This document shows, in pieces, positions 1 to 64,000 of a stretch of 64,000 bases of DNA. The DNA is taken from contig CAYGYG010000013.1 of the NCBI GenBank assembly GCA_964354155.1, positions 3,696 through 67,695 of the forward strand, written 5' to 3'. Within the stretch, counting starts at the first letter, position 1; every line of letters begins with the position of its first letter. Source of the DNA: an uncultured bacterium. Its GTDB lineage: Bacteria; Hydrothermota; Tepidihabitantia; SM23-42; CAYGYG01. A program made the position numbers and the translations under genes. The notes beneath the pieces were generated by a model. It worked only from the letters and a program-made list of their open reading frames with translations, made no database searches and was not told where the DNA came from.

Positions 1-7
1 GAACCAG

Positions 8-1339
8 TTGTTTAAAAACCATCTGGAAAGGAACAACATCACGCTGGAATATAACTTCCATTCCGCTGCGACCTATGTCAATTACCTCTGGGATTTCAGC
101 CCGGCGGATCCTCCGGACAGTACCCTGATCATTCAATTGTCACGGATTTATGCCGACACCTCACAATTGACCGCGATCAATGGTTATGACTGGTATCAGA
201 TCTACAGTTCACTCCAGGATGCAGATTTTGGGATCTACGGAATGATAAGTACGACGATTGAGACACCCATGCCGACCAGCGGTTCATCCGAGATCGATTC
301 TATCTGCAACCGCAACATGCGGGCCTTAAGAAACGTTTCCATACGTGCTGGCTGGGGATTGCGCGGTGTGGTTCGGGATTCGGTGACTAACCGGCCCCTC
401 AATGCCCGGATTGAGTTTGTTAATCCTTTGCGCTGGTCATGTTACACCGATCCTGATTCCGGTGACTTTTATAAGATGCTCTACCGGGGTACATATACAG
501 TAAAAGTGTGCGCTAATGGTTACCGACCAAAGACGGTTTCGAATATTGTTGTTGGAGACACTGGATATGTTCCGGTCAATATTCCCCTGGTTTCAGATAC
601 GTCATACCGCTATCCCTTCAAAGTTGCGTGGACGGTCTATGCTGATTCGTTTGAAAGAATAATACCCAGGTCTTTTACAGCCCTGGGCGATTCCGACGGC
701 CTCTACCATTCGCTGGGCAAGGGCGGTGATATGGCTCTCGACCTGGGTTCCTCGCCGTTTATTAATGGTCCGGGCAGTGATTTTCGTGTAATCGAAGGCA
801 ATGACGGAACACCCGAGGGTTATCGGGTTTATGCGTCCAACACCTGGAATGGTCCATGGACATTGTGCGGCTCGGATACCGGCAGCGCAGATTTTACCCT
901 GCCGGGCAGCCTGACATCGGCGCGTTTCATAAGAGTCACCGATGATGGCGACGGCGTCGCCAATTCACCAGCCGCCGGTTTTGACCTTGATGCCGTCAAG
1001 CCGCTGCGTTTCTCGGTAATCAGCGAAGAGCTTCCCCGGGTTCGGGCCGGGACCGACCGGTTGGTGCTTCGCGCCGTGCCGAATCCGGCGCGGGGGAGAA
1101 CGAGGTTCTATCTCGAGTCCTATGCCGGGTCGACCGACCGCGTGGTCGTGAGAGTCTACAACTCAAGCGGACAGCTGGTGCGCAAAATCCGGAGCGCCGG
1201 GAACGCCGCCGAACCGGGAAGGCCGATTGTCTTTGACCGCCGGGACGAGCGGGGGCGGGCATTGCCGGCCGGGGTCTATCTGGTCGAGGCCGGCGCCGGC
1301 GCGGCGCGGACTTCGGTAAAGCTCGTCATTCTGAGATAA
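8..1339 (+). CDS. M14-type zinc carboxypeptidase-like exported protein (5'-truncated by window edge): end of catalytic domain, carboxypeptidase-regulatory beta domain, FlgD-Ig/T9SS-like C-terminal tail
   Basis: Frame is open to the window edge. FHS and Y...STTIE motifs parallel the M14 protein at 25580. GxVRDSVT..PL/GDFY..L..GTY regulatory domain. C-terminal PNP...VYNSSGQLV...LPAGVYLV. Confidence 0.7.
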   Translation: MFKNHLERNNITLEYNFHSAATYVNYLWDFSPADPPDSTLIIQLSRIYADTSQLTAINGYDWYQIYSSLQDADFGIYGMISTTIETPMPTSGSSEIDSICNRNMRALRNVSIRAGWGLRGVVRDSVTNRPLNARIEFVNPLRWSCYTDPDSGDFYKMLYRGTYTVKVCANGYRPKTVSNIVVGDTGYVPVNIPLVSDTSYRYPFKVAWTVYADSFERIIPRSFTALGDSDGLYHSLGKGGDMALDLGSSPFINGPGSDFRVIEGNDGTPEGYRVYASNTWNGPWTLCGSDTGSADFTLPGSLTSARFIRVTDDGDGVANSPAAGFDLDAVKPLRFSVISEELPRVRAGTDRLVLRAVPNPARGRTRFYLESYAGSTDRVVVRVYNSSGQLVRKIRSAGNAAEPGRPIVFDRRDERGRALPAGVYLVEAGAGAARTSVKLVILR

Positions 1340-1394
1340 CGCCGAACCGAGCTTGGGCGAAAATACCTCCGGACGGGAAAAACCAACGTCGGAT

Positions 1395-2786
1395 ATGGGG
1401 CGGCCGAACCTGAAGACCGCCACGCTTATCGTGACGACGGTAAGCGGTTTTCTCACTCCGTTCATGAGCGCCGCAGTCAACATCGCTTTGCCGGCGATCG
1501 GGCGTGAGTTTTCCTTCAGTGCCCTGCTCCTAAGTTGGACCGCGACTTCCTATGTTCTCGCGGCCGCGGTTTTCTTAGTGCCCTTTGGTCGGATCGCCGA
1601 CATCGTGGGCCGCAAGAAGATATTCCTGTACGGCACCGTAGTCTATACTGCGGCTTCGCTCTTCCTGGCGCTGACCCGGTCCGGTTGGGCGCTGATCGGC
1701 GGGCGCGTTATCCAGGGCATCGGCGGGGCGATGGTCTTTGCCACGGGCGTTGCGATTCTAACCTCGGTCTACCCCCCGGGCGAGCGGGGACGAGTCCTGG
1801 GGATCAACGTCGCCGCCGTGTACTCAGGTCTTGCCCTCGGGCCGGTGCTGGGCGGGTTTCTGACCGACCATCTGGGCTGGCGCAGTATCTTCTGGGTCAA
1901 TGTCCTGTTGGGCCTCGTCATCATCGGGCTGGTCTTATGGCAACTCAAGGCCGAGTGGCGTGAGTCCGGGGGCGGGGGGTTTGATCTGCTCGGCTCGGTC
2001 ATCTACGGGCTGTCGTTGGTGTTGGTCATGTACGGCTTGTCGCGGCTGCCGCGGGGTACAGGATTCGGCCTCTTGGCGTGCGGTTTGGCCGGCCTGGTCG
2101 GCTTCGTCTTCCGGGAACTGCAGATCCCGAGTCCGGTGCTCGACATGAACCTCTTCCGCCGCAATGCAGTGTTCGCCTTCTCAAACCTGGCAGCCCTGAT
2201 CAATTACAGCGCGACTTCCGCCACCGGTTTTCTACTCAGTCTCTACCTGCAGTACGTGAAGGTGCTGAGCGCCCAGGAGGCCGGTATGATTCTCATTGCC
2301 CAGCCTTTAGTTCAGGCGGTCTTCTCGCCGCTGGCCGGACGGCTTTCCGACCGGCTTGAACCGCGCCTGATCGCATCGTCGGGCATGGGTCTAAGCGTTA
2401 TTGGTCTGGCCGCCCTGACGCTCGTGGGCGACAAGACCCCGGTCGGTTTGATTGTGGTCGGTCTCGTCTTGCTGGGACTTGGTTTTGGGCTCTTCTCATC
2501 ACCCAACACGAATGCCATCATGGGCTCGGTGGAGAGGAGGCACTACGGCGTGGCTTCGGCGACGCTCGGGACGATGCGTCTCGTGGGTATGATGCTCTCG
2601 ATGGGCATCACGATGCTGCTCTTTTCGATCTACATCGGACCGGCCAAGATCGGACCGGAGAACCACCTGCGTTTCCTGACCGCCCTCAAGGTTGGGTTTT
2701 CCATCTTTGCCCTGCTCTCAATCGTTGGCATCTTCGCTTCGTTGGCGCGCGGCCGGATGCGCGCCAACGAAGCAGGGACCGATTGA
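1395..2786 (+). CDS. MFS transporter, DHA2 (EmrB/QacA) family
   Basis: About 14 hydrophobic segments, motif A GRIADIVGRKK, motif C GPVLGGFL. ATG at 1395 preferred to the TTG at 1353. Confidence 0.9.
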   Translation: MGRPNLKTATLIVTTVSGFLTPFMSAAVNIALPAIGREFSFSALLLSWTATSYVLAAAVFLVPFGRIADIVGRKKIFLYGTVVYTAASLFLALTRSGWALIGGRVIQGIGGAMVFATGVAILTSVYPPGERGRVLGINVAAVYSGLALGPVLGGFLTDHLGWRSIFWVNVLLGLVIIGLVLWQLKAEWRESGGGGFDLLGSVIYGLSLVLVMYGLSRLPRGTGFGLLACGLAGLVGFVFRELQIPSPVLDMNLFRRNAVFAFSNLAALINYSATSATGFLLSLYLQYVKVLSAQEAGMILIAQPLVQAVFSPLAGRLSDRLEPRLIASSGMGLSVIGLAALTLVGDKTPVGLIVVGLVLLGLGFGLFSSPNTNAIMGSVERRHYGVASATLGTMRLVGMMLSMGITMLLFSIYIGPAKIGPENHLRFLTALKVGFSIFALLSIVGIFASLARGRMRANEAGTD

Positions 2787-2810
2787 CAGGCGCCCGGTTT
2801 TGCGTATAAT
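2783..2810 (+). promoter_or_regulatory. sigma70-type promoter TTGACA-N16-TATAAT
   Basis: Perfect hexamers upstream of the trpB2 RBS (AAGGAGG). Confidence 0.75.
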
Positions 2811-2869
2811 AACGCGTGTCGTCGTTTCTTGTCCCGCCGAACACAATTTATGACTAATTCAAGGAGGAA

Positions 2870-4165
2870 TTGATGAAGTCGATGGTCAACCTCAAGTATG
2901 ACGAGATACCTTCGCGCTGGTACAACATCATTCCGGATCTGCCGGAGCCGCTGCCGCCGCCGCAGGATCCGAAAGACGGTCCCTCGCGGATCCAGAACCT
3001 GCCCAACATGATGATTGGGGAGTGCCTGAAGCAGGAGTTCTCAAACGAGCGGTGGATCGACATCCCGGGCGAAGTCATGGACCTGTATGCGCGGGCCGGC
3101 CGGCCCCGTCCGCTGTTCCGGGCCACCAATCTGGAAAAGAAACTCGGCACGCCGGCGCGGCTTTACTACAAGAGCGAATTCTTCAGTCCGACCGGCAGTC
3201 ACAAGGTCAATACCGCCCTGGCTCAGTGTTACTACGCAAAAGCACAGGGTTTCGAGCGTTTGACAACTGAGACCGGTGCGGGTCAGTGGGGTACCGCGCT
3301 TGCCTATGCCGCAGCCGTAACTGGTTTGAAAGTCACGGTATACTGGGTGAGGAGTGTCTACAACTGGAAAGCAGACCGGCTGTCGTTTATGAAGCTTCTC
3401 GGGGCCGAAGTCTACGCGTCACCGAGTCCGAAAACCAAGATTGGTAAGGCGCTTTACGATAAAGACCCGAATCATAACGGTTCGCTCGGCATCGCCATTT
3501 CGGAAGGCCTTGAGGATTCCAACAACGACCCCAAGGCAACCTATGCCCTCGGCTCGGTTCTCAATCACGTCTTGATGCACCAGACGATCATCGGCCAGGA
3601 AACGCAGAAGCAGTTTGAGATTTTCGACGACTATCCTGACCTGGTGATATCATGCTTAGGCGGCGGCTCGAACTTCGGCGGTTTCGCCATACCGTTCCTC
3701 GGTGAAGTTCTGACCAAAGGGAAGAAGACCAAATTCATCGCGGCCCAGAGCCAGGTGGCGCCCAATCTCCAGGGCAAGTATGAGTATGATTTCGCCGACT
3801 ACGGGGAGATGACCCCGATGCTCAAGATGTACACCCTGGGCCATAAAACCGACATGGCGCCGATCAAGGGTGACGGCCTGCGCTACCACGGATGCTCGCC
3901 GATTCTGAGTCTGCTGCGCAACAAGGGTTACATCGACCACATCGCCTATCCGGGCGACGAAAAACATGTCTTCGAGAACGCCCAGCTCTTCATGGAGACC
4001 GAGGGCTGGTTGCCGGCGCCTGAGTCAGCCTACTCGATCTGCGCCGCGATCGACGAAGCGCTCAAGTGCCGCAAGTCCGGGGAGAAGAAGGTCATCGCCT
4101 TCAACGTCAGCGGCCACGGCTTTCTCGACATCCCCGGTTTCCGTTCGGTCCTGGGGCTGAAGTAG
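2870..4165 (+). CDS. trpB2: TrpB-like PLP-dependent enzyme (TrpB2, stand-alone tryptophan synthase beta type 2)
   Basis: WYNI.PDLP N-terminus, PTGSHKVNTA PLP lysine, TETGAGQWG, GGGSNF, SGHG. No trpA nearby. Confidence 0.9.
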   Translation: MMKSMVNLKYDEIPSRWYNIIPDLPEPLPPPQDPKDGPSRIQNLPNMMIGECLKQEFSNERWIDIPGEVMDLYARAGRPRPLFRATNLEKKLGTPARLYYKSEFFSPTGSHKVNTALAQCYYAKAQGFERLTTETGAGQWGTALAYAAAVTGLKVTVYWVRSVYNWKADRLSFMKLLGAEVYASPSPKTKIGKALYDKDPNHNGSLGIAISEGLEDSNNDPKATYALGSVLNHVLMHQTIIGQETQKQFEIFDDYPDLVISCLGGGSNFGGFAIPFLGEVLTKGKKTKFIAAQSQVAPNLQGKYEYDFADYGEMTPMLKMYTLGHKTDMAPIKGDGLRYHGCSPILSLLRNKGYIDHIAYPGDEKHVFENAQLFMETEGWLPAPESAYSICAAIDEALKCRKSGEKKVIAFNVSGHGFLDIPGFRSVLGLK

Positions 4166-4383
4166 GTCGCACGCGGTAAGGAAAGCGGATCAGGACATCG
4201 GATGATCAGTAGGCAGGATATCAGCAGTGAGATTATCAGTTTGAATCCGCTGCAATCCGTCTGAATCAAGATATGTCTTATCACTGTAATCTGCCGTTTT
4301 ATCGTCGTAATCAACGGTGCTCTGCACCGAACGATCTAACGAATGAAACGCTCTAACGATCTTAACGTTTGTCATCACTGTAC
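4166..4383. repeat. Mosaic intergenic spacer (inverted CTGAT-family repeat, ATCCG tract, two ATCACTGTAATC units, GGTGC..GCACC hairpin, TAACG tract)
   Basis: The same bricks recur in many spacers between 12.9 and 45.5 kb. Confidence 0.7.
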
Positions 4384-5073
4384 ATGAATCTTGCAGCTCT
4401 AGGTAAGGTCACATACGGCATGTATGTCCTGAGCGCCCGGCAAGGGGAGAAGCTTAACGGCCAGATCGTGAATACGGTGGTTCAGGTCACGGCCCAGCCA
4501 TGCCAGGTCGCGGTCGCGGTCAACAAGAAAAACCTCACGCACGACTACATTCAATCGAGCCAGGCGTTTTCGATTTCGATCCTCGGGCAGTCGGCGCCGC
4601 TTGAGTTCATCGGCCGGTTTGGATTCAGAACCGGTCGCGACCTGGACAAGTTCAAGCTGACCGGGCACCGGATAAGTACCGGCGGTATGCCGATCGTAAC
4701 CGACTGGATGGTCGGGTACCTCGAATGCCGGTTGGTAAACTCGATCGATACTGGAACCCATACCGTTTTCATCGGTCTCGTCACGGCGGCCGAAATCACC
4801 GGTGACGAACCGCCGATGACCTACGCCTTTTATCATGATGTCAAGCACGGCAAGACCCAGCAGAACGCGCCGACTTTTGTCAAAGAAGCGGCGCCAGGGG
4901 AGGTTAGTCCAATGAACACTTACCGATGCACCATCTGCAACTATATCTACGATCCTGCGGTCGGCGACCCGGATGCCAACGTGAAACCGGGAACGCCGTT
5001 CGCGGCCCTACCCGACACCTGGGTCTGTCCCGTTTGCGGCGCGGGCAAAGATCAGTTTGTCAAGGTGGAGTAG
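4384..5073 (+). CDS. Flavin reductase-like domain fused to C-terminal rubredoxin (high-molecular-weight rubredoxin)
   Basis: [19 protein letters not shown] and GTHTVFIG flavin-reductase motifs. [10 protein letters not shown]...W.CPVCG rubredoxin motifs. Confidence 0.9.
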
Positions 5074-5076
5074 CCC

Positions 5077-6252
5077 GTGCATTGCCGCGAGATCAGGGAC
5101 GGCGTCTTTGCGGTTGGGGCGATTGACTGGGATCGGCGGCTTTTCGATGAATTGATACCCCTGCCGGACGGGACTTCCTACAACGCCTACCTCATCAAGG
5201 GCCGCGACCGGGTCGCGCTCCTGGATACCGTTGACCCGGCCAAGGAACCGGAGCTGCTTTGCAATTTGAAAGAGCTCGGCATAAGCCACCTCGACTATAT
5301 CGTCGCCCATCATGGTGAGCAGGACCATTCGGGCGCAATCCCGGCGGTCCTCAAGCATTACCCGATGGCCCGGGTCGTGACCAATCCGAAATGCAAGAAC
5401 ATTCTCATCGAGCACCTCAAGATCAGGGAAGATCTTTTCGTCCAGGTCGACGACCGCGCCGTACTCGACCTCGGCGGCCGGATCTTGGAATTCATCATTG
5501 CGCCCTGGGTCCACTGGCCGGAAACGATGCTCTCCTACTTGAGGGAGGAGAAAATCCTGTTCACCTGCGACCTTTTCGGTTCGCATCTTGCAACCAGCGA
5601 ACTGTACTCGATCGAAGAGGCGCGGGTGTACGAATCGGCCAAGCGCTACTACGCCGAAATAATGATGCCGTTTCGGACCAGCATTCAGGGGCACCTCAAG
5701 CGGCTGCAGGGTTATGCGCTTGACATCATTGCGCCGAGCCACGGTCCGGTCCACAACCGTCCCGCGTTCATCACCGGTGCCTACCAGGACTGGACTTCTG
5801 ATCAGGTGAAGAATGAGGTGGTCCTGCCCTACGTTTCGATGCACGGCAGCGTCAACCGGATGGCCGCCATTTTGACCGATGAGTTGATGCGGCGCAATAT
5901 CCGGGTCATGCCTTTCAATCTGACCCGAACCGACCTTGGCGAGCTGGCGATAGCACTGGTCGACGCCGCGACCATCGTGATTGGGGCGCCCACCGTGCTG
6001 GGCGGGCCGCATCCGGCCGCCGTGTACGCCGCGTATCTTGCCAATGCGCTCCGGCCCAAGACCCGGTTTGCGTCGATCATCGGCTCCTACGGCTGGGGCT
6101 CACGGATGGTCGAAGTCTTGAAGGGGCTGCTGGGCAATCTCAAGGTGGAGATGATCGACCCGGTGGTCATCAAGGGCTTGCCCGGTGACGATGATCGGCG
6201 GGCGCTGGCGGCTCTTGCCGACCAGATCGAGCGGCGTCACAAAACTTTATGA
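5077..6252 (+). CDS. fprA: FprA family A-type flavoprotein (flavodiiron protein)
   Basis: GTSYNAYLI, HGEQDHSG di-iron motif, HWPET, YYAEIM.PF, C-terminal flavodoxin (SMHGS, GSYGWG). Confidence 0.92.
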   Translation: MHCREIRDGVFAVGAIDWDRRLFDELIPLPDGTSYNAYLIKGRDRVALLDTVDPAKEPELLCNLKELGISHLDYIVAHHGEQDHSGAIPAVLKHYPMARVVTNPKCKNILIEHLKIREDLFVQVDDRAVLDLGGRILEFIIAPWVHWPETMLSYLREEKILFTCDLFGSHLATSELYSIEEARVYESAKRYYAEIMMPFRTSIQGHLKRLQGYALDIIAPSHGPVHNRPAFITGAYQDWTSDQVKNEVVLPYVSMHGSVNRMAAILTDELMRRNIRVMPFNLTRTDLGELAIALVDAATIVIGAPTVLGGPHPAAVYAAYLANALRPKTRFASIIGSYGWGSRMVEVLKGLLGNLKVEMIDPVVIKGLPGDDDRRALAALADQIERRHKTL

Positions 6253-6316
6253 TGGTTGGTCACCGCTCGACCGGCCGCCGCGGGCGGTGTCGGACGAACT
6301 GAAAGGAGGACGGTTG

Positions 6317-6799
6317 ATGGCCAGGATATTCGACGTCAAGGAGATATTTCGCTTCGCGGTTCAGATTGAGAAGAACGGTGAATCATTCTACCGGTCGGCG
6401 GCCCGGAAAATCAAGGATAAGAAGATCCGGGACATCTTTCTCGGTCTTGCCGACGACGAAGTCAAACACCGGGAGTTCTTTCAGGGAACAATCGCCGGTC
6501 TCGGTGACTACGAGCCGCACGAGACCTATCCGGGCGAGTACTACAACTACCTCAAGGCGTACGTGGCCAACGTAGTCTTCAAACCGGCCGAGCTGGCGCT
6601 CGCCGTCAAGAAGCTAAAGGGCGTTGCCGAGGCGCTGGATTTTGCGATCCAGCGGGAGCTGGAATCGATTCTCTACTATGTCGAGAGCAAGAACTTCGTC
6701 CCGCCCGACCAGCACCAGGGCGTGGACCGGGTGATCGCAGAAGAACGTCGGCACTACTGGCGCCTTTCCGAACTCAAGAAGGGCAAGAAGAGCAGGTAG
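6317..6799 (+). CDS. Rubrerythrin-like ferritin-family protein
   Basis: A.QIE.NG..FY, DEVKH, AIQRE..SI.YY, EERRH. RBS AGGAGG before ATG 6317. Confidence 0.85.
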   Translation: MARIFDVKEIFRFAVQIEKNGESFYRSAARKIKDKKIRDIFLGLADDEVKHREFFQGTIAGLGDYEPHETYPGEYYNYLKAYVANVVFKPAELALAVKKLKGVAEALDFAIQRELESILYYVESKNFVPPDQHQGVDRVIAEERRHYWRLSELKKGKKSR

Positions 6800-7732
6800 G
6801 TGGGCGTGAAGGTCTTTATCTCCTGTGACATGGAGGGTGTGTGCGGGACCTTTTCGTGGAAGGACTTTGACGCCAACAAGGAGCGCTACCGCACCTTGAT
6901 GACCGAGGAACTGCGGGCCGCGGTCCGCGGCCTCTCGGGCAGTCGCGTGCCTGTCAAGGCAATCGTCGCCAATGATGCCCATGGATTCGGTGACAACATC
7001 CACGCCGATTTGCTTCCGGCCAAGGTCCACCTGGTCCGGGGCAGCCCGCGCGGTCTGGGCATGATGGAGGGGATTGACCGCGACACCGATGTCGCATTCT
7101 TTCTCGGCTATCACGGAGCCGCCGGGACCGCCGCTTCACTGATGGACCACACCTACGCGTCTTCTTCGATCTACCGCATTGTGGTCAACGGGATTGAAAT
7201 GAGCGAGTCGACGATAAACGGAGGTATTGCCGCGGATTTTGGAGTCCCGGTCGGGCTTATCTCTGGTGACCAGGCAACCATAACGCAGGCAAAGAGGTTT
7301 TTCGGCCCCAAGACCGAGTACGTCGTGACCAAGCAAGGCATTTCGAGATTCTCCGCCCAAATGAGACCGGTCGAACAGGTCCGCGAGGAGCTGACGCGGA
7401 AGGCCTTGCAGGCGGCATCCCGGGTCGGGGCGCTCAAACCTCTGCGGACCAAACGACCGATCAGTGTCGTGGTTGATCTGGTTGATACGCTGAGAACGGA
7501 CTTAGTCAGCTGCGCCGCCCAGTTTGAGCGAACCGGCGGGCGGCAGGTTTCTTTTCGGGCGCGCAACTATGTCGCATTGTACCGCAAACTCAGACTTCTG
7601 CTCATGCTCGCCGCCCGGGCCAAGGACTTACACCTAGGGCTGAATGAAGTTGGGCGATTCGTGAATCGCCCCTACAGGTTCGTAGGGACAACTCACGAGT
7701 TGTCCTGCCTCCTAATATATGGAAGGAGTTAA
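6800..7732 (+). CDS. dppA: D-aminopeptidase DppA (M55 family); C-terminus extended through REP-like palindromes
   Basis: KVFISCDMEGV, NDAHG, GYHG, HTY, SE..IN. Confidence 0.85.
   Translation: MGVKVFISCDMEGVCGTFSWKDFDANKERYRTLMTEELRAAVRGLSGSRVPVKAIVANDAHGFGDNIHADLLPAKVHLVRGSPRGLGMMEGIDRDTDVAFFLGYHGAAGTAASLMDHTYASSSIYRIVVNGIEMSESTINGGIAADFGVPVGLISGDQATITQAKRFFGPKTEYVVTKQGISRFSAQMRPVEQVREELTRKALQAASRVGALKPLRTKRPISVVVDLVDTLRTDLVSCAAQFERTGGRQVSFRARNYVALYRKLRLLLMLAARAKDLHLGLNEVGRFVNRPYRFVGTTHELSCLLIYGRS
7652..7705. repeat. Back-to-back pair of GTAG-family REP-like palindromes
   Basis: GGGCGATTC-GT-GAATCGCCC-CTAC (7652-7675) and GTAG-GGACAACTC-AC-GAGTTGTCC (7682-7705). Confidence 0.75.
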
Positions 7733-7733
7733 C

Positions 7734-8522
7734 ATGAAGGTGCTTTTGAAAATCGTACCGGTTATCTTGATTCTGTCCTGTGCGACCACCGGGCCGGGCG
7801 GGAAGAAGAGCTTCATCTTGATCCCAACTTCGGTCGAGAAAAACTTGGGCAAGGAAATCGCCCGGGAAGTTGAGACCGAAGAGAAGATGCTGGCGAACTC
7901 CGAAGTGCAAAGCTATGTCAATCAGCTGGGACAGCGGATTGCGCGGGTTTCAGACCGCAAGTCCCTGCGCTACAGTTTCAAGGTCATCGAAAAGGACGAG
8001 ATCAACGCCTTTGCCTGTCCCGGCGGATATATCTACGTCTATTCGGGACTCATGAAGGCCTTTGACAACGAGGCCCAGCTCGCCGCGGTGCTGGCCCATG
8101 AAGTGGGGCATGTCGTGGCGCGCCATTCGGTGAAGCAGTTGCAGGCGGTGTACGGCTACGGCCTGCTCATGGAAATTGCGCTGGGCGACAAGATGGGTGC
8201 CCTGGCGCGCAAGGCGGTCGACGCATCGGTCGGTTTGATCCTGCAGGGCTACGGCCGCGGCAATGAACTCGAAGCCGACAACATGGGCGTTCTCTACACC
8301 AAGAAGGTGAGCCTCAATCCGGGGGGCATGGTTCAAGTCTTTGAGAAGTTCAAGAGAATGGAAGGTAAACCGCCCTCGACTCTGGAGAAACTAATGTCCA
8401 CCCATCCACCGGCGTCGGACCGCATTGCCAACGCCAAGAAGCAGATGAGTAAGGTGGGGGGGGCGGACTTAAGCTACAACGAGGATTCTTACAAGCGCAT
8501 CCTGAGTCGGCTCGCACCGTAG
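7734..8522 (+). CDS. M48 family metalloprotease, probable lipoprotein
   Basis: LILSC lipobox, INAFACPGG, AHEVGHVVARH (HExxH), E.EAD, STHP...RI. Confidence 0.9.
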   Translation: MKVLLKIVPVILILSCATTGPGGKKSFILIPTSVEKNLGKEIAREVETEEKMLANSEVQSYVNQLGQRIARVSDRKSLRYSFKVIEKDEINAFACPGGYIYVYSGLMKAFDNEAQLAAVLAHEVGHVVARHSVKQLQAVYGYGLLMEIALGDKMGALARKAVDASVGLILQGYGRGNELEADNMGVLYTKKVSLNPGGMVQVFEKFKRMEGKPPSTLEKLMSTHPPASDRIANAKKQMSKVGGADLSYNEDSYKRILSRLAP

Positions 8523-8528
8523 CCCAAA

Positions 8529-9386
8529 TTGCGCCCCGGGAACCGCCGTCCAATATTTGGTCTGATCGGCGCGGGCCGCGTCGGTACGGCCTTCGCCTAC
8601 TGGCTCGAGCGTGCTGGTTACACTGTTGCCGGCGCCTGGGACTCAAGCCCGGCCGCCCTGGCGCGGGCGGAAAAAATCATGGGCCGAAGGGTCCGGGTGT
8701 CGCTTGACCGGCTGGTCGAAGCGTCGAACATCCTCCTGGTGGGTACGCCGGATGCCACGATCCCGCGCATCGCGCGCCGCATTGGGGGTGCGCTTCGACG
8801 GGACACGACCCTGTTTCACTTTTCAGGCGTGCTCGGGCCGCGGCTTGTCAAACGCACCGGCGTCAGCCAGGGGGTCATCCATCCGCTGGCCGCATTTCCG
8901 GACTACGGGGCATATCGCAAGATGAAGGACTGCTATTTCTCGGTGAGCGGTGACCCCAGGGCGGTGCGCACCGCGCAGCATTTCTTGCGCCGGATGGGAA
9001 TGAAGTACTTCGTACTCGGTGCCCGCGACCGGCGCTACTACCATTTGGCCGCGGTCTTCGCGTCCAACTTCTTAGTCGCCTTGCTGGCGGTGGCGGCGCG
9101 GCTGGGCCTTCGTTCCGGCATCAAAGAGCAGGACTTCATCAGGTACTTTCAGCCGCTGATTACCGGCCAGCTGGCTGATGTGATGCGGCAGGGACTCAAG
9201 AAATCGCTCTCCGGTCCGGTTGAGCGCGGCGAACTGAAGACCATCGTTGCGCACCGGCGCGCCCTGCGCGTGGCGGGCCGAGACTATCTCAAGATCTACG
9301 ATTTGCTTTCCCGGGAGCTGCTCAGGCTCTGCCCTGGCCCGGGTCGGCGGCGCGCGGTGCTGGAGAAGCTGTTCGATGAAGACTGA
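8529..9386 (+). CDS. Rossmann-like plus DUF2520 domain protein
   Basis: IGAGRVG, H.SG, HPL, YHLAAVFASNF, L.GP..RG...T...H. Confidence 0.85.
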   Translation: MRPGNRRPIFGLIGAGRVGTAFAYWLERAGYTVAGAWDSSPAALARAEKIMGRRVRVSLDRLVEASNILLVGTPDATIPRIARRIGGALRRDTTLFHFSGVLGPRLVKRTGVSQGVIHPLAAFPDYGAYRKMKDCYFSVSGDPRAVRTAQHFLRRMGMKYFVLGARDRRYYHLAAVFASNFLVALLAVAARLGLRSGIKEQDFIRYFQPLITGQLADVMRQGLKKSLSGPVERGELKTIVAHRRALRVAGRDYLKIYDLLSRELLRLCPGPGRRRAVLEKLFDED

Positions 9387-10221
9387 CCGTCGTTGCCTTA
9401 AGTGCATTCGCACTGATGCGCTTGACGCGGGTACGTTGTTGCTGGCCCCCGGCAAGTACCGGATTTTCGAAAAGCGCGTCGACCGTATTCTAAGAAATGC
9501 CGACCGGGATAAGATTCCTTCCTGCTACATCACCAAGGTGCATCGGTGTCTCAAGAGGATGAGCCGGAAAATGGCGCCCCTGATGGCGCAGCGCCGCCGC
9601 ACGAACCAGATGGTCCGGAAGATGCTGGTCCGATTCGGCAAGGGCAGTCTTGAAGAGAAGTTGCGCTGGGCGGTCTGGGCGAACTCGCTCGACTTCCGCA
9701 GTGCCGGGGTCGGCTATCGTTATGACGATTTCCGGGGACTGGCCCGAAGGCTCGGTCGCCGCCTGGCCATCGACGAGTGCGCCGGTGTGATCGATGCGAT
9801 CCGGTCGGCGAAAAGGATCCTCTATGTGCTTGACAACGTGGGGGAAATCGGTTTTGACCGCCTGCTTATTGCGGCGATCCGGGCGAACCGGACCATCACC
9901 TGCGCGGTGCGCGGCGGGGTCATGACCAGTGATGTTACGCGTGAAGATGCTCGCTACTTCGGGCTCGATCGAATCGCTCGGGTCATCATCAGCGGACCCG
10001 ACACACTCGGCCTGCTGCCGGGCGAGCTCTCCCCGAGCATCAAGACGGCCCTGAAGAACTCAGACTTAGTCATTGCCAAGGGCCAGGCGAATTACTACTT
10101 CTTTTCCACGTACCGTACGCTGACCAAGGCCCCGGTTGTTCACCTCTTTACCACCAAGTGCGACCCCGTGGCGCGGCAGTTCGGCCGAAAAGGCAAGATC
10201 GGCATCGCCATCATTAGATAA
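9376..10221 (+). CDS. ARMT1-like/DUF89 damage-control phosphatase
   Basis: C..C N-terminus, ANSLDF, LDNVGEIGFD, D.VIAKGQANY. Confidence 0.85.
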   Translation: MKTDRRCLKCIRTDALDAGTLLLAPGKYRIFEKRVDRILRNADRDKIPSCYITKVHRCLKRMSRKMAPLMAQRRRTNQMVRKMLVRFGKGSLEEKLRWAVWANSLDFRSAGVGYRYDDFRGLARRLGRRLAIDECAGVIDAIRSAKRILYVLDNVGEIGFDRLLIAAIRANRTITCAVRGGVMTSDVTREDARYFGLDRIARVIISGPDTLGLLPGELSPSIKTALKNSDLVIAKGQANYYFFSTYRTLTKAPVVHLFTTKCDPVARQFGRKGKIGIAIIR

Positions 10222-10232
10222 TGGACTCCTTC

Positions 10233-11347
10233 GGGGACGTTGGTTCCGCACGCACAATTCCTCTTGACCAAAGGACACGGCCGGCTATCATCTGGTTAGC
10301 TTGACTATTGCTATGGCAAGAAAACCAAGACTCGATGCGCCGGGCGCCCTGCATCACATAATCGCCCGGGGTATTGACCGGCAGAGGATCTTCACGGGCC
10401 ATTCCGATTGCATGGACTTTGTGCGCAGGGTGGCCGAGGTAGCGAACGACCTCAAGCCGCAGATCTACGCGTGGGTCTTGATGCCGACCCATTTCCACCT
10501 CTTGCTGCGAACCGGTAATGCGGGCTTGTCGACCGTGATGCGACGCTTGATGACTGGTTACGCGGTGGGATTCAACCTGAGGCACACAAGATCAGGTCAT
10601 TTGTTTCAGAACCGATACAAGTCGTTACTGTGTCAGGATGATCCATATCTCTTGGAGCTCACTAGGTATATCCATCTGAATCCGGTACGCGCCGGGTTGC
10701 TTTCAAGTCTAGAGCAGCTCGATGTCCACCCGTGGTGCGGTCACGCCGTGTTGATGGGCAAGGCGACTTACGCATGGCAGAATGTAGATGCGATACTCTC
10801 GCGATTCGGCCCGAGTCTGAGGGTCGGCCGGCGTGTCTATCGCGACTTTCTGGAGGACGGCCTGTCCAGGAATCAGCCGGCGGGAGACCTTCACCGCAGC
10901 ATCGGCCGGGAAAGCGGTGAGTGGTCGCGAGTACTGTCACGACAGCGACGGAGCGAAAATGCAGCGAGCGATACCCGGGTCTTGGGCAGCGATGATTTCG
11001 TCGAATCGGTGGTCGCGGAGGCCGAACGTCTGGAAAAAAATAGCTTGCGGCTGATGAGGGTGAGGCCGACCGTGGATCTGCTGTGCGGTAGCTTGGCCCT
11101 GGGCCATGACCTTGAGCCTGCTGAAGTGACATCCGGAGCCAAGCGCCGGAAGGTGATTAAGGCCCGGAAGGATGTTGTCTTTATTGCCATGAAGAAGCTC
11201 GGTTATAGCGGAGCCGAGGTCGCACGGCATCTGGGCGTAAGTGCGTCATGCATAAATCGAATTGCGGCCGGCAGCGAGTTGAGCCCGGTCGGCAAGAAAA
11301 TCTTGGACCTGCTGAAAACGTAATGTACTCTCGGAACCAACGTCCCC
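10233..11347 (+). mobile_element. Y1-transposase element bounded by perfect 16-bp terminal inverted repeats, with internal promoter
   Basis: GGGGACGTTGGTTCCG (10233-10248) and CGGAACCAACGTCCCC (11332-11347) enclose one transposase ORF and a TTGACC-N16-TATCAT promoter (10264-10291). No obvious target-site duplication. Confidence 0.8.
10313..11323 (+). CDS. REP-associated-type tyrosine (Y1, HUH) transposase with C-terminal helix-turn-helix
   Basis: MARKPR..PG.LHH, MPTHFHLL (HUH), HLFQNRYKS, RYIHLNPVRAG (catalytic Tyr). C-terminal DnaA-C-like HTH. Confidence 0.88.
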   Translation: MARKPRLDAPGALHHIIARGIDRQRIFTGHSDCMDFVRRVAEVANDLKPQIYAWVLMPTHFHLLLRTGNAGLSTVMRRLMTGYAVGFNLRHTRSGHLFQNRYKSLLCQDDPYLLELTRYIHLNPVRAGLLSSLEQLDVHPWCGHAVLMGKATYAWQNVDAILSRFGPSLRVGRRVYRDFLEDGLSRNQPAGDLHRSIGRESGEWSRVLSRQRRSENAASDTRVLGSDDFVESVVAEAERLEKNSLRLMRVRPTVDLLCGSLALGHDLEPAEVTSGAKRRKVIKARKDVVFIAMKKLGYSGAEVARHLGVSASCINRIAAGSELSPVGKKILDLLKT

Positions 11348-11502
11348 AAGCAAGGGGCGATGGTAATTTAATACCCATTGTCGGTAAGTCCGTACTCAGT
11401 CGGTGGGGTCGGGCATCATAACTTAAGATTCAACAGGTGGCTGGCGGAGGGAACCGGGTATGGTTTTTGCACAACTAACTGGGCGGAAGAACAGGAGGCT
11501 AC

Positions 11503-12870
11503 ATGAAACGATGTACCGTTGTGATTGGGGTTGTTGGGAGCATGATTGCATTCTTTTCTCTGGCCGGAGCCAGAGTCTGGCACGTTCATCCTGACTCGGG
11601 GTTGTGTCGTATACAATGAGCCCTTGATTCATGTGGGACCGGCGACACGGTTCTGGTGGGGCCAGGGACATACTACGAGCACATCGTCTGGCCCGTAACC
11701 CACGGCATTGACCTCGTCAGTGCTCTTGGTCAGGATAGCACGATCATCGATGGCGACAGCACCGGAACGGTAATATCCGTGTCGGCAACGATCGATACGA
11801 CAACGGTCATTAGAGGCTTCACGATTCAGCGCGGATGCGGACCGATGGGAGGAGGCATATTCTGCGTGGCCTCTTCACCGATTATCACCGGCAACACCAT
11901 CACGCGGAACACGGCGCGGGGCGGGGCCGGCATTCTCTGCTACCAGATCGCGGCCCAACCGATTATCCGGGGCAATCTAATCACCCGCAACAGCGCGGTC
12001 TGGGGCGCACAAGGATGGGGCGGCGGCATCGCCGTCTGGTCCGGGGCGCCAACCATCACCGGCAACACGATTACCTCAAACAAGGCCTATTACTTAGGCG
12101 GCGGCATCGAATGCGAAGGCGCGAGTCCAACCATCGCCCATAATACAATTAGCTATGACACTGCTGTGTATTCGGGCGGTAGTGCGGGCGGTGGCGGCAT
12201 CGCCTGCGGTTGGGGAGGAATGTCGCGAATCAGAGGAAACAGGATCACTAGAAACCGCGCCCGCTACGGTGGCGGCGTTTACTGCCGGGACACGGCGTGC
12301 CCGGTCATCGACAGTTGCGACATATCGAACAATGTCATTTACGGACTCTATAACGACTTGGGGGCAAGCCCGGTATTGCGCTACAACACTATCACCGACA
12401 ACATGTGGGAAGCGGTTGTCAACGTGGATTCGACGCAGACCGTTGATGCCCGGTACAACTGGTGGGGCGATTCGACCGGTCCGTTCCATCCGGGCACCAA
12501 CCCGGGCGGCCGGGGCGATACAATAACCGACTATGTCGCCTACAACCCGTGGCTCAGACGACCGGTGGTAGCGATTTGCGAGCCGGTAGCCGTCGGTCCG
12601 CACGTGCCGCTTCTTTCGGTCAATCCGAATCCTTTCCGAGACTGCACCGTAATCGGATTCGGCCTTGAGGGCCGGGCCGCGGGTGCACGGCTGCAAGTCT
12701 TCGACGCGGCCGGACGGTCGGTGAGGTGTCTCGACCTGAGTTCACATTCTCAGTTTGCGGTCTGGGACGGTCGGGATGACTCAGGACGTCGGCTCGCGAG
12801 TGGCGCCTATTTTATCCGGTTCGTATCGGCCCGGGACCAGGAGACCAGGAAAGTTCTGCTCCTACGCTAA
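11503..12870 (+). pseudogene. Exported right-handed beta-helix protein with FlgD-Ig/T9SS-like tail, interrupted by in-frame TGA at 11617-11619
   Basis: AGGAGG-ATG 11503, signal peptide, then IQ*ALDSCGTGDTVLVGPGTY in the same frame as ORF 11656-12870. GGGI/N.I.N beta-helix repeats. Confidence 0.75.
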
Positions 12871-12893
12871 AGAACGCCTTCGCCTGCCTACGG

Positions 12894-12945
12894 CACTGAT
12901 CTTCTGACCGCTGATATCCTTCCCACTGATGTCCGGATATCCTGG
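12894..12945 (+). repeat. Solo copy of the ~55-bp CTGAT-periodic repeat family
   Basis: cactgatcttctgaccgctgatatccttcccactgatgtccggatatcctgg aligns with copies at 28072, 28222, 31068 and 31734, and with inverted copies near 4190 and 27598. Confidence 0.75.
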
Positions 12946-12973
12946 TGTGCCGGCAATCGACGTTCCTTTTCCC

Positions 12974-13001
12974 TTGCTTTTTCCTCTGTTCTCGTTAGAA
13001 T
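12974..13001 (+). promoter_or_regulatory. Promoter TTGCTT-N16-TAGAAT, probably giving a leaderless alr transcript
   Basis: -10 ends 6 nt before the GTG start at 13008. No SD sequence. Confidence 0.5.
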
Positions 13002-13007
13002 CCTTTC

Positions 13008-14171
13008 GTGGGTTACGGTCGCATCTGGGCCGAGATTGATCTCGGTAAACTTGTTGACAACTACCGGAAGGTAAAGAGCCTCTGTCCCAAATCGCGGGTG
13101 CTGGCGCCGATCAAGGCCGATGCCTACGGCCACGGGGCCATCGAAGTAGCCCGCACCCTGGAGCGGGTCGGCATTTTCATGTTTGGCGTCGCCGGCGTCG
13201 CAGAGGGGATCGAGCTTCGCAAAGCCGGCATCCGAACGCCGATTCTCGTGCTCAGCCCGATACCGTTCGAAGAGATCGATGCGATTTTCGAGTACCGCCT
13301 CCGGCCGACCATTTCGGATCCGGCATTCTTCGACATGCTCGAAGAGAAGCTGCGGTTCCGACGTAACCGGAAGCTCGCCGTCCATGTTGAAGTCGATACC
13401 GGCATGACCCGCACCGGTGTTTCCTACGATCAAGCTTTTACCATGATTCCCTGGATCGCCGGCAAGCGCAATCTTGAACTGGAGGGCGTCTTCACGCATT
13501 TCCCGGTCGCCGACACCAGCGTGCCTTTTTCCGAGAAACAGGTCCAAGCGCTGGCGCGGCTCAAGAAACATCTGGCCGGTCAGGGGATAAGGCCCAAGCT
13601 CTTCCATATTGCCAATACCGCAGGTCTTGTCAACCGGCTGGGTGGGCCCTTCAGTCTGGCACGCCCCGGTGTCGCCCTGTACGGTTTGATGCCGGCAAAC
13701 CAGATGCGCGACCGGCTTGGCCTCGACCCGGTCATGGTGCTCAAGACCATGGTCGTCAATGTGCGTGATGTACCCAGGAATGCGGCAATAAGCTATGGCC
13801 ACACATTCCGGACCAAGAAGCGTTCAAAAATCGCCACCCTTTCCGTCGGCTACGGCGACGGTTATCCGCGTTGCCTGTCGAACATCGGCGAAGTCATCAT
13901 CCGCGGCCGCCGCGCCCGGATCGTCGGAACGGTCTGTATGGATCTGATGATGGTCGATGTGAGCGGCATTGCGGATGTTGGCGTGAACGATACCGCCATC
14001 CTGATCGGCCGCGAAGGCCGGGCCGAGATAACGGCTGCCGAATTGGCCCTTAAAGCCAAGACCGTGATCTACGAGATCATCTGCGGTATCGGTCCCCGGG
14101 TGCCGAGGGTCTATTATCAACACGGCCGGTTTCTCCGGGTGCGCAATCTTTTCCTTAGAGGGATGATGTGA
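13008..14171 (+). CDS. alr: Alanine racemase
   Basis: IKADAYGHGA PLP lysine, VDTGMTRTG, THF, R.G..LYG, GYGDG, G.VCMD. Confidence 0.96.
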   Translation: MGYGRIWAEIDLGKLVDNYRKVKSLCPKSRVLAPIKADAYGHGAIEVARTLERVGIFMFGVAGVAEGIELRKAGIRTPILVLSPIPFEEIDAIFEYRLRPTISDPAFFDMLEEKLRFRRNRKLAVHVEVDTGMTRTGVSYDQAFTMIPWIAGKRNLELEGVFTHFPVADTSVPFSEKQVQALARLKKHLAGQGIRPKLFHIANTAGLVNRLGGPFSLARPGVALYGLMPANQMRDRLGLDPVMVLKTMVVNVRDVPRNAAISYGHTFRTKKRSKIATLSVGYGDGYPRCLSNIGEVIIRGRRARIVGTVCMDLMMVDVSGIADVGVNDTAILIGREGRAEITAAELALKAKTVIYEIICGIGPRVPRVYYQHGRFLRVRNLFLRGMM

Positions 14172-14228
14172 ACGGGACGATGAGAGAATGGGAGAAAGAA
14201 TGCGGGGGTGAAATGAGAGGAGACTTCA

Positions 14229-14519
14229 ATGACTGAGAACGAGAAGCAACACGAGCCGCATGCCGACGAACCGATGAACTTCACGTCGCTGGTATTCATG
14301 CTGGCGGCAGGCGCGATGCAGAATATGGGGGTTATTGCCAACCCCGTCACCCAGAAAGTCGAGAAGAACTTGAAGATGGCGCGTCAAACCATTGATCTTC
14401 TGGATATACTGCGCGCCAAGACCCAGGGCAACCTCGACCAGGCGGAAAGCCGGCTCTTGGCCGAGCTGCTCGCTGATTTGAAACTCAAAATCGTGAGACT
14501 CGAGCAAGAAAAGCCTTGA
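14229..14519 (+). CDS. DUF1844 domain protein
   Basis: F..LV..LA..A...MG...NP...K....L..AR.TID.L..L..KT.GNL...E..LL..LL..L. Confidence 0.85.
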   Translation: MTENEKQHEPHADEPMNFTSLVFMLAAGAMQNMGVIANPVTQKVEKNLKMARQTIDLLDILRAKTQGNLDQAESRLLAELLADLKLKIVRLEQEKP

Positions 14520-14622
14520 TGCAAAGCGAGTTGTTTCAAAAGAATGTCGAAAAACGCCTTCTCATTAATAATCACGGTAAACGAGTTTACCGAGACTTTT
14601 TCAGCGAACTCCTCATTTTCTG

Positions 14623-14650
14623 TTGACAATGCGATACTTATGAATATAAT
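14623..14650 (+). promoter_or_regulatory. sigma70-type promoter TTGACA-N16-TATAAT for the LysM-TPR operon
   Basis: Perfect hexamers about 240 nt upstream of ATG 14891. Confidence 0.75.
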
Positions 14651-14890
14651 AATTTTTGGGTTATACGTTTGTATCTCCCTAAGGCCTAAGGCCCCGTAGG
14701 GGGACACAGTGGTGTCGTAGAGAGAAGTGCCTGACCAACAAGGCGGACGGCTGCCGGTTGGGTTCGTTAACGTCTGTTTATTTAGGAGGATAAGCTTACT
14801 CTCACCGGTTGGTGAGCAGGTTGCTCTTGTGGTTGATCAGAGGTAAGTTACTTGGCCCGTGAAGCAACGATAGATCTTTAAGGAGGAAAG

Positions 14891-15928
14891 ATGAAAAAGG
14901 TTTTGATCTGTGTCTGTTTTCTCGTCTGCCTTTTTGCGGAAGACGTGACATACATGGTAAAACAGGGCGACACCCTGTGGGACATCGCCGGATTCTACTA
15001 CCAGAATCCCTACCTTTGGCCGGTCATCTGGAACGCGAACCTTGAGAAAGTCAGTGATCCCCACTGGATCTATCCCGAGCAGGTTCTGATCATACCGCCG
15101 TCACCGGAGTCGACCCTGGCCGGGGACTCGGTACCGATTGTTGCGCCGGAGACGCTCGTTATCGTTGAGGAGGACACGACTACCTACACGTACTATGCGC
15201 CGAAACCCCACGGACAAGAGATCGAAGTATCTTTTGTCGCGGCCGATAGGAAGGTCTTTTCCGAGGAGCTCATCCATCGCTGTGGCTATCTTGCGGAAGA
15301 AGAGATCATTGCCGCGGCGAAGATCATTCGCAGTGAGCCGGAGCGGGAGCGCATTACCAACTTTATGAAGGTCTATGTCGACCGCACGACGCCGGAAACC
15401 AATGTGGGCGACGTTTACAGCATCTACCGGATGGGTGACGTGGTCGACGACCCGGCCACCGGGCAGTACCTCGGCAAGGTCGTCGACATTCTCGGCAAAT
15501 TGAAGATTGAAGAGGCGGCCGAAGGCGGCACCCGCGCCCAGGTTACCGTTTCCCACGATATCATCAAGCCGGGCGAGCTGCTCGTGCCCTACCCGAAGTT
15601 CGAGATCCCGACCAACGTCACGCTGAAGGTGACCAGCCGCTTGCTCGAGGGGCAGGTTGCCTACGTCCGGAGCAAGACGACCTTGACGCAGAATTATACG
15701 ATCGTTTTCCTCAATGTCGGGGCCAACAGTGACGTGACGATCGGCGACGTATTCCGCATCTATGAAGAGAAGACGTACGGCGGCCGCAAACTGCCCGACC
15801 TTTCCGTCGGCGAGGTGCTGGTGGTCAACGCACGGCCCAGCTCATGCGTCGGCCTTGTCTCCTGGCGCCGCTTGACGCACAAGATCGTGCGCGGTGACAA
15901 GGTGCGGTTGTACCAAGAGGCGCATTGA
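14891..15928 (+). CDS. Exported LysM peptidoglycan-binding protein, TsaP-like architecture
   Basis: Signal peptide, VKQGDTLWDIA..Y.NPYLWP.IW..N....DPHWIYP LysM, beta-rich C-terminal domains. Confidence 0.85.
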   Translation: MKKVLICVCFLVCLFAEDVTYMVKQGDTLWDIAGFYYQNPYLWPVIWNANLEKVSDPHWIYPEQVLIIPPSPESTLAGDSVPIVAPETLVIVEEDTTTYTYYAPKPHGQEIEVSFVAADRKVFSEELIHRCGYLAEEEIIAAAKIIRSEPERERITNFMKVYVDRTTPETNVGDVYSIYRMGDVVDDPATGQYLGKVVDILGKLKIEEAAEGGTRAQVTVSHDIIKPGELLVPYPKFEIPTNVTLKVTSRLLEGQVAYVRSKTTLTQNYTIVFLNVGANSDVTIGDVFRIYEEKTYGGRKLPDLSVGEVLVVNARPSSCVGLVSWRRLTHKIVRGDKVRLYQEAH

Positions 15929-16392
15929 TGCAAGAGCAGGCACTGCTCAAAGGCATCTACCTGTTTCGCGAACTCACGCCCAAGGAGACCGATCTGGTCA
16001 TTTCGATCTCCAGGGAGCAGACGTACAAAAAGAATGCTGTCATCTTCAAAGAAGGTGAAAAGGGCGATGCCTTTTACGTCGTGGTCTCGGGCTCGGTCCG
16101 GATCTCGACGATTGTGCCGGGGGTAGGTGAGGAGGCACTGACCGTGCTGCGGAGCGGCGAATACTTCGGTGAGATGGCGCTGATCGACGACGCGTCCCGC
16201 TCGGCCAGTGCGATCGCCAACGAAGACACGCTTCTGATATCGATTGCGAAAAAGGACTTCGAGAATCTGCTGGCGAAGAACACCGACCTTGCCTACAAGC
16301 TGCTCTGGGTATTCACGAGAACCTTGTGTAGCCGGTTGCGCAAGACGGATGAACAGCTCAAGTCGATATTCGCCATCGCGAAGAACTTCTGA
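15928..16392 (+). CDS. Stand-alone cyclic-nucleotide-binding domain protein
   Basis: IFKEGEKGD.FY.V.SG.V, GEYFGEMAL....RSASA.A. Confidence 0.92.
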   Translation: MQEQALLKGIYLFRELTPKETDLVISISREQTYKKNAVIFKEGEKGDAFYVVVSGSVRISTIVPGVGEEALTVLRSGEYFGEMALIDDASRSASAIANEDTLLISIAKKDFENLLAKNTDLAYKLLWVFTRTLCSRLRKTDEQLKSIFAIAKNF

Positions 16393-16398
16393 TCGCGC

Positions 16399-16728
16399 AT
16401 GGCCGATACGTTCTTTTTGCTCGTCTTCCTGAGCGTCCTCGTCGAGCGCGTCAGCGAAAAACTGCTATACCTTCTGCCGGGGAAGAGGCGGGTGTGGGCC
16501 TGGGTTGTTTCGACAATCCTTGCGCTCCTGATCACCTTTCTCTTCCGGGTCGGCCTGCTGGGCATGATGGGGTTTGCCGCCTCGTCCGGAACCGCCAGCC
16601 GACTCGACTACGTAATCACGGCGCTTTTAATTGCCTCGGGCAGCGAACCGATTCATGTTCTGTTTCGGACGCTCGAGTACAAGAAAGAAGAGATAAGAGG
16701 AAAGGCGAAAGCCGCGAAGGATGCTTGA
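16399..16728 (+). CDS. Small membrane protein with about 3 transmembrane helices, holin-like pattern
   Basis: Hydrophobic segments. VITALLIASGSEPIH resembles the TG..ISRGSN..HD motif of putative holins (weak). Confidence 0.6.
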   Translation: MADTFFLLVFLSVLVERVSEKLLYLLPGKRRVWAWVVSTILALLITFLFRVGLLGMMGFAASSGTASRLDYVITALLIASGSEPIHVLFRTLEYKKEEIRGKAKAAKDA

Positions 16729-19700
16729 GTTTTTCTCCAGCCATGACCGAGAAAAGATCCTCGAGAAGGCTCGGAAACTGAAGGCGGACGGACGGGTCGA
16801 GCAGGCGATCAAGACGCTGGAAAGCTCGGTCTCGTCCTCGCCGGAGGATTTCGACCTGTATCTCGAACTGGGACGCTACTGCTTTGAGGGCGGACGGAGG
16901 ATTGATGCGGTCGCGGCCCTGCGTAAAGCCCTTGCTCTGGACAGCCAACGCGCCGATGAAGTGGTCGGCACGCTCACCGATCTTCACTACCGGGGTTCAT
17001 CGCCCATTGAGACCGGGGATGCCCTGCTCGAGATGTACATCGTCCGCCGCGATTTTGAAGAGGTCGAGCGGACGCTGAAATCGCTGTCCACCAAGGATCT
17101 GCAGTTCCTCGAGACCCGGTATCTCAAGATTTTCGAAAACACCTACAAGAACAAGAATCCGGCCGAATACACCGCCCGGGAAACCAACATCCTCCTCCAG
17201 CTGGCGAGCGTCGAGATTTTCATCGGACGCATGGAACGCGGCTTTGAGCTGGCCGAGAAGTTCTTGGGCGTCAAGGAGAGCGAGCGGCCCGCGGTCCAGA
17301 ACTGGGCCAAAAGCGTGTGCCGGTGGAAGTGGGGCAAGGCGCTGTCCCAGTTCTACTTGATGCGCCTGCTGCTGGCCGCCCAAAAATACGAGGAAGCGCT
17401 TCAGGTTGCCCAGCGCGCGGTCGAATTCGACAAGACCTACAGCCTGCGGATTCACGAGGAGTTTGCGAAAGTCGCGTTGCCGCCCAAAATCCAGGTCGAG
17501 TTTCTTTCGTTTCTCTCTTCACTTGAGGTCGGCGCCAAGGACATCGACGGTGCGATTGCCAACTTGAACCGCCTGCTCAATCTTGATACCGGGCGCACCG
17601 ACGACGTCATCCGCGGCTTCCGCGATCTGTTGCGGATGGCCCCAAAGGAGTCGAAGGTCATTTTTGCCTTGGGCGATGCCTACCTTCACGCCAAGCGGAG
17701 CGGCCTTGCGGTCGAGGAGTATGCCAAAGTACTGGAGATCGATCCCGAGAAGACCGATGAGGTCCTAAGTCGATATCAGGCCGTGCTCAAGGTCGATTCC
17801 AAAAACCCGCAGGTGATCGCCGCCTTAGTCGAGGGCTATCTGGCCAAGAACGACATCGCCAAGGCGACCGAAGTCATTGATCAGTCCTACCAGGCCGACC
17901 CGGGACTGATCGAGGAGTACCTGCCGAATCTCAATACGATTCTCGATCGCGACATGAACAACATGAAGGCGCTCAACCTGCTGGGGCTCGTCTATCTCAA
18001 GAAGGGCGAGATCGATAATGCGATCCTGATTTTCGAGAACCTCTTGAGCCGGGGCAGCGAGGGGCAGGTCCTGGCCGAGGCCGGCAGCCGGGCCGTACTG
18101 CTGGCGATGTCGGATAGTATCCCGGCCCTGAAAGTGTTGACCGACGCGCTGCTGCTGCAGGGCCGCGGGCCGGAAGCCCTCAAGCTCATCGGCGGGCGGG
18201 TCAAGGCCGACCCGGCGACCGCCCTGGAGCTCGTCGCCAAGCTCGACGCGATCCTCAAGGCCGACCCGGCCTTGATCGAGTCGGGCCGCGGCATCTACGA
18301 GGAATTCAAGATCCAGGATGAGTTTCTGGTCGGCCTGGTCGTGGGACGCAGTTTTGCCTACCAGAAAAACTACGCCCGGGCGCAGGAATCGTTCCAGAAG
18401 TGCCTGGCCCTCGACCCGGCGCGCCACGATCTGGTGAAGAAAGTGCTGATGGAGCTGGTTCAGGACGACTCGAAGGCGGTTCCGCTCATGGTTTACATCG
18501 CCCGCATCTTCCTTAAGGAAGGCGACATCGAGAAGAGCGCCCGGTTCTTCCGGGCCGCGCAGATGGTCGACCCTTCGATCTTCGCTGAAATCATCGATGA
18601 TTTCTACGACATCGTCAAGGCGCACCCTGAGGACGTCATGATGCGGCGGCTGTTGGTCGAAAGCCTTCTCAACAAGGGACTTTTCGACCGCACGATCGAG
18701 GAATGCCGGATAACGACCGAAGCGGTAAGTCCGGCGGACGGCGCGTATTTCCACTTAAAACAGGCCCAGGCGATGCTGGCGAAGGGTCGGCTGACCGACG
18801 CGGTGCGTCCCTTCATGCTCGCCCAGGAGCATAACGTCAACTTCACCAACGAGGTCATCGGCGGCCTGGAAAAGATTCTATCGATCGACAAGAACAACAT
18901 TGCGGCCCACTTCGCGCTCGGCCGGGCCTACGGGGCGGCGCGCATGGTCAATAAGGCGGTCGAGGAACTGCTCCTGACCGCCCGCATCGTGCCGACCCGG
19001 GTCAGTTACGTCATGGACGAACTCAAGAGGCTTGAGACGCTGGCCCCGGCCAACGCGATGGTCCATTTCGCCCAGGGGTTGCTCCACGTCAGCCAGAAAA
19101 ACTTGAAGGAAGGCATCGGCGAGCTCGATCAGGCCCGGGAGATGGACAAGAGCCTGCTCGACAAGATCATCCCGGTCTACGAGAAGCTCGAGACCGAGGG
19201 GACGTCGCCCGAGCTCCTCCTGAGCCAGGCGCGCGCTTACTCGGACAAGGGTTCGTACAACTTCGCGGTCGACTTCTTCCGGAAGGCGTTCGAGAGCGAC
19301 CCCGGGCGGCTCGAGCAGATTGTTTCGGGGCTCAAGACGATCTGTACCGTCCAGCCGGACAACGCCGAAGCACGCCGGCTCCTGGCGCGGATCTACTTTG
19401 ACTACAACGCGCTGGACGATGCCGTCTCGGTGGCCCGCGAAATCTATGGTTCGAGTGCCACCCACCGCATCTGGGCGATCGACTTTGCGCGCGAAGTGCT
19501 GACCAAGAATCCCCAACACATCCCGACCTACTATTTTCTAGCCGAGCTATGCTTCGACGAGGGTAAATTCAAAGAGGGAATCGAAACGCTGGAGCGGCTC
19601 CGGGGATTCGCCCCGCACGAAGTGCCGGCGATGATCGACCGGGCGGAAGCGGTCTACCAGAACAACCAGTATGTGCCGGAGATCGTGATTTTCCTGGCCG

Positions 19701-20497
19701 ACCGCTATACCGACGTCTCGCTCGAGCAGAAGTCAGTGGCGTTCTTGAGGAAACTCTATAATACCAACGCGGCATTTGCCGATGCGGTACTCCACCGGCT
19801 CCGCTATATTCTCAAGAAGAAGCCGGACATAATCGACGGCTACTTCCTGACCGCCGACATTCTGAGCGCCCAGAACGATTTCCAGCGGGCCCGCGAAGCG
19901 CTCGAGTTCGGCGAGCGTTACGCTACCGGGATTCAGGACAAGGTCGAACTGCGGCTCCGGCTTGCGAATTTGCTCAACCTGCTGGGCGACCGCGCCGGAG
20001 TGAGCAGCACGCTGATGAAAGCGCTGCGCATCGCGCAGAACAAAGGCTCGGTTTACCAAACCATCAGACAATTGCATGAGAAGAGCCTGACCAACCGCCT
20101 CGAGGTGCTGCGCCGCGAGACGAACGAAGACAGCCGTCTCGAGATGGTGCGTATCCACCTGGCGTTGGGTCAGCTCGATGAGGCGGAACAGTTTCTCGTT
20201 TTCGTACCCTCGGGCAACGAAGTGCGCCGCGCCCAGGCGCTGCTGAGGGCACGGGTCTACCTGGCGCGGAATCGCGCCCTCGACGCCCTTGAAGTCTTGA
20301 GGCCGCACAAGGACGATGAGCGGATCGCCCTGGCGTTAGCTGATGCCCACGAAAGCATGGGTAACTACGCGGCGGCGGTTGCGACACTCAAGGCGCTGGG
20401 CCGGCCTGAATTTCTCGGCCGCATCAAGGTGGATGAGACGAAATTGATTGAATCTTTGCTATCGGGCAAGAAACGGGTCTTAGAAGGGAGGCGCTAA
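16721..20497 (+). CDS. Very large tetratricopeptide-repeat protein (1258 aa)
   Basis: Many TPR-like helical repeats (ALGDAYL, LGLVYLKKG, AHFALGRAY). No signal peptide. Confidence 0.85.
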   Translation: MLEFFSSHDREKILEKARKLKADGRVEQAIKTLESSVSSSPEDFDLYLELGRYCFEGGRRIDAVAALRKALALDSQRADEVVGTLTDLHYRGSSPIETGDALLEMYIVRRDFEEVERTLKSLSTKDLQFLETRYLKIFENTYKNKNPAEYTARETNILLQLASVEIFIGRMERGFELAEKFLGVKESERPAVQNWAKSVCRWKWGKALSQFYLMRLLLAAQKYEEALQVAQRAVEFDKTYSLRIHEEFAKVALPPKIQVEFLSFLSSLEVGAKDIDGAIANLNRLLNLDTGRTDDVIRGFRDLLRMAPKESKVIFALGDAYLHAKRSGLAVEEYAKVLEIDPEKTDEVLSRYQAVLKVDSKNPQVIAALVEGYLAKNDIAKATEVIDQSYQADPGLIEEYLPNLNTILDRDMNNMKALNLLGLVYLKKGEIDNAILIFENLLSRGSEGQVLAEAGSRAVLLAMSDSIPALKVLTDALLLQGRGPEALKLIGGRVKADPATALELVAKLDAILKADPALIESGRGIYEEFKIQDEFLVGLVVGRSFAYQKNYARAQESFQKCLALDPARHDLVKKVLMELVQDDSKAVPLMVYIARIFLKEGDIEKSARFFRAAQMVDPSIFAEIIDDFYDIVKAHPEDVMMRRLLVESLLNKGLFDRTIEECRITTEAVSPADGAYFHLKQAQAMLAKGRLTDAVRPFMLAQEHNVNFTNEVIGGLEKILSIDKNNIAAHFALGRAYGAARMVNKAVEELLLTARIVPTRVSYVMDELKRLETLAPANAMVHFAQGLLHVSQKNLKEGIGELDQAREMDKSLLDKIIPVYEKLETEGTSPELLLSQARAYSDKGSYNFAVDFFRKAFESDPGRLEQIVSGLKTICTVQPDNAEARRLLARIYFDYNALDDAVSVAREIYGSSATHRIWAIDFAREVLTKNPQHIPTYYFLAELCFDEGKFKEGIETLERLRGFAPHEVPAMIDRAEAVYQNNQYVPEIVIFLADRYTDVSLEQKSVAFLRKLYNTNAAFADAVLHRLRYILKKKPDIIDGYFLTADILSAQNDFQRAREALEFGERYATGIQDKVELRLRLANLLNLLGDRAGVSSTLMKALRIAQNKGSVYQTIRQLHEKSLTNRLEVLRRETNEDSRLEMVRIHLALGQLDEAEQFLVFVPSGNEVRRAQALLRARVYLARNRALDALEVLRPHKDDERIALALADAHESMGNYAAAVATLKALGRPEFLGRIKVDETKLIESLLSGKKRVLEGRR

Positions 20498-22851
20498 TGA
20501 AATGCCCCTTTGTGTCCAGGGTCGTAAGGAAGATTACTTCGAGAGTGGATGCCCAGGGAAAAGTAATCGGGGATGATGTCGTCGAAACCAACGAAACGGC
20601 GGAATGCCTGCGCGACGAGTGCATGGTCTATGATAAGTCCAACGCGAGTTGCTCGCTCTTTGTCTCTAACTTGAGGGCCGGCCAGCTTCTGGCCGAACTG
20701 AAGAAGAGCAGCACGGAAATGGGGAAGGCGCTGTTTGAGCGCACCGAGACCCTGGGCGTCATCTACTCGACCAATTTTCAGACGCTGCAGGATGCGGTGT
20801 TGTCCAAGCTCGACCTGATTCGTAAGAGCAACGAGATCATGGCGATGGGGTTGGATCGCACGAGCGGTAGTCTCGCCGAAATCATCGAAAGTATCGGCAA
20901 ATTGAACATACCGTTGTCGGCCAACGCGGAGAGCGGCAAGACGCTGGAGAAACTGATCGGCGTAATGGATAACGGGCTCAGGAACGGCCTGGCGTCGCTC
21001 AGTACCGATTTGAAAGGCGTCCTGATCACGGTGCATAACGAGAGCAAGCAGAGCCTGGCCCAGCTGGGTGAAGCCTTGAAGAAGGATTTGACCCCGATGG
21101 TCGAAGACCTGAAGAGCGTCCGCGCCGCCAGCGAAATTTTTGTCCAGTTTACGAACAACGCCCTGGGCGGGATCGGCGATATCTCCAAGAGTGTCGACCT
21201 GCTTGACGTCCACGTGAACAACGCCTTCAAGGAACTTGGTACGAGAGTGGAGAGCGACATCAAGTTCCAGGGCGAAGTCGCCGGACAGGAAACGCAGAAG
21301 GCGCTCAAGGTGAGCGAGCATTTGGTGGAGCTTTCCTCGAGCACGGTCAATTCCTTGAGCGAGGTTCTGAACAAGATTGGGACGGTTGGTGAGCAGCTGT
21401 CGGGTCGGCTCGGGAATCTCGACGAGCACACCGCCGCCGTGCTCAAGGAGACGGCGAGCGGCCTCGGCGATTATTTGAGGCATGAACTCCAGCCGGTGGC
21501 GCATGAGCTGGTTGCCGGCCGGGCGGCGAGCGAGGCGGCACTTCAGTCTTTAAATATGGTGATCAACAGCCTGACCGATGTGTTCAAGGGCGTCACGACC
21601 CTCGACGAGACGGCGACCAAGGGGCTGGGCACGGTCGCGGTCGGTCTTGAGGCGGTTGCCGGGCAGGTCGGGAATCTCGGGGGCAAGCTTGACGGCATGG
21701 AGAAAAATATGGTTGTGGTCGGAGCCCAGCAGCAAGCTGCCTTCGATGGTTTCGCCCAGAGTGTCAAAGATATGGCCGCGGCGCTGGACAAGTCCTACCA
21801 GTCGATTGTCCAGTACGCCGGCCAGCAGACCGAAATGTCGTCCAGCGTCGTCATCCATTTCAAGGCGCTTGAAGACAGCCTGCGGGCCATGTCCGAAGAG
21901 GGCGATACGCCGCTGCGCGACATCGCCCACGAGCTTGAGAAACTGCAGACCATGCTCCACGACCGGCTCGAAATCTACAAAGTAGGGCTGGAAGGGCTGT
22001 TGGCGCTGGAGAAGAAGGGTTTTGACCGCAATGCCGAGGCGATCGATGCGCTCAGAGCCGAGTACGGCCAGACCGTGGTTGCGCTCACTGATGCGGCGCG
22101 TTCGATTCATGAGACCGAAACCGAGCTTAAGAGTTTCACCGGCAAGACGGCGGATGCGCTTAATGACAACATCACCCGGGTGACCAGCGAGCTGTCGATC
22201 TTCCAGACCGAGCTGGCGCGCTACATCAAGGAAAACATCGGCCGTTTCACCGAAATCGTTGAACAGCAGAAATCCATTGCCGAAGGCAGCCGGACGGCTT
22301 TCGAAAGCATGAACACGGTCTTCAAGAAGCAGGAAGAGCAACTGAAAGCCCAGGAAAGAACCAGCGTGCTCCAGCAGGCGCAGGTCCGGAACGACCGGGC
22401 GACGGTGATGTTCCACCGCGGCAACTACGACGCTGCACTGCTCGAGATTGACGAAGCGCTGAAGATTGAAGAATCGGCCGAGTATCACAACAACCGCGGC
22501 CTCATCCTGAGTGAGATGGGCCGGCCCGATGACTCCCGTAAGGCGTTCCAGAAGGCGATCGAGATGGCTCCGTCAATGAGCGAGCCTTACAATAACCTTG
22601 GTCTTTTATATCTTAAGATCAAAGACTACGACAGCGCGGTGGCCACGTTCGGCGAGGCGACAAAACGCAACATCAATTACGCCGCGGCCTTCACCAATCT
22701 GGGCCATGCCTTCGCCGCCAACGAGAGCTTCGACGAGGCAATCAAGGCCTGGGAAAAGGCGCTGACGATTGATCCGACCAATCATGACGCCCGTGAGGCT
22801 TTGAAGCTGTACAAGGAAGGCAGGGTCGATGGATATACTGCAGAGACTTAA
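20497..22851 (+). CDS. Cys-rich N-terminal head, long amphipathic coiled-coil/helical region, C-terminal TPRs
   Basis: MKCPF...CLRDEC.....C head, heptad-rich middle, HNNRGL/YNNLGL/FTNLGH TPRs. Confidence 0.8.
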   Translation: MKCPFVSRVVRKITSRVDAQGKVIGDDVVETNETAECLRDECMVYDKSNASCSLFVSNLRAGQLLAELKKSSTEMGKALFERTETLGVIYSTNFQTLQDAVLSKLDLIRKSNEIMAMGLDRTSGSLAEIIESIGKLNIPLSANAESGKTLEKLIGVMDNGLRNGLASLSTDLKGVLITVHNESKQSLAQLGEALKKDLTPMVEDLKSVRAASEIFVQFTNNALGGIGDISKSVDLLDVHVNNAFKELGTRVESDIKFQGEVAGQETQKALKVSEHLVELSSSTVNSLSEVLNKIGTVGEQLSGRLGNLDEHTAAVLKETASGLGDYLRHELQPVAHELVAGRAASEAALQSLNMVINSLTDVFKGVTTLDETATKGLGTVAVGLEAVAGQVGNLGGKLDGMEKNMVVVGAQQQAAFDGFAQSVKDMAAALDKSYQSIVQYAGQQTEMSSSVVIHFKALEDSLRAMSEEGDTPLRDIAHELEKLQTMLHDRLEIYKVGLEGLLALEKKGFDRNAEAIDALRAEYGQTVVALTDAARSIHETETELKSFTGKTADALNDNITRVTSELSIFQTELARYIKENIGRFTEIVEQQKSIAEGSRTAFESMNTVFKKQEEQLKAQERTSVLQQAQVRNDRATVMFHRGNYDAALLEIDEALKIEESAEYHNNRGLILSEMGRPDDSRKAFQKAIEMAPSMSEPYNNLGLLYLKIKDYDSAVATFGEATKRNINYAAAFTNLGHAFAANESFDEAIKAWEKALTIDPTNHDAREALKLYKEGRVDGYTAET

Positions 22852-23200
22852 GTCGCAGAAGAAAGACAAAGACAAGGGCAGCGTCCTGTCGTCGATCTTC
22901 GAAAAGACGGAAAAAGAAGAAGCGAAGAAAGACAACGCGGTTGACCCGGACATCACGCACATTGACAAGCCCAAACCGGAAGAGAAGGTTGTCTTCCGCG
23001 AAGAGCGCATCATCAGCCGGCCGCAGACTTTTCATTCGGATGGTCTGCGCGAGTTCGACCTCGAGAGCCTGAAGGCCGATGAAGGTGCAACTCTGAAAGC
23101 GGCCTGTGCCCAGAAAGTCAACGTGCTCATTATCGACGGGAAGTTCGAAGAGGCAATCGGCGAAATCACGGCGCTCGAAGCAAAGCTGGCCTCGAAGTAG
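22829..23200 (+). CDS. Hypothetical charged protein
   Basis: Overlaps the upstream stop (translational coupling). Lys/Glu-rich with a helical C-terminus. Confidence 0.65.
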   Translation: MDILQRLKSQKKDKDKGSVLSSIFEKTEKEEAKKDNAVDPDITHIDKPKPEEKVVFREERIISRPQTFHSDGLREFDLESLKADEGATLKAACAQKVNVLIIDGKFEEAIGEITALEAKLASK

Positions 23201-23408
23201 CTGTCGAGCAATTTGGCAATCAGGCAACTAAGCTATCAGGCAATTGTGCGATCGAGTTAATAAGCTATTAAGCTATGGAGCTATTGATCCTTAACTCATT
23301 GCTGCTCTTTTCGCTACTCGCTACTCTCTACTTCGGGCTCTCTACTCCCTGCATTCTCCCCGCTACCTGGCATAACCCATAACCCATAAGCCATTGCGCT
23401 AAATCGGT
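23201..23408. repeat. Short-period degenerate repeat tract (GGCAAT, AAGCTAT, CTACTC, CATAACC)
   Basis: Related tracts at 30960-30985, 35515-35545, 37808-37847 and 43255-43310. Confidence 0.6.
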
Positions 23409-25046
23409 ATGGCTTCCCTCGACACCAAATTCCTTTTCGTCACCGGCGGCGGCGCCGCGTCGCTGGGCAAGGGCTTGATCAGCGCTTCGATCGGGCTGTT
23501 GCTCAAGTCGCGCGGCCTGCGCGTCGCGATCCAGCGGGTTGATCCCTATCTCAATGTCGACAAACGCACCGTGGACCCGGCGCTGCACGGCGAGATTTAC
23601 CTGACCGAAGACGGGGGCGAGGTCAGTTTTCACGTCGGCGATTACGAACGTTTTCTCAATGAGCCGCAGAGTTCGGAGCATTCGATCACGGTCGGTCAAA
23701 TCTACCACTCGGTCCTGCTCAAGGAGCGGCGCGGCGGGTACGGCGGCCACCTGGTCCGCATACGGCCGGACGTGGTCGACGAGATCAAGGCGCGCCTGAC
23801 GCGGCCGGCGCTGGCCAAGAAACCGGACGTGCTCATCACCGAGATCGGCGGCAGCATCAATGACATCGACACCCTGCCGTTTCTCGAGGCCTCCCGGCAG
23901 TTGTCGATTGAGCTTGAGGCCGATGACGTGCTGTTCATTCACATCGTCCTGGTGCCTTATGTCCGGGTGTCGAAGCGGTACGAGACCAGCGGTGCCTGTC
24001 AGAGCATCCGTGATTTGCGGTCGTGGGGGATTGAACCGAAAGTGGTCATTGCCCGCTCGGAATCGCCGTTGCCCAGCGCGTCACGGCAGGAGATTTCGCT
24101 GGTCAGCAGCGTGCCGATCGACGCCATTTTCGAGGCGGTGGATGTCGAGAGCATCTACGAGATCCCGCAGAACTTGCATCGGCAGGGACTGGACCGCACC
24201 ATCGCCAAGGTCGTCAACCTCAAGACCAAGGAGCCGGACTTCACCGAATGGAACCTGTTTCTCCAGCGTATGAAGACGCCCTTCCGCGTCTGCGAGGTTG
24301 CGGTCTGCGGCTCGACGACGATGCACCGCAACTCCCACCGCAGTCTGGTTGAGGCCTTGAATCACGCCGCGGTTGCCAACAACATCAGGTTAAGACTGTA
24401 CTGGCTGGATACGAGCACCGTGACCAATCCCGAGCAGATCGCGACGATGTTGCAGAGTGTGGCCGGCGTTATCCTGGTCGGGACCGCGGTCGGGCCGAGT
24501 ATGGACGGGGAGATCAACGTGAGTGAATACGCGCGGACCCAGGGTAAGCCGTTTGTCGGCATCGATTTGGGATGCCATGCGGCCCTGATTGAATTCGCGC
24601 GCAACGTCGGCGGCTTGAGGCACGCCGATACCCAGGAACTCAATGAGAACAGCCGAGTTCCGCTCATCCAGGCGGTGAGCAATCCCCGGCGGCCGGCCGA
24701 GGCACTGAGTGGGGGTGCGATGCGGCTCGGCTCCTGTGCGGTGAGTCTCGTCGACAATACCCTGGCCAGTCAGATTTACCGCAAGCGCGAGGTCACGGAA
24801 CGTTTCCGGCATTGTTTCGCCCTCAATCCGAAATATGTCAAAAGGTTGGCCAAGGCAGGGATGGTGGCGAGCGGGATCTCGTCGCGGCGACGGTGCCACG
24901 ATTTCTTCGAGCTCAAAGCGCACCCGTTTTTCGTCGGCGTCCAATATCACCCGGAATATCGTTCAACGCCCCTCGCACCGCATCCGATCTTCTACCAATT
25001 CCTTAAAAAGGTGATCAAGCTCGCCGAAACGGTTAGCGGCAAGTAG
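23409..25046 (+). CDS. CTP synthase (PyrG)-like protein with degenerate active sites
   Basis: Colinear with PyrG (FVTGG..SLGKG, DPYLNVD, YERF, EIGG, MRLG, QYHPE). GICLG is replaced by GIDLG, PGGFG by VGTAV and KTKPTQ by ETSGAC. Confidence 0.85.
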   Translation: MASLDTKFLFVTGGGAASLGKGLISASIGLLLKSRGLRVAIQRVDPYLNVDKRTVDPALHGEIYLTEDGGEVSFHVGDYERFLNEPQSSEHSITVGQIYHSVLLKERRGGYGGHLVRIRPDVVDEIKARLTRPALAKKPDVLITEIGGSINDIDTLPFLEASRQLSIELEADDVLFIHIVLVPYVRVSKRYETSGACQSIRDLRSWGIEPKVVIARSESPLPSASRQEISLVSSVPIDAIFEAVDVESIYEIPQNLHRQGLDRTIAKVVNLKTKEPDFTEWNLFLQRMKTPFRVCEVAVCGSTTMHRNSHRSLVEALNHAAVANNIRLRLYWLDTSTVTNPEQIATMLQSVAGVILVGTAVGPSMDGEINVSEYARTQGKPFVGIDLGCHAALIEFARNVGGLRHADTQELNENSRVPLIQAVSNPRRPAEALSGGAMRLGSCAVSLVDNTLASQIYRKREVTERFRHCFALNPKYVKRLAKAGMVASGISSRRRCHDFFELKAHPFFVGVQYHPEYRSTPLAPHPIFYQFLKKVIKLAETVSGK

Positions 25047-25186
25047 GGGAGAGGAATGCAAGAATGCCCTTCGGGCGGAATCCACGTACGAAGCGTTGAA
25101 ATCGTCTCGGCGAGACGGAATCGGCCCTTTCGGGCGGAACGAATCAGTACTTGATCACTGTAATCGTGTTTTCTTATCACAGCCTG

Positions 25187-25214
25187 CCCCGTTAGACTGG
25201 AAGTCTAAACGGGG
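25187..25214 (+). repeat. 28-bp hairpin repeat CCCCGTTAGACTGGAAGTCTAAACGGGG, copy 1
   Basis: Identical copies at 25339, 31149, 36206 and 42125; 5'-truncated copy at 40723. Confidence 0.9.
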
Positions 25215-25237
25215 TAATCGACGATGTTTCATCGCTC

Positions 25238-25265
25238 TTGACATTGCCGTCTTTCGCACTATACT
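25238..25265 (+). promoter_or_regulatory. Promoter TTGACA-N16-TATACT between two hairpin repeats
   Basis: Near-consensus hexamers. Confidence 0.6.
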
Positions 25266-25338
25266 TCCGTGATTAACACTGTCACCGTAGCTCTTTGAAA
25301 ACACCATTAACTCCGTTCCGATGCTTCATCGCTGCCGG

Positions 25339-25366
25339 CCCCGTTAGACTGGAAGTCTAAACGGGG
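25339..25366 (+). repeat. 28-bp hairpin repeat, copy 2
   Basis: Identical to copy 1. A diverged copy follows at 25428-25458. Confidence 0.9.
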
Positions 25367-25522
25367 TCATTGCGAGGCCGTAGGCCGCGGCAATCTCATC
25401 CATTCATCTCTGTAAGCGGTCGTTTCACCCCGTTAGATATGGCAATGTCTAATCCGGGTCACTCTGAGTGAGACGAAGAGTCTCAATTAGATCCTTCGTC
25501 CCGGACGGGACTCAGGATGACA
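25366..25522 (+). repeat. REP/MITE-like palindromic elements (GTCATTGCGAG..GGCAATCT and GTCACTCTGAG..AGATCCTTCG..CTCAGGATGACA)
   Basis: Both match widespread miniature palindromic repeat types. The second is self-complementary at its ends (GTCACTCTGAG/CTCAGGATGAC). Confidence 0.6.
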
Positions 25523-25579
25523 GCTAGAGCCAACGAATTGCCTCAATAGCCAATTACCAACAACAACCAAGGAGCTAAC

Positions 25580-27568
25580 ATGAAGATTTTGTCGCTTGTT
25601 TTCGTCGCTCTGGTTGCTGCCGGCTTCAGCACGCCGCCGCAACTTGATCTGGTGCGCATCGACATCAGCCACCCCGACCAGGTCAAAGAACTGGATCGGG
25701 CCGGAATCATCATCAACTCGGTCGCCCCGGATCACGTCGTCGCCGAGATCGAGCGGTCCGAGTATTTGTCCCTGGCGGCGCGTGGTTTCCACGCCAAGCT
25801 GCTCCAGGAGAATATCTCCGGGGTATACTACGCAAACAGCCTGACCAAGTCGCCGTTCGGCCGGTATCTCACCTATACCGAATTCCGGGATTCGATGATC
25901 ACGATCGCCGGCAACAATCCCGGCATATGTCGTCTCGAGACGCTGGGCACGACGGCCCAGGCCCGTCTTATTCTAAGCATGAAGATCTCAGACAACGCCG
26001 CGGTCAATGAACAGGAGCCGCCGGTCCATTTCGACGGGGACACGCACGGCGACGAGAAGTGCGGTTGGGCGGCCTGCTGGGAGATGATCAAGTACCTGGT
26101 CAGTCGCTATACCACCGACACCCTGGTCGCCCGGCTGGTCAATACCCGGGAAATCTACATCGCGCCGATGTTCAACCCGGACGGGTTCAATTCCGGCAGC
26201 CGCTACAACTCCCGCACCGTCGATTTGAATCGTAACTGGGGCTGGATGTGGGGCAACGAATCGGCCTGCGGCGCCGACTTCATGAGCGAAAACGAAACCC
26301 GGGCCTTCATGGCCCATTTCTGGCGCCACCCGTTCGCGACCTTCATCTCCTATCACGGCGGCACGTTGATGATTTCCGAGCCCTGGTCCTACACCGACCG
26401 GATGGTCCTGCCCGAGAGCGTGCTCATTCACCATCTTTCGAGAGGCTACCGTTCCTACACCAACTATCCCTATGGTCAGGGTTCGATCGTCATGTATCTC
26501 ATCAACGGCTCTTCCAAAGACTACAACTACGGCTGCGGCGGCGAGATGGGATGGTCGGTTGAAGTCTGCATGACCAAGACCCCGCCGGCCGATTCGATCG
26601 ACCGGATCTTCGCGCGCGACGGCCCGGCGATGCGCTACATCATGAACAAGGCCGGGTTCGGCATTCACGGCCGGGTCACCGATTCGGTTACCGGTGCGCC
26701 GCTCTATGCCCACATCATGGTCGGCCCGACCAACGTCATTTCTCACAGCTGTCCGACCAACGGCGACTATCACCGGTTCTACCTGCCGGGCACCTACAGC
26801 CTTACCGTCCGGGCGCCGGGCTACGACCCCAAGACGATCAGCAACGTCGTTGTACCGAACAATACGCGTGACTCGTCGGTCACGGTCAACGTCGGGCTGA
26901 GACGCAATACCACTGCCCGGGTCTATGCGACGCGGGTCATCGGCAGCCAGTGGGTGACGACCACGTCGAATCTTACTTATCCGTACCGCGCCGTAGGTCC
27001 GCAGGACGGCCAAGCCTACCAGCTGGATGCGACCAAGTGGATCGTGCTGGCGATGGACGTGCCGATCAAGAACGTCTCGGGCAATGACTTCACGGTCTAC
27101 CGGTCAAGCGGCACCGGCACGGCGACGGTGCGCATCGGCAATTCCTGGTCCGGGTCGTGGTCCATCGCCGGTACCGCCAACGCCGCCGCCACATCATTCG
27201 ACATCGCCTCAACCGGACTCGATTCGGCGCGTTACGTCCGGCTGGAAGCGGCAAGCCAGTTCATGCTCGACGCGATCGAGGCATCGCAGCGGGTCGGCGT
27301 CGCGGAAGAACCGAGGGTCGTGCCACCGGTCATCGACGATTTCCGCATCTGGCCCAACGTAATGCGGAGCGGCTCGAAAGTTAACTTCGCCAACCCGCTG
27401 GCCAAGCCCGCCGAAGTGACCATCTACAATGCCGCGGGCCGTAAGGTCTGTGCTTTGACCATCCCGGTCCGTGTCTCGAGCGTGCCCTTTGCGGACCTTG
27501 CCGCCGGCGTCTATTTCGTCGGGCTTGAGGGCGCCGCCGCGCGGGCGCGAATCACCGTCGTACAGTAG
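25580..27568 (+). CDS. Exported M14 zinc carboxypeptidase with regulatory domain and T9SS-like C-terminal tail
   Basis: Signal peptide, HGDE, NPDG..R.N...DLNRN, SYHGG, WSVE catalytic Glu, LAAGVYFV tail. Confidence 0.88.
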   Translation: MKILSLVFVALVAAGFSTPPQLDLVRIDISHPDQVKELDRAGIIINSVAPDHVVAEIERSEYLSLAARGFHAKLLQENISGVYYANSLTKSPFGRYLTYTEFRDSMITIAGNNPGICRLETLGTTAQARLILSMKISDNAAVNEQEPPVHFDGDTHGDEKCGWAACWEMIKYLVSRYTTDTLVARLVNTREIYIAPMFNPDGFNSGSRYNSRTVDLNRNWGWMWGNESACGADFMSENETRAFMAHFWRHPFATFISYHGGTLMISEPWSYTDRMVLPESVLIHHLSRGYRSYTNYPYGQGSIVMYLINGSSKDYNYGCGGEMGWSVEVCMTKTPPADSIDRIFARDGPAMRYIMNKAGFGIHGRVTDSVTGAPLYAHIMVGPTNVISHSCPTNGDYHRFYLPGTYSLTVRAPGYDPKTISNVVVPNNTRDSSVTVNVGLRRNTTARVYATRVIGSQWVTTTSNLTYPYRAVGPQDGQAYQLDATKWIVLAMDVPIKNVSGNDFTVYRSSGTGTATVRIGNSWSGSWSIAGTANAAATSFDIASTGLDSARYVRLEAASQFMLDAIEASQRVGVAEEPRVVPPVIDDFRIWPNVMRSGSKVNFANPLAKPAEVTIYNAAGRKVCALTIPVRVSSVPFADLAAGVYFVGLEGAAARARITVVQ

Positions 27569-27597
27569 GGCCTGCGAAGGAGCGAAATAGCAGCGCT

Positions 27598-27652
27598 GAC
27601 CAGATGACCAGAAGATCAGTGGGAAGGGTACCGGCAGATCAGGTGATCAGTG
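27598..27652 (-). repeat. Left inverted arm (CTGAT family) of four-helix-bundle cassette 1
   Basis: Reverse complement aligns ungapped to 28072-28126 at about 36/55 positions (hand count). Confidence 0.7.
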
Positions 27653-28062
27653 TGAAAGATGGGGGAGGATCAGAATCACAGTATAATGCTATCGCAGGTT
27701 TTGAGAGACTGTGGGTGTGGCAGAAATCACACCGGCTCATGCTTGAAGTCCACTCTCTCTGCAAGAAACTGCCCAGGATTGAGAGGTTCAAGATCAGAGA
27801 CCAGTTGGAGCGTTCCTCATGCTCGGTTCCGGACAACATCGCTGAAGGCCACACGAGCTACTACTATCAGGACAAGATCAAGAGCTTCAATATCGCCCGA
27901 AAGGAAGCAGGGGAAACCCAGAATCATATTAGGAGTCTGCAGGGCAAGGGTTACCTACCAGCCGGGGATGCTGACGATTTTGTTAAGCGTTATGAAGAGG
28001 TCATCAAAGGGATCAACGGATATATCAATTGGGTGAAAGAGAAGAAGGGCGCCCGAAAATGA
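27652..28062 (+). CDS. Four helix bundle protein (23S rRNA intervening-sequence protein/bAvd-like family)
   Basis: FE.L.VWQKSH, FKIRDQLERS..SVPDNIAEG, IARKEAGET. GTG start at 27652 after AGGTGA. Confidence 0.88.
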   Translation: MKDGGGSESQYNAIAGFERLWVWQKSHRLMLEVHSLCKKLPRIERFKIRDQLERSSCSVPDNIAEGHTSYYYQDKIKSFNIARKEAGETQNHIRSLQGKGYLPAGDADDFVKRYEEVIKGINGYINWVKEKKGARK

Positions 28063-28071
28063 ACGACACGC

Positions 28072-28272
28072 GTCTGATGTGCTGATATGCCGATATCCTG
28101 GCTACTGATATTCGGATATCCTGATATGCTGCCTTCGGCATCGATTACAGTGATGGCAGGACTGAGATCCCTCGCTGCCCTCGGGACGATGTAAACATCG
28201 GATTACGATGATTCATTGCTGATTTCTGCTGTGCTGATACCCTGCCCACTGATGCCCGGATGCGCTGATATG
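28072..28272 (+). repeat. Right arm of cassette 1 (28072-28126) and a second direct CTGAT-family copy (about 28222-28272)
   Basis: CTGAT/CCGAT/CGGAT recur at 8-12-nt spacing. An inverted ATCACTGTAATC unit lies at 28143-28155. Confidence 0.7.
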
Positions 28273-28295
28273 CTTGAACTAATGAGGTCAACCCC

Positions 28296-29654
28296 ATGAT
28301 CGCTCTCTTGATCGTCTTTGCGTTCACGCCTTACTACTTTGTTCACAACAGCGATCCGCAGATCGGGCGATCCCCGGAAGGCGAGCCCAACCTGGATTCA
28401 GCCGTTGCCCAGATCGGGCGGATGCAGCCGGCGCCGAGCTTCATATACGTGGCCGGTGACATCTCCGACAACCCGCTGGATTCGGCCATCGTCCATGACC
28501 AGTGGACGCGTGCTCGGACGCGTTTCAACCGGCTCTCGATTCCTAAGTACTACGCGGCCGGCAACAACGACCTCGGGTATCCGAGCGAACTGGAAAGCGT
28601 GCCCAGGATGCTATATTGGTATCGCAACTTCTGGGGGCCGGACTGGTACTCCTTTGACCGCGACTCCTGCCACTACATCGTCCTCAACTCGACCCTGCTG
28701 GACGTGGCCAGCGGCCATGTCCACTACCCGGCGTCGCTGGCCCAGGACAGTTTCTTGCGCAGCGACATCCAGTCCATCCAGGGCCGGCGCTGCAAGCATC
28801 TCTTTTTTCTCTACCATTTCCCGACTTACATCAGCACACCGGACGAAGCCAATCAGACCGGCAATGTCCACCGGCCGCGTCGCGACACCATCCTCAAGTA
28901 CGTGCGCAACAACGGCTTCAGCGCGATTCTTGCCGGCCACATCCACGCCGACGGCCAGACTCTATATCGTTCCGCGGTGCTCCAGGCCGGCCTGGCCACT
29001 TGCACCGGGCCCCTGTCCAGCACCGGCTACCGGGTTGTGAAAGCATTCCATAATGGGATAGAGACCTTCACCGTCTTTCTCTCGGCCCCGTTCGACAGCG
29101 TGCCTATGGTCAATATCGTCACGCCCACGGCCAGCCCTGAGACCGTCGTGGTCAACCAGACGGTTTCGTTTCAAGCGGGCGTCGATACGGTGCGCTTCCC
29201 GGATTGGCGCGGGTTGTCCTTCCGGTGGAATTTCGGTGACGGCGACAGCTCGTGGGTACGGACCACGTCACATGTCTACCGGGATACCGGCAACTATCTC
29301 GTTGCGTTCACCGGTTACCAAGCGCCGCGCAAGGCGGCCAATTATCATCTCAGGATTCGCGTGAATCCGCCGTCGCTCGTTGGAGGTGCCAGGCCCGAAT
29401 TGCGGGACGGACGTACGGTGATCTTGAGCGCGGTGCTTGCCGGCGCGGTCGCGTTTGAAACGGCTGAACCGGGAAGAGTCACGCTTGCGCTCTACTCCAG
29501 CGACGGACGAAAAGCCGCGATTCTCATGGACCGCTATCTTGAAGCTGGTCGGCACCGGGCGGCGGTTCCATCCCGGCTGGCGGCCGGCGTCTATTTCGTC
29601 GAGCTTGCCACACCCTTTGAACGAGCAGTGAAGAAGACAATTCACCTGCGTTAA
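28296..29654 (+). CDS. Exported calcineurin-like metallophosphoesterase with PKD domain and C-terminal sorting-like tail
   Basis: SDPQ, GDISD, GNND, HFP and GHIH motifs; W.FGDG PKD; LAAGVYFV tail. Confidence 0.8.
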   Translation: MIALLIVFAFTPYYFVHNSDPQIGRSPEGEPNLDSAVAQIGRMQPAPSFIYVAGDISDNPLDSAIVHDQWTRARTRFNRLSIPKYYAAGNNDLGYPSELESVPRMLYWYRNFWGPDWYSFDRDSCHYIVLNSTLLDVASGHVHYPASLAQDSFLRSDIQSIQGRRCKHLFFLYHFPTYISTPDEANQTGNVHRPRRDTILKYVRNNGFSAILAGHIHADGQTLYRSAVLQAGLATCTGPLSSTGYRVVKAFHNGIETFTVFLSAPFDSVPMVNIVTPTASPETVVVNQTVSFQAGVDTVRFPDWRGLSFRWNFGDGDSSWVRTTSHVYRDTGNYLVAFTGYQAPRKAANYHLRIRVNPPSLVGGARPELRDGRTVILSAVLAGAVAFETAEPGRVTLALYSSDGRKAAILMDRYLEAGRHRAAVPSRLAAGVYFVELATPFERAVKKTIHLR

Positions 29655-29695
29655 GATCGGGAAAACGCGGGACGCAAGGACGCCACGGACATCTT

Positions 29696-30454
29696 ATGCT
29701 TAATGCGAGGCCATGCGGCACTGCAATCATCGCCATACTGAGCCTGCTCGCAGCTCTGCCGGTTTGCGCGTCCGAAACCGCCTGCCTCGGCTTGTCGTTG
29801 ACCATGCTCTTGATCCTGCGAAATCGTCGACGCAAGGCCGTCCGACGGATTGTCGCGTCAGGGTTCTCCCGGCGCCTGGTGTGGAAGGCCGCCTACCGTT
29901 TCGGCCGCAACCTGAGCGCGATGCTCAAGAATCGTGTCCACGACTGTGTCTCGGAGAGAGAGGTCGTCATTCACGGCGAAGACCAGATTTCAGCCTTGGC
30001 CCAAGGCGGCGTGGCCGTCGGTTACCATTTCGGTCCCTGGGAGCTATTGCCCGGAATTTTGGCCCGGCGCGGCCTGCGGATGGGTGTCGTGACCAATTTC
30101 TACGCCGCCCGGCCGATTGATCAGTTCCTACGCCGGTTCCGCGCACGCGACCGGGTGGAGCTGTTCTATGCCAACGGGCCGGAGAACGAAGTCCGCCGGA
30201 TGATCGAGTTCATAAGATCGGGCGGCACGGTCGGGGCGCTGATCGACGGCGATACGTTCGACCAGAAGTACCCGGTTCTCAAGCGTATCATCGATCGATT
30301 CGGGTTTCGTGTCGTCCCGGTTTTCGGCTATCTAAAACATGGGAAAATGCATGTGTTTGTCGGTCACCCGCTGACCGACGCTCTAAGGTATTCACCTGAG
30401 AATTACTTCTGGTTCTATGCCAGTCATGAATCCATGCTCCAAGCCGAGTCGTAA
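29696..30454 (+). CDS. Lysophospholipid/lipid A acyltransferase (LpxL-like)
   Basis: HFGPWE (Hx4D/E), G.L.D motif, N-terminal membrane anchor. Start uncertain. Confidence 0.7.
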   Translation: MLNARPCGTAIIAILSLLAALPVCASETACLGLSLTMLLILRNRRRKAVRRIVASGFSRRLVWKAAYRFGRNLSAMLKNRVHDCVSEREVVIHGEDQISALAQGGVAVGYHFGPWELLPGILARRGLRMGVVTNFYAARPIDQFLRRFRARDRVELFYANGPENEVRRMIEFIRSGGTVGALIDGDTFDQKYPVLKRIIDRFGFRVVPVFGYLKHGKMHVFVGHPLTDALRYSPENYFWFYASHESMLQAES

Positions 30455-30552
30455 CTCCCGCTTCCATTTCCTTGTCGTAACGCCCGATAAAACATAAGTT
30501 CCGTACTCATCTGGAATCCGACCTAAGGTGTTGTACTCATTGAGGTTGCCTG

Positions 30553-30580
30553 TTGACATTGAAGTCAGGTCAGTTATAAT
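30553..30580 (+). promoter_or_regulatory. Promoter TTGACA-N16-TATAAT with no downstream ORF for about 660 nt
   Basis: Perfect hexamers. Confidence 0.65.
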
Positions 30581-30610
30581 ACCAATCCCAGTTGTGTTAA
30601 TATGAGTAAT

Positions 30611-30644
30611 TCAGGTGAATACCTGATATCCATTATTCACCTGA
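30611..30644. promoter_or_regulatory. Perfect 11-bp inverted repeat (TCAGGTGAATA-N12-TATTCACCTGA), operator-like
   Basis: Seen directly, 30 nt downstream of the -10 box. Confidence 0.5.
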
Positions 30645-31148
30645 CGGATAGAATGTAATTTGAGAGCTTGTAGGGCTTTGTTCCATGCGTGGAGGCGTGG
30701 ACTCGCTCTTAAGGTAAATGGGGGAATCCCCAGCAGGTCCGCGCAATAATCAAATACGTGCGTTCTTTGCCGCACTCGGTTCTTAGCGGTCTATCACCGG
30801 CACCGATTGATGTTATCGCTGTGATCGGTTTTCTCGTCATCACTGTGATCAGCGGTTCTATCACTGTAATCGAACGCGCAGCGTGTGTAACCGAGGCGGG
30901 CGAAGCCTGCTGAAGCAGGGAACAGGATACAGGGCACAGCAATCAGGGAACCAGCATTGAGCGTACAGAGTAGCGAGTAGAGAGAAGCGACAGAAAACGC
31001 AATCCGTTTCGTCTATCGTCCTAGTGAGCGTAGCGAACGATCGTCCTTAGTCCGTCGCCCGTATCTCCCGATCTTCCGACCGCTGATACCCCGTCCACTG
31101 ACCATCTGATGTCCTGATCCGCTCACCTTCGGCGTTCATCACTGCCTG

Positions 31149-31176
31149 CCCCGTTAGACTGGAAGTCTAAACGGGG
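31149..31176 (+). repeat. 28-bp hairpin repeat, copy 3
   Basis: Identical to copy 1; lies directly upstream of the hicBA promoter (TTGACG-N16-TATAAT, 31210-31237). Confidence 0.9.
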
Positions 31177-31243
31177 TAATCGACGGTGCCCTGCACCCAG
31201 AAGATGGGCTTGACGTGGTCCTCTCAAGGAGTATAATGCAATC

Positions 31244-31471
31244 ATGAAGAGACGTAAGACGGAATACACCGTGATCATGCATCCGGCCGAAGAGGGCGGT
31301 TACTGGGTCGAAGTGCCGGCGCTCCCCGGATGTTATTCGCAGGGGGAGAGCGTAGAAGAGGCCCTTGAAGGCATCAAAGAAGCCATTGAGGTGCACCTGA
31401 TTGCCCTGAGAAAACAGGGCAGGAAGGCACCCAAGGACCAGACCCTCGTGCTCAGTCACGTGGAAGTCTAG
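31244..31471 (+). CDS. hicB: HicB family antitoxin (HicB-like N domain), probably leaderless
   Basis: YTVI.HPAEEGGYWVEVPALPGC.SQGES.EEAL..IKEAI. Confidence 0.9.
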   Translation: MKRRKTEYTVIMHPAEEGGYWVEVPALPGCYSQGESVEEALEGIKEAIEVHLIALRKQGRKAPKDQTLVLSHVEV

Positions 31472-31504
31472 GGCCTACTTCCTCCATTGCTTTCCATCTC
31501 TTGA

Positions 31505-31726
31505 ATGGGCAAACAACTCAGAGGACTCAAAGCCAGAGAAGCGATCATAGCTTTCGTGCGGGCTGGCGGAGTTCGGAAACTTGGCAAGGGCAGTCACGTC
31601 AACATTAAGATGCCCAACGGCATGATTATGACAATTCCGGGGAAAGGCGAACTCAAGATCGGCTTGCTGAAAAACGCGATTCATAAAGCAGGTCTGACCG
31701 AAGAGCAATTCGCTCGCCTGCTCTAG
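31505..31726 (+). CDS. hicA: HicA family toxin
   Basis: L.G....E.I.AF...G.....GKGSH...K......TIP....LK.GLL...I..AGL..E.F..LL. Confidence 0.88.
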   Translation: MGKQLRGLKAREAIIAFVRAGGVRKLGKGSHVNIKMPNGMIMTIPGKGELKIGLLKNAIHKAGLTEEQFARLL

Positions 31727-31858
31727 CGGTCACCCGATCTTCCGACCGCTTATACCCCTCCCACTGATTCGCTGATCTTCTGATCTACTTGTTTTCTTTT
31801 CACCCTTTACGTTTTCCCCTTCACCTTTAACCATTCACTGACATAATAGGAGGCCTTA

Positions 31859-33529
31859 ATGCGTCTTTCACTTCTCTTCTTTCTTGTGCTTGCCGTGTCG
31901 GCTACAGCCGACTTCAACCGTACATCGGAAGTCATCGACGTGCCCACCGGACATACGCTGGGGTTGGGGCAGCTAAGAGCCGGCGCCGTCGGCGGCCTGG
32001 CCCTGAGTCTGTCTGAAGACACCCATGATGCGGACATCGACTTTGCCGGGGCTATCGGCCTGGGTAAGGGCTTCGAAATCTCGACCTCCATCTTCAGTCT
32101 TGATAATGTTGTCGTACTGGGGATGTCCAAGCAGATCCTGGCCCGCAAGAACACCTGGCTTGCCGTCGGCGTGCACGACCTGAGCTATTCGTGGAGCGTT
32201 TCGTCGGTCGGCGGCGGGGCTGACCAGGAGGGCTGGGACGATGATGTTCAGTACGAGTACGGCGAGTCGATCAAGCCGGCCGAAGCTTTTTCATTGTTCT
32301 TGACCGGGACTAAGAGCTTTAATACCGGCGGCGATCTTACCCTTGGTTTGGGCCGGGGACGGTTTGTCGGCTACGGACCCAACAGCAAGTACTTCAACAC
32401 CGAGTTTTACACCGACGACAAGAGCGACTGGGCAATCGGCCTGTTCATCGGGTACAAACTTCCGATCACCAGGTCGCTTGATCTGCTCTTTGATCTCGAC
32501 GGCAGGGATGCGAATCTCGGCCTTTGCCTGCACACGAAGCGTTTCGAAGTGGCGGTCGCGGGAGTGAAACTCGAACAATTGTGGGCTGACGGCTTAAGTT
32601 CGTGGGTCTCGGCTGGTCTGTTCTACAAGACGGGTCTTGTCCCGGAAAAACCAAAGGACGGGATCATCGCCGGCACGGTCACCGACCGCGAAACCGGCAA
32701 ACCGGTTGCGGCCGTGGTCGCCATCGAAAATTCTGGGATACCCGGCAGCGGCACCGACCCTTTGACCGGATACTACACCTTTGAAGGTTTGCCGCCGGCA
32801 ACCTATAATCTTGTCGGCACGGCACAAGGCTACGAGAGTTCGACCCGAATGGTGGTGGTCAAGGCCGGCCAACTGACCCGGGTCGATTTTTCGCTGGTCC
32901 GGGCCAAACCCATCGCCGGCCAGCTTACCGGGAGTGTCCTGGACAGGAAGACCAGTGCACCGTTGATTGCCGAACTGAGTCTTTTTGCGGTAGCCACAGG
33001 TGTCGTGGCCGGTCAACCGGTTGGGCAGACCAAGTCGGCTCAGACCGGAGCCTATGCATTTGCCGACGTCCCGGCCGGCAACTACCAATTGCGCGCCGAG
33101 GCGATGGACTACGCTGACCAGGTCATCAATTTGACGATTTCTGCCGGTGCCCGGACCACCCAGGATATCCATATGTTAAAGGTGGGCATGGTCATCACTT
33201 TGCAGGGAATAAAGTTTGACTTTAACAAAGCGACGATAAAGCCTGAATCTGCGCCTGTTCTTGATGAAGCTGCTGCCATGCTCGAGAACAATCCGGACAT
33301 CAAAGTCGAGATCCAGGGGCACACCGACAACGTCGGCAGTCGGACTTACAATCTGCGGCTATCGCAAGCGCGAGCCCAGGCGGTCGTCGACTATCTTGTG
33401 GCCAAGCAGGGGATTAGTACCGCGCGGCTCTCGGCCCGGGGCTATGGTTTTTCGATGCCCGTCGCCAGCAACGCGACGGTAGACGGCCGCGCCCAAAACC
33501 GCCGAGTCGAATTCGTAATCGTGAAATAG
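31859..33529 (+). CDS. OmpA-family outer-membrane protein: N-terminal beta-barrel-like region, two carboxypeptidase-regulatory-like domains, OmpA C-domain
   Basis: Signal peptide; I.FDFNKA.I, GHTD..G....N..LSQARA..V, NRRVEF. Confidence 0.9.
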   Translation: MRLSLLFFLVLAVSATADFNRTSEVIDVPTGHTLGLGQLRAGAVGGLALSLSEDTHDADIDFAGAIGLGKGFEISTSIFSLDNVVVLGMSKQILARKNTWLAVGVHDLSYSWSVSSVGGGADQEGWDDDVQYEYGESIKPAEAFSLFLTGTKSFNTGGDLTLGLGRGRFVGYGPNSKYFNTEFYTDDKSDWAIGLFIGYKLPITRSLDLLFDLDGRDANLGLCLHTKRFEVAVAGVKLEQLWADGLSSWVSAGLFYKTGLVPEKPKDGIIAGTVTDRETGKPVAAVVAIENSGIPGSGTDPLTGYYTFEGLPPATYNLVGTAQGYESSTRMVVVKAGQLTRVDFSLVRAKPIAGQLTGSVLDRKTSAPLIAELSLFAVATGVVAGQPVGQTKSAQTGAYAFADVPAGNYQLRAEAMDYADQVINLTISAGARTTQDIHMLKVGMVITLQGIKFDFNKATIKPESAPVLDEAAAMLENNPDIKVEIQGHTDNVGSRTYNLRLSQARAQAVVDYLVAKQGISTARLSARGYGFSMPVASNATVDGRAQNRRVEFVIVK

Positions 33530-33587
33530 AAAATGATCCCGGATGCACGATGCAGGATACTCGATAGCCAAGGTAAGGAGATCAGCA

Positions 33588-33968
33588 ATGACACGATACA
33601 CTGACCTGGAAATCTACAAACTAGGACACAATCTGGCCGTTGAAGTCCACAAGATGACCCTAGCGGATTTGCCAAAGTTCGAGATGTTCGAGGAGGGCGG
33701 TCAGGTCAGGCGTTCCTCAAAGTCCATCGTCAGCAACATCGTTGAGGGCTATGGCCGGCGGCGCTACAAGCAGGAGTTCATTCAGTTTCTCACCTATGCA
33801 ATGGCTTCGTGTGATGAAACGAAAGAGCACCTGCAGTTGCTATGGGATACGGATTCACTCAAGGACAGAACGCGATTTGTGCACTTTTCTGAGGGGTATG
33901 AGAAGCTGGGCGCCAAACTCAACAGTTTCATAGCTTCCGTCATAAAAGGCCATCTCTCACCTAGGTAG
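33588..33968 (+). CDS. Four helix bundle protein
   Basis: [45 protein letters not shown]. Confidence 0.9.
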
Positions 33969-34190
33969 CGCTTCTTGTAGCTTCTCCTGTGTCCATCCTG
34001 TATCTTGTGTCGTTCATCTTGTTTCATGCCTTGCATATCGTGTATCGAGTATCCTGGATCTTATCTCGTGTCATTCTCGTCGTTCCTGCTTCGCATCATG
34101 TATCCTGGATCCCATGCCGTTCTCTTTTATCGTGTATCCTGTATCGAGTATCATTCTTTTCCATCGTGTATCATGTATCGTGGATCAGGC
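33969..34190 (+). repeat. Heptamer (TATCNTG-like) periodic tract; an inverted block lies upstream of the gene at 33541-33567
   Basis: tatcgtg-tatcgag-tatcctg-gatc blocks. Upstream ggatgca-cgatgca-ggatact-cgatag is the reverse-complement pattern. Confidence 0.8.
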
Positions 34191-34266
34191 CTTAAACCCG
34201 TTGTTGACAATTCTCGCCCTATGGATACACTTCATGTAGGAGATGACCTAATAACCTGTTCTTCAC

Positions 34267-35352
34267 ATGCGATCTAAAATCCTTCTAATCAATCCGGACG
34301 AAGCGGAGATTTCTCAGCTCCAGCATCTGCTGGAGACTGAGGGTCATAAGGTCAAGAAAGTCTACTCGGGCGAGGCGGCTCGCCGCGTCTGCGAGGACGA
34401 TACTTACGACCTGGTTCTTGTCTCCAGCACCCTGAAGGACACCAATGTCGGCGAGCTTATCCACAAACTGCGCCAGCCCTGTCCCGAGACCGAGTTTATC
34501 ATCATTACGAACCTGGCCCAATTCCAGAATCTGTCCGGCGTGAGCCACTATGATGTCGCCGGCTATCTCATTCCGCCGATCACCGAGGACAAGGTGCGGG
34601 AGGTTTCCCAGCGGGCGATCCGTCAGCACGAACTGCTCCGGGAGAACCGGCGTCTGATCGACGCCATCACCCAGGCCAAGAAGGAGTGGGAGGCGACGGT
34701 CGACGCCATCGAAGACCCGATCTTCATCGTCGATGCCGACCACAAAATCGTCCGCGCCAACCTCGCGCTGTTCCGGATGCTCAACAAGGGCGTTTCCCAG
34801 GTCATCGGCCAGAAGTGCAGTATCCTGCTCCACATGTCCGATGCCGCGCCGTCGGATTGTGTCATGGAAACGGTCAAGCGCGAGGCCGGCCCGATCACGT
34901 CCGACCTTACCTGCCGGGGTTTGGGCGACGGCAAGTACATCTGCGCCGCCTACCCGCAGATATTCGTCGGGGGATTCGGCACGGTTCATGTCCTGCGTGA
35001 TGCCCGGAAAGTCATCGGTGACGACCGCTACCGCCAGACCTTCGAGAAGAACCCGGTGCCGTCCCTGCTTCTCGAATACGACACCAGAAAGATTATCGAC
35101 GCAAATGCCAAAGCCCGCAACCTGCTCGGCTACAAGAAGGACGAGCTGATCAACGTAGCGTTTGACCATTTTCTGACCAGTGAGGACCGGGACAGCATCA
35201 TCATGGCCATGCCCAAGAATTTCAACGGCATGATTCACGAGGTGAAAGCCCAGGTCCTCAACCGCGAGAATCTCAAGCTCCAGGTCCGGCTCAGCTTCGG
35301 TATTGTTGAATTCGACAAGAAGATGGTCCTTCAAGTCGTCATCATCCCGTAG
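34267..35352 (+). CDS. Response-regulator receiver plus two PAS domains, no output domain
   Basis: REC-like N-terminus, KKEWEATVDAI.DPI...D....I.RAN PAS, second PAS (IDAN..A..LLGY...EL). Promoter TTGACA-N16-TACACT at 34204-34231. Confidence 0.8.
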   Translation: MRSKILLINPDEAEISQLQHLLETEGHKVKKVYSGEAARRVCEDDTYDLVLVSSTLKDTNVGELIHKLRQPCPETEFIIITNLAQFQNLSGVSHYDVAGYLIPPITEDKVREVSQRAIRQHELLRENRRLIDAITQAKKEWEATVDAIEDPIFIVDADHKIVRANLALFRMLNKGVSQVIGQKCSILLHMSDAAPSDCVMETVKREAGPITSDLTCRGLGDGKYICAAYPQIFVGGFGTVHVLRDARKVIGDDRYRQTFEKNPVPSLLLEYDTRKIIDANAKARNLLGYKKDELINVAFDHFLTSEDRDSIIMAMPKNFNGMIHEVKAQVLNRENLKLQVRLSFGIVEFDKKMVLQVVIIP

Positions 35353-35481
35353 GTTCCTCTTTTTTCTTCACCTTTTTCTGCGCCTGGCGCTTTGTCAAAT
35401 CCGCAATCCAAAATCTTAACGGTGCTTTATCGCTGTAATCGTGTGTTCTTATCACTGTAATCTACGCGTAGCGACGCGGAG

Positions 35482-35580
35482 CGTGGCAATCCCATTCTCT
35501 GTGTGCATCCTTATTCTCTCTACTTGCTACTCGCTACTTATTACAGCATCCGTTTGCATCCGCTCCCATCCGTTTGAATC
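35482..35580 (+). repeat. ~100-bp near-identical direct repeat, copy 1 (copy 2 at 37857-37962)
   Basis: cgtggcaatcccattctctgtgtgcatccttattctctctactt...actcgctacttattacagcatccg...catccgtttgaatc is shared. Confidence 0.85.
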
Positions 35581-35592
35581 TTTGACTTTCTA

Positions 35593-35799
35593 ATGATGAA
35601 ACGCCTCTGGTGTAATAAATTCCGCTCACGCCGCGATGCCGACCGCTTTGATCAGGTCTACTACGAGCGGATGACGTCAAAGCAGCGGCTGGAGATTGTG
35701 CAGATGTTGAGGGATTCAGTCTTCATGCTGCCTGATATATCCAGACATGAAAACCGAAAAAGACTACGAAGAACTATTAAGGTTGTTCAACAAGCATAA
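35593..35799 (+). CDS. Small hypothetical protein, partner of the downstream nucleotidyltransferase
   Basis: AD.FD..YY..MT..QRLE pattern; overlaps the next gene. Confidence 0.6.
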   Translation: MMKRLWCNKFRSRRDADRFDQVYYERMTSKQRLEIVQMLRDSVFMLPDISRHENRKRLRRTIKVVQQA

Positions 35800-36214
35800 G
35801 GTCAAGTACTGCATCGTCGGAGCCTACGCGGTTGCCTACTATGCCCGGCCGAGATATACGAAGGACCTCGATATTTTCATTGATCCGGTGTGGGACAACG
35901 CGGCACGGCTCGTGAAAGCGTTGGAAGAGTTCGGATTCAAGGGTTTGAACCTACGGCCGGAAGACTTCATGGTCAAGGGAAGCGTGGTTCAGCTTGGTTA
36001 TGAACCGGTTAGGGTTGATATTGTAAGCTCGATCAGCGGCTGTTCTTTCGGCACGGTCTGGAAGAGCCGGGAGGTTGGCCGATACGGGAAAGAAAAGGTC
36101 TTCTTCATCGGTCTGGCCCAGTTGATCAAGAACAAACGCGCCGCGCAGCGCGCGCAGGACAAGGCGGACCTTGAGCTTCTCGCCAAAGTGCGTGCCCGGC
36201 GGCGACCCCGTTAG
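35747..36214 (+). CDS. Nucleotidyltransferase-fold protein (DUF6036-like)
   Basis: VGAYAV..Y..PRYTKDLDI, NK.A..R.QD.ADL. Confidence 0.8.
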   Translation: MKTEKDYEELLRLFNKHKVKYCIVGAYAVAYYARPRYTKDLDIFIDPVWDNAARLVKALEEFGFKGLNLRPEDFMVKGSVVQLGYEPVRVDIVSSISGCSFGTVWKSREVGRYGKEKVFFIGLAQLIKNKRAAQRAQDKADLELLAKVRARRRPR

Positions 36215-36233
36215 ACTGGAAGTCTAAACGGGG
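36206..36233 (+). repeat. 28-bp hairpin repeat, copy 4 (supplies the TAG stop of the nucleotidyltransferase)
   Basis: Identical to copy 1; the ORF ends in CCG-CGT-TAG-like overlap within the repeat (stop at 36212-36214). Confidence 0.9.
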
Positions 36234-36353
36234 TAATCGACGGTGCTCCGCACCGAACGATACTAACGCTCATCGCTGTCCCGTACGGGACGATCTCGTC
36301 AACGCTGTTGATTTTCGTATGATTTGATGTATAATCTACGCAATGGAGGCCTC

Positions 36354-36563
36354 ATGCGTACCACATTACGCAGTGTAACAATAAAAGGCGACAAGCCACT
36401 AGTTGTCATTTCTGCCGAGCAATACGAGAGGATGATGGAAACGATCGAACTACTTTCTATCAACCCTGATTTGGCAGATGACCTAAAGGCAGAAAGAAGA
36501 AGAATGGACAAGGGTGAGTATATCACCCTTAGTGATTATAAGAAGAAATACCGCCGACACTGA
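36354..36563 (+). CDS. Phd/YefM-like antitoxin
   Basis: VVISAEQYERMMETIELLS.NP. GGAGG RBS; promoter TTGATT-N16-TATAAT at 36308-36335. Confidence 0.8.
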   Translation: MRTTLRSVTIKGDKPLVVISAEQYERMMETIELLSINPDLADDLKAERRRMDKGEYITLSDYKKKYRRH

Positions 36564-36832
36564 TGTATCAGGTTCGTTTATCGCACTCCGCTGAGAGGTT
36601 CTTGGATCATATGCACCGATCAAACCGTAGCCTATTCGGCAGACTCATGCAATCCTTGGATAAGGTATCAAAAGATCCCTTTAGCGGGAAGGCGTTAATG
36701 GGGAATCTAAAGGGCCACTATTCGTACCGGGTCGGTGATTACCGAATACTGCTGGAAATCGATAAGGCGAAGCACATCGTCTATGTCGAGAAGATTGAAC
36801 ACCGCAGTGCTGTTTACCAGAGGCACTCTTAG
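36563..36832 (+). CDS. RelE/ParE family toxin
   Basis: MYQV.L...A..FL, P..GK.L.GNL.G.YS.RVGDYRIL..I, I.HRS.VY. Confidence 0.9.
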   Translation: MYQVRLSHSAERFLDHMHRSNRSLFGRLMQSLDKVSKDPFSGKALMGNLKGHYSYRVGDYRILLEIDKAKHIVYVEKIEHRSAVYQRHS

Positions 36833-37116
36833 CGGTCTAAGGTTCTAACGCTTTTAATGTGCTCAACGCTCCTATCACTGTAATCGTGTTTTCTTATCAC
36901 CGTAATCGACGATGCTTCATCGCTGTAATCGATGTGCCTCCGGCACAAACGTTCTAACGATATTAACGTTATAACCCTCTTCATCACTGTAATCAGCCTT
37001 TCTCATCGCTGTAATCGATTCCGCTTCAGCGGAAACCAAATAAACTTGATAAACCAGATAAACCAAGAGAACGTTCCTAACGCTATTAACGATATTAACG
37101 GCAGATGCTTCATCGT
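36833..37116. repeat. Mosaic spacer: five ATCA/GCTGTAATC units, TTCCGCTTCAGCGGAA hairpin, AAACCA tract, TAACG tracts
   Basis: Units at 36872, 36894, 36917, 36981 and 37003; hairpin at 37019-37034. Confidence 0.8.
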
Positions 37117-37458
37117 ATGAAAATCATCAGTGCGCCAACCAACAAAAGTATCATTCTCGCCGAGTACAATCGTTTCTTCAAGACGATGATCAAGGCGGTT
37201 GTGGACATTGACAAGGAAGTGATGGCGCTCGATGCCGAACTGCACGCCGATCTGGAAGCTGTTCTCGTCGGCGAGGGAAGTCGGCAGGAAAACTTATGGG
37301 GCATAAACCTGTACCTGGGGAAACCGCGGGAAGAGTGGATCGAGTACACGGCGCTCGTCAACATCCGGCCCTCGATGGACAACCGGGGCATGGAAGTCGA
37401 GAACCCCGATATTCGCAAGCGGTTGCAGGAAGTCGTGGGCAAGCTGATCACGGAATGA
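37117..37458 (+). CDS. DUF5674-like protein
   Basis: KAVVDI....MA.DAELHADLE..L...GS.QENLWGINLY, NIRP...NR. Confidence 0.75.
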   Translation: MKIISAPTNKSIILAEYNRFFKTMIKAVVDIDKEVMALDAELHADLEAVLVGEGSRQENLWGINLYLGKPREEWIEYTALVNIRPSMDNRGMEVENPDIRKRLQEVVGKLITE

Positions 37459-37459
37459 T

Positions 37460-37810
37460 ATGTATCGGCTGAAATTCCACACGAACCTGGCTTCGCGTTG
37501 GTCTGAATTCCCGCCAAGCACGCAGCTGCTGATGGTGGCAAGCGAGCTGAGCCGTGCCAAGAACATGACGATCCGCCATGACCATGCCGAGGCAACGAAC
37601 GCCCTTGAACGTGCCTTTGAACTGCTCGACATGACCATAAGCCGGGCGCGGACCATTGGGATGCTGACCGAGCTTCACCGTTTCCGCGAAGTACTCGCCG
37701 ATCTCTACTCAGGCGGGGAGTATCAAGCCGAGAGGGTCCAGAAGTTGATTGAAGTGCTCGTGTCACTCGACAAAGACAGCTGCCGCGTCCTCGGCGCCGT
37801 AGCTTCCTAG
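37460..37810 (+). CDS. Hypothetical helical protein coupled to the DUF5674-like gene
   Basis: RW.......QL..V.SEL.RA, LERAFELLD.T, EL.R.RE.L. Confidence 0.7.
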   Translation: MYRLKFHTNLASRWSEFPPSTQLLMVASELSRAKNMTIRHDHAEATNALERAFELLDMTISRARTIGMLTELHRFREVLADLYSGGEYQAERVQKLIEVLVSLDKDSCRVLGAVAS

Positions 37811-38052
37811 CTCGATAGCTTAATCGCCTGATTGCTTAATTTGCCAGTAGCGCGGACGTGGCAATCCCATTCTCTGTGTGCATCCTTATTCTCTCTACTT
37901 ACCACTCTCTACTCGCTACTTATTACAGCATCCGACTGCATCCGCTCTCATCCGTTTGAATCGATGTCCCTCTGGGACAATCGCTCTCATCCCCCGAAAA
38001 TTGCGCTTGCCAATCTTGATGATATGCATATAGTTATAAATAGGAGAATTCG

Positions 38053-38250
38053 ATGACCAAAGTAAAAGAGATCAATCATTATACGCTTGAAGAACTAAGT
38101 GATCTTATCGAGCAGAAGATTCTTGAGATCCTTGGCGATCCGGATTGCGGGTTGGAGTTACGGGAGGATTTTAAGCGGGAGATACTCAGGAGAATCCGTC
38201 AGAAACATAGAAGGATTCCCCACGAAGAGGTTCTGAGAAAGTTTGGCTAA
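38053..38250 (+). CDS. Putative antitoxin
   Basis: 66 codons; overlaps the RelE gene; promoter TTGCCA-N16-TATAGT at 38007-38034; RBS AGGAG. Confidence 0.7.
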   Translation: MTKVKEINHYTLEELSDLIEQKILEILGDPDCGLELREDFKREILRRIRQKHRRIPHEEVLRKFG

Positions 38251-38509
38251 GATCGAGTGGGCTGACTCGGCGATTGCCGACCTTGCAAGGATTGACCGGC
38301 CAATTGCTCAACGCATAGTGAGAAAAGCTACCTGGTTAGGAAGCAACTTTGAAAACATTACCCCTGATCCGTTATCAAAGGACATGAAGGGTCTTTTCAA
38401 ACTCCGGGTCGGTGATTGGCGTATCATTTATACGCTGGAAGACGAGCGAATAACAATTCAATTCGTTGGTCATCGAAGTGACATCTACAAGCGTTTGCAG
38501 CGCTCCTAA
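38243..38509 (+). CDS. RelE/ParE family toxin
   Basis: IEW...A..DL..ID, L.....GLFKLRVGDWRIIY, VGHRSDIY. Confidence 0.9.
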   Translation: MAKIEWADSAIADLARIDRPIAQRIVRKATWLGSNFENITPDPLSKDMKGLFKLRVGDWRIIYTLEDERITIQFVGHRSDIYKRLQRS

Positions 38510-38743
38510 CGCTCAAAGTGATCTGAACGCTCCTATCACCGTAATCAGCCGTTTCATCACTGCGCCGTCGTGTGCGCCCTGAGTATTTCGAGGGGTAATC
38601 GATTCCGCTTCAGCGGAAACCAAACAAACCAAAACCAGATAAACCAGACAAACCAAAATGCCCATTTGACCCCAGGGGACCTTTGACCCCGTAGGTACAT
38701 CTTTCTATAATGAAGAAGAGCAGTAATTTAAGGAGGTGTTCAC

Positions 38744-38968
38744 ATGAAGCAAGTCAAGATTATCGTTGAAAAACATCCCGACGGCTATGTGGCTTATCCC
38801 CTAGGGCTTAAGGGGGTTGTAGTTGGACAAGGAGATACTTACGAAGAGGCTCTTTCAAATGTGAAGTCAGCCATCCGTTTTCATATTGAGACTTTTGGGA
38901 GGGAGGTCCTTGAGCTTGAGCCGCCGATCCTTGAGGCATTCGTTGCTGAGGCTGGAGTCGAAGTTTGA
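38744..38968 (+). CDS. hicB: HicB family antitoxin
   Basis: IIVEKH.DGYVAYP.GL.G..VGQGDTYEEAL.NVK.AI.FH. Confidence 0.85.
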   Translation: MKQVKIIVEKHPDGYVAYPLGLKGVVVGQGDTYEEALSNVKSAIRFHIETFGREVLELEPPILEAFVAEAGVEV

Positions 38969-39207
38969 TGAATAAGTTCCCTGTTGATGCCCCAAAGCCA
39001 AAGATAATCAAGGCATTGGAGGTTCTTGGTTTTCGCGTTGTGCGTGAAAAAGAGCATATTTCCATGGTGCGTGAGAATCCTGATGGAAGCAAGACTCCCT
39101 TGACCATGCCTAATCACCCATAGATAAAGGCCTCTACTCTAAGAACGATTTGCACTCAAGCGGGTATCTCAAGGAATGAATTCTTGGAAGCCTATAAGAA
39201 AGCATAG
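38968..39207 (+). pseudogene. hicA: HicA family toxin with in-frame TAG at 39121-39123
   Basis: MNKFPVDAPK..IIKALE.LGF..VREKEHISM...TMPNHP*IKASTLRTICTQAGISR.EFL. Absent from the supplied ORF track. Confidence 0.8.
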
Positions 39208-39382
39208 ATATGGCAACGGCCGATAACAGCGCGGTTGTACTTAGTTTCCCTCACATCCCGCGGCCTTGCCGCTCAAATGTAGAATGTAGAGCTGAAAGTC
39301 CCGTCCTCAGGGAATTTGACCCCAGGTTCTCCTTGACAGAAGGACAAAAAGTGAATAATATATCCTTCGTATAAGGACAAAA

Positions 39383-40669
39383 ATGGTTAGCGCTGAGACG
39401 ATAAAGGAAATCATTAGATCAAACGAAGATTTCATCCTAAGGGAAATAGGCGCGGTTGTCGCACGAGAGGGTCTGTGCCTGCCTTCGGGGACCCGCAAAG
39501 TAGGGGTGATCTACGGTGTTCGGCGCAGCGGCAAGACCTTCCTGCTCTACGATCTCTTCAAAAAGCATGCCACCGGTGCTCTCTATATCGATTTTGAGGA
39601 CGAAAGGATCAGGGACATACGTCTGGGGGATCTGGAAAGGATCAAAGACGCCTTCTTCGAGCTGAAGCCTCAGCTTTTGGGCAAAGATAAATGCCTATTC
39701 CTGTTTGATGAGATTCAAAATGTGCCCGGCTGGGAGAAATTCGCGCGGCGGATGGTTGAAAAGGAACGAATCGGTATATTCGTGGCTGGTTCGTCTTCAA
39801 AGATCACGCCCCGGCAACTCCACACGTCTCTGCGGGGCCGGGCATGGTCCATCGCTCTTTATCCGTTTTCTTTCCCGGAATTCTTGAGATTGAAAGGTAT
39901 TGATCCATCCCGACCGATCTATGGTAAAGGCCGCGTTCTTGTAAAAAGCTGGTTCATGCAGTACTTAAAGTGGGGCGGATTCCCCGAGATTGGCTTTTCG
40001 GAATCGGATTTCGAAAGGACCAAAATCCTCGGCGAATACCTAGATGCAATGTTTTTCAAGGATCTAGTTGAGCGATTCAACATCACCAATATCCATCTCC
40101 TTGAGGCCCTCAAGGAGAGTCTGTTTTCGTCTTTTTCGGGGAAATTCTCACTTGCCTCTTTCTACAAGCAATACAAAGGCAAGTTCCCGTTTTCCAAAGA
40201 CATGTTGTACTCCTATTATCGATACTTCACGGAGAGCATGTTGGTTTCCGAGGTCAGACTGTATTCCCCGTCGGCATACCGGCGAATGAGAAATCCACCT
40301 AAGGTCTACCTCGTGGATCCGGGCCTGGGGCGTAAGCTGGGGACACAGGACCTCGGTCGTCGGCTTGAAAATCTGGTCTTTATCGAATTGAAAAGGAAGG
40401 GATACGAACTTCACTATTTCGAAGAGCGGAATGAGTGTGACTTTGTGGTGAAAGAAGATGCTAATACAAGGCGGGCGATTCAAGTCTCCTGGGAATTGAA
40501 CCAAGACAACCGCGAACGAGAAATAAACGGTCTCTGTCAGTGCTGCCGTTCACTCGGCCTGAAACATGGTACAATCATAACGTCTGACCAGGAATCCGAG
40601 GAGCGAATTGACGGTATTGCTGTGAGGGCGATTCCCTTCTGGAAATGGGTAACACAAGCAAGTCCATAG
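39383..40669 (+). CDS. AAA_14 family ATP-binding protein with C-terminal DUF4143 (nuclease-like) domain
   Basis: GVRRSGKT Walker A, FDEIQ Walker B, GGFPE, K.Y.VDPG, EN.VF.EL, ECDF. Confidence 0.9.
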   Translation: MVSAETIKEIIRSNEDFILREIGAVVAREGLCLPSGTRKVGVIYGVRRSGKTFLLYDLFKKHATGALYIDFEDERIRDIRLGDLERIKDAFFELKPQLLGKDKCLFLFDEIQNVPGWEKFARRMVEKERIGIFVAGSSSKITPRQLHTSLRGRAWSIALYPFSFPEFLRLKGIDPSRPIYGKGRVLVKSWFMQYLKWGGFPEIGFSESDFERTKILGEYLDAMFFKDLVERFNITNIHLLEALKESLFSSFSGKFSLASFYKQYKGKFPFSKDMLYSYYRYFTESMLVSEVRLYSPSAYRRMRNPPKVYLVDPGLGRKLGTQDLGRRLENLVFIELKRKGYELHYFEERNECDFVVKEDANTRRAIQVSWELNQDNREREINGLCQCCRSLGLKHGTIITSDQESEERIDGIAVRAIPFWKWVTQASP

Positions 40670-40722
40670 TTGACGCTATTAATCCATCCCGCCTGTCACG
40701 TGTGATCACCTATTACATCGTG

Positions 40723-40800
40723 GTTAGACTGGAAGTCTAAACGGGGTAATCGATTCCGCTTCAGCGGAAACCAAATAAACTTGATAAACCAGATGAACCA
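40723..40800 (+). repeat. 5'-truncated 28-bp hairpin followed by TTCCGCTTCAGCGGAA and AAACCA tract
   Basis: gttagactggaagtctaaacggggtaatcgattccgcttcagcggaaacc; same order as at 42125-42205. Confidence 0.85.
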
Positions 40801-40821
40801 AGAGGACGTTCTAACGAAATC

Positions 40822-41235
40822 ATGAAACTCCAATCCTTCCAGGACCTTAAAGTGTGGCAGTTGTCTTCAGCATGTTCAAATGATATATCACAGTTGATCA
40901 AAACCTTCCCCCGTGCTGAACGTTTTGAACTCGCTGATGATCTTTTGCGTGCAGCGCGATCTGTACCAGCTAACATAAGCGAAGGATGGGGGAGATTGTT
41001 CCCAAAAGAGAAAATATCATTCTACAATATTTCTTACGGTTCAGCCGAAGAGTGCTCTAACCACTTAATCGAAGCGCTCAACAATGGCTATATAGATAAT
41101 GAAACTAACAGTAGATATCAAAAGAGAATACACGTTATTTCTGTCAAACTTACCAATCTCATTATTTCCACGCGCAAGCGTATCAATTCTTCAGTCCCGC
41201 AGGGACGTGTCTCCAGTCTGCAAAAGCAGCCGTGA
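40822..41235 (+). CDS. Four helix bundle protein
   Basis: SFQDLKVWQ, FP..E.F.L...L.RAARSVPANISEG.GR. Confidence 0.9.
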   Translation: MKLQSFQDLKVWQLSSACSNDISQLIKTFPRAERFELADDLLRAARSVPANISEGWGRLFPKEKISFYNISYGSAEECSNHLIEALNNGYIDNETNSRYQKRIHVISVKLTNLIISTRKRINSSVPQGRVSSLQKQP

Positions 41236-41320
41236 CTTCAGGAGTGAAACGACATGATTACAGTCCGAAGGACGTATTCTGTTCAGGCGTAGCCGTGACT
41301 CCAGGAGTGAAACGACGTGA
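41228..41320 (+). repeat. Two 30-bp direct repeats (28/30 identical, 63-nt period) interleaved with short tetraloop hairpins
   Basis: agccgtgacttcaggagtgaaacgacatga (41228-41257) and agccgtgactccaggagtgaaacgacgtga (41291-41320). Confidence 0.75.
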
Positions 41321-41429
41321 CCTCAGCTCGCAGAGCGTGTTATGTTCAAAGTAGAGATTTGACCCCAGGTGACGCGGCCTTGGCGCAAACGCCCATTGAC
41401 AGCAAGAAGAATCAAAGTATAATAAGTGT

Positions 41430-41648
41430 ATGACAAAACTGGCTCAGATTAAGAAGAGATACCGGAATGAGTGGCTGGCTTTCCGAGTAGCGAAGGAAAC
41501 ACCAGATGGGCATGTTTATGGTCGGCTGATTTCGCACCATCCTGATCGACGTAGACTTCATGAAATCCTGCGTAAAAAGATGATAAAAGGAGTATATATA
41601 TCTTATTCAGGTCCGTTGGTTAAATCGGGCTATACAGTGATGTTCTAA
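41430..41648 (+). CDS. Small hypothetical protein (DUF5678-like), probably leaderless
   Basis: KKRY.NEW.AF, L..HHPDR..L. ATG 6 nt after TATAAT of a perfect TTGACA-N16-TATAAT promoter (41396-41423). Confidence 0.65.
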   Translation: MTKLAQIKKRYRNEWLAFRVAKETPDGHVYGRLISHHPDRRRLHEILRKKMIKGVYISYSGPLVKSGYTVMF

Positions 41649-42025
41649 TGCAACTTCCGTTAAAAATACCTATCGTAGTGGCAAGAATAAGGGTCGATGG
41701 GCCGAAGGCTTTCCGAGAAATCGATATGATATTTGACACGGGCGCGGTTTATACAATGATTTCTTGGGATATCGCAAAGGATATCGGTTACGACCCAGCT
41801 GTTTCTGAGAAGAGAACATCGATCATAACCGCCAACGGAATAATAGAAGTGCCACTGATAAAAGTCAAAAGAATTACCATCAAGACTGCGGTTGCGGATG
41901 ATGTTGAAGTAATATGCCATGATATTCCGGAAGTGGTTGGAATCGAAGGGCTACTTGGTCTAAGTTTTATAAGGCATTTTCGCACCGTTATCGACTATCG
42001 AAAGAAACAATTGCTGATAAGTTAA
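41648..42025 (+). CDS. Retropepsin-like (clan AA) aspartic protease
   Basis: IFDTGA catalytic motif, GLLGL.F. TAATG coupling to the upstream gene. Confidence 0.85.
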   Translation: MQLPLKIPIVVARIRVDGPKAFREIDMIFDTGAVYTMISWDIAKDIGYDPAVSEKRTSIITANGIIEVPLIKVKRITIKTAVADDVEVICHDIPEVVGIEGLLGLSFIRHFRTVIDYRKKQLLIS

Positions 42026-42124
42026 TCCGTCTACATCCGCTCTGATCCGTATGAATCGCGTTCTATCTTATCACTGTAATCAGCCGTTTTATCACTGTCA
42101 TCGACGATGCTTCATCGGTGCCTG

Positions 42125-42152
42125 CCCCGTTAGACTGGAAGTCTAAACGGGG
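42125..42152 (+). repeat. 28-bp hairpin repeat, copy 5
   Basis: Identical to copy 1. Confidence 0.9.
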
Positions 42153-42255
42153 TAATCGATCCCGCTTCAGCGGAAACCAAACAAACCAAAACCAGATAAA
42201 CCAGACACTTGACTTTTCCTGGTCAATCGATAATATCGTTCATGGAGGTGAACAA

Positions 42256-42777
42256 ATGTTCGTACTCATGAACAATAAATCATCGCTGGGTCTTCTGGAG
42301 TTTCTTATTACCAGCGGTGGCGAACTTCACGTCCGGGAGATTTCACGAAAGACGGGACTCAGCCTGGGATTTGTGAGCCGTGTGCTCCGTCAATTACATA
42401 AGGATGGCCTGATTTGTGCCCAGAGGAGAGGCCGTATGTTGCTGTACCGTGTTGATCACGCCAACGCGGTTGTGAAGCAGATCAAGGTACTGGTAACCGT
42501 CGCCGGGCTCTATCCGTTGATTAAGAAGTCTCGGACACTAGCTCGGCGGGTCATACTATTCGGTAGTGCCGCCCGCGGCGAGAATATGCCGGACAGCGAT
42601 GTCGATCTTTTCATCATGACCAACGACCGATCGAGCGTCCGGTCGTTCGTAAGCATGTATCCGGGAGTTGTCCCGATAATAATGCGGAGCACCGAGTATG
42701 CCAACCTTAGAAAAACGGATTTTGCCCTATACGATCAAATCAGCCGCGGGATAATCTTATGGGAGAAAAGTGAATAG
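42256..42777 (+). CDS. HTH plus minimal nucleotidyltransferase (MNT)
   Basis: N-terminal wHTH; LFGSAARGE...DSDVDL. GGAGG RBS. Confidence 0.88.
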   Translation: MFVLMNNKSSLGLLEFLITSGGELHVREISRKTGLSLGFVSRVLRQLHKDGLICAQRRGRMLLYRVDHANAVVKQIKVLVTVAGLYPLIKKSRTLARRVILFGSAARGENMPDSDVDLFIMTNDRSSVRSFVSMYPGVVPIIMRSTEYANLRKTDFALYDQISRGIILWEKSE

Positions 42778-43198
42778 CGATTTTAAGAAGTGCCTGGAGG
42801 ATCGTAGATTAGTGGTATTCAAGACTTCGCCGGTGATGATTAAGAAGGAACTGAAGTCCGCCGAGTATGACTTGAAAAGAGCGCGAATTTCACTGAGAGA
42901 GAATGACGCTAAATGGGCAACCATTCAGGGCTATTATGCGATGTTTCATACAGGCCGTGCTTTAATCTACACGAAAGGATACCGTGAGAAGAGTCATCGT
43001 TGCCTGGCAATAGCCTTGAAGGAGTTGTTCGTTGATCAAGGCAAGTTACCGACCGAATACTTGAATCATTTGAAGGACGCCATGGACTTACGTGAAGATG
43101 CGGATTACGGTTTTATCTACGATGGAGAATCGGCAAAGAGCATAATAGACCGTGCCGACAAGTTCCTCGGTTACGCTAAAGGCCTGTTGAACGTATGA
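42770..43198 (+). CDS. HEPN domain protein (MNT-HEPN pair)
   Basis: A..DL..A, YYAMFH..RAL, SH, R..ADY. Confidence 0.88.
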   Translation: MNSDFKKCLEDRRLVVFKTSPVMIKKELKSAEYDLKRARISLRENDAKWATIQGYYAMFHTGRALIYTKGYREKSHRCLAIALKELFVDQGKLPTEYLNHLKDAMDLREDADYGFIYDGESAKSIIDRADKFLGYAKGLLNV

Positions 43199-43408
43199 TG
43201 AACGTGGCTGAGGGTTTTGCTCGTGAGACCGACAACGAATTCATCCGCAGCTTGGCTACCTGGCAGCCTGGCAACTGGGCAATCGGGCAATCGAGCAACG
43301 GGGCAAAGAGCAGGACATGGAATGCTGGAACGGTGCGTTGCACCGCAATGACGCTCTGACGCAATGACCCAATGACGTTTTTTCTTTTTCTGACCCAATG
43401 ACTCTTCC

Positions 43409-43810
43409 ATGAGAATCGCCCGTTTCCAGGACTTGCTCGTATGGAAGTTGTCGTCAGAGCTGGCCAAGGATGTCGCCACCAGGCTTGCTTCTTTGTTTCC
43501 GAAAAGTGAGCAGTATCGACTCGGTGATCAGATAATCCGGTCTTCTCGGTCCGTACCGGCTCAGATATCCGAAGGTTTCAGAAAATCCTCTTTGAAGGAG
43601 AAACACCACTATTACGAAATGGCAACGACATCTAACGATGAAACTGAGAATCATCTTGTTGAAGCATACAATAACAGATTCATTGACGCTGGAGTCCTAA
43701 GGCGGTATGTCAATCGGGTTGTTCGTGTGCGTATTCTTCTATCTCGCCTCATGGCGTCAATCCGTCATTTGGAAACCGTGCGGCGCACTAAGCCGGCTCG
43801 TAGAGCCTGA
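43409..43810 (+). CDS. Four helix bundle protein
   Basis: RFQDL.VW, FP.SE.Y.L.DQI.RSSRSVPA.ISEG. Confidence 0.88.
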   Translation: MRIARFQDLLVWKLSSELAKDVATRLASLFPKSEQYRLGDQIIRSSRSVPAQISEGFRKSSLKEKHHYYEMATTSNDETENHLVEAYNNRFIDAGVLRRYVNRVVRVRILLSRLMASIRHLETVRRTKPARRA

Positions 43811-43835
43811 ACCACGCGTTACAGCATGAGTTTTC

Positions 43836-44044
43836 CCGCTCATGAAATGAGCTTCTACCGCATCCCTGATGCCATCTGTTGCCGCGCGCAGCGCTAAACC
43901 CGTTCGGCGAAGCTGAACTACAACCGTCATCTTATGACCAATCCCGCATTCTTCTGCCATCTTTCCCGCCGTCTGTTGCCGCGCGTCAGCGCCACAACCG
44001 CTCATGAAATGAGCTTCTACCGCATCCCTGATGCCATCTGTTGC
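43836..44044 (+). repeat. 47-bp exact direct repeat (43836-43882 and 43998-44044) with small hairpins
   Basis: ccgctcatgaaatgagcttctaccgcatccctgatgccatctgttgc occurs twice. Confidence 0.85.
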
Positions 44045-44105
44045 TTCGCGACCATCTGTTTGGATTTGACCCCAGAGGGTCTTGACTCTTAACAAGGAGG
44101 GCTAT

Positions 44106-45491
44106 ATGAAGTTCAGAGCAGTTCTGGTTATCTTGCTCGGCGTCGTTTCCCTCGCCATCGGCTGGACTCCTCGCAAGCTCGTCGCGAGCTATCCAGCATG
44201 GAACTACTGGTGGCTGAACACCAGGATCGGCGCTGACCGTTTTGACACCGTCTACTGCGCGGTCGCCCGTTACAATTACTCACAGAGCGATCCGGATCAC
44301 GACCTCTATATCCTCAACAGCGAAGGGGATACGATCCGCAAGCGGAGTCCCTGGCATGGCTACGAGTACCAGCCGATCGTCCAGGACGCGGCCGGCACCA
44401 ACATCTACATCGGACAGCCGACCATAGGGTTCTGGATTTCCAGCAACTACCACATGGACGGCGGTGCAACGGATGATTCCAACCAGATCCACTCTTCACG
44501 GGCGAATTCAGGCGACGGTGTCTACTACACAAAACTTGCCGCCAACGGCGGCCGGATCTACTACAACGTCAAGATCTACACCGGTTCTCCCTGGGCCGGT
44601 AAATCGTATATGGCGATCGACCGGCGCAACTTTCTCTATATCGCCTGGGGCGACAACACCCAGTACTTGGTCTATGCGAAGTCGACCGACCGCGGCGCGT
44701 CCTGGGTCATTGACACGCTGTTCAATATGAGTGTTCTCGCCCAGCCCAAGGTCGTTTGCGATGCCAGCAACAACGTCCATTTTGTCTGGCGCACCTGGAC
44801 CAGCGGGTGTCAACTTCGCTATATGAAACTGCGGCCTGATGGTGCCTGCGCTGTGGATAATTCGATCTTCGCGTCCGCTTCTGAAACCTGGGATCCTCAG
44901 ATTGCGCTTGACCAGGGCAACAATATCCACGTCGTCTATACAGATGCGGCTTCGGGCGGTCACAATATCTACTACACGGCTATAAAAGGCTATCTCGACA
45001 AGAACGGCCAGCCGGCTTCTGACTCCGAGCTCACGGTCGTGAAGGACACGGCGATCCAATATGATGCGGTGGGCCTGGCCTATCCCAAGATCGCGCTCGA
45101 TGTCCGGCAAAGGCCCCAGGTTATCTTCGAGCAGGGCCAGTACGGCAACAACACCGACAAGGCCGTCTATCACATCCGCGGCGATGCGATAGTATCGGTT
45201 GAAGAATCTGAAATCGTCCGCATGCAGCCCAGACTTCCTGACATATCGGTCTATCCCAATCCTTCTTCGGGCAGGGTCTCGGTCGTATACTATGTGCCGA
45301 GTGCAACAAGCCACAAGCTGACTGTGACGGATGCAGCCGGTCGAACCGTCATTGGCCCGAGGTCGATCAAGGCTGTTTCGGGTACGAACCGACATTCGCT
45401 GGACATGACATTGCTCCCTTCTGGCGTCTATTTTGTGCGAATATCTTCATCTTCTGGCGCTGCTTTCCACAAACTCCTGCTCTTGCGTTGA
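44106..45491 (+). CDS. Exported beta-rich (BNR/propeller-like) protein with T9SS-like C-terminal tail
   Basis: Signal peptide, S.D.GASW Asp-box, H.VW/H.VY repeats, YPNP...D..GR.V...LPSGVYFV. Confidence 0.75.
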   Translation: MKFRAVLVILLGVVSLAIGWTPRKLVASYPAWNYWWLNTRIGADRFDTVYCAVARYNYSQSDPDHDLYILNSEGDTIRKRSPWHGYEYQPIVQDAAGTNIYIGQPTIGFWISSNYHMDGGATDDSNQIHSSRANSGDGVYYTKLAANGGRIYYNVKIYTGSPWAGKSYMAIDRRNFLYIAWGDNTQYLVYAKSTDRGASWVIDTLFNMSVLAQPKVVCDASNNVHFVWRTWTSGCQLRYMKLRPDGACAVDNSIFASASETWDPQIALDQGNNIHVVYTDAASGGHNIYYTAIKGYLDKNGQPASDSELTVVKDTAIQYDAVGLAYPKIALDVRQRPQVIFEQGQYGNNTDKAVYHIRGDAIVSVEESEIVRMQPRLPDISVYPNPSSGRVSVVYYVPSATSHKLTVTDAAGRTVIGPRSIKAVSGTNRHSLDMTLLPSGVYFVRISSSSGAAFHKLLLLR

Positions 45492-45546
45492 TGTCTATCA
45501 CCGTAATCTGCCGTTCTTATCACCGTAATCGATCATTATGCCGATA

Positions 45547-45618
45547 ATGAAGAATTTTGCCCTAATCGGTGTTGCCGGCTACATCGCCCCTCGCCATTTG
45601 CAGGCGATTAACGTATGA
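45547..45618 (+). pseudogene. 5' remnant of a WbpB/WlbA-type Gfo/Idh/MocA UDP-sugar oxidoreductase
   Basis: MKNFALIGVAGYIAPRHLQAI closely matches the WbpB N-terminus; it stops after 23 codons, overlapping the wecB ATG. Confidence 0.75.
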
Positions 45619-46772
45619 AGGTCATTCACTGCGTCGGTGCGCGACCCAACTTCATGAAGATCGCGCCGGTAATGCGCGAAATGGCCAGATACCCTGACAA
45701 GTTTGACCAGATTCTGGTCCACACCGGCCAACATTATGACGACAGCATGTCGAAAGTCTTCTTTGAAGATCTGGGTTTACCTGACCCCGATATCTACCTG
45801 GGCGTAGGTTCTGCTCCGCGGGACCAGCAAATCGCCAAGATCACGGCCGAGTTTGAGAAAGTCCTGCTGAAAGAAGAGCCTGATGTGGTCGTCGTCGTCG
45901 GTGATGTGAATTCTACCCTTGCCTGCGCCCTCGCCACGGATAAGTTCCGCCGTTCCCAATCACTCAATAACCAATTACCAATAACTGCGATCGGTGGTCG
46001 AAGACCGCTCATCGCCCACGTCGAGTCCGGCTTGCGTTCGTTCGACCGCTCCATGCCTGAGGAGATCAATAGACTTGAGACCGACAGAATTGCAGATCTT
46101 CTGTTCACCACGGAACCCAGCGGCAACGAGAACCTCAAGAATGAGGGCATCCCGAAAGAGCGGATTCACTTTGTCGGTAACGTCATGATCGATTCGCTGA
46201 TCGAATACGCGGGGAAAGCAGAAGAGAATTGGAGTATCTTGAAGAACCAGTTTGGCGACGGTCCGTTTGTGCTTGTGACTCTTCATCGTCCCAACAATGT
46301 TGACCAACCGGAAACACTGCGTAACCTGATGCATGCGCTGAACGAAGTCGCTAACAACCTACCGGTCATCTTTCCAGTCCACCCCCGCACCCGCAAACGC
46401 CTTGCGGAATTCGGCCTTCTCAATAACTCAATAACTCAATTACACAATAACTTCAGGCTTTCGGAGCCTGTCGGCTATCTTGACTTCCTTGCCCTGATGA
46501 AGCATTCTGCCCTGGTGATCACCGATTCGGGTGGGATCCAGGAGGAGACAACCTTTCTGGGCGTTCCCTGCCTGACGGTCAGGCCAAATACCGAACGTCC
46601 GATCACGGTCGAAATCGGCACAAACCGCCTGGTTGTCGTCGATAGCTTGGTGGAAACCGCCCGGGCCTCGCTGGACGGGTCACGACCGAGCCGACGCCGA
46701 GTGCCCGATCTGTGGGACGGTATTGCAGCAGGGAGAGTTGTGGAGATACTGGCAGTCAAGGCTCCAGTTTGA
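45615..46772 (+). CDS. wecB: UDP-N-acetylglucosamine 2-epimerase (non-hydrolysing)
   Basis: VGARPNFMK, HTGQHYD, GDVNSTLA, HVESGLRSFD..MPEEINR, TDSGGIQEE, R.NTERP. Confidence 0.95.
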   Translation: MKVIHCVGARPNFMKIAPVMREMARYPDKFDQILVHTGQHYDDSMSKVFFEDLGLPDPDIYLGVGSAPRDQQIAKITAEFEKVLLKEEPDVVVVVGDVNSTLACALATDKFRRSQSLNNQLPITAIGGRRPLIAHVESGLRSFDRSMPEEINRLETDRIADLLFTTEPSGNENLKNEGIPKERIHFVGNVMIDSLIEYAGKAEENWSILKNQFGDGPFVLVTLHRPNNVDQPETLRNLMHALNEVANNLPVIFPVHPRTRKRLAEFGLLNNSITQLHNNFRLSEPVGYLDFLALMKHSALVITDSGGIQEETTFLGVPCLTVRPNTERPITVEIGTNRLVVVDSLVETARASLDGSRPSRRRVPDLWDGIAAGRVVEILAVKAPV

Positions 46773-46773
46773 C

Positions 46774-48798
46774 ATGCGAAGACTACTGAGGCCGCTAGTC
46801 CCAGCAGTATTCAGGCCGTTTCTGCGCCGTACGTTCAATCTTGCGTACGGTCTAATGGCGACCTTCTATTTCAAGCAGATGTGGCACCAGCAGCGTAACT
46901 GTTTCAGATCTCAAGTTGGGAAACGCGGCGATTTGCCAGCCCCTTCTTTGTTTCCAGGTCTTCAAGATAGAGAGAGGATAATTGCCTTGATGAAAGCAAG
47001 GTTCCCCGACTCAGTGGCAAAAACTGTGCAGGCTGCTGACCGGATATGTAATCACATCTTTGACCTTCTTGGGTCCGGACCCAAGTTCCTGGGCAACGAG
47101 ATTGACTGGCACTTAGATTTCAAGGTCGGGCGCCGGTGGCCTTTGATACATCCGACGGCGATTGATGTCGATGAGCTCGACAAACCCTCCGATATCAAAG
47201 TGCCATGGGAGCTTTCAAGATGTCAGCACTTCATAACCTTGGGTGAGGCGTACTGGTTAACTGGTGATGAGAAGTATCCCAGAGAGTTCAGATGCCAGGT
47301 GGAATCCTGGATAAGATCGAACCCTTATAGGCTTGGCGTCAACTGGCTCTGCACGATGGACGTGGCAATACGCGTCGCCAACTGGGTTGTTGGCTGGCAG
47401 TTTTTCAAGGATTCGCCTATGATGGACGAGACGTTCCGGTTGAGCTTCTTTGACTCAGTCCATCTTCACGGGCGCCATATTTTACGGAACCTCGAAAACA
47501 AAGGACGCGTGACATCGAATCATTACCTCTCAGACCTTGTGGGGCTGCTGTACGTTGCCAAGGCATTCCCTTGGTTTCAGGAATCGGCAACGTGGAGGCA
47601 GTTTGTGATCGACGAATTGAAGAAAGAGATGATGAAACAGGTGAATCCAGATGGCATGGACTTTGAGGGTTCAACCTGCTATCACCGCCTTGTGCTCGAG
47701 TTGTTCTTCTTTGCCACGCTACTGACCGTAGAGGATACTGAATCTGATGGCGCCGATTACTCGCAAGCAGCTCGAGAGACTTTCGGTGACGCTTATGTAG
47801 ACAGATTGTACAAGATGTTTGAATTCGTTGTCTATGCTTTGAAGCCGAATGGCAGAATGCCACAAATCGGAGACAATGACAATGGTAGATTACACGTTTT
47901 TTCTGAAAAGGAAATCCTTGATATGCGGTACTTATTGCATTTCGGTGCAATATTTTTCCACGAAGCCAAATTCAAGATCAATGAGTTTGGCTTTTCACAA
48001 GATGCTCTCTGGATTTTTGGCAAGAAGGGCTACGGTGCATGGTCGAGTCTTGCAGGCACATCGGTGAAGACACTTGAAAGTAGGGCATTTGCTGACTCGG
48101 GAATCTACATAATGCGAGACGGCGCCAGTTACATAATCATTCATTGTGCGGCAAATGGTCAGCATGGGCTCGGTGGTCACAATCACAACGATGTGTTGAG
48201 CTTCGAACTGCACGCTCGTGGGAACGATATCATTGTGGACCCAGGGACGTTTACTTACTCGGGCAACCAGAGAATGCGCAATCTTTTCAGGAGTTCATCT
48301 TCCCATAACTCATTGGTCGTTGATGGACACGAAGTGAACCCATTCGATGGGAGAGATATATTCGGGCTTAGTGACGTGGCGAAGCCAAAGGTCCTTGTGT
48401 GGAGATCCAATGGGAGGCGCGACATCCTTGAGGCAGAGCATTATGGGTATACCCGGCTACACGAGCCCGTTAAGCATCGTCGTAAACTCAGTTTTGACAA
48501 GCGCACGAGTATAGTCAGGGTTGAGGACTGTTTGGATGGCTCTGGGATGCACCTTTGTGAGTTGTCATTTCATTCTCCGCTACGGGCAATACCGTCTACT
48601 GACAAGTCAGTCTTGGCTTTAGGGGTGGACAAGTGCGGCGTAGCTCGTATCTCGGAGGGAGGATTGTTGCGATGGAGGTTGTCGTTTTCTGAATACTCGT
48701 TGTGCTACGGGGTCAAGACCAGCATATTGAATTGCACGTTGTTGAAAGCTCATCTGGCACCAGTCACCTTCACGGTCATCATTACGCTACCAGATTGA
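46774..48798 (+). CDS. Heparinase II/III family (alginate-lyase-like) protein
   Basis: DIK.PWELSR, NW.CTMD, SNHYLSDL, E.ST.YH, GDND.G, GHNHND.LSF, DPGTF.Y. Confidence 0.88.
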   Translation: MRRLLRPLVPAVFRPFLRRTFNLAYGLMATFYFKQMWHQQRNCFRSQVGKRGDLPAPSLFPGLQDRERIIALMKARFPDSVAKTVQAADRICNHIFDLLGSGPKFLGNEIDWHLDFKVGRRWPLIHPTAIDVDELDKPSDIKVPWELSRCQHFITLGEAYWLTGDEKYPREFRCQVESWIRSNPYRLGVNWLCTMDVAIRVANWVVGWQFFKDSPMMDETFRLSFFDSVHLHGRHILRNLENKGRVTSNHYLSDLVGLLYVAKAFPWFQESATWRQFVIDELKKEMMKQVNPDGMDFEGSTCYHRLVLELFFFATLLTVEDTESDGADYSQAARETFGDAYVDRLYKMFEFVVYALKPNGRMPQIGDNDNGRLHVFSEKEILDMRYLLHFGAIFFHEAKFKINEFGFSQDALWIFGKKGYGAWSSLAGTSVKTLESRAFADSGIYIMRDGASYIIIHCAANGQHGLGGHNHNDVLSFELHARGNDIIVDPGTFTYSGNQRMRNLFRSSSSHNSLVVDGHEVNPFDGRDIFGLSDVAKPKVLVWRSNGRRDILEAEHYGYTRLHEPVKHRRKLSFDKRTSIVRVEDCLDGSGMHLCELSFHSPLRAIPSTDKSVLALGVDKCGVARISEGGLLRWRLSFSEYSLCYGVKTSILNCTLLKAHLAPVTFTVIITLPD

Positions 48799-48805
48799 CG
48801 TCCAA

Positions 48806-50215
48806 ATGCGAATCCGCAAGTTAGCTAAGCGCCTTCCCCATTTCCTGAAGTACGGCGCGAAATTCATGTACACTGTGGCGGTCCCACGGGAGATCCGTTT
48901 TACTAAGGAGTTCTGGGATGCATATCGCTTCTTGCAGGAGGGACAGTGGTGGGGGCGAGCAGAAATCGAAGATTATCAGATGAGCCAGTTAAGCAAGATT
49001 CTGAACCATGCGTACAGGAACGTACCCTATTATCGACGGGCATTTGACGAGAGGGGCATAACGCCACGTGACGTTCAGAACCTAAATGACATGAAGATGC
49101 TGCCATTTGTTACACGGGAAGACGTACAGGTGAATCTTCGTGATCTGGTGGCGCGAAACTTCTCGGTCAACAGACTAAACTATGTGACCACCGGAGGATC
49201 TTCTGCGATGCAGATCGGTTTCTACAATACTGGCGAACAGGGTTATACCGAGAGTGCCTTTGTTGCCTTCCTTTGGAGTCTGGCTGGCTTTCAGGTCGAT
49301 GCTAAGGTGGCAGTGTTGCGGGGAGATTTCATAGGTAGTACGTCTCGACCCTACCGTTTCCACTTTGAAGGTCTCTACAGATCGCTTCTGCTTTCTAGTT
49401 ACCGTTTGAGCTGCGATACATATGACCTCTACAAACGCCGGATTCTAGATTTCGAACCTGCGTTCTTTCACGCTTATCCATCAAGCATATCAATGTTTGC
49501 TGACCTCGTCGTGGAGAACGGTGATGAGGGCTGTTTCAAGTCGGTGAAAGGTATTCTGACCGCCTCCGAGAACCTGTATCAATGGCAGAAGGACAAGCTG
49601 AGCGTTGCATTCCCTAATGTTAGAGTGTTCGATTTCTATGGGCATGCTGAAAAGGTGATACTAGCCTCCATGTGCGAGCACACCGATCAATACCACATAT
49701 GGCCGTTTTACGGTGTTACCGAGATACTTGATAAGATGAACCAGACAGTCGCTGAAGGAGATGCTGGCGAATTGGTGGGGACTTCTTTCTGGAACTATGC
49801 CACGCCGTTCATACGCTACCGCACGATGGACGTTGCAAGAAAGGAACGTATTGGCTGTCCAAAGTGTGGTCGTCAGTTGCAGCTACTGGAGCGCATAGAG
49901 GGTAGACTGCACGAATTCATTGTCTCAAGGGCAGGTAGATACATCTCGATGACTGCGATAAACATGCATGATTCGATATTCGACAACGTTAGGCAGTTTC
50001 AATTCTACCAAGACATACCGGGTAGAGTTGTCCTTAGAGTAGTCAAGAAGCCAACGTACTCGGAAGATGATACGCGAAGAATCTATACTGGCTTGAAACG
50101 AAAACTAGGTGAGGATATGGACCTTGAGATTCAACATACCAGTGAGATTCCCAGAACGAGGCTTGGCAAACATCGATTTCTAGAGCAGAAACTGAGACTG
50201 AAGTATGGTGAATAG
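48806..50215 (+). CDS. Phenylacetate-CoA ligase family (CapK-like) adenylate-forming enzyme
   Basis: VPYY, TTGGS, AYPS, YG..E, PFIRY...D, GR. Confidence 0.85.
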   Translation: MRIRKLAKRLPHFLKYGAKFMYTVAVPREIRFTKEFWDAYRFLQEGQWWGRAEIEDYQMSQLSKILNHAYRNVPYYRRAFDERGITPRDVQNLNDMKMLPFVTREDVQVNLRDLVARNFSVNRLNYVTTGGSSAMQIGFYNTGEQGYTESAFVAFLWSLAGFQVDAKVAVLRGDFIGSTSRPYRFHFEGLYRSLLLSSYRLSCDTYDLYKRRILDFEPAFFHAYPSSISMFADLVVENGDEGCFKSVKGILTASENLYQWQKDKLSVAFPNVRVFDFYGHAEKVILASMCEHTDQYHIWPFYGVTEILDKMNQTVAEGDAGELVGTSFWNYATPFIRYRTMDVARKERIGCPKCGRQLQLLERIEGRLHEFIVSRAGRYISMTAINMHDSIFDNVRQFQFYQDIPGRVVLRVVKKPTYSEDDTRRIYTGLKRKLGEDMDLEIQHTSEIPRTRLGKHRFLEQKLRLKYGE

Positions 50216-51725
50216 GCTGATCAGGTACTACGAAGATCTACGAGTGGCGGTGCACCAGGGCGAGCACGAATACAACGACATCCCACCGTTCGATGCAGGC
50301 CGCATGTATCCAGAATATGACCACGATTTCGGCATCAGCAGAGTCGTCAATCCTGCCTATGAGGGTGTAAGGAGATGCTTTGGATTACTCGGACTAGACC
50401 GAAGATGCTTTTCAAGACGGCAATGGAATCCCTTGGGTGAAATCGTGAAACCGGGGAATAGGGTCGTTGTGAAACCAAACTTTGTATTGAGTAGGCATTG
50501 TGACGGTGGTAATTTATATGCAATCATTACGCATCCCTCAGTTATCCGAGTCATAGTCGACTACGTCTACAAAGCGTTGAAAGGTGAAGGGGAGATCACG
50601 ATTGCTGATGCGCCCCAAATGGACTGCAATTTCGATGAGCTGCTTACGATAACTCGTTTGCCTTCGATCCAAGAGCTGTATTGGCGGAAGAAGAAGTTTG
50701 ACATAAAGATTCTTGACCTACGCGATTTCTGGCTCGATAAGCACGCAGATGATGCTGGCGCATTCACTGAAAGACGTAGGAAACTCCCAGGCGATCCATT
50801 GGGAAGCGTCACCATCAATTTGGGCAGAGATAGCGAGCTCCATTGTGTACGGAATTGGGATCGGTTCTATGGTGCTGATTATAACAGGGGGGAGACAATT
50901 CGCCATCATCGTGGCGAAATACAGGAGTATATGATCTCCCGGACTGTTCTCGAGGCCGATGTGGTAATCTCTGCGCCTAAATTGAAGGTGCACAAGAAAG
51001 TTGGCGTCACGTTGAATGCAAAAGGTCTGGTTGGCATTGCCACGAACAAGAACTATCTTGTCCACTATCGCCTCGGAACGCCTGAGGTAGGTGGGGATCA
51101 ACTCCCATCGAGAACCTTGACGCACAGAGAAATGCTGCTTGTTAGAATCCAGAGGTTCTTATATGATGCGCTCCTAGCGAAGAGACGGAGATTCTATGAC
51201 AAATTGTACGCCATCACACTGAGCTCATATCGGAAGTGCATAAAGCCATTTGTAACCAGAGTATCAAAAGCCCGGCTTGTTCTGGATGACGGCAATTGGT
51301 ATGGCAATGATAGTGCGTGGCGGATGGTTGTGGACTTAATGAAGATCATTATCTATGCCGATACAGTAGGTAACTTGAAGTCAACTCCGCAACGAAAGGT
51401 ATTCTCCGTAATTGATGGTCTGATTGGGGGCGACAACAACGGGCCACTTGCGCCGGACGAAAGAAAGGCGGGCTTGTTGTTGGCCGGTTTCAATCCCGTA
51501 GCAGTTGACGTCGTGGGTACAAGGACCATTGGATTCGACTACAAGAAGTTGAAGCTGTTCTCGCGTCTTATCAACAACACGGATTGCGATTTTTTTGTTA
51601 AAGACGTATTCGATATCAAGATTTGTTCTGACAGACGCGCGTATAGAAGGTTATTCTATACTAAGAGCGGCATGCCGCAATTCACGCCTCATCGTGGATG
51701 GCAGGGGCACGTGGAGCATGCGTAA
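50205..51725 (+). CDS. DUF362 domain protein
   Basis: V.KPNFV, THPSV, ADAP, PKLK.H...GVT...K.LVG, D.VA.D. Confidence 0.85.
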   Translation: MVNRLIRYYEDLRVAVHQGEHEYNDIPPFDAGRMYPEYDHDFGISRVVNPAYEGVRRCFGLLGLDRRCFSRRQWNPLGEIVKPGNRVVVKPNFVLSRHCDGGNLYAIITHPSVIRVIVDYVYKALKGEGEITIADAPQMDCNFDELLTITRLPSIQELYWRKKKFDIKILDLRDFWLDKHADDAGAFTERRRKLPGDPLGSVTINLGRDSELHCVRNWDRFYGADYNRGETIRHHRGEIQEYMISRTVLEADVVISAPKLKVHKKVGVTLNAKGLVGIATNKNYLVHYRLGTPEVGGDQLPSRTLTHREMLLVRIQRFLYDALLAKRRRFYDKLYAITLSSYRKCIKPFVTRVSKARLVLDDGNWYGNDSAWRMVVDLMKIIIYADTVGNLKSTPQRKVFSVIDGLIGGDNNGPLAPDERKAGLLLAGFNPVAVDVVGTRTIGFDYKKLKLFSRLINNTDCDFFVKDVFDIKICSDRRAYRRLFYTKSGMPQFTPHRGWQGHVEHA

Positions 51726-53028
51726 GAGCGGCGCAATATGCGCTGTTCGCAGTTTTTGTCACGCGATGCACTCATCGACGCTGGCCAGAAACATTCTTAA
51801 AGTCACCACCGGGGACATCGCTTCAAGAGCGCTTGGTTTTGTGAGTATGCTTCTACTCATTAGAGGGCTGGGCATTAACGATTACGCCGCGTACACTGCT
51901 TTTCTGACTGTCATGTCTTTGAGTCCGGGGCTAGTTGGGAACGGGCTTAACCTGGCACTCGTTAGGCTATCAGCAGAACATATCTCTAGAACACATAGCA
52001 GACCGCTGAGGCTGTACTTCGTGAATATGGCAGCTCAATGCCTGCTGTATGTTTCGATTTGCGTAGTGGCCTTGATAATGATTGATAGTATAAACGAACT
52101 ACTGTTTGGCAGGCAGGACTTCACTGCGCCAATAATGTATGGGCTAGTAGGAGGTTTCGGGTCTCTTCTTATGCAGTTTGGCAGAACGACGTACCAGGCC
52201 GAAGAGAACTTCAACAGCTATGTACTTACCATATGGCTGCGGCAGATCGGCAACCTGGTGGTAATTGGCTGTCTCTTCTTTGCGGCCTTACTCAATTTCA
52301 GGAGCGCGGTGAGTGCCGTTGTTCTTGTCGAATTGATCATTGGCTTGATAATTGTCCTTGTGGTGTTCAAGAATGTGAGGCTCAGTGATATTCGCGAGGT
52401 ATTGGGGGCGGAGCTTGTTATTATCAGGGATTTTTGTCACGAAATGGGCTGGCTCATTGCCTACTATCTCATCCTGGCCATTATGTCGAATCTTAGTGTG
52501 TTCATGTTGTCACATCTGTCTTCCGCCTACGAAATCGCCGTATACGGAGTTGCGTTTCGCTACTATTCGGTTGGACTGCTTTTGCTCGGTGCGATTCATA
52601 CCGTACTAGTTCCGCGGTTTTCAAAGGTAGACATGTTGGTTAGGAGTAGACAGCTAGCATTCACATTTAAGTGGCTGAAAACGACGTCGTGGCTGATCAT
52701 ACCTATAGCGGCGTTTGATCTGGTCGGCAAGTCAGTATTCGTGTGGATCAATGGCCTGCAGTATGTAAGGTCCTTCTACGTCTTTATCGTGTTGTCATTT
52801 GGCATTTGGCTCAGTTTGATGTTCAGTCCCCTGGTTAATGTGCTCGTTAGCAGAAATCGCTTCAGGTTTCTTCTCGTATTGGCAGCCATTGCATTAGCGG
52901 TAAACCTGGTTGGAAGCTATATGCTGATACCCGTTTGGGGCAGTGTGGGCGCTGCAGTCGTTGTTGTGTTCTCATACGCGTCAATCAACATTGCCGCGGG
53001 AGTGGCGGTCTTATTTGCAGGCAGATGA
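51718..53028 (+). CDS. Wzx-type oligosaccharide flippase
   Basis: About 12 TM segments, RGLGINDY, YGVA.R, WGSVGAA. Start could be 51718 or slightly downstream. Confidence 0.85.
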   Translation: MRKSGAICAVRSFCHAMHSSTLARNILKVTTGDIASRALGFVSMLLLIRGLGINDYAAYTAFLTVMSLSPGLVGNGLNLALVRLSAEHISRTHSRPLRLYFVNMAAQCLLYVSICVVALIMIDSINELLFGRQDFTAPIMYGLVGGFGSLLMQFGRTTYQAEENFNSYVLTIWLRQIGNLVVIGCLFFAALLNFRSAVSAVVLVELIIGLIIVLVVFKNVRLSDIREVLGAELVIIRDFCHEMGWLIAYYLILAIMSNLSVFMLSHLSSAYEIAVYGVAFRYYSVGLLLLGAIHTVLVPRFSKVDMLVRSRQLAFTFKWLKTTSWLIIPIAAFDLVGKSVFVWINGLQYVRSFYVFIVLSFGIWLSLMFSPLVNVLVSRNRFRFLLVLAAIALAVNLVGSYMLIPVWGSVGAAVVVVFSYASINIAAGVAVLFAGR

Positions 53029-54545
53029 GTAACCCGCATAATGGCCCAATGTCTTCTTTCGGCGGGGCAACGCAAAACCGATCCTGGAGTTCTGCACACA
53101 AGGTGTCCGTGAACCTTCTAGTTTGGGTCGTACTTGCGGCTGCAACGGTATCCGTTGGCTACCTATCTGCGGCTTCAAGTGCTGATGTCTTGCGAGGTGT
53201 AGTTTGTCTACTGGCTTTCATGGGTTTCCTAGCATTCTTGCTTCTGCCAAGGACGGGGACCTATCTTATTCTCTTTTCAGTTTTCGTACCTCTATCTTTT
53301 GGTGAGTTTCTGGGCGTCAGATCGTTGTACCTGTACGAAATCGTTATTCCTATCGTAGCATTTGTATATTTCTTCAACAAGGTATTTATGAGGCAGTCAG
53401 TGTTTGCGTTTAACCCGAAACTAAATCCCACCATAGTTCCAATATTGCTCTATTTCGTAATCATTCTTCTCAATTATGCGAGAAATCCACTGCCTCCGTC
53501 AGGGATGATGCATATTGGAGAAGAGTTGGGTGGGATGAAGATATACTATCGGTTCTTTCTATGCTTGTTGTTGTATTTGTTGTTCACAGAGATCGTGGCG
53601 ACATCCTCACATCTAATGAACAAGACCATGTCATTCATTTGGACTTTGACGCTTGCGATCGCCGTGTTGGGCGTATTGATGATTGTCTCTGGGCCTGTGA
53701 ATGCGATTGTTATGAAGATGCAAGCACTCAACGTGATCAACGCTTTTGAATGGCAAGCCTCGCCTCTGTCCTATTCAGGATTCGGCCTCAATGCATACCG
53801 ATTGGGCCTTTTGACCGACGTGGTTCCGGTTGCGCTTTTTCTGTTGACTGCAAATGTTGTGCAGCCTAAGACAGTAATGACTGGCCTGTTGCTACTTTTC
53901 ATGTTGTTTGCGTTGGTTCTGAGTGGTGGGCGCGCTGGCTTTGCATCATGCGTCCTCACAATCACAATATGGGTACTTTTACGGAAGAAATGGGTTTTGT
54001 TCGTCTGCATACTGGTACTGTGTTTGTCTACGTATTTGCTTATCTATGTACACTATGACAAGTTACCCGATCAAATCAAGAGGATTACGTTCGTCAACGC
54101 CCCCTTGTCGCAATTAGATTATGCGCGAGATGTGATGTATCAGATGTCATGGGACCTGTTCCGGAAGCACCCTGTGTTTGGGGTAGGTATTGGGGCATTC
54201 CCAATAACAGGTGTCGCTGGCTCCATTGAGCACCAGTTCCTAACAAGACATCTACGGTATGGTGGGCACGGTGCATATGTCTCCTTGCTGTTTCTAACCG
54301 GCATGGTAGGTCTTATTCCATTTCTGTGGGTTATCATCCGCTCGTTAAGGGGTGCATATTGTGTTTTCGTCGCACACAGTACTGACATACGAAAATGCGT
54401 CAGCTTGTTTCTCCTATTGTCTATTGTTTTCTATTCGGCCTTGTTTGCGTTTAGTGGCCGGGGCTCCGAGCTTTGGTTTTTTGTCGTTACGGGCATGGTC
54501 TCCGGGTTATCTGTTTACCACAGGAACAGGTGCCGTACTCAATGA
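53025..54545 (+). CDS. O-antigen ligase/polymerase (Wzy/WaaL family)
   Basis: Multi-TM, SGGRAG, HPVFGVGIG, H..Y...L...G.VG. Confidence 0.85.
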   Translation: MSNPHNGPMSSFGGATQNRSWSSAHKVSVNLLVWVVLAAATVSVGYLSAASSADVLRGVVCLLAFMGFLAFLLLPRTGTYLILFSVFVPLSFGEFLGVRSLYLYEIVIPIVAFVYFFNKVFMRQSVFAFNPKLNPTIVPILLYFVIILLNYARNPLPPSGMMHIGEELGGMKIYYRFFLCLLLYLLFTEIVATSSHLMNKTMSFIWTLTLAIAVLGVLMIVSGPVNAIVMKMQALNVINAFEWQASPLSYSGFGLNAYRLGLLTDVVPVALFLLTANVVQPKTVMTGLLLLFMLFALVLSGGRAGFASCVLTITIWVLLRKKWVLFVCILVLCLSTYLLIYVHYDKLPDQIKRITFVNAPLSQLDYARDVMYQMSWDLFRKHPVFGVGIGAFPITGVAGSIEHQFLTRHLRYGGHGAYVSLLFLTGMVGLIPFLWVIIRSLRGAYCVFVAHSTDIRKCVSLFLLLSIVFYSALFAFSGRGSELWFFVVTGMVSGLSVYHRNRCRTQ

Positions 54546-54590
54546 GTGAGCTCACTTGAGCGTGGCACGGCATCCCTGTAAGCTATACAC

Positions 54591-55781
54591 ATGTTAAGGC
54601 GAGAGAACATACTTCGGATTTCTGAAGTTCCGTGGGATTCGTGTTTCTGGACGCGACGTCAAGTATTCAGCCAAATGCTGGCCGAAAGAGGCAATAAGAT
54701 ATACTACGTTGAGCCAGGCGGGCTGGTCTTGCGTGGATCATTCAACAGAAGATACGGTGCCGTGACACGATTTGGGTCTCACGTACGTCAAGTTGCTGAC
54801 GATATCCATGTCATAACTGCTCCTGCACAGATTCCCTTTTATGCGGCGACCAAACTCGGCATAATGTGGCCGTTGAGAGTGAACCGTCTTGTACTGAAGA
54901 ACTTGTTGTTGAGTTCTCAGCATTCGCTGAAGATTGAAAACCCCATCCTGTGGACCTATTTTTCACCGTCGTTGTCGCCAGATATTGTGCGGGAACTTAA
55001 GCCGAAAGCAGTTGTATACGATTGTACTGACAACGTTGCGGGTCTGCCTGGTGTTGGTTTAAGGTTCGCGCAAATCGAAGCGGCGCTTGCAAGGGAAGCA
55101 GATATCGTTTTTGTGACTTCTAAGGGGCTATTACCAAGGTTCCTCGAATTGAATGCGAACACACATTTTGCCCCAAACGGTGTAGATTTCGACTTGTACT
55201 CGAAAATCGACGCAGTGGATCGGTCGCGAGATTGCAGCGGACTGTGTGACGTCTCAGGCCCCATCATCGGCTATGTCGGATCAGTCTATGAGTGGATGGA
55301 TTTAGATCTCATTTACAGTATTGGCACGAAACATCCGGGCTGGACATTCGTAATAATCGGTCCCGTGCATTGTGATATAGGGCGGTTTCGCAATCTAGAA
55401 AATGTGCGTTTTCTGGGCAAGAAAGTGCGGGAAGAAGCGATTACTTATCTCAAGCATTTCGATGTATGCGTCAACGTGTTCAGGGAAAACGAGTTGACCA
55501 AATACGTGCATCCATTGAAGGTGTACGAGTATCTGGCGGCTGGCAAGCCGGTTGTATCTGTGCCCATGTCGGAGATAGACCATCTTCGCCCAGTTGTCAA
55601 GTTTGCAGCGAATGAGCAAGAGTTCACGGCGGCGATTGAAGATGCGCTTGCGCATGATAACGAACGCTTGAGGCAAGAGCGATTGCGGTTTGCACGCAGG
55701 TATTCATGGGATAAGATACTCGACGGTATCTGGAATATGATTGATAAAACCATCCAAAAGAAGGCGAATAGGGTGTCATGA
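54591..55781 (+). CDS. Glycosyltransferase, GT-B (TuaH-like)
   Basis: VYDC.D, PNGVD, IGYVG, P.K.YEYLAAGKPVV. Confidence 0.88.
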   Translation: MLRRENILRISEVPWDSCFWTRRQVFSQMLAERGNKIYYVEPGGLVLRGSFNRRYGAVTRFGSHVRQVADDIHVITAPAQIPFYAATKLGIMWPLRVNRLVLKNLLLSSQHSLKIENPILWTYFSPSLSPDIVRELKPKAVVYDCTDNVAGLPGVGLRFAQIEAALAREADIVFVTSKGLLPRFLELNANTHFAPNGVDFDLYSKIDAVDRSRDCSGLCDVSGPIIGYVGSVYEWMDLDLIYSIGTKHPGWTFVIIGPVHCDIGRFRNLENVRFLGKKVREEAITYLKHFDVCVNVFRENELTKYVHPLKVYEYLAAGKPVVSVPMSEIDHLRPVVKFAANEQEFTAAIEDALAHDNERLRQERLRFARRYSWDKILDGIWNMIDKTIQKKANRVS

Positions 55782-57061
55782 GAATTCTGATGATGACCCC
55801 ATGGCTACCAGGGCTGCCCACAACGGGAGGATCACCGCGGGTGTTCCACTTGCTTAAGGAACTTGCGCCCCTGCACGACTTCACCGTCTATAGTCTCTCG
55901 TCCTCAGCGGTAGAATGCGCACGGTTTACCGGTGCAGTCGATCGTGACTGCCTTCGGACGCCAGTTCACGTAGTTAATGTGGATAGAAGTTCATCCCTGG
56001 CTGGTTTCCTTAGAACCACCTTCTCCATGTTGCCTAATTTCATCATGGTCCATAAGTCGCCCGCTGAGTACAAGCGAATTCAGGGCATCGTGCGAATGAT
56101 CCTGGAGCGTGACCATTTTGACCTAATCCATATTGAGAACATATCGATGCTTCAGTACTTGCCGGCTCGATGCAGAATTCCGAAAGTGGTGATGCTTCCT
56201 GACTCGGCCTATCTCTATTTCCGCAGAAACATCAGGTACGGAGGCAGCTTGTTCAAGAGGATATGGTTTTGTACCCAGGCTATGAAAGCGAAGAGGTTCG
56301 AGACCACAGTATTGGGAGACGCTGACTATGTAGTCGTAAACTCAGACATTGATGCAAGGGTCCTGCTGTCGAACGGTTTGAGAAACAGAGTCGCCGTGGT
56401 TCCTAACGGCGTCGACATCGAATACTACAGCAGTAAGCCACGACGCTCATCCGGCAACGCGATGGTGTTCAGCGGTGTCATGGATTACGAATACAATGTT
56501 GATGCGATGCTCTATTTCTGCAGAGATATCCTGCCCATAATAAGAAAGGAAGTCCCCGATGCCAGCCTGCTAATAGTCGGGAAGAATCCTACGGGAGCAA
56601 TACTGGATCTGGCTGCCAATTCAAGCATAAATGTGACGGGCTATGTGGATGATGTTAGGCCCTATGTTTCGCGCGCCACTGTGTATGTATCACCTCTCCG
56701 CGGTGGCGCGGGGATGAAGAATAAGTTACTTATGGCAATGGCAATGCAGAGACCGATTGTTGCCAGCTCGATAAGCTGCGACGGCATTGACATTGAACAC
56801 AATCACAGCGCACTGATAGCCGACGCACCAGCGGCCTTTGCGCAGTCGGTAGTAGCCTTACTACACAATGAAGCGTTACGGCGAAGACTGGTACGTAATG
56901 CCTTCAATCTGGCCAAAGAGAAGTACAGCTGGCGATCGTATGCGCGTCGGTTTGATCAGATCTACCTGAGGTCGGTGTCCACTCAAGGTAGCGCCTTTCA
57001 ATGGGCTGCAACCGACATACGTCCTGTGTCTTTGGACGAAAGGAGACGAAATGAATGTTAG
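55778..57061 (+). CDS. Glycosyltransferase family 4
   Basis: PNGVD, F.G.MDY..N.DA, G.KNK...AMAM..P.V. Confidence 0.9.
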   Translation: MRILMMTPWLPGLPTTGGSPRVFHLLKELAPLHDFTVYSLSSSAVECARFTGAVDRDCLRTPVHVVNVDRSSSLAGFLRTTFSMLPNFIMVHKSPAEYKRIQGIVRMILERDHFDLIHIENISMLQYLPARCRIPKVVMLPDSAYLYFRRNIRYGGSLFKRIWFCTQAMKAKRFETTVLGDADYVVVNSDIDARVLLSNGLRNRVAVVPNGVDIEYYSSKPRRSSGNAMVFSGVMDYEYNVDAMLYFCRDILPIIRKEVPDASLLIVGKNPTGAILDLAANSSINVTGYVDDVRPYVSRATVYVSPLRGGAGMKNKLLMAMAMQRPIVASSISCDGIDIEHNHSALIADAPAAFAQSVVALLHNEALRRRLVRNAFNLAKEKYSWRSYARRFDQIYLRSVSTQGSAFQWAATDIRPVSLDERRRNEC

Positions 57062-58367
57062 CGTTTTCGGACTTGGATATGTTGGGTGTGTTTCGGCTGC
57101 GTGTCTAGCGCACGATGGTCACTATGTGATCGGCGTAGATGTTAACCCATTGAAGGTTGAAATGATCAACAAGATGAAGAGTCCGGTTGTAGAGCAGAAT
57201 CTTGGCGAGCTGATCAAAGAGGGTGTGCAGGCGGGGAGATTGAAGGGGACATGCGACGCGCGGGAGGCCGTCTTGAATACGGCGATTTCCCTCGTCTGCG
57301 TCGGAACGCCGTGCGATAAGAAGGGCAATATAGTATTAGACTTCATTGAGCGAGGTTCACAGGAGATCGGCCATGTATTGAAAGAGAAGAATGAACGCCA
57401 TATCATCGTTTACAGAAGTACGATCGTGCCTGGTACGTTGCGTTCGAGAATTGTCCCCATTCTGGAAAAGAGTTCTGGGATGAAGGTAGGTCGTGATTTT
57501 GGTGTGTGCGTAAATCCTGAATTCTTGAGAGAAGGGACTGGTGTATTCGACTTCTACAATCCACCTCGAGTGTTGATTGGTGAAGACAATGCAGATGACG
57601 GGCGAGCGGTTGAGTCCTTGTACATGAAGGTCAAGGCACGCGTAGTCCATACGCGCATAGAAGTTGCCGAAGTGATCAAGTATGTTGAGAATGCTTTTCA
57701 CGCTCTCAAGGTGGCTTTTGCCAATGAGATCGGGTTGCTGTGCAAAGAGCTGGCGATAGATAGCCACGAAATCATGGGCATCTTCTGCGAAGACACTAAG
57801 TTAAACCTCTCAGCATACTATTTGAAGCCTGGCTTCGCGTTCGGTGGGTCGTGTCTTCCAAAAGATCTGCAGGCCCTGACTTACAGGGCTAGGCAACTGG
57901 GCCTCGACTTGCCTTTGCTTTCCTCAATTATGAAAAGCAATGAGGCACACATGCGTCAGATCATTAATACTGTGGAAGGCTTCCAAGCGAAGAACATAGG
58001 CATAGTTGGCTTAAGCTTCAAGCAGGGAACCGACGATCTCAGAGAAAGTCCAAGCGTCATTCTGGCGGAGGTTCTCATTGGCAGAGGCTGCAATATCGCA
58101 ATCTATGACGAAGAAGTTAATCTCGCTTCGGTTATAGGGGCGAACAGGCAGTACATAAATGAGCGGATTTCACATATATCAAAGCTTCTTGTCCCAACCT
58201 TGGATGATCTGCTACGTAGGAGCGATCTTGTCATCATAACCAAGCATGTTGAAGGAATGGCATCTGTTTCGCTAGGTGATCTTAGAAACAAGACCATATT
58301 TGACTTGGTCAATGTTGGAGAGATCAAGAGAATGAGGGGCATTGATTACCACGGCGTTGCGTGGTGA
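57051..58367 (+). CDS. GDP-mannose 6-dehydrogenase (AlgD-like) nucleotide-sugar dehydrogenase
   Basis: FGLGYVG, CVGTP, NPEFLREG, D.KLNLS.YY.KPGFAFGGSCLPKD, FK.GTDDLRESP. Confidence 0.88.
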   Translation: MNVSVFGLGYVGCVSAACLAHDGHYVIGVDVNPLKVEMINKMKSPVVEQNLGELIKEGVQAGRLKGTCDAREAVLNTAISLVCVGTPCDKKGNIVLDFIERGSQEIGHVLKEKNERHIIVYRSTIVPGTLRSRIVPILEKSSGMKVGRDFGVCVNPEFLREGTGVFDFYNPPRVLIGEDNADDGRAVESLYMKVKARVVHTRIEVAEVIKYVENAFHALKVAFANEIGLLCKELAIDSHEIMGIFCEDTKLNLSAYYLKPGFAFGGSCLPKDLQALTYRARQLGLDLPLLSSIMKSNEAHMRQIINTVEGFQAKNIGIVGLSFKQGTDDLRESPSVILAEVLIGRGCNIAIYDEEVNLASVIGANRQYINERISHISKLLVPTLDDLLRRSDLVIITKHVEGMASVSLGDLRNKTIFDLVNVGEIKRMRGIDYHGVAW

Positions 58368-58543
58368 GTGACCTGGGGGTCAGTCGACCGTTGTCCTGTG
58401 CCTGCGCATGATCACGAACCAGAATGATATTCGGCGTTTCCAGACATGCAGGTCATGATTGGGAACTTCCCTTGCCGTGAGGAGAACGAGTTGGCCCCAG
58501 GACTACCTGTCGAGACCTGCTGCGTCCACCTTGCTTGGCGTGT

Positions 58544-59779
58544 ATGAAGACTATCCTGGTTAACACATACCTTTCGCCGGGTGGTGGGGATACGGCCTAC
58601 ATATTCAACCTTTCTGACCTGCTACAGAGTAGAGAGGATGAGGTCGCTTTCTTTGCCATGGTGAATGGTCATAATAGACCCGACCCGAATGCTGATCTGT
58701 TCGTAAGTCACATAGACTTCAGGGAACTGTCTCGTCAGAGGAATCCGGTTGCTGGCTTGCGCGTGATGTCTAGGGCCATTTATTCGGTTGAAGCACGTGG
58801 GAAGTTTGAAAAGCTGCTGTGCCGCTTTGAGCCCGACACGATCCATGTGCAGAACATCCATGCCCATATTACACCCTCTGTTGTTTTCGAAGCTAGAAAA
58901 CATGGTCTGCCGGTAGTCTGGACATTGCACGACCACAAACTGATCTGCCCGAACACACACTTCATGATCGACGCAACGGGTGAGATATGTGAGGCATGTG
59001 GGAAACGAGCATACTATCATGCCATTCTGGGGCGGTGTAAGAAGGGTTCGGTACTGGCGAGCGCCATGGCGAGTCTTGAGGCCTACGCACACTGGTTCAT
59101 GAGGGTCAGGGACAAGGTGGACGCTTTCATTTCGCCCAGCCAGTTTCTCCGTAACAAGCTCATCGACCGCGGCTTCAGGCCGGAAAAGGTCCACCATTTG
59201 CCCATGTTTGTGCCAGATATTTGTTTTCGCCGCGGGAACGGCAGGGGCGAACACTTCCTTTTCTTGGGAAAGATAGACCCGATCAAGGGAGTCAAGGCTA
59301 TGACAGAAGCCTGTCGGTCGGTACCCGACGCAAGTCTTATTATTGCTGGCAACGGTGACGGCGAGTACGCAGCGCAGTGCCGGTGTGAGGCTCCATTGAA
59401 CGCCGCTTTCGTTGGTTTCAAGACAGGACGGGAACTGCACCAACTACGCGACGGTGCCCGCGCGATCGTCTTGCCGTCGCTGTGCTACGAGAACCAGCCG
59501 TTAGCGATCCTGGAAGCGTTTGCGGCGTCGAAGCCGGTGATCGCATCGAATCTTGGCGGGATGACTGAATTGGTGAAGCACGGGGAGAGGGGTCTGCTTG
59601 TGCCGCCTGGCGATGCCGAGGCCCTGGCTGACGCCATGCGTTGGATGATGAGCCATCCGAAGGAAGCGCGTGAGATGGGCAGGAATGCCTACGAGTACGC
59701 CCGTGAGGTCCACTCAGCCGAAAGGCACTACGATGGACTCATGGCGATATATCGGAAAGTTGGTGCCAGGGGTATATGA
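58544..59779 (+). CDS. Glycosyltransferase family 4
   Basis: H..NIH...TPS, TLHD..L.CP, YENQP..ILEAFA..KPVI. Confidence 0.9.
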   Translation: MKTILVNTYLSPGGGDTAYIFNLSDLLQSREDEVAFFAMVNGHNRPDPNADLFVSHIDFRELSRQRNPVAGLRVMSRAIYSVEARGKFEKLLCRFEPDTIHVQNIHAHITPSVVFEARKHGLPVVWTLHDHKLICPNTHFMIDATGEICEACGKRAYYHAILGRCKKGSVLASAMASLEAYAHWFMRVRDKVDAFISPSQFLRNKLIDRGFRPEKVHHLPMFVPDICFRRGNGRGEHFLFLGKIDPIKGVKAMTEACRSVPDASLIIAGNGDGEYAAQCRCEAPLNAAFVGFKTGRELHQLRDGARAIVLPSLCYENQPLAILEAFAASKPVIASNLGGMTELVKHGERGLLVPPGDAEALADAMRWMMSHPKEAREMGRNAYEYAREVHSAERHYDGLMAIYRKVGARGI

Positions 59780-60672
59780 TTTCTCGTGAATTGCGCGAAC
59801 TCATTGTCTACCATTCAAAATTCACAAGAAGGTTCGCAGAACATGATTATCACAACGTTTTTGCGAAAACGTTTGGAGATCTGAAGCTGACTGGCCTCCG
59901 CAAACTCGAAGGCAGACATGTATTAGACTTAGGTTGCGGTCAACGATTTCCCTTTGCTCTGTTATGTGCCGCTGAAGGTGCACGCGTTACTGCATTGGAT
60001 ATCGACTACGTTAAACCAGATCCCTTGCCTAGATTCTTCTACAATGCTGTCAGACATAACGGCGTCAAACGTGCGTTTAAGTCTGCGATTAGGCAGGTAC
60101 TATTCGACAGACGCTATTACACGATCTTGGAAACAACTGCTAAGAGACCACTAAAGCAGCGCAAATCAGCAATTACGTATGTTATTGCTGATCCCGGGTG
60201 CTGTGATTACCCATTACGGTCGGGTACGTTCGATCTGATCGTTTCAAACGCGGTGGTCGAACATGTCAATAATGTGAACCAGTTCGCTGCAGAAATCTAC
60301 CGTCTGCTCGTGAAAGGTGGATATTTCTATGCTATCATCCACAACTTCTATTCATTGTCTGGTGGGCACAACCTGGAATGGGCGTATCCCGATGAGTCAC
60401 CGTCGAAGCGGGTCCCCCCCTGGGACCACTTGCGAAGGAAAGAGTTCCAAAGCTGGGTCTTCCTCAACAAACTGAAGCCTGAAGAGTATGCAAATGCCTT
60501 CAAGACTCACCTTGAGGTTTTGCTTTTCGAGCCTCGAAATGTGAACCACGATAGAAATGGCTGCGAGGGGGAACGATTCCTTCGCCCGGAAATAACGGCT
60601 GAGTTGAAAGAATATCCGCGAGAACTGCTCCTGACGAGGAGTTGGTGCATTATTGCGAGGAAGCGTGACTGA
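59776..60672 (+). CDS. Class I SAM-dependent methyltransferase
   Basis: VLDLGCG, FDLI.S.AV.EH. Confidence 0.85.
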   Translation: MISRELRELIVYHSKFTRRFAEHDYHNVFAKTFGDLKLTGLRKLEGRHVLDLGCGQRFPFALLCAAEGARVTALDIDYVKPDPLPRFFYNAVRHNGVKRAFKSAIRQVLFDRRYYTILETTAKRPLKQRKSAITYVIADPGCCDYPLRSGTFDLIVSNAVVEHVNNVNQFAAEIYRLLVKGGYFYAIIHNFYSLSGGHNLEWAYPDESPSKRVPPWDHLRRKEFQSWVFLNKLKPEEYANAFKTHLEVLLFEPRNVNHDRNGCEGERFLRPEITAELKEYPRELLLTRSWCIIARKRD

Positions 60673-60684
60673 TTCGAGCGGCAT

Positions 60685-60755
60685 ATGGAATGTGCGGTTG
60701 TAACGACTTATATGTGTAATCCTCGGTGCTAGATGTGCAATAGCTGGGCAAATGT
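60685..60755 (+). pseudogene. Degenerate duplicate of the 5' end of the radical SAM gene at 61233
   Basis: MECAVVTTYMCNPRC*MCNSW versus MECAVITTYRCNARCQMCRSW; CAG to TAG. Confidence 0.8.
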
Positions 60756-60859
60756 AACGCGCTCCATGCGCCGTCATCTCCGTATTCGCGCCCCGGGGAG
60801 TGTTGCACGTCGCGTTGACGTGACAATCCCAACCAGGTTATTCTCTGTTTATCGATAAA

Positions 60860-61150
60860 GTGAGAACAACCAACAGGACAGTATCAAGGTTATTTCGGGC
60901 GCTGGCCAACGAGAAACGTTTGATGATCGTCAAAGCCATCGCGGCAGGCCATGAGGAGACGAACAACACACTCTCGGACAAGCTCAACCTACCATATCCT
61001 ACCGTTGCGCGTCACCTAAAGATCCTGGAGAGTGTCGGTGTCATTGGCTCACGGCAGGATGGCGCAACCCAGCTCTACTCGCTGAAGAAACCGGATGATC
61101 CAATGGTTCAGAATGTACTCGATGCTGCATTGAGGCTAATCAGCAAATGA
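60860..61150 (+). CDS. ArsR/SmtB family transcriptional regulator
   Basis: FRALANE.RL.I, L.L.YPTVARHLK.L...G.I...Q.G....YSL. Confidence 0.88.
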   Translation: MRTTNRTVSRLFRALANEKRLMIVKAIAAGHEETNNTLSDKLNLPYPTVARHLKILESVGVIGSRQDGATQLYSLKKPDDPMVQNVLDAALRLISK

Positions 61151-61232
61151 CAACGGGCAGAGCTATTCTCGGATTATCGATAAAGCGAGAACAGTGGGTC
61201 GATGAGCAGTCTAGGTTGGAGGGTTGCATCGC

Positions 61233-62231
61233 ATGGAATGTGCAGTAATAACGACCTACAGATGTAATGCCCGGTGCCAGATGTGCCGGAGCTGGGAGAA
61301 TCCTACGCGGATTGAGGATGAATTCCGGCCGGAGATTCTGAAGAAGATTCCCCCTGGCATGGTCCGATTGAACGTCACCGGTGGTGAGCCGACCATTCGT
61401 AAAGACATAATGGATGTATTGGAGATACTGAAAACGAAGGCGCAGAAATTGGAGCTCAGCACCAATGGGTATTTCACCGACCGGTTGGTTGACATAGGGA
61501 AGAGGTTTCCCGAAATAAGGATAAGGATCAGTACCGAGGGTTTGCCGAGGACAAACGACGAGCTCCGTGGTTTGAAGCACGGTTTTGACCGGGCGCTGAA
61601 GGGCATTCTTGAACTGAAATCGCTTGGTTTGAAGGACATCGGTTTTGCGATTGTAATCTCCGACAAGAATATCGATGACTTGATCAACCTGTACCGGCTA
61701 TGTTCTGAGCTGAATATCGAGTTTTCGCAGTGCACACTCCACAATTCCTTCTATTTCTTCAAAGATGATAACAAGATAGAGAATCCTGATATCATCGATG
61801 GAAAGATGCGAGAGTTCATACGGGCTCTGCTGGAATCGAAACGCAGGAATACGAAACTGCGAATCAAAGACTGGTTCAGAGCCTACATTAACGCCGGTTT
61901 GCTCAGATATATACAGGGAAAGGATAGGACGATCCCGTGCTATGCCGGCACCGAGTCCTTTTTCGTGGATCCACATGGAAGGGTTCTGGCCTGCAACGGC
62001 TCGGCTGAACCGTGGGTCATGGGTGACTTGAAAACGCAAGCATTCGACGAAATCTGGCACAGCGTACAGGCCGACAAGGCACGAGAGCTGGTCAGGAATT
62101 GCCAAAGAAACTGCTGGATGACCGGCTCTTCGGTTCCGGCCATGCGCAAGAACATCTGGAAACCTCTCTGGTGGGTAGCGAAGAACAAAATCAACCTTTG
62201 TCTCAAGGGGAGCATGAATGGCGAGATTTAA
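61233..62231 (+). CDS. Radical SAM/SPASM domain protein
   Basis: CNARCQMC, TGGEPT, STNG, C.AG......P.G....C, C..NCW. Confidence 0.9.
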   Translation: MECAVITTYRCNARCQMCRSWENPTRIEDEFRPEILKKIPPGMVRLNVTGGEPTIRKDIMDVLEILKTKAQKLELSTNGYFTDRLVDIGKRFPEIRIRISTEGLPRTNDELRGLKHGFDRALKGILELKSLGLKDIGFAIVISDKNIDDLINLYRLCSELNIEFSQCTLHNSFYFFKDDNKIENPDIIDGKMREFIRALLESKRRNTKLRIKDWFRAYINAGLLRYIQGKDRTIPCYAGTESFFVDPHGRVLACNGSAEPWVMGDLKTQAFDEIWHSVQADKARELVRNCQRNCWMTGSSVPAMRKNIWKPLWWVAKNKINLCLKGSMNGEI

Positions 62232-63366
62232 GATCGCGTTCGTGGGCCAGAAGGGTATTCCCGCTTCATACGGGGGCGTTGAGAAGCATGTTGAGGAGCT
62301 GGGTCGCCGGCTCGCCAGTGGCGGGCATTCGATCGCTGCGTACAGCCGTGGGACCTATAATTCCTTCAGTGGTTATCACCAGGGGATCAGGGTGATTAAT
62401 CTGCCTGCGGTTTCCGAAAAACATGCCGAAATGATCTCGCATACCGTACTTTCGTGCCTCGATCTGCTCGACCGAGACATCGATGTTGTCCATATGCACA
62501 GTGTGGACCCGGCGGTGGCGTCATTCATCCCGAGGATCAAGACAAAGGTGTTGGTTACGTCACACGGCCAAGCGTACCGACGAGAGAAGTGGGGACCGAT
62601 TGCGAAGTCGCTCTCCCGCCTTGCCGAAAGATTGTTTGCCAAGATCCCTGACGCGCGGATTGCGGTGTCGAAGACTTTGAAAGATTACTACGAGACCAAG
62701 TACGGGTGCAAGGTGCATTATATACCGAATGGAGTAGAGCTTCCGCAATGCGGAAGATATCAAGAAGCAAAAATAAAAATGCAAAGATGTGGAAATGATG
62801 GTGAGGAAATGGAATTGCACAAGGATGAGTACATTGCGTACGTGGGCAGGATTTTGCCGACCAAAGGGGTGGATACGTTGCTGGATGCCTGGAAGATGCT
62901 GAATGGCTCAAAGTGGACCTCATTTGACAAGAAGCTTGCGATTGTCGGTGGCAGTTCGTATACCGACAAGTACGTCGAGGATTTGAAGCGGCGAGCCGAC
63001 GGTTCAGTTGTATGGACCGGGTACCGGTACGGCGACGAGCTGGCTCAGCTCTTCGCCAATGCCTATTGCGTGGTCGTTCCATCAGAAATCGAAGGTCTGG
63101 CTATCACGCTTCTTGAGGCCATGAGTTATGCGAAATGTGTTGTATATTCCGATATCCCGGAAAACGCTGAGGCGGCGGAAGGGGTGGGTATTGCTTTTCG
63201 CAACAAAGATGCCGTAGACCTGGCCGAAAAGATCAAGTTCGCGTTCAAGAACCGCCGGATGTGTCGGGAACTGGGGGAGAAGGCCAGGGAGCGGGTGGCC
63301 CGGGACTACAATTGGGACGATATCGTTGCCAAGACCGAAGAGGTGTATGAATCATTATTCCGTTGA
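62218..63366 (+). CDS. Glycosyltransferase family 4
   Basis: G.KGIPA.YGGVEKH.EEL, IPNGV, EG....LLEAMSY. Confidence 0.92.
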   Translation: MARFKIAFVGQKGIPASYGGVEKHVEELGRRLASGGHSIAAYSRGTYNSFSGYHQGIRVINLPAVSEKHAEMISHTVLSCLDLLDRDIDVVHMHSVDPAVASFIPRIKTKVLVTSHGQAYRREKWGPIAKSLSRLAERLFAKIPDARIAVSKTLKDYYETKYGCKVHYIPNGVELPQCGRYQEAKIKMQRCGNDGEEMELHKDEYIAYVGRILPTKGVDTLLDAWKMLNGSKWTSFDKKLAIVGGSSYTDKYVEDLKRRADGSVVWTGYRYGDELAQLFANAYCVVVPSEIEGLAITLLEAMSYAKCVVYSDIPENAEAAEGVGIAFRNKDAVDLAEKIKFAFKNRRMCRELGEKARERVARDYNWDDIVAKTEEVYESLFR

Positions 63367-63379
63367 GGCGTAGCCAAAA

Positions 63380-64000
63380 ATGAGAATTTGGATCGACATT
63401 GACCGGACGTGCGGCATCTCCTTCCTCAAGCCGATAATCGAGCGGCTTAAGAGCGAAGGGCATGAGGTGGCGGTGACGGCGCGGGATTTTGCCCAGACTT
63501 GTGAAATGTTAGATATGCATGGCATTCCGTTTATGGTAATTGGGAAGCATGCGGGGAGGAATGTTGTTAAGAAAGTTATGAGTAATTTGGCAAGGATGAG
63601 AAAACTTTACTGGTTCGGTTTAAAGAATAAGCCGGATGTTTCGATAAGCCACGGCTCAAGGGCTCTGGCACCGGCATCCTGGCTTTTAGGCATTCCCAAT
63701 ATAGTGACATTTGATTATGAATATATTTACAAGACGCCATTCTTTATGTTTTCCAAAAAGATTGCAATTCCAGAGTGCATTCCAGAGGAAGTTCTGAGGG
63801 AAGAAGGTTTTCCAATGGACCGGGTTGTTCGATATCCGGGGATAAAGGAAGAGGTTTCGTTATATGGCTTCAGTCCGAATGGAAATATACCGCTGGGAAT
63901 GGGAGGCGGGGAAGGGGTAACTGCTTTGTTCAGGTCGCCGGCGACAATGGCGCATTATCATAATGAAAGGACCGATGTTCTTTTTAAGGCGACACTCGCA
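63380..64000 (+). CDS. DUF354 family GT-B-like protein (3'-truncated by window edge)
   Basis: MRIWIDI...F.KPII..L...GHEV.VTARD, SHGS, Y.GIKE. Not in the ORF track because it has no stop in the window. Confidence 0.8.
   Translation, partial: MRIWIDIDRTCGISFLKPIIERLKSEGHEVAVTARDFAQTCEMLDMHGIPFMVIGKHAGRNVVKKVMSNLARMRKLYWFGLKNKPDVSISHGSRALAPASWLLGIPNIVTFDYEYIYKTPFFMFSKKIAIPECIPEEVLREEGFPMDRVVRYPGIKEEVSLYGFSPNGNIPLGMGGGEGVTALFRSPATMAHYHNERTDVLFKATLA

Follow-up and report, generated by a model that had tools for sequence, protein, structure and literature searches.

A bulged 28-bp hairpin repeated in the intergenic spacers of a WOR-3 lineage behaves as a small, dispensable DNA insert

A short hairpin recurs along 17 kb of a 64-kb stretch of DNA from an uncultured bacterium (hereafter the window), and the question that it raises is whether such a repeat delimits mobile cassettes, as a sequence-only reading had proposed, or is itself the unit that comes and goes. 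Scanning of the window identified five exact copies of the 28-mer (CCCCGTTAGACTGGAAGTCTAAACGGGG), starting at positions 25187, 25339, 31149, 36206 and 42125, as well as a sixth at 40719 with three mismatches, all in the 5' clamp, whose intact part starts at 40723. A diverged relative (CCCCGTTAGATATGGCAATGTCTAATCCGGG), in which the hairpin fold is kept, was located at 25428, giving six to seven copies in total. Every copy was on the + strand, and none of 100 shuffles contained a match (0 expected); the count and the common orientation given by the sequence-only reading were thus borne out. The hairpin has 11–12 bp, a loop of 3–5 nt and, as had also been claimed, a single extrahelical base, an A within the 3' arm. 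Its fold energy was −9.6 kcal/mol as DNA and −15.8 kcal/mol as RNA, with no shuffle equally stable, and that of the diverged copy was −5.8 kcal/mol (0 of 200 shuffles as stable). Across contexts and samples the stems were invariant and the flanks differed. The search against Rfam 15 did not yield any match in the window at gathering score, nor in the region 24900–44200 at E up to 5.

Table. Coordinates of the hairpin copies and associated features in the window.
Feature	Position	Strand	Basis
IS-like unit: RAYT-like HUH transposase gene (10301–11323) within perfect 16-bp inverted repeats GGGGACGTTGGTTCCG	10233..11347	+	
Hairpin copy 1, CCTG leader, in ...TTATCACAG^...^TAATCGA	25183..25214	+	exact match, flanks
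Hairpin copy 2, CCGG leader, then directly GTCATTGCGAGG...GCAATCTC element	25335..25366	+	exact match
Diverged member: outer 5' arm unchanged, inner stem longer, 3' arm with two changes	25428..25458	+	
Hairpin copy 3, CCTG leader, at ATCACTG^...^TAATCGA	31145..31176	+	exact match
TAATCGA plus small GC hairpin module, 3' of insertion point	31177..31198	+	
Hairpin copy 4, left flank coding; 3' flank TAATCGA plus second hairpin	36206..36233	+	exact match
Unoccupied target (example), ATCGCTG^TAATCGA	36919..36932	+	spacer table
33-nt non-hairpin filler at ATCACTG^...^TAATCGA position	38564..38596	+	no significant fold
Truncated copy: 5' CCTGCCCC absent, GTTAGAC... kept from 40723	40719..40746	+	3 mismatches
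Hairpin copy 5, CCTG leader, at CATCGGTG^...^TAATCGA	42121..42152	+	exact match

The repeated unit exceeds 28 bp, as a CCKG leader, a 3' TAATCGA and a small second hairpin accompany most copies. Together with its 4-nt leader the hairpin forms a 32-nt insert at ATCRCTG^TAATCGA, and target duplication is absent. ATCRCWG or ATCGGTG followed by CCKG and the hairpin was present at four of the five exact copies and in the metagenome contig L001, and TAATCG was found 3' of the hairpin at five of six window copies and again in L001; upstream, the only sequence common to unrelated contexts was (T)GCCTG. This junction is part of a stereotyped spacer which serves housekeeping genes and accessory modules alike. 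Unoccupied ATCRCYG^TAATCRA sites (n = 16) were distributed on the + strand from 4280 to 45519, one of them, at 4301, between housekeeping genes. With up to two mismatches allowed, the motif ATCACTGTAATCG occurred 20 times against 1.2 expected, 19 of them on the + strand, and the sole − strand copy of the junction motif is at 28142. Equivalents of the TAATCGA plus small-hairpin module start at 25215, 36234, 40747 and 42153, in addition to those of the empty sites, and a hairpin of 4–7 bp immediately followed all 14 intergenic TAATCRA sites, with at least five distinct stem sequences. The same position can hold other DNA: the filler ends in GGGG, its sequence is unrelated to the hairpin, and a variant of it occupies the 42097 site in X3. 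The GGGG stub at 38592, previously counted as a further trace of the repeat, proved to be an ordinary TAATCGA module after this filler, and its status as a remnant was not confirmed.

Empty junctions, by which the sequence-only reading proposed that it could be checked, were found at three sites, where sediment metagenome contigs of co-occurring or related strains have same-locus alleles lacking the hairpin. At 42125 the empty allele, a 363-nt X1 contig, had 0 mismatches over 218 + 113 nt (331 nt of flank) and restored CATCGCTG^TAATCGA, with one further difference (C/G) at an adjacent base. Independent confirmation of the filled allele came from the Logan contig L011, whose sequence matches that of the window exactly, and in X3 this locus has a third allele. 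Copy 1 was absent from a related-strain X1 contig, where the junction is TTATCACCG^TCATCGACGATG, and in the region of copy 2 positions 25309–25365 were swapped for 11 nt in an X1 contig. The polymorphic unit was a hairpin segment of 32–57 nt, not the genes between two hairpins. The context of copy 4 (36206) was also present in X1 and the identical truncated context of the 40719 copy in X2, and new contexts with invariant stems were obtained from X1, X2, X4, X5, X6 and X9. The abundance of the hairpin was low, at about 2–11 contexts (contigs) per sediment metagenome, Logan contigs being short and their rare variants dropped. Presence/absence polymorphism in natural populations implies that the hairpin was moved or removed as DNA by something; it behaves as a dispensable tiny DNA insert at one fixed spacer point, present or absent by strain.

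The genes next to the copies were of both kinds. The hicB gene lies 68 nt downstream of the 31149 copy, and the −35 of the hicBA promoter 34 nt downstream of the same copy; the 36206 copy sits 5' of phd/parE, the 40719 copy upstream of a four-helix-bundle (23S_rRNA_IVP) gene and the 42125 copy upstream of an HTH-nucleotidyltransferase/HEPN pair. The assertion that four copies precede toxin-antitoxin (TA) or four-helix modules held. The other two exact copies, like the diverged one, are placed between two non-accessory genes, one CTP-synthase-like and one for an M14 peptidase. Only 5 of 17 spacers contain the hairpin; it occupies 4 of the 11 spacers upstream of accessory genes and 1 of the 6 upstream of housekeeping genes, an association that is not significant (Fisher p = 0.60), and a consistent marking of cassette borders was not upheld. 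All the copies are intergenic apart from that at 36206, where 9 nt are shared with the end of an ORF: CCC CGT TAG are the last three codons, stop included, of a 155-aa nucleotidyltransferase-like ORF, and the claim that one copy supplies a stop codon is borne out. Cassette order and content varied between strains, with the resolvable breakpoints off the hairpin. IVP3 was missing from four metagenomes, the breakpoints of this cassette lying at 41342 and, on the right-hand side of the hairpin, about 55 nt away from it, and a hicBA-like module was relocated in X6, on a contig without the 28-mer. No junction joining two hairpin copies was seen in the metagenome contigs. What the first interpretation retained is a non-random, orientation-locked hairpin set among self-promoted accessory modules whose array is dynamic.

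With about even confidence, we read the 28-mer as the core of a non-coding palindromic insert of about 32 nt, an apparently low-copy REP/MITE-like element of one WOR-3 lineage, and not as a cassette attachment site. Such a hairpin would be copied as DNA into pre-existing spacers, for which two routes may be proposed. The first would be single-strand (HUH/Y1-type) transposition with the enzyme supplied in trans, a route which fits because the hairpin is bulged, its insertion is 3' of a short specific sequence and without duplication, and its strand is fixed. The second would be short-tract gene conversion among homologous spacer modules, and the C/G difference adjacent to the 42125 copy is as compatible with a conversion tract as with transposition. 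Once inserted, 24–75 nt upstream of strong cassette promoters, the hairpin would probably belong to the transcript of the preceding gene and fold there into a stable RNA hairpin, whose effect would probably be at most a modest 3'-end protection or damping of read-through. Against the mini-insert, perfect conservation of the stem could mean a selected function instead of recent spread, and the hairpin is without a linked transposase. The only DNA-transaction enzyme gene found in the window is the RAYT-like gene (PF01797, E = 9e-10; NF047646, 68 bits, under the cut-off of 80), 15 kb from the hairpins, and its inverted repeats are unlike the 28-mer and have no further copy in the window. Homologs of this gene number more than 7,400, many of them on contigs of about 1.1 kb. 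An IS200/IS605 TnpA with matching ends was not found in the window, and no Phage_integrase or other integrase was detected among the 58 window ORFs scanned. To our knowledge, no element as small as one 32-nt hairpin has been shown to transpose, and REPs are thought to move as doublets of about 100 nt, both of which count against the mini-insert.

Like the REP/BIME elements of RAYT transposases (Nunvar et al., 2010, PMC2817692; Di Nocera et al., 2013, PMC3733652), the repeat is an imperfect palindrome, short (20–40 nt) and rich in GC, which lies outside genes, in most cases 3' of co-directional ones, within a mosaic of further conserved short motifs; its sequence is lineage-specific, it is plausibly transcribed, and a RAYT-like HUH gene lies in the same window. 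In addition, L001 carries a longer relative of 108 nt with the same ends, which resembles the long hairpins of REPINs (Bertels and Rainey, 2011, PMC3116915). However, the contexts found number about ten, apparently fewer than the more than 100 copies usual per genome, the hairpin does not form inverted pairs, and its insertion is strictly at one sequence junction. One end of a REP palindrome bears a tag, GTAG or CGTC (Di Nocera et al., 2013, PMC3733652), which is absent here, the flanks being CCTG/CCGG (5') and TAAT/TCAT (3'), or ATTA and CAGG on the reverse strand. RAYT genes have their cognate REP on both sides, as two inverted copies (Nunvar et al., 2010, PMC2817692), whereas the repeats around the one in the window are unrelated to the hairpin. 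The ends of IS200/IS605 and PATE elements, whose TnpA belongs to the Y1 HUH 'peel and paste' transposition superfamily (listed in bioRxiv 10.1101/279083), are likewise imperfect hairpins with an extrahelical base. As in them, insertion took place 3' of a short specific target without duplication (filled ATCRCTG^CCKG-hairpin^TAATCGA versus empty), and the single orientation of the hairpin corresponds to what is presumed, from the positive GC skew, to be the lagging-strand template. Two different subterminal hairpins, left and right, are required by these elements, whereas the 32 nt of the insert contain only one, and no cognate TnpA was identified.

A possible though on balance unlikely explanation is that the hairpin acts in RNA, where selection would maintain it for factor-dependent termination, for the protection of 3' ends or for insulating self-promoted TA modules from read-through, its spread being passive, by recombination between similar spacers. 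Its orientation is always sense relative to the flanking genes and its RNA fold is stable, and strong −35/−10 pairs lie 24–75 nt downstream of hairpins (25238, 31210, 36296 and 42209). The terminator scan gave no canonical hairpin-plus-U terminator in these spacers, whose sense strand is C-rich and G-poor (skew −0.10 versus +0.02 in genes), as are Rho-dependent terminator regions. Furthermore, distant WOR-3 relatives have analogous CCCC...GGGG hairpin repeats of other sequences at equivalent places of their spacers, and E. coli REPs are reported to be 3'UTR regulators (bioRxiv 10.64898/2026.03.23.713779). The promoters, the missing canonical terminators and the analogous hairpins of relatives speak for the mini-insert as well. 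However, TAATCGA or TCATTGC replaces the U-tract after the hairpin and the scan made no call there, so that it is not an intrinsic terminator. The hairpin is moreover dispensable at one locus in a strain otherwise identical in sequence, most equivalent spacers lack it and already have the small TAATCGA hairpin, and a bulge-free variant was found in metagenome contigs.

We consider it quite unlikely that the true joining site is the ATCRCTG^TAATCGA junction with the small variable hairpin always 3' of it, the 28-mer being the smallest cargo of an integron-like, HUH-driven WOR-3 cassette system not described before. An HUH-type single-strand enzyme would then insert DNA 3' of ATCRCTG, and each unit would end with a fresh ATCRCTG, building a head-to-tail, single-orientation, co-oriented array. 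Candidate units would be the 22-nt 'empty' unit, the 32-nt hairpin, the 33-nt filler and possibly whole promoter-bearing TA modules. The junction and its small hairpin are like the left end of an IS200/IS605-type element, in which cleavage falls a few bases short of the hairpin foot, on its 5' side.

Very unlikely, in our judgement, is the original proposal of an attC-like folded single-strand recombination site delimiting mobile cassettes of an undescribed system. A bulged site in one orientation amid co-oriented, partly self-promoted TA, HEPN and four-helix-bundle modules does recall attC/CALIN arrays, cassette order and content do vary, and at 36206, 40719 and the L001 tandem an odd or truncated left flank meets an intact right one, as though the downstream module began with the hairpin. 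The polymorphic bulged palindrome and the HUH gene in the window remain from that proposal; the breakpoints elsewhere, the lack of hairpin-to-hairpin joints and, among the 58 ORFs scanned, of an integrase (intI included), the relocated module without the 28-mer, the copies between non-accessory genes and the polymorphism of the site itself, which is not one per cassette, argue against it. It had also been stated that no attC consensus is matched. The letters do fit, since the stem GTTAGAC/GTCTAAC agrees with GTTRRRY/RYYYAAC; the polarity does not. In attC the order is R'' (RYYYAAC)...R' (GTTRRRY), with the AAC/GTT ends toward the site centre and a length of 57–141 nt, whereas the 28-mer reads GTTAGAC-TGGAA-GTCTAAAC, with the boxes inverted relative to the loop, 28 nt, a single bulged A, no L boxes and no variable terminal structure.

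A duplex protein-binding site, either for a Xer-type tyrosine recombinase or as operator or activator site of the cassette promoters, is highly improbable: the 28 bp can be parsed as CCCCGTTAGAC / TGGAAG / TCTAAACGGGG, the 11-6-11 layout of dif sites, are perfectly conserved and have their centre about 71.5, 81.5 and 104.5 bp before the inferred starts of transcription, but the arms are one base out of register, unusual for a duplex site, the likeness to the dif consensus is no more than chance, the site itself and not the DNA between sites is inserted or deleted, and a recombinase or cognate regulator is absent nearby. On Acinetobacter plasmids, TA and resistance modules are flanked by the XerC/D sites known as pdif, 28-bp imperfect palindromes that are similarly interspersed with small TA-bearing modules; pdif sites alternate and stay fixed while modules move, whereas the hairpins are direct, sparse and dispensable. 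Finally, Correia/NEMIS and Rickettsia palindromic elements are 100–150 nt long with terminal inverted repeats, Correia with a TA duplication, unlike the 32-nt hairpin insert without duplication; like them, the hairpin is a non-autonomous palindromic insert which may land by promoters and enter coding sequence, as at 36206.

A search of the window for the exact 28-mer CCCCGTTAGACTGGAAGTCTAAACGGGG retrieved five copies, none being expected by chance, as well as two altered ones (Table), every copy lying on the + strand. When these were compared with window coordinates and gene calls, the positions given by the sequence-only reading were confirmed. The 28-mer forms 11-12 pairs that close a loop of 3-5 nt, its 3' arm has a single extrahelical A, and its free energy (-9.6 kcal/mol as DNA and -15.8 as RNA) was equalled by no shuffled sequence. 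Alignment of the copies gave a unit longer than 28 bp, namely ATCRCTG – CCKG – 28-mer – TAATCGA – small GC hairpin. The unit minus its 32-nt middle, ATCRCYG^TAATCRA (the caret marks the junction), had 16 + strand occurrences in the window. When two mismatches were allowed, ATCACTGTAATCG was found at 20 places, where 1.2 would be expected; 19 of these lie on the + strand, and they mostly form groups of two or three units with a period of 22 nt. In all 14 intergenic sites counted, TAATCRA was immediately followed by a hairpin of 4-7 bp whose stem varied by site (CGGTGC, CGATG, TGTGCC, TTCCGC and TCATTAT, among others).

Features of the window that bear on the hairpin and its spacers
Feature	Position	Strand	Remarks
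Stereotyped spacers	4166-4368, 25047-25579, 30455-31243, 35353-35592, 36833-37104, 38510-38743, 42026-42240, 45492-45614		
IS-like unit	10233-11347		self-contained; RAYT-like HUH transposase gene with C-terminal HTH region
RAYT-like gene	10301-11323		
28-mer, exact (copy 1)	25187	+	
28-mer, exact (copy 2)	25339	+	
GTCATTGCGAGG...GCAATCTC element	25366-25398		ends conserved, interior variable
28-mer, diverged	25428	+	5' arm kept; folds via a different, longer inner stem
Inverted ATCACTGTAATCGA-plus-hairpin module	28130-28215	-	downstream of the first four-helix-bundle gene; sole exception to the strand rule
Promoter	30553-30580		perfect TTGACA-16-TATAAT in the 789-nt acyltransferase-hicB spacer; no annotated gene behind
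28-mer, exact	31149	+	
28-mer, exact	36206	+	
33-nt filler CGCCGTCGTGTGCGCCCTGAGTATTTCGAGGGG	38564-38596		
orf74 and truncated hicA-like ORF	38682-39276		
AAA_14/DUF4143 ATPase	39383-40669		
28-mer, altered	40719	+	three mismatches, all in the 5' clamp
IVP3 four-helix-bundle module	~40802-41341		
28-mer, exact	42125	+	

The whole spacer arrangement (short periodic ladders, 22-nt units, the TAATCGA hairpin, a second ladder and a promoter, in this order) is also present at 4166-4368, flanked by two ordinary genes. Therefore, this type of spacer is a general feature of the genome and not a cassette border, and the 28-mer is an optional insert in it. The spacer motif was not found in the distant WOR-3 relatives fetched, and a literature search for the motif strings only matched unrelated primers. 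The likenesses of ATCACTG to the V(D)J heptamer and of CTGTAAT to an anticodon loop were considered and dropped as coincidence. The stereotyped spacers consist of ladders with periods of ~7-11 nt, two or three 22-nt TATCACTGTAATC units, TAATCGA with its small variable hairpin, a TAACG or AACCAAA ladder, and a promoter. Their sense strand is C-rich and G-poor (skew of -0.10 vs +0.02 in genes), and they could be Rho-type termination regions.

Population data were obtained from Logan contigs of public sediment metagenomes placed on the region, all of them short assembled contigs. The 42125 site was empty in one X1 contig of 363 nt, which matched 41900-42117 and 42152-42264 with 0 mismatches and had CT instead of the intervening 34 nt, so that CATCGCTG^TAATCGA is restored. 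The filled allele was found independently in a Logan contig of another sample, identical to the window. A third allele of the site, present in run X3 (42097), has a 33-nt non-hairpin filler after ATCACTG. In the window, this filler takes the place of the hairpin between ATCACTG and TAATCGA at 38564-38596, where the sequence-only reading had described a stub. The filler does not fold, and it is a second kind of ~32-nt insert for the ATCACTG^TAATCGA junction. In the spacer between the pyrG-like and M14 genes, contigs of a somewhat more divergent strain lacked copy 1 and read TTATCACCG^TCATCGACGATG; copy 2 was also missing, along with its small upstream hairpin. As the filled and empty alleles showed no target duplication and a microhomology of at most 1 nt, repeated precise deletion is less likely than insertion into canonical sites. 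Next to the 42125 insert, the filled and empty alleles also differ in one base (G/C), and a conversion tract would account for this equally well. The data thus show a 32-nt palindromic unit that enters or leaves a single defined junction; it causes no duplication, keeps one orientation and invariant stems, and has few copies per metagenome.

Two routes can be proposed by which the 32-nt hairpin unit would spread as DNA. The first would be a single-strand reaction of HUH type, which would fit the bulged hairpin, the insertion 3' of a short specific sequence, the lack of duplication and the fixed strand; because of the positive GC skew, the hairpin strand would be the presumed lagging-strand template. 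The circle junction of an excised hairpin element would read ...AAACGGGG directly followed by CCTGCCCC... The second route would be short-tract conversion between spacer modules, whose homology on the right side of the junction extends over 60-76 nt. A role in the transcript was also considered. The hairpin is probably transcribed, and as a stable RNA structure a short distance ahead of strong promoters it may reduce read-through or shield 3' ends. On the other hand, it has no U-tract and it is dispensable at the same locus. A search for RNA runs covering the region retrieved none. Canonical hairpin+U terminators were not enriched in the window and none was detected in the spacers by the terminator scan. 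Sigma-70-like promoters were enriched (30 vs 14.3 ± 3.1) and placed directly upstream of modules. The perfect promoter of the acyltransferase-hicB spacer may drive expression of a small RNA or ORF.

The 58 ORFs scanned across the window included neither a tyrosine nor a serine recombinase. The only HUH enzyme of the window is RAYT-like, measures 340 aa and has the HUH and Tyr motifs (PF01797, E = 9e-10; NF047646, 68 bits, under the cut-off of 80). Its gene is flanked by perfect 16-bp inverted repeats, GGGGACGTTGGTTCCG, which have no other occurrence in the window and do not look like the hairpin. More than 7,400 homologs of this family were found, many on ~1.1-kb contigs barely exceeding the gene length. 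Its own inverted repeats do not match the hairpin and its huge family behaves like an independent IS; a link between the protein and the hairpin was set aside and is therefore only a possibility.

The sequence-only reading considered the hairpin as the border signal of accessory cassettes. Its positions are correct, but copies 1 and 2 and the diverged copy are found between the CTP-synthase-like and M14 peptidase genes and not next to accessory modules. Of the spacers with a length of 60 nt or more in the interval 25.0-45.6 kb, 17 in all, five contained the hairpin: four of the 11 before accessory genes and one of the six that precede backbone genes (Fisher p = 0.60). Strains differ in the order of their cassettes. 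The IVP3 module had a depth of ~0.1 in runs X5, X6, X8 and X9, its neighbours being covered up to 18-fold in X6, and in contigs without it the 37065-type leader sequence was joined directly to 41342. A similar 9-mer is present at both edges of this module (ACGTTCTAA and ATGTTCAAA). In addition, a 1690-nt contig of X6, covering window positions 31192-31400 and 41379-42057, had the aspartyl-protease pair, and not the acyltransferase gene, directly followed by a hicBA-like module with 90% identity, and contained no 28-mer. Finally, an X2 contig lacked the 593 nt of orf74 and the truncated hicA-like ORF, between two TTTGACCCCAG motifs, with CTATG as the joint; its short side is only 31 nt and this case is hence tentative. 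None of these breakpoints coincided with the hairpin, and the metagenome contigs showed no hairpin copy joined to another. However, hicBA homology starts at the TAATCGA module, less than or equal to 16 nt right of where the hairpin is, so that the junction, not the hairpin, is still in play as a border. A more novel but improbable reading is that cassettes are joined head to tail by an HUH enzyme at the ATCRCTG^TAATCGA junction with its adjacent hairpin, and that the 28-mer is the smallest passenger of the resulting array.

The + strand carries almost every gene of the window. From 25 to 46 kb, small accessory modules alternate with backbone genes (peptidase, phosphoesterase, acyltransferase, OmpA-like, response regulator, T9SS cargo and wecB). 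The accessory genes are hicBA, phd/parE, a second parE pair, DUF5674, AAA_14/DUF4143, the aspartyl-protease pair, HTH-nucleotidyltransferase/HEPN and four 23S_rRNA_IVP four-helix-bundle genes. No tRNA or tmRNA was found. The best homologs of the OmpA-like protein belong to candidate division WOR-3 MAGs, with at most 55% identity. Exact look-up of local proteins gave no record for the NTase-like and IVP3 proteins and, for the others, only short Logan contigs identical to the window. Hundreds of homologs of the AAA_14/DUF4143 ATPase, with 54-64% identity, were found in many phyla, including Cloacimonadota, Elusimicrobiota, Atribacterota, Bacteroidota and Nitrospirota, which suggests a widely transferred gene. 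Distant WOR-3 genomes (L004-L009, OmpA 44% identical) carry co-oriented AAA_14/DUF4143, HicA, IVP and MqsA genes at the same place of the polysaccharide cluster (~11.6-19.5 kb per locus). Their spacers contain 9-nt GTAAACTNN ladders and different CCCC...GGGG hairpins, such as AATCCCCTCTAAAAAGAGGGGTGTC, present six times in L004; GC-clamped hairpin modules in spacer mosaics thus recur in the phylum with lineage-specific sequences. The picture of the gene array is corrected accordingly: the array is a true hot spot at which accessory modules are shuffled, and its position is conserved among distant WOR-3 genomes while its content and repeats are not.

Most of what is known about small palindromic repeats comes from Proteobacteria; they occur there in very large numbers, and how they spread is still debated. 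In the way it works, the hairpin is closest to a component of REP or BIME type, or to a miniature IS200/IS605-type insert. It departs from REPs in the tag, in the flanks of the cognate RAYT and probably in abundance, as only ~2-11 contigs with the 28-mer were found per organism-bearing metagenome, roughly the copy number of the window. It does not belong to pdif/Xer sites or to intrinsic terminators, and it matched no Rfam family. The attC reading was rejected on polarity and length, and the hairpin also differs from attC sites in not occurring once per cassette and in having no integrase among the ORFs scanned. It is a real, tidy, small mobile-looking palindrome of an unexplored phylum and does not signal the borders of a new cassette system. 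The repeat is very small (32 nt), is present in low copy and comes from a candidate phylum without cultured members. Its signature is unusually clean, with one exact insertion point, no duplication, and filled and empty wild alleles with otherwise identical flanks, which makes the movement of single hairpins directly testable.

The metagenome contigs also showed the 28-mer in new contexts. The common upstream part was (T)GCCTG only, and downstream there was either TAATCG(A) with a small variable hairpin or a GTCATTGCGAG... element. The stems did not vary across contexts; the variants seen were small loop insertions and one contig without the bulged A. The metagenome contig scan gave a single match, a JGI contig in which a nucleotidyltransferase/HEPN pair is followed by a 108-nt hairpin with the same ends as the 28-mer (CCCCGTTAGAAG...CTTCTAACGGGG) and then by ATCACTG-CCTG-28-mer-TAATCG. 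There is, therefore, a family with conserved clamps and a variable interior. In the genome contig collection, a loop-relaxed hairpin pattern gave 0 matches and a search with the OmpA-like protein only a distant domain match, with no close relative. The clamp with any loop retrieved 22 hairpins from viral contigs. These were treated as unrelated convergent stems because at least a third (by eye) were flanked by A-rich and T-rich runs, like ordinary bidirectional terminators, and none of the 22 had the CCTG and TAATCGA flanks. The GTCATTGCGAGG...GCAATCTC element was also observed in distant WOR-3 relatives (L008, 8450-8502 and 11656-11708; L004, ~11657). It lies directly 3' of the 28-mer in at least four independent contexts and, in four sediment metagenomes, it occurred in many contexts with a summed contig depth of 50-78x vs 3-5x for its flanks.

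Follow-up and report, generated by a model that had tools for sequence, protein, structure and literature searches.

A PF05635 four-helix-bundle gene between inverted periodic arms, and its relatives in more than ten bacterial phyla

The stretch of DNA analyzed here (64,000 nucleotides from an uncultured bacterium of the Hydrothermota; hereafter the window) carries a short gene, hb1, which has genes for an M14 peptidase and a metallophosphoesterase as its neighbors and is enclosed by long imperfect inverted arms (Table 1). The hb1 protein belongs to PF05635 (23S_rRNA_IVP), which it matches over model positions 2–106 of 106 with a score of 97.3 bits (gathering cut-off 33.8; E 7e-28), and its homologs also match the Pfam bAvd model PF22296. 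The AlphaFold2 monomer model has four helices (pLDDT 83), and Foldseek aligns it with XCC0516 (2gsc) and BT_0352 (2rld) at a TM score of ~0.9 and with bAvd (4dwl) at ~0.85; phmmer also links hb1 to 2gsc (E 6e-9), and sequence identity to bAvd is 11–14%. The closest solved relatives of hb1 are XCC0516 and BT_0352, two ‘S23 ribosomal protein family’ pentamer crystal structures, and the solved relatives in general are pentamers (chains A–E). They share with hb1 the conserved RxxxSxxxNxxE motif (named in PMC3936711), whose residues R54, S58, N62, and E65 vary little or not at all across 25 sequences; where the published GxxR begins with G, hb1 has Q51.

Table 1. Four-helix-bundle genes, arms, and associated arrays in the 64-kb window
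Feature	Position	Strand	Description
hb1, four-helix-bundle gene (PF05635)	27652..28062	+	GTG start 27652, TGA 28060-28062
Left arm	27595..27653	+	ACCAG/ACCAG/ATCAG, centre TGGGAAGGGT, ACCGG/ATCAG/ATCAG; period 8 nt; HMM E 4e-11
Right arm 1	28073..28130	-	CTGAT units on + strand; inverted copy of left arm; HMM E 4e-14
Spacer between right arms	28131..28216	.	GATTACAGTGAT / GATTACGATGAT modules from another repeat family
Right arm 2	28217..28274	-	Direct duplicate of right arm 1; HMM E 1e-11
Solo arm	4184..4239	+	ATCAG on + strand; 19 nt past stop of ORF 2870..4165; HMM E 2e-8
Solo arm	12895..12950	-	25 nt past stop of ORF 11656..12870; HMM E 8e-11
Solo arm	31067..31123	-	Upstream of hicBA module; HMM E 7e-4
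Partial solo arm	31752..31789	-	Downstream of hicBA; direct copy of 31067-31123; HMM E 3e-5
hb2, second four-helix-bundle gene	33588..33968	+	32% identical to hb1; tblastn, blastp
hb2 left arm	33539..33572	+	Heptamers GATGCAC/GATGCAG/GATACTC; inverted repeats I1-I9, up to 18 nt at 94%
hb2 right-side heptamer arrays	34030..34189	-	TATCGTG/TATCGAG/TATCCTG, grown to several blocks
hb3, third four-helix-bundle gene	40822..41235	+	Exception: no convincing inverted arms
hb4, fourth four-helix-bundle gene	43409..43810	+	tblastn, blastp
hb4 left arm	43344..43377	+	CAATGACN units, period 8 nt; inverted repeats I2, I3, I7, 21 nt at 81%

Each arm of the hb1 cassette is ~58 nt long and is built from three ATCAGnnn units, an asymmetric centre (TGGGAAGG), and three further units. 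When positions 27598–27652 of the left arm are set against positions 28072–28126 of the right, 36 of the 55 positions are complementary with no gap, and every other register within ±6 nt gives at most 21; a repeat search on the cassette arms reports 40 nt at 75%. Among 20,000 random pairs of window segments the mean number of matching positions was 13.9 (sd 3.4) and the maximum 30, so a chance origin of the complementarity is rejected. The left arm stops at the GTG codon (27652) and the right arm opens 9–10 nt past the TGA. Thus the description in the earlier note, of a four-helix-bundle gene forming the loop of a long imperfect inverted repeat whose 55-bp arms align ungapped at about 36 of 55 positions and whose left and right arms respectively end at the GTG and begin 9 nt after the stop, holds throughout, and the profile match and fold model agree with it as to the protein.

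An alternative ATG start of hb1 at 27604 lies inside the left arm, and the ORF can be given as 27604/27652..28062. The GTG is 42 nt upstream of residue A15, at whose position nine homologous loci have an in-frame ATG, and 27 of 34 loci have an in-frame ATG 30–110 nt 5′ of the conserved core, that is, in the left-arm region. The N-termini of such genes are often annotated too long, through the left arm.

In DNA metagenome contigs of related strains positions 28069–28208 are missing, with joints 28068>28209 and 28078>28232. A cassette-free joint was sought in these contigs and not found, the sole polymorphism being this 140-nt arm-plus-spacer indel. Several known kinds of element were compared with the arms and set aside: an attC-like recombination site (a single arm has no internal palindrome), a CsrA-sponge-like GGA array (GGA falls in the unconserved spacers and is missing from the arm in the window), and arrays of Dam or EcoRV sites (inconsistent among loci).

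A hidden Markov model trained on 38 arms, all from other genomes and with the window copies left out, recovers exactly seven copies within the 64-kb window, namely the three arms at hb1 and the four solo arms listed in Table 1. The earlier note had reported solo arms at five sites in the window, and these are recovered by this independently trained model. The hicBA module is flanked by two direct arms (31067–31123 and 31752–31789).

Besides hb1 the window holds three more four-helix-bundle genes, two of which have inverted periodic arms of other sequence. The right arm of hb4 (43746–43769) lies within the 3′ end of its own ORF, and around hb3 the best inverted pair found was 20 nt at 70%. The genome also contains several further periodic repeat families with no four-helix-bundle gene near them.

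Comparison with homologous loci is informative in understanding these arms. We assembled 36 loci of the hb1 four-helix-bundle subfamily from more than ten phyla; hb1 proteins are 55–84% identical among WOR-3, Stahlbacteria, Thermodesulfobacteriota, Saccharibacteria, Margulisiibacteriota, Planctomycetota, Omnitrophota, and Elusimicrobia. The upstream flanks hold ATCAG and CTGAT in the ratio 138:6 and the downstream flanks in the ratio 29:183, on a background of ~0.2 per 150 nt. An inverted orientation bias at homologous genes, one of the points on which the earlier note had made its reading depend, is therefore extreme, and controls lack it. At least three units are present on both sides in 26 of the 36 loci, the other 10 being without a clear array on one side, and the layout of three units, a centre, and three units (58 nt) is common to left arms and reverse-complemented right arms across the loci. 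When upstream flanks are compared with reverse-complemented downstream flanks, the 5-mer cosine is 0.336 for hb1-type genes and 0.123 for a control set of 228 other ORFs from the same loci (p = 1e-14). Hairpins of the form ATCAG...CTGAT that contain no gene adjoin an hb1-type gene at five loci (L009, L017, L023, L026, and L029).

Motif and period differ between subfamilies. The hb1 subfamily has 8-nt ATCAG arrays, with 8 the best lag in 29 of 35 upstream and 33 of 35 downstream flanks, and the hb2 subfamily (80 homologous loci) has 7-nt GATRC arrays, with 7 the best lag in 67 of 76 upstream and 54 of 76 downstream flanks. Arm similarity across the two families is just 0.134. The co-variation of protein and motif that had been proposed earlier as worth looking for is also present within each family, where arm composition follows the protein tree (Mantel r = 0.42 for hb1 and 0.65 for hb2, p ≤ 0.0005). 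The hb1 cassette is thus one copy of a conserved gene-plus-arms unit whose motif, period, and layout are kept in more than ten phyla, and other PF05635 subfamilies bring their own motif and period. Since the unit recurs in more than ten phyla, we regard it as a conserved and probably mobile cassette.

The genomic setting is also consistent. The cassette is on the same strand as its upstream neighbor in 29 of 32 loci and as its downstream neighbor in 29 of 35, with gaps of only tens of nucleotides to either gene; it is nearly always wedged between two co-directional genes and shares their orientation. A search of the 36 loci for a conserved partner gene beside the cassette found none. A scan of 27300–28500, in which promoters were sought with the sigma-70 consensus only, returned no sigma-70-type promoter and no same-strand terminator, and no Rfam family, rRNA included, was found across the window. 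Close relatives of hb1 were sought on plasmids, phages, and IMG/VR contigs, and none were found. A 77%-identical M14 gene elsewhere has a different four-helix-bundle cassette (35% identity) in the same slot; M14 orthologs at 56–58% identity have no cassette, and their synteny differs. Outside the arms of 26 loci no direct repeat indicative of a target-site duplication was seen; arm ends are fuzzy.

ORFs of this family are known from 23S rRNA intervening sequences (IVSs), and the cassette resembles those of Coxiella and of Leptospira (Ralph and McClelland 1993) in having a PF05635 ORF in the loop between complementary termini. In the helix-45 IVS of Coxiella burnetii, which encodes S23p, the 5′ arm consists of tandem heptamers (GACAGAT) directly 5′ of the ORF; cleavage by RNase III at the first of them takes off the ribosome-binding region (PMC4990558). 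The arms in the window are likewise tandem short repeats with the start codon at the arm edge, but their units are 8 rather than 7 nt long and they are ~65% complementary, whereas the Coxiella stem is a nearly perfect 28 bp. The cassette also differs from the rRNA IVSs in that it lies between protein-coding genes in a window without rRNA, and in that its genome has extra, scattered solo arms.

The other informative relative is bAvd, the accessory protein of the diversity-generating retroelement of Bordetella phage BPP-1 (4dwl; RNP 8ub7). To our knowledge it is the sole member of the superfamily with a known nucleic-acid partner. In the bAvd pentamer each of the five protomers engages an RNA stem-loop by way of flipped-out bases (bioRxiv 10.1101/2023.10.23.563531). 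The predicted fold of hb1 is the same, but the cassette differs from the bAvd system in that no reverse transcriptase, template repeat, or variable repeat was found near it, its neighbors being the peptidase and phosphoesterase genes, and the putative partner of hb1 is a periodic array that flanks its own gene.

Does the RNA of the cassette fold as its layout implies? A partition-function fold of 27580–28145 gives 39.4 expected pairs between left and right arms, against 2.7 ± 6.3 when the right arm is shuffled. RNA sequencing runs were searched for the window cassette and for a peatland hb2 locus, and none contained either. Several results count against a reading by RNA pairing, however. In a longer fold (27450–28300) right arm 2 becomes the predicted partner of the left arm (35.5 expected pairs), and, taken whole, the region folds with a minimum free energy no lower than its shuffled versions (z = 0.33). 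Arms pair only slightly more stably with their own partner than with partners from other loci (–54.3 vs –51.3 kcal/mol, p = 0.014). Across loci the arm cores are kept and the spacers randomized, which indicates selection on the cores. No compensatory change was found in the arm spacers by a within-locus vs between-locus test (complementarity 0.483 vs 0.459, p = 0.14), nor is there a G·U bias among arm mismatches (40 vs 47). Because the spacers show neither a within-locus excess of complementarity nor a G·U bias, it is the motif array that is conserved and not pairing itself.

Our preferred reading, to which we give roughly an even chance, is an IVS-type cassette whose presumably pentameric protein probably recognizes its own periodic arms. 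The cassette, for which no promoter of its own is detectable, would be transcribed together with its host genes. In the transcript the arms may pair to form a long interrupted hairpin of 5-bp AUCAG/CUGAU helices with 3-nt internal loops between them; it would enclose the ORF and cover its start codon, a design like that of the ORF-bearing 23S rRNA IVSs, which are excised by RNase III. The encoded pentamer would recognize this periodic structure by sequence, with each protomer interface reading a single unit, much as all five bAvd protomers contact a stem-loop, and in doing so would control how the cassette itself is translated or processed. The cassette would spread horizontally by a mechanism that leaves no visible trace in the sequence, and the solo arms may be remnants or extra binding sites. 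The idea of a mobile or self-processing cassette whose protein recognizes its flanks, put forward in the earlier note, thus gains from the IVS-like build, the orientation bias, and the match between motif and protein, and loses in that the motif is kept and the pairing is not. Further points against reading the cassette as an RNA element, beyond the imperfect arms and the folding results above, are that hb3, among the four such genes of the window, is without arms, that 10 of 36 loci have no clear array on one side, and that inverted arrays of identical protein-binding sites equally typify the ends of DNA transposons.

The last point leads to the foremost alternative, which we consider rather unlikely: the arms are the terminal inverted repeats of a DNA mobile element, each with six sites for the protein on double- or single-stranded DNA, and the protein joins the ends and brings in a nuclease or recombinase supplied by the host or in trans. 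The solo arms of the window and the gene-less hairpins would then be non-autonomous derivatives, and in this respect, as in having inverted terminal arms, an intergenic position, and many copies per genome, the cassettes are like MITE/TIR and REP/BIME repeats. Conservation of the core sequence over pairing and the absence of G·U strand asymmetry are as for protein-bound DNA ends, and the identical layout of both arms, the position of hicBA between two direct arms, the presence or absence of the arm-containing 140-nt segment among related strains, the occupation of one site by different cassettes, and the spread of the family over phyla fit as well. Against it, no target-site duplication is visible at the 26 arm boundaries, and no transposase or recombinase lies in or beside the cassette, nor does any conserved partner gene; no catalytic activity is known for the protein. 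Unless selected, so strong a co-orientation with neighbors would be unexpected for a DNA transposon, and no close copies were found on plasmids, phages, and IMG/VR contigs. MITE/TIR and REP/BIME repeats differ, moreover, in that the hb1 cassette has a conserved non-transposase gene and internally periodic arms, and in that neither a target-site duplication nor an adjoining partner transposase was seen.

It is improbable that the arms are independent intergenic repeats kept by the host (REP/MITE-like or an array for a host factor), among which the gene lands or persists and which its protein does not recognize. Five of the seven window copies do not adjoin an hb1 gene, other periodic families in the genome have no four-helix-bundle gene nearby, and hb3 is without arms, as such an account would have it; yet across more than ten phyla, whose host factors differ, the ATCAG arm goes with one and the same subfamily of the protein, another subfamily has another motif and period, arm composition follows the protein tree, and a model built from the arms of other phyla finds the window copies. 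More improbable still is a local regulatory device in which the protein controls its own gene by way of the arrays, as operators or as sites of translational control, with no mobility or excision and spread by ordinary horizontal transfer of a useful gene. A start codon within or bordering the left arm, the predicted pairing of the arms across it, and selection on the core motifs would fit such a device, but it leaves unexplained the solo arms and gene-less hairpins, the replacement at one site by the cassette of another subfamily, and the constant wedging among unrelated co-directional genes.

The preferred reading, of an IVS-type cassette bound by its own protein, also bears on family members elsewhere. 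Zhang, Doak, and Ye (2013, PMC3936711) described 18 23S_rRNA_IVP genes that lie within CRISPR-Cas operons (between cmr3 and cmr2, for instance) and regard them as possible Cas-associated functions. In Picosynechococcus PCC 7003 we find the same cas-operon arrangement with inverted GGAGATA arms. A further family gene, NPUN_RS35280 on plasmid pNPUN02 of Nostoc punctiforme PCC 73102, has GTCAGGA arms. Four-helix-bundle genes in cas and polysaccharide operons are likely insertions into operon spacers and not members of the pathways. Our literature searches found no paper describing such arms outside rRNA. A broader proposition, which we advance tentatively and hold with less confidence than the cassette reading itself, is that PF05635 pentamers are sequence-specific readers of tandem arrays (period 7–10 nt) with lineage-matched motifs. 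The gene with its inverted arrays would then be a class of selfish cassette, spread across phyla and not described before, that lives within transcription units, offsets the effect of its insertion at the level of RNA in the manner of the rRNA IVSs, and leaves bindable solo arrays behind.

Few bacterial proteins without an assigned function are as common as those of PF05635, and where the ORF-bearing rRNA IVSs come from and what they do has been a question since 1993. Because the gene travels with periodic arms whose motif and period follow the protein lineage, the arms provide a concrete candidate nucleic-acid partner for the family: ATCAG arrays for the hb1 subfamily and GATRC heptamers for that of hb2. 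The comparison suggests that the rRNA IVSs are a special case of a general operon-dwelling cassette. If PF05635 proteins are indeed array readers, this would connect the origin of the ORF-bearing rRNA IVSs, the function of a very large orphan family, many periodic intergenic repeats, and the members of the family found in cas operons.

The hb1 gene of the window, which encodes a four-helix-bundle protein, lies between two arms (27598-27652 and 28072-28126) that are complementary, ungapped, at 36 of 55 positions, exactly the value that the earlier note had given as approximate. Shifts of register by up to 6 nt leave at most 21 complementary positions, and 20,000 segment pairs drawn at random from the window averaged 13.9 ± 3.4 and never exceeded 30; the complementarity is far above chance. 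The arms are unit arrays and not plain inverted repeats, and their 58 nt comprise three 8-nt ATCAGnnn units, a 10-nt asymmetric centre (TGGGAAGGnT) and three more units. An HMM built solely from 38 arms of other genomes picks up seven copies in the window and no more (E 4e-14 to 7e-4): the two arms, a second right arm and four solos. All the solo arms listed in the earlier note are among them.

Arms, four-helix-bundle genes and other repeats in the window
Feature	Position	Motif or remark
Left arm of hb1		ACCAG-ACCAG-ATCAG-tgggaagggt-ACCGG-ATCAG-ATCAG
Second right arm of hb1	28217-28274	found by arm HMM of other genomes
Solo arms	starts 4184, 12895, 31067, 31752	found by arm HMM of other genomes
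hicB-hicA	31245-31725	two direct hb1-type arm copies as flanks, 31067-31789
hb2 (four-helix-bundle gene)	33588-33968	inverted heptamer arms GATGCAG/GATACTC vs TATCGAG/TATCCTG
hb3 (four-helix-bundle gene)	40822..41235	
Repeats directly 3' of hb3	41228-41348	two tandem direct repeats of 58-63 nt (AGCCGTGACTYCAGGAGTGAAACGAC...)
hb4 (four-helix-bundle gene)	43409-43810	CAATGACN units upstream; their complement inside 3' end of own ORF
Repeats 3' of hb4	43836-44050	53-nt repeat twice, 96% identical, 162 nt apart; each copy opens with palindrome GCTCATGAAATGAGC
CATCCGnnnn arrays	35522, 37904, 4230, 42020	
AAACCAGAT arrays	37008, 38592, 40743, 42149	

The hb1 ORF (27604..28062) matches PF05635 (23S_rRNA_IVP; 97 bits, E 7e-28), and the pentameric four-helix-bundle protein XCC0516 (2gsc) is a sequence relative (E 6e-9). 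Its AlphaFold2 model has four helices (pLDDT 83) with residues 1-17 disordered, and superposes with a TM of ~0.9 on 2gsc and 2rld and ~0.85 on the phage DGR protein bAvd. Translation probably starts at the GTG at 27652, which lies 42 nt 5' of the codon for A15, where the conserved AGFE..LWVWQK core begins; nine homologous loci have an in-frame ATG at the same distance from the core. In 27 of 34 loci there is an in-frame ATG 30-110 nt 5' of the core, within the left-arm position, and so many database homologues (P0006, P0012, P0041, P0052 and others) open with a translated left arm, MSxSEDQDISxxxIxxSExQ. Gene callers may have over-extended the N-termini of annotated homologues; the same part is disordered in the model.

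Relatives of the hb1 protein with 55-84% identity are found in WOR-3, Stahlbacteria, Thermodesulfobacteriota, Saccharibacteria, Margulisiibacteriota, Planctomycetota, WOR-1/Saganbacteria, Omnitrophota, Elusimicrobia and Deltaproteobacteria. Our survey took in the window and 35 loci of reference genomes, 36 in all, with 150 nt on each side of the gene. Upstream flanks hold 138 ATCAG and 6 CTGAT, downstream flanks 183 CTGAT and 29 ATCAG, against a background elsewhere in these loci of ~0.2 of either motif per 150 nt, and three or more units stand on each side of the gene in 26 of the 36. As a control, we measured how similar in 5-mer composition each upstream flank is to its reverse-complemented downstream flank; hb1-type genes give a cosine of 0.336 and 228 other ORFs of the same loci 0.123 (p = 1e-14), and at 26 of 34 loci the value lies above the 95th percentile of the control. 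Given this bias and the contrast with control ORFs, the inverted orientation on which the earlier note's proposal depended is clearly present in homologues, and arms and gene together make up a unit that is family-wide and has spread across phyla.

The unit inserts in spacers between co-directional genes. In the window its neighbors, an M14 carboxypeptidase gene upstream and a metallophosphoesterase-PKD protein gene downstream, are both on the same strand, and co-orientation holds for the upstream neighbor at 29 of 32 loci (binomial p ~1e-6 against 0.5 and ~0.006 against a 0.7 baseline, by our own arithmetic) and for the downstream neighbor at 29 of 35; no more than some tens of nucleotides separate the arms from the ends or starts of neighboring genes. 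In 27300-28500 a promoter scan limited to the sigma-70-type consensus gave no hit, and no same-strand terminator was detected. No conserved partner gene was found beside the cassette across the loci. Recurring neighbors are only lineage-specific: in 7-8 Planctomycetota a beta-ketoacyl synthase-like (fabF-like) ORF, so called by eye from sequence, and serS. The cassette occupies the same site between these two in L010, L014-L016, L018, L021 and L035 (Pirellulales, Sedimentisphaerales), and in the Planctomycetota loci the right arm finishes 10-20 nt ahead of the serS start codon.

At ten loci whose left and right arms are both canonical, identity between the left arm and the reverse-complemented right arm at the 30 spacer and centre positions is 48.3% within and 45.9% between loci (p = 0.14), and 40 transition mismatches would be G.U in sense RNA vs 47 in antisense. 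It follows that the 5-nt cores, which are under purifying selection, stayed fixed across phyla and that drift in the spacers was free; this points to selection for a sequence-specific reader rather than for a stem alone. Own-locus arm pairs have a slight edge in duplex energy over cross-locus pairs (-54.3 vs -51.3 kcal/mol, p = 0.014). Folding, as the earlier note proposed, predicts that the arms pair (39.4 left-right pairs expected by partition function in 27580-28145 vs 2.7 ± 6.3 after shuffling of the right arm), and the cores by themselves are predicted to suffice for this. When a longer stretch is folded, the predicted partner of the left arm is the second right arm and no longer the first. 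The folding energy of the whole region is not unusual (z = 0.33).

We give about even credence to a composite scheme in which read-through from host genes would transcribe the cassette, the arms would form an interrupted hairpin that covers the start codon, and the pentamer would bind their periodic structure; the cassette would then control its own translation or undergo RNase III-type processing, which would make its insertion harmless to the host operon.

A DNA-level reading, which we consider unlikely, would make the arms terminal inverted repeats to which the four-helix-bundle protein binds at multiple sites. No target-site duplication is visible outside the arms at 26 loci, where the arm ends are fuzzy, and plasmids, phages and IMG/VR contigs yielded no close hb1 relatives.

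Other observations speak for turnover. The hicB-hicA pair resembles a cassette that went in at its two arms or could be excised between them; it has its own promoter (TTGACG-N17-TATAAT) 6 nt 5' of the ATG, and a 28-bp GC-clamped hairpin follows the first arm copy. A gene-less ATCAG...CTGAT hairpin adjoins the hb1-type gene in several homologous loci. In related-strain contigs from two sediment metagenomes, which lack 28069-28208 (X1, joint 28068>28209) or 28079-28231 (X3, 28078>28232), there is one right arm vs two in the window, whose extra 140-153 nt hold one arm plus GATTACAGTGAT modules from another repeat family. Among M14 orthologues with flanking DNA, the nearest (L047, 77% identity) is followed at this site (L047 2100-2758) by a four-helix-bundle gene too, but one whose subfamily differs (it shares 35% identity with hb1) and whose flanks are purine-rich and of GAGGAGGGGAGGGG type upstream and pyrimidine-rich downstream. 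M14 orthologues at 56-58% identity are without the cassette, and because synteny differs they are not clean empty sites.

That the arms are host-maintained repeats without relation to the protein is less probable than the DNA-level reading, and least probable is a purely local autoregulatory device, which would leave the solo arms unexplained. Other periodic intergenic repeats are dispersed in the window (25176-42164 and elsewhere), including a hairpin, CCCCGTTAGACTGGAAGTCTAAACGGGG, in 6 copies and ATCACTGTAATC arrays in 7.

The four four-helix-bundle genes of the window share 27-41% identity, and inverted arms were sought in the flanks of hb3 and not found. Arm surveys covered two subfamilies, hb1 and hb2, in flank windows of our own definition. 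Relatives of hb2 (80 metagenomic loci) have GGATRCT-type heptamers upstream and AGYATCC downstream; hb2 flanks match themselves best at lag 7 (67/76 upstream, 54/76 downstream) and hb1 flanks at lag 8 (29/35 and 33/35), and gene interiors of both show neither lag. Within each family, arm 5-mer similarity climbs with protein identity (Mantel r 0.65 in hb2, 0.42 in hb1, p <= 0.0005), and across the two families it is 0.134; in hb2, arms of a single locus agree in motif variant more than arms from different loci (0.285 vs 0.190, p < 5e-5). The protein-motif co-variation that the earlier note proposed to test is found: gene and arms form a conserved unit whose motif and period are specific to each protein lineage, and subfamily and motif are co-inherited and under selection. 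This is consistent with, though not proof of, recognition of the arms by the protein.

The closest known counterpart to the cassette is the ORF-bearing 23S rRNA intervening sequence (IVS). In that of Coxiella, the termini form a stem, tandem heptamers make up the 5' arm just upstream of the S23p ORF, and an RNase III cut at the first repeat removes the ribosome-binding region (PMC4990558). The likeness to an IVS outside rRNA drawn in the earlier note holds for the build, which is the same; lying between protein genes, however, the cassette is by location outside that class, and it has 8-nt units and much less perfect arms. Of the relatives, bAvd alone has a known nucleic-acid partner; it is a pentamer whose five protomers all contact an RNA stem-loop via flipped-out bases (bioRxiv 10.1101/2023.10.23.563531). 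No reverse transcriptase accompanies the window cassette. Full-text literature searches found no paper describing such arms outside rRNA. Zhang, Doak and Ye (PMC3936711) reported 18 family genes inside cas operons. On Nostoc punctiforme pNPUN02 (L130 1400-1900), GTCAGGA heptamers lie directly upstream of a four-helix-bundle gene whose 3' end overlaps the complement of these heptamers, and two co-directional genes enclose the unit tightly. On a plasmid of Picosynechococcus sp. PCC 7003 (L131 1420-1920), such a gene lies between cas10/cmr2 and cmr3 with inverted GGAGATA / TATCTCC arrays on either side. These arrangements suggest that family genes in cas operons are insertions, and the arm-bearing gene of PCC 7003 probably explains the published reports of this family at cas loci.

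Follow-up and report, generated by a model that had tools for sequence, protein, structure and literature searches.

The closest described counterparts of the locus reported here are the ORF-bearing IVSs of 23S rRNA in Coxiella burnetii and Leptospira, in which an ORF of the PF05635/S23p family lies within complementary inverted repeats and is adjoined by tandem heptamers; the copy number of the heptamers varies between strains and the IVS has been proposed to be mobile (PMC4990558). In Coxiella the tandem heptamers precede the S23p ORF, the stem is 28 bp long and RNase III cuts it in the middle (PMC4990558). Repeats paired with a protein gene are also found in REPIN-RAYT systems, where the gene for RAYT, an HUH/Y1 transposase homologue, is flanked by cognate inverted repeats (REPs, palindromes of 20–40 nt) in a clade-specific pairing, and where gene-less repeat structures occur at other intergenic sites (PMC3116915, PMC3337134). 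Intergenic heptamers have been described as GGGAATC in Xanthomonas, as GGGGAYT in Nostoc and as four or five tandem units in Geobacter, and were proposed to be G-quadruplexes or regulator sites (PMC4692102, PMC2700814). Finally, Avd, a protein of diversity-generating retroelements (DGRs), is a pentamer-forming, nucleic-acid-binding accessory protein with a four-helix-bundle fold (4DWL; PMC10053308).

Here we describe a PF05635 gene flanked by inverted heptamer arms in a 64-kb window, by which we mean the whole stretch of 64,000 nucleotides that was analysed. The cassette shares with the 23S rRNA IVSs the protein family, the complementary inverted repeats and the tandem heptamers next to the ORF, but it is located between two protein-coding genes and not in an rRNA helix, and its arms are arrays of degenerate units, the downstream one in five blocks, rather than a near-perfect 28-bp stem. 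Thus, it would work like an IVS but is not one, and RNase III cleavage, which was demonstrated for the Coxiella IVS (PMC4990558), is for the cassette a prediction by analogy. As in REPIN-RAYT systems, the gene is flanked by cognate inverted repeats with clade-specific pairing and gene-less repeat structures are present at gene junctions of relatives, the 64-kb window itself having no further ATC..G run, whereas the protein is a four-helix bundle without a catalytic motif and the repeats are tandem 7–8-nt units. The published heptamer arrays resemble those of the cassette in their period of 7, in their four to five units, in their location between co-oriented genes and in their frequent convergent inverted pairs, and a shift of phase turns GGGAATC into ATCGGGA, in agreement with the ATC..G unit described below; unlike the arrays of the cassette, they have been linked to no protein gene (PMC4692102, PMC2700814). 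The fold is that of Avd, but the cassette has neither a reverse transcriptase nor template/variable repeats and the sequence similarity is below the family threshold. Terminal inverted repeats are present as in an insertion sequence or MITE, but a target-site duplication and an adjacent transposase gene are absent. Compared with integron cassettes, there is no shared attC-like site and no adjacent integrase, and the flanking units and periods differ between cassettes. A literature search by family names found no paper describing PF05635 genes with clade-specific arrays outside rRNA.

A PF05635 gene lies between inverted heptamer arms

Inverted heptamer arms around a four-helix-bundle gene are confirmed at 33530–34200 of the window. 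The features of the locus are as follows.

31859–33529, plus strand: upstream neighbour, an OmpA-family outer-membrane protein with CarboxypepD_reg domains (PF00691 4.7e-25, PF13620 7e-23)
33531–33566, minus strand: upstream arm, five heptamers of the ATC..G type (ATCGAGT, ATCCTGC, ATCGTGC, ATCCGGG, ATCATTT)
33575–33580, plus strand: Shine-Dalgarno-like AAGGAG, 7 nt 5′ of the ATG at 33588, read from the sequence
33588–33968, plus strand: four-helix-bundle gene, 126 aa, 23S-rRNA-IVS protein family (PF05635, TIGR02436)
33995–34190, plus strand: downstream arrays, five blocks with T/C-rich spacers and a total of 16 ATC..G units
33995–34022, 34037–34060, 34095–34111, 34128–34152 and 34163–34190, plus strand: the five downstream blocks
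34204–34231, plus strand: promoter-like site for the downstream gene (TTGACA, 16 nt, TACACT), directly 3′ of the arrays, from a consensus scan only
34267–35352, plus strand: downstream neighbour, a response-regulator receiver and PAS protein (Pfam PF00072, PF00989)

The gene matches the Pfam HMM PF05635 (1.8e-24, 86.4 bits against a cut-off of 33.8) and the HMM TIGR02436 (2.5e-25, 88.8 bits against a cut-off of 24), which bears out its identification as a four-helix-bundle gene in a first-pass annotation made from the DNA letters; PF05635 is the only Pfam family above threshold. The AlphaFold2 model, obtained with a 21-sequence input, has a pLDDT of 91.5 and consists of four long helices. Its best Foldseek structural matches are 2RLD and 2GSC (TM 0.75–0.90), both deposited with five chains, and the next is the DGR protein Avd (4DWL, TMq 0.64–0.69). 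A profile search with the protein likewise retrieved 2GSC (6e-15) and 2RLD (1e-10). The PADLOC defence-system models gave no match for the protein, and an Rfam search of 27000–45000 gave none either. To our knowledge, the PF05635 family has thousands of members and two solved structures, and its function is known only for the DGR protein Avd.

The first unit of the upstream arm begins 2 nt after the stop codon of the OmpA-like gene, and its units read C..GAT on the plus strand; in 33531–33565 four units are exact ATC..G and five are found when one mismatch is allowed. The best inverted alignment of the two flanks scores 15.5; dinucleotide shuffles, 300 in number, gave 8.0 ± 1.2 and never more than 13.5, which corresponds to z 6.2, and the control alignment in direct orientation scores 7.0. 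The arm pairs comprise 33549–33566 with 34043–34060 (18 nt, 94% complementary), 33542–33566 with 34128–34152 (25 nt, 84%) and 33556–33566 with 34142–34152 (11 nt, 100%), the last downstream segment being a second copy of TATCGAGTATC. The inverted arms are thus where the first-pass annotation had placed them, and the downstream one does extend over some 200 bp, in five blocks. Tandem Repeats Finder reported period 7 with the consensus TATCGTG at 34128–34186. The window harbors four in-phase runs of at least three exact ATC..G units, with 0.01 expected from shuffles; all four sit at gene 33588–33968 in the expected orientation, and no such run was found elsewhere in the 64 kb. The OmpA-family, four-helix-bundle and response-regulator/PAS genes are all co-oriented on the plus strand, and a scan found no terminator-like site between them.

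Four PF05635 genes are present in the window, at ~27.7, 33.6, 40.8 and 43.4 kb, with pairwise identities of 27–41%. The first of these belongs to a second cassette, which we used for comparison.

27597–28270, plus strand: cassette 1, in which a PF05635 gene is preceded by GATCAG-type units and followed by CTGAT(ATG) units, with a period of 8

Cassette 1 has the downstream unit CTGATATG and an inverted-arm z of 6.3 (dinucleotide shuffles). The two cassettes have the same layout with a different motif and period, as the annotation had it: period 8 with GATCAG/CTGATATG in cassette 1, period 7 with ATC..G in the locus studied here. At the remaining paralogs (40822–41235 and 43409–43810), simple inverted arms are not significant (z −0.6 and −0.1) and the flanks are of other types, so that clear inverted arms are seen in only two of the four. 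The CTGAT-type repeat of cassette 1 recurs at other module borders in the window, where it flanks a hicBA module.

The repeat unit follows the protein clade across phyla

A one-genome-per-species scan yielded 80 related loci with proteins at 51–67% identity from about 12 phyla, among them Desulfobacterota, Nitrospirota, Planctomycetota, Omnitrophota, Verrucomicrobiota, Bacteroidota, Ignavibacteriota and Chloroflexota. Three closer loci, L084 (74%), L086 (71%) and L087 (70% identity), were found by exact look-up and carry the ATCnTG subtype of the window locus, a subtype present in WOR-3, Nitrospirota and Desulfobacterota alike. Relatives at 60–74% identity are located in unrelated contexts, namely central-metabolism operons, toxin-antitoxin islands and polysaccharide clusters. 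Flanks were usable at 76 loci; 59 of these have inverted arms (z at least 4), in the same orientation and almost always with period 7, and clear inverted arms are missing from the other 17. Relative to the coding strand, units of the ATC..G type follow the gene and their reverse complement precedes it. Across the 80 loci there are 643 sense and 149 antisense units, and the antisense density equals that within coding sequences; random orientation, named beforehand as grounds for abandoning a pairing of protein and motif, is thus not what we observe. The commonest length of the longest in-phase run is four or five units on either side, with a range of 1 to 18.

The dominant unit gave each locus its label: AAC..G, GAC..G, ACC..G, none, or ATC..G subdivided by the base at position 5 (T, A or C). 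Mapped onto a maximum-likelihood tree built from 81 proteins, these labels require 19 changes, compared to a mean of 43.0 after shuffling, and none of 200 shuffles was as low. The motif is therefore not independent of the protein clade, the other outcome that had been set down in advance as a refutation. The window protein clusters with those of loci L001–L004 and L006 (SH-aLRT 90), all of which have ATCnTG arrays. In Chitinophagaceae three protein clades have three units (ATCCAG, ATCCCG and AACCAG), and L039 and L065, two loci of one MAG, differ in motif; host taxon thus fails to explain the pattern.

Physical linkage alone is expected to give part of this clustering. However, the 4-fold degenerate sites of the window gene are only 12–32% identical to those of its closest relatives and hence saturated, whereas unit positions 1–3, 5 and 6 are kept at 78–87% or more, with T at position 5 in 85% of 75 units. 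Saturated silent sites next to retained unit positions make linkage alone an insufficient explanation.

The same pairing is seen with other units. Four relatives of cassette 1 (72–75% identity; WOR-3, Planctomycetes and others) form a second clade with ATCAG upstream and CTGAT downstream in period 8, in 53 sense and 0 antisense copies, and have ATC..G at background level; in loci of the type studied here CTGAT is almost absent (2 sense, 3 antisense). A third clade consists of the paralog at 40822 and L086b (60% identity), which have common flanks of the AAACCAAAT type upstream and TTACAG..GTGAAACG repeats downstream. With 19 tree changes against 43.0 and the 53:0 count in the cassette-1 relatives, the suggestion that each protein variant goes with its own motif is supported at the level of sequence comparison. 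Pairing in this sense means co-inheritance together with conservation beyond neutral decay, and not binding.

Filled and empty alleles at the same junction

Two sediment metagenome runs from different samples and studies (X2 and X3) yielded contigs of a strain that, judged by its other contigs, is ~97% identical to the window in this region; runs X5–X7 do not cover the junction. A search for transcripts returned no RNA run with this sequence, and the runs retrieved for the relative L080 consist of low-coverage contigs of unknown kind that show nothing. The following features describe the difference at the junction.

33554–34053, plus strand: 500-nt segment missing in the ~97%-identical strain, comprising inner arms and gene, with a placement ambiguous by 1 nt
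33555–33566, plus strand: inner left terminal inverted repeat GGATACTCGATA, a perfect complement of 34043–34054
34043–34054, plus strand: inner right terminal inverted repeat TATCGAGTATCC

The X2/X3 contigs join 33553 to 34163 with 26 letters in between, which align to 34054–34086. The left breakpoint of the missing segment is at 33553/33554. Besides the gene and its ribosome-binding site, the segment takes in the inner arm units and the two downstream blocks nearest the gene, and it ends in GGATACTCGATA on the left and TATCGAGTATCC on the right, which make up a perfect inverted repeat of 12 bp. Near-identical strains thus differ by the gain or loss of a gene-bearing segment that this repeat delimits. 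The strain is also without 34070–34078 and 34087–34160, so that three gaps separate the empty from the filled allele; the difference may therefore reflect either insertion or loss of the gene, and its exact junctions are approximate. What is left in the 113-nt empty allele is the outer upstream arm, the 26-nt loop and the last downstream block, which fold into a hairpin (−22.4 kcal/mol). The sequences bordering the missing segment (..CGATGC and CTGGATC..) show no target-site duplication and no direct duplication of at least 2 nt. The nesting of a perfect inner repeat in less perfect outer arms would fit an insertion into an older hairpin made of the same unit. A 2-nt breakpoint stagger was considered as a trace of RNase III and rejected, the polarity being opposite to that of an RNase III cut and the junction being ambiguous by 1–2 nt. 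For cassette 1, runs X2/X3 show a depth drop over the gene, and no joint was recovered.

The ortholog locus L081 has an OmpA-like protein that is 76% identical and a conserved downstream gene, separated by an 818-nt spacer with unrelated arrays, in which a four-helix-bundle gene or remnant is absent. A GATCAG-type arm of L081 is 81% identical over 42 nt to the upstream arm of cassette 1. Taken together, the gene-less related strain and a repeat common to relatives in a dozen phyla indicate that gene and repeat behave as one insertable unit.

A second junction shows comparable variation. L084, the closest relative (a WOR-3 bacterium), has its cassette between a citrate-synthase-like gene and an aconitase-family gene. 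Three further relatives share this operon, with an aconitase that is 85% identical, and differ in the contents of the junction: L092 harbors an unrelated PF05635 gene with CCAAGNN / NNCTTGG arms, while L093 (199 nt) and L094 (70 nt) contain gene-less arrays only. Co-oriented gene junctions in these genomes thus host, repeatedly, different cassettes with their own units, or arrays alone.

The arms pair at the level of the motif

In 50 loci, the match in unit order between the two arms at variable positions was 0.660, compared to 0.664 after the units were permuted within each arm, and exceeded its own 95th percentile in only 1 of the 50. Unit order is thus no better than permuted and no selection for exact stem pairing is seen; position-by-position complementarity of the arms, which we had considered, is rejected by this test. 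The complementarity instead arises from the same degenerate unit being arrayed in opposite orientation. The predicted RNA fold of the whole cassette is not more stable than that of shuffles (z −1.2) and was for this reason not used as evidence. L086 has 22 units downstream and 0 upstream, and L087 has arrays in direct orientation on both sides of the gene. These two layouts, together with the null results for unit order and folding, move the weight from a selected RNA stem to inverted arrays of recognition sites. A stem of ~85% motif-level complementarity is predicted from the two arms and could still form.

Origin and function of the cassette

Comparison of the loci demonstrates that gene and arrays are transmitted as one heritable, transferable unit with a constrained repeat sequence. 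We consider it somewhat probable that the locus is an IVS-type four-helix-bundle cassette outside rRNA, made up of a gene and the arrays proper to its clade, which acts through the following steps. The PF05635 protein, a member of a pentamer-forming, Avd-like family, would bind the arrays of its own cassette (ATCnTGN, period 7), and the runs, typically of four to five units, would be of the right length for a ring of five subunits that binds about one unit per subunit. The protein of the cassette itself would then be the source of the constraint on the unit, as no other factor co-varies with it. In read-through transcripts from the OmpA-like gene, pairing of the arms may loop the cassette out into a stem-loop open to cleavage by RNase III, and such removal, as in the 23S rRNA IVS, would make the insert tolerable inside transcription units. 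The cassette would give rise to new copies by inserting into hairpins or arrays already present at gene junctions, by a route that depends on the host, since the cassette encodes no recognisable recombinase. We place more weight on protein-cognate arrays that are inherited as a unit than on this model as a whole; the steps of RNase III cutting and of insertion carry less.

Gene-less arrays or hairpins at the same junctions (the empty allele, L081, L093 and L094), the heptamer arrays without a linked gene in Xanthomonas, Nostoc and Geobacter (PMC4692102, PMC2700814) and the CTGAT-type repeat around the hicBA module of the window would all be expected if the arrays were host elements, such as inter-cistronic insulators, transcript-end protectors, attenuators or structure-forming repeats of the kind published as GGGAATC, and the gene were cargo that tends to land in them and whose protein does not recognise them. 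A motif set by the host should track the host, however, and it tracks the protein clade in Chitinophagaceae, within one MAG and for ATCnTG across phyla; ATC..G arrays are moreover absent from the rest of the window, and we judge this explanation unlikely. Two observations could point to a stationary DNA-binding protein that regulates itself or the neighbouring genes through operator-like arrays, with presence and absence due to ordinary deletion or recombination in a variable intergenic region: the arrays adjoin both the ribosome-binding site and the promoter-like site of the response-regulator gene, and a regulator-operator pair would also have clade-specific motifs. Proteins of 60–74% identity are nonetheless found in unrelated contexts in about 12 phyla, the cassette at one junction varies from relative to relative, a perfect inverted repeat delimits the missing segment, and a 7-bp period would be unsuited to repeated contacts on one face of B-DNA. 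A stationary regulator is on these grounds improbable.

Neutral slippage, with arrays that hitch-hike with the gene and with hairpin and correlation as by-products of linkage or concerted evolution, would account for in-phase unit numbers between 1 and 18, for the variation in unit number between Coxiella strains (PMC4990558) and for arms that lack position-by-position complementarity. It is quite improbable given unit positions 1–3, 5 and 6 kept at 78–87% or more while 4-fold sites are at random-level identity, an orientation fixed relative to the gene (643 against 149) and the same architecture in three protein clades with different units and periods. That the gene is the Avd accessory gene of a DGR, or its remnant, is hardly credible: the fold does resemble 4DWL (TMq 0.64–0.69), and cassette 1 matches the bAvd model weakly and below threshold, but the adjacent genes encode an OmpA-family protein and a response regulator and no reverse transcriptase, the 126-aa protein has no PF22296 match even at E=1, and the flanking repeats are short tandem units rather than a template/variable repeat pair.

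A broader proposal can also be formulated, which we hold only tentatively and rather doubt. PF05635 pentamers would be sequence-specific readers of periodic repeats, a protein clade and its array would constitute a minimal self-propagating element that settles in junction hairpins, the rRNA IVSs would be copies that landed in rRNA, intergenic heptamer arrays would be gene-less derivatives, and the unit would be determined in part by a residue where helix 3 begins (in this subfamily His72 with C at position 5, see below). Whatever the fate of this proposal, the locus ties one PF05635 clade to one repeat unit in an association that survives cross-phylum transfer and silent-site saturation. Together with the filled and empty alleles in near-identical strains, this turns a protein of unknown function into a testable pair of protein and 35-nt array, for which cassette 1, with its different unit and period, is a built-in specificity control in the same window. 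Bacterial heptamer arrays have been on record for years without an explanation. Were binding specific, the same logic would explain the ORF-bearing rRNA IVSs and a large share of intergenic periodic repeats.

A candidate specificity residue

No single alignment column cleanly separates proteins with ATC unit heads from those with AAC heads. A histidine at window position 72, at the start of helix 3, is present in 12 proteins of the alignment, a group that was named after seeing the data and that represents 3–4 independent contrasts. ATCCCG-type arrays accompany 11 of these 12 proteins. Nine of the loci are labelled position-5 C, while L038 and L039 have visible ATCCCG units and were left unlabelled by the count rule. 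An association of His72 with C at unit position 5 may be drawn from this as a hypothesis, not a finding. Only one position-5 C locus is without His72, and monophyly of the His72 proteins is rejected (AU p 0.0037).

Contents of conserved gene junctions

In the window, cassette 2, the four-helix-bundle (PF05635) gene with its period-7 inverted arms, lies between an OmpA-like gene and a response-regulator gene. At L081, a 76%-identical ortholog locus, the same two genes are separated by an 818-nt spacer (1336-2153) that holds unrelated periodic arrays of the types ATCAG, GGGACGA / GTCTC and CATCCGN, and within this spacer we detected no four-helix-bundle gene. A 42-nt stretch of one spacer array shares 81% identity with the upstream arm of cassette 1, the other arm-flanked PF05635 gene of the window. 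The junction between a citrate-synthase-like gene and the aconitase large subunit gene likewise differs in content among four WOR-3 relatives, and its gene-less arrays comprise CAAATGNN and other types.

Contents of the citrate-synthase-like / aconitase junction
L084:1788-2263, cassette-2-type gene
L092:977-1500, unrelated PF05635 gene with CCAAGNN arms
L093:1302-1500, gene-less arrays
L094:1431-1500, gene-less arrays

At L089 (452-1911), a locus with a cassette-1 relative, the cassette-1-type gene is located directly 3' of an OmpA/CarboxypepD_reg gene, and the C-terminal 253 residues of the encoded OmpA/CarboxypepD_reg protein are 40% identical to the OmpA-like protein of the window. The kind of neighbour is that of cassette 2, but the cassette is of the other type.

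The cassette at window 33588-34200 has a lower G+C content than its neighbours, with values of 0.50 for the cassette 2 gene, 0.45 for the downstream arrays and 0.58 for each flanking gene; the GC3 is 0.64 in the cassette 2 gene versus 0.70-0.79 in the flanking genes.

Repeat families and array layout

A CTGAT-type sequence of ~50 nt (..CTGATACCCCNNCCCACTGAT..) is present in three copies in the window, all in one orientation. The cassette 1 repeat family is not private to cassette 1, because copies also flank the hicBA module.

CTGAT-type copies
28200-28270, after cassette 1
31068-31126 and 31736-31790, either side of the hicBA module

An ATG shares its reading frame with the upstream ATCAG array in cassette 1 (region 27604-27715 of the window) and in four relatives (region 1501-1600 of L088-L091). 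Gene callers give these five proteins, predicted at 136-152 aa, a putative extension of 15-35 residues. The conserved core of cassette-1-type proteins begins ..AGFERLWVWQK, and a TATAAT is found at window 27682-27687.

Two loci in other genomes depart from the inverted layout. At L087 (2380-3070) ATCnTG arrays flank the gene on both sides in direct orientation, and L086 (2885-3110) carries 22 units downstream and 0 upstream.

No significant inverted arms flank the window paralog of 40822-41235 (region 40768-41348). Its flanks are shared with the locus of a 60%-identical protein in L086 (4170-4930). The upstream flank is made up of AAACCA(A/G)AT units; downstream of the gene lie repeats of the type TTACAG..GTGAAACG, which in the window form a 63-nt tandem (41228-41348).

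AAACCAGAT-type arrays in the window
37033-37065
38617-38657
42174-42203

Residue 72 and array unit

Where His occupies the codon 72 position (window 33801-33803; alignment column 82; start of helix 3), ATCCCG-type arrays accompany 11 of 12 proteins. The cassette 2 protein of the window has Met at position 72, and its arrays are ATCnTG.
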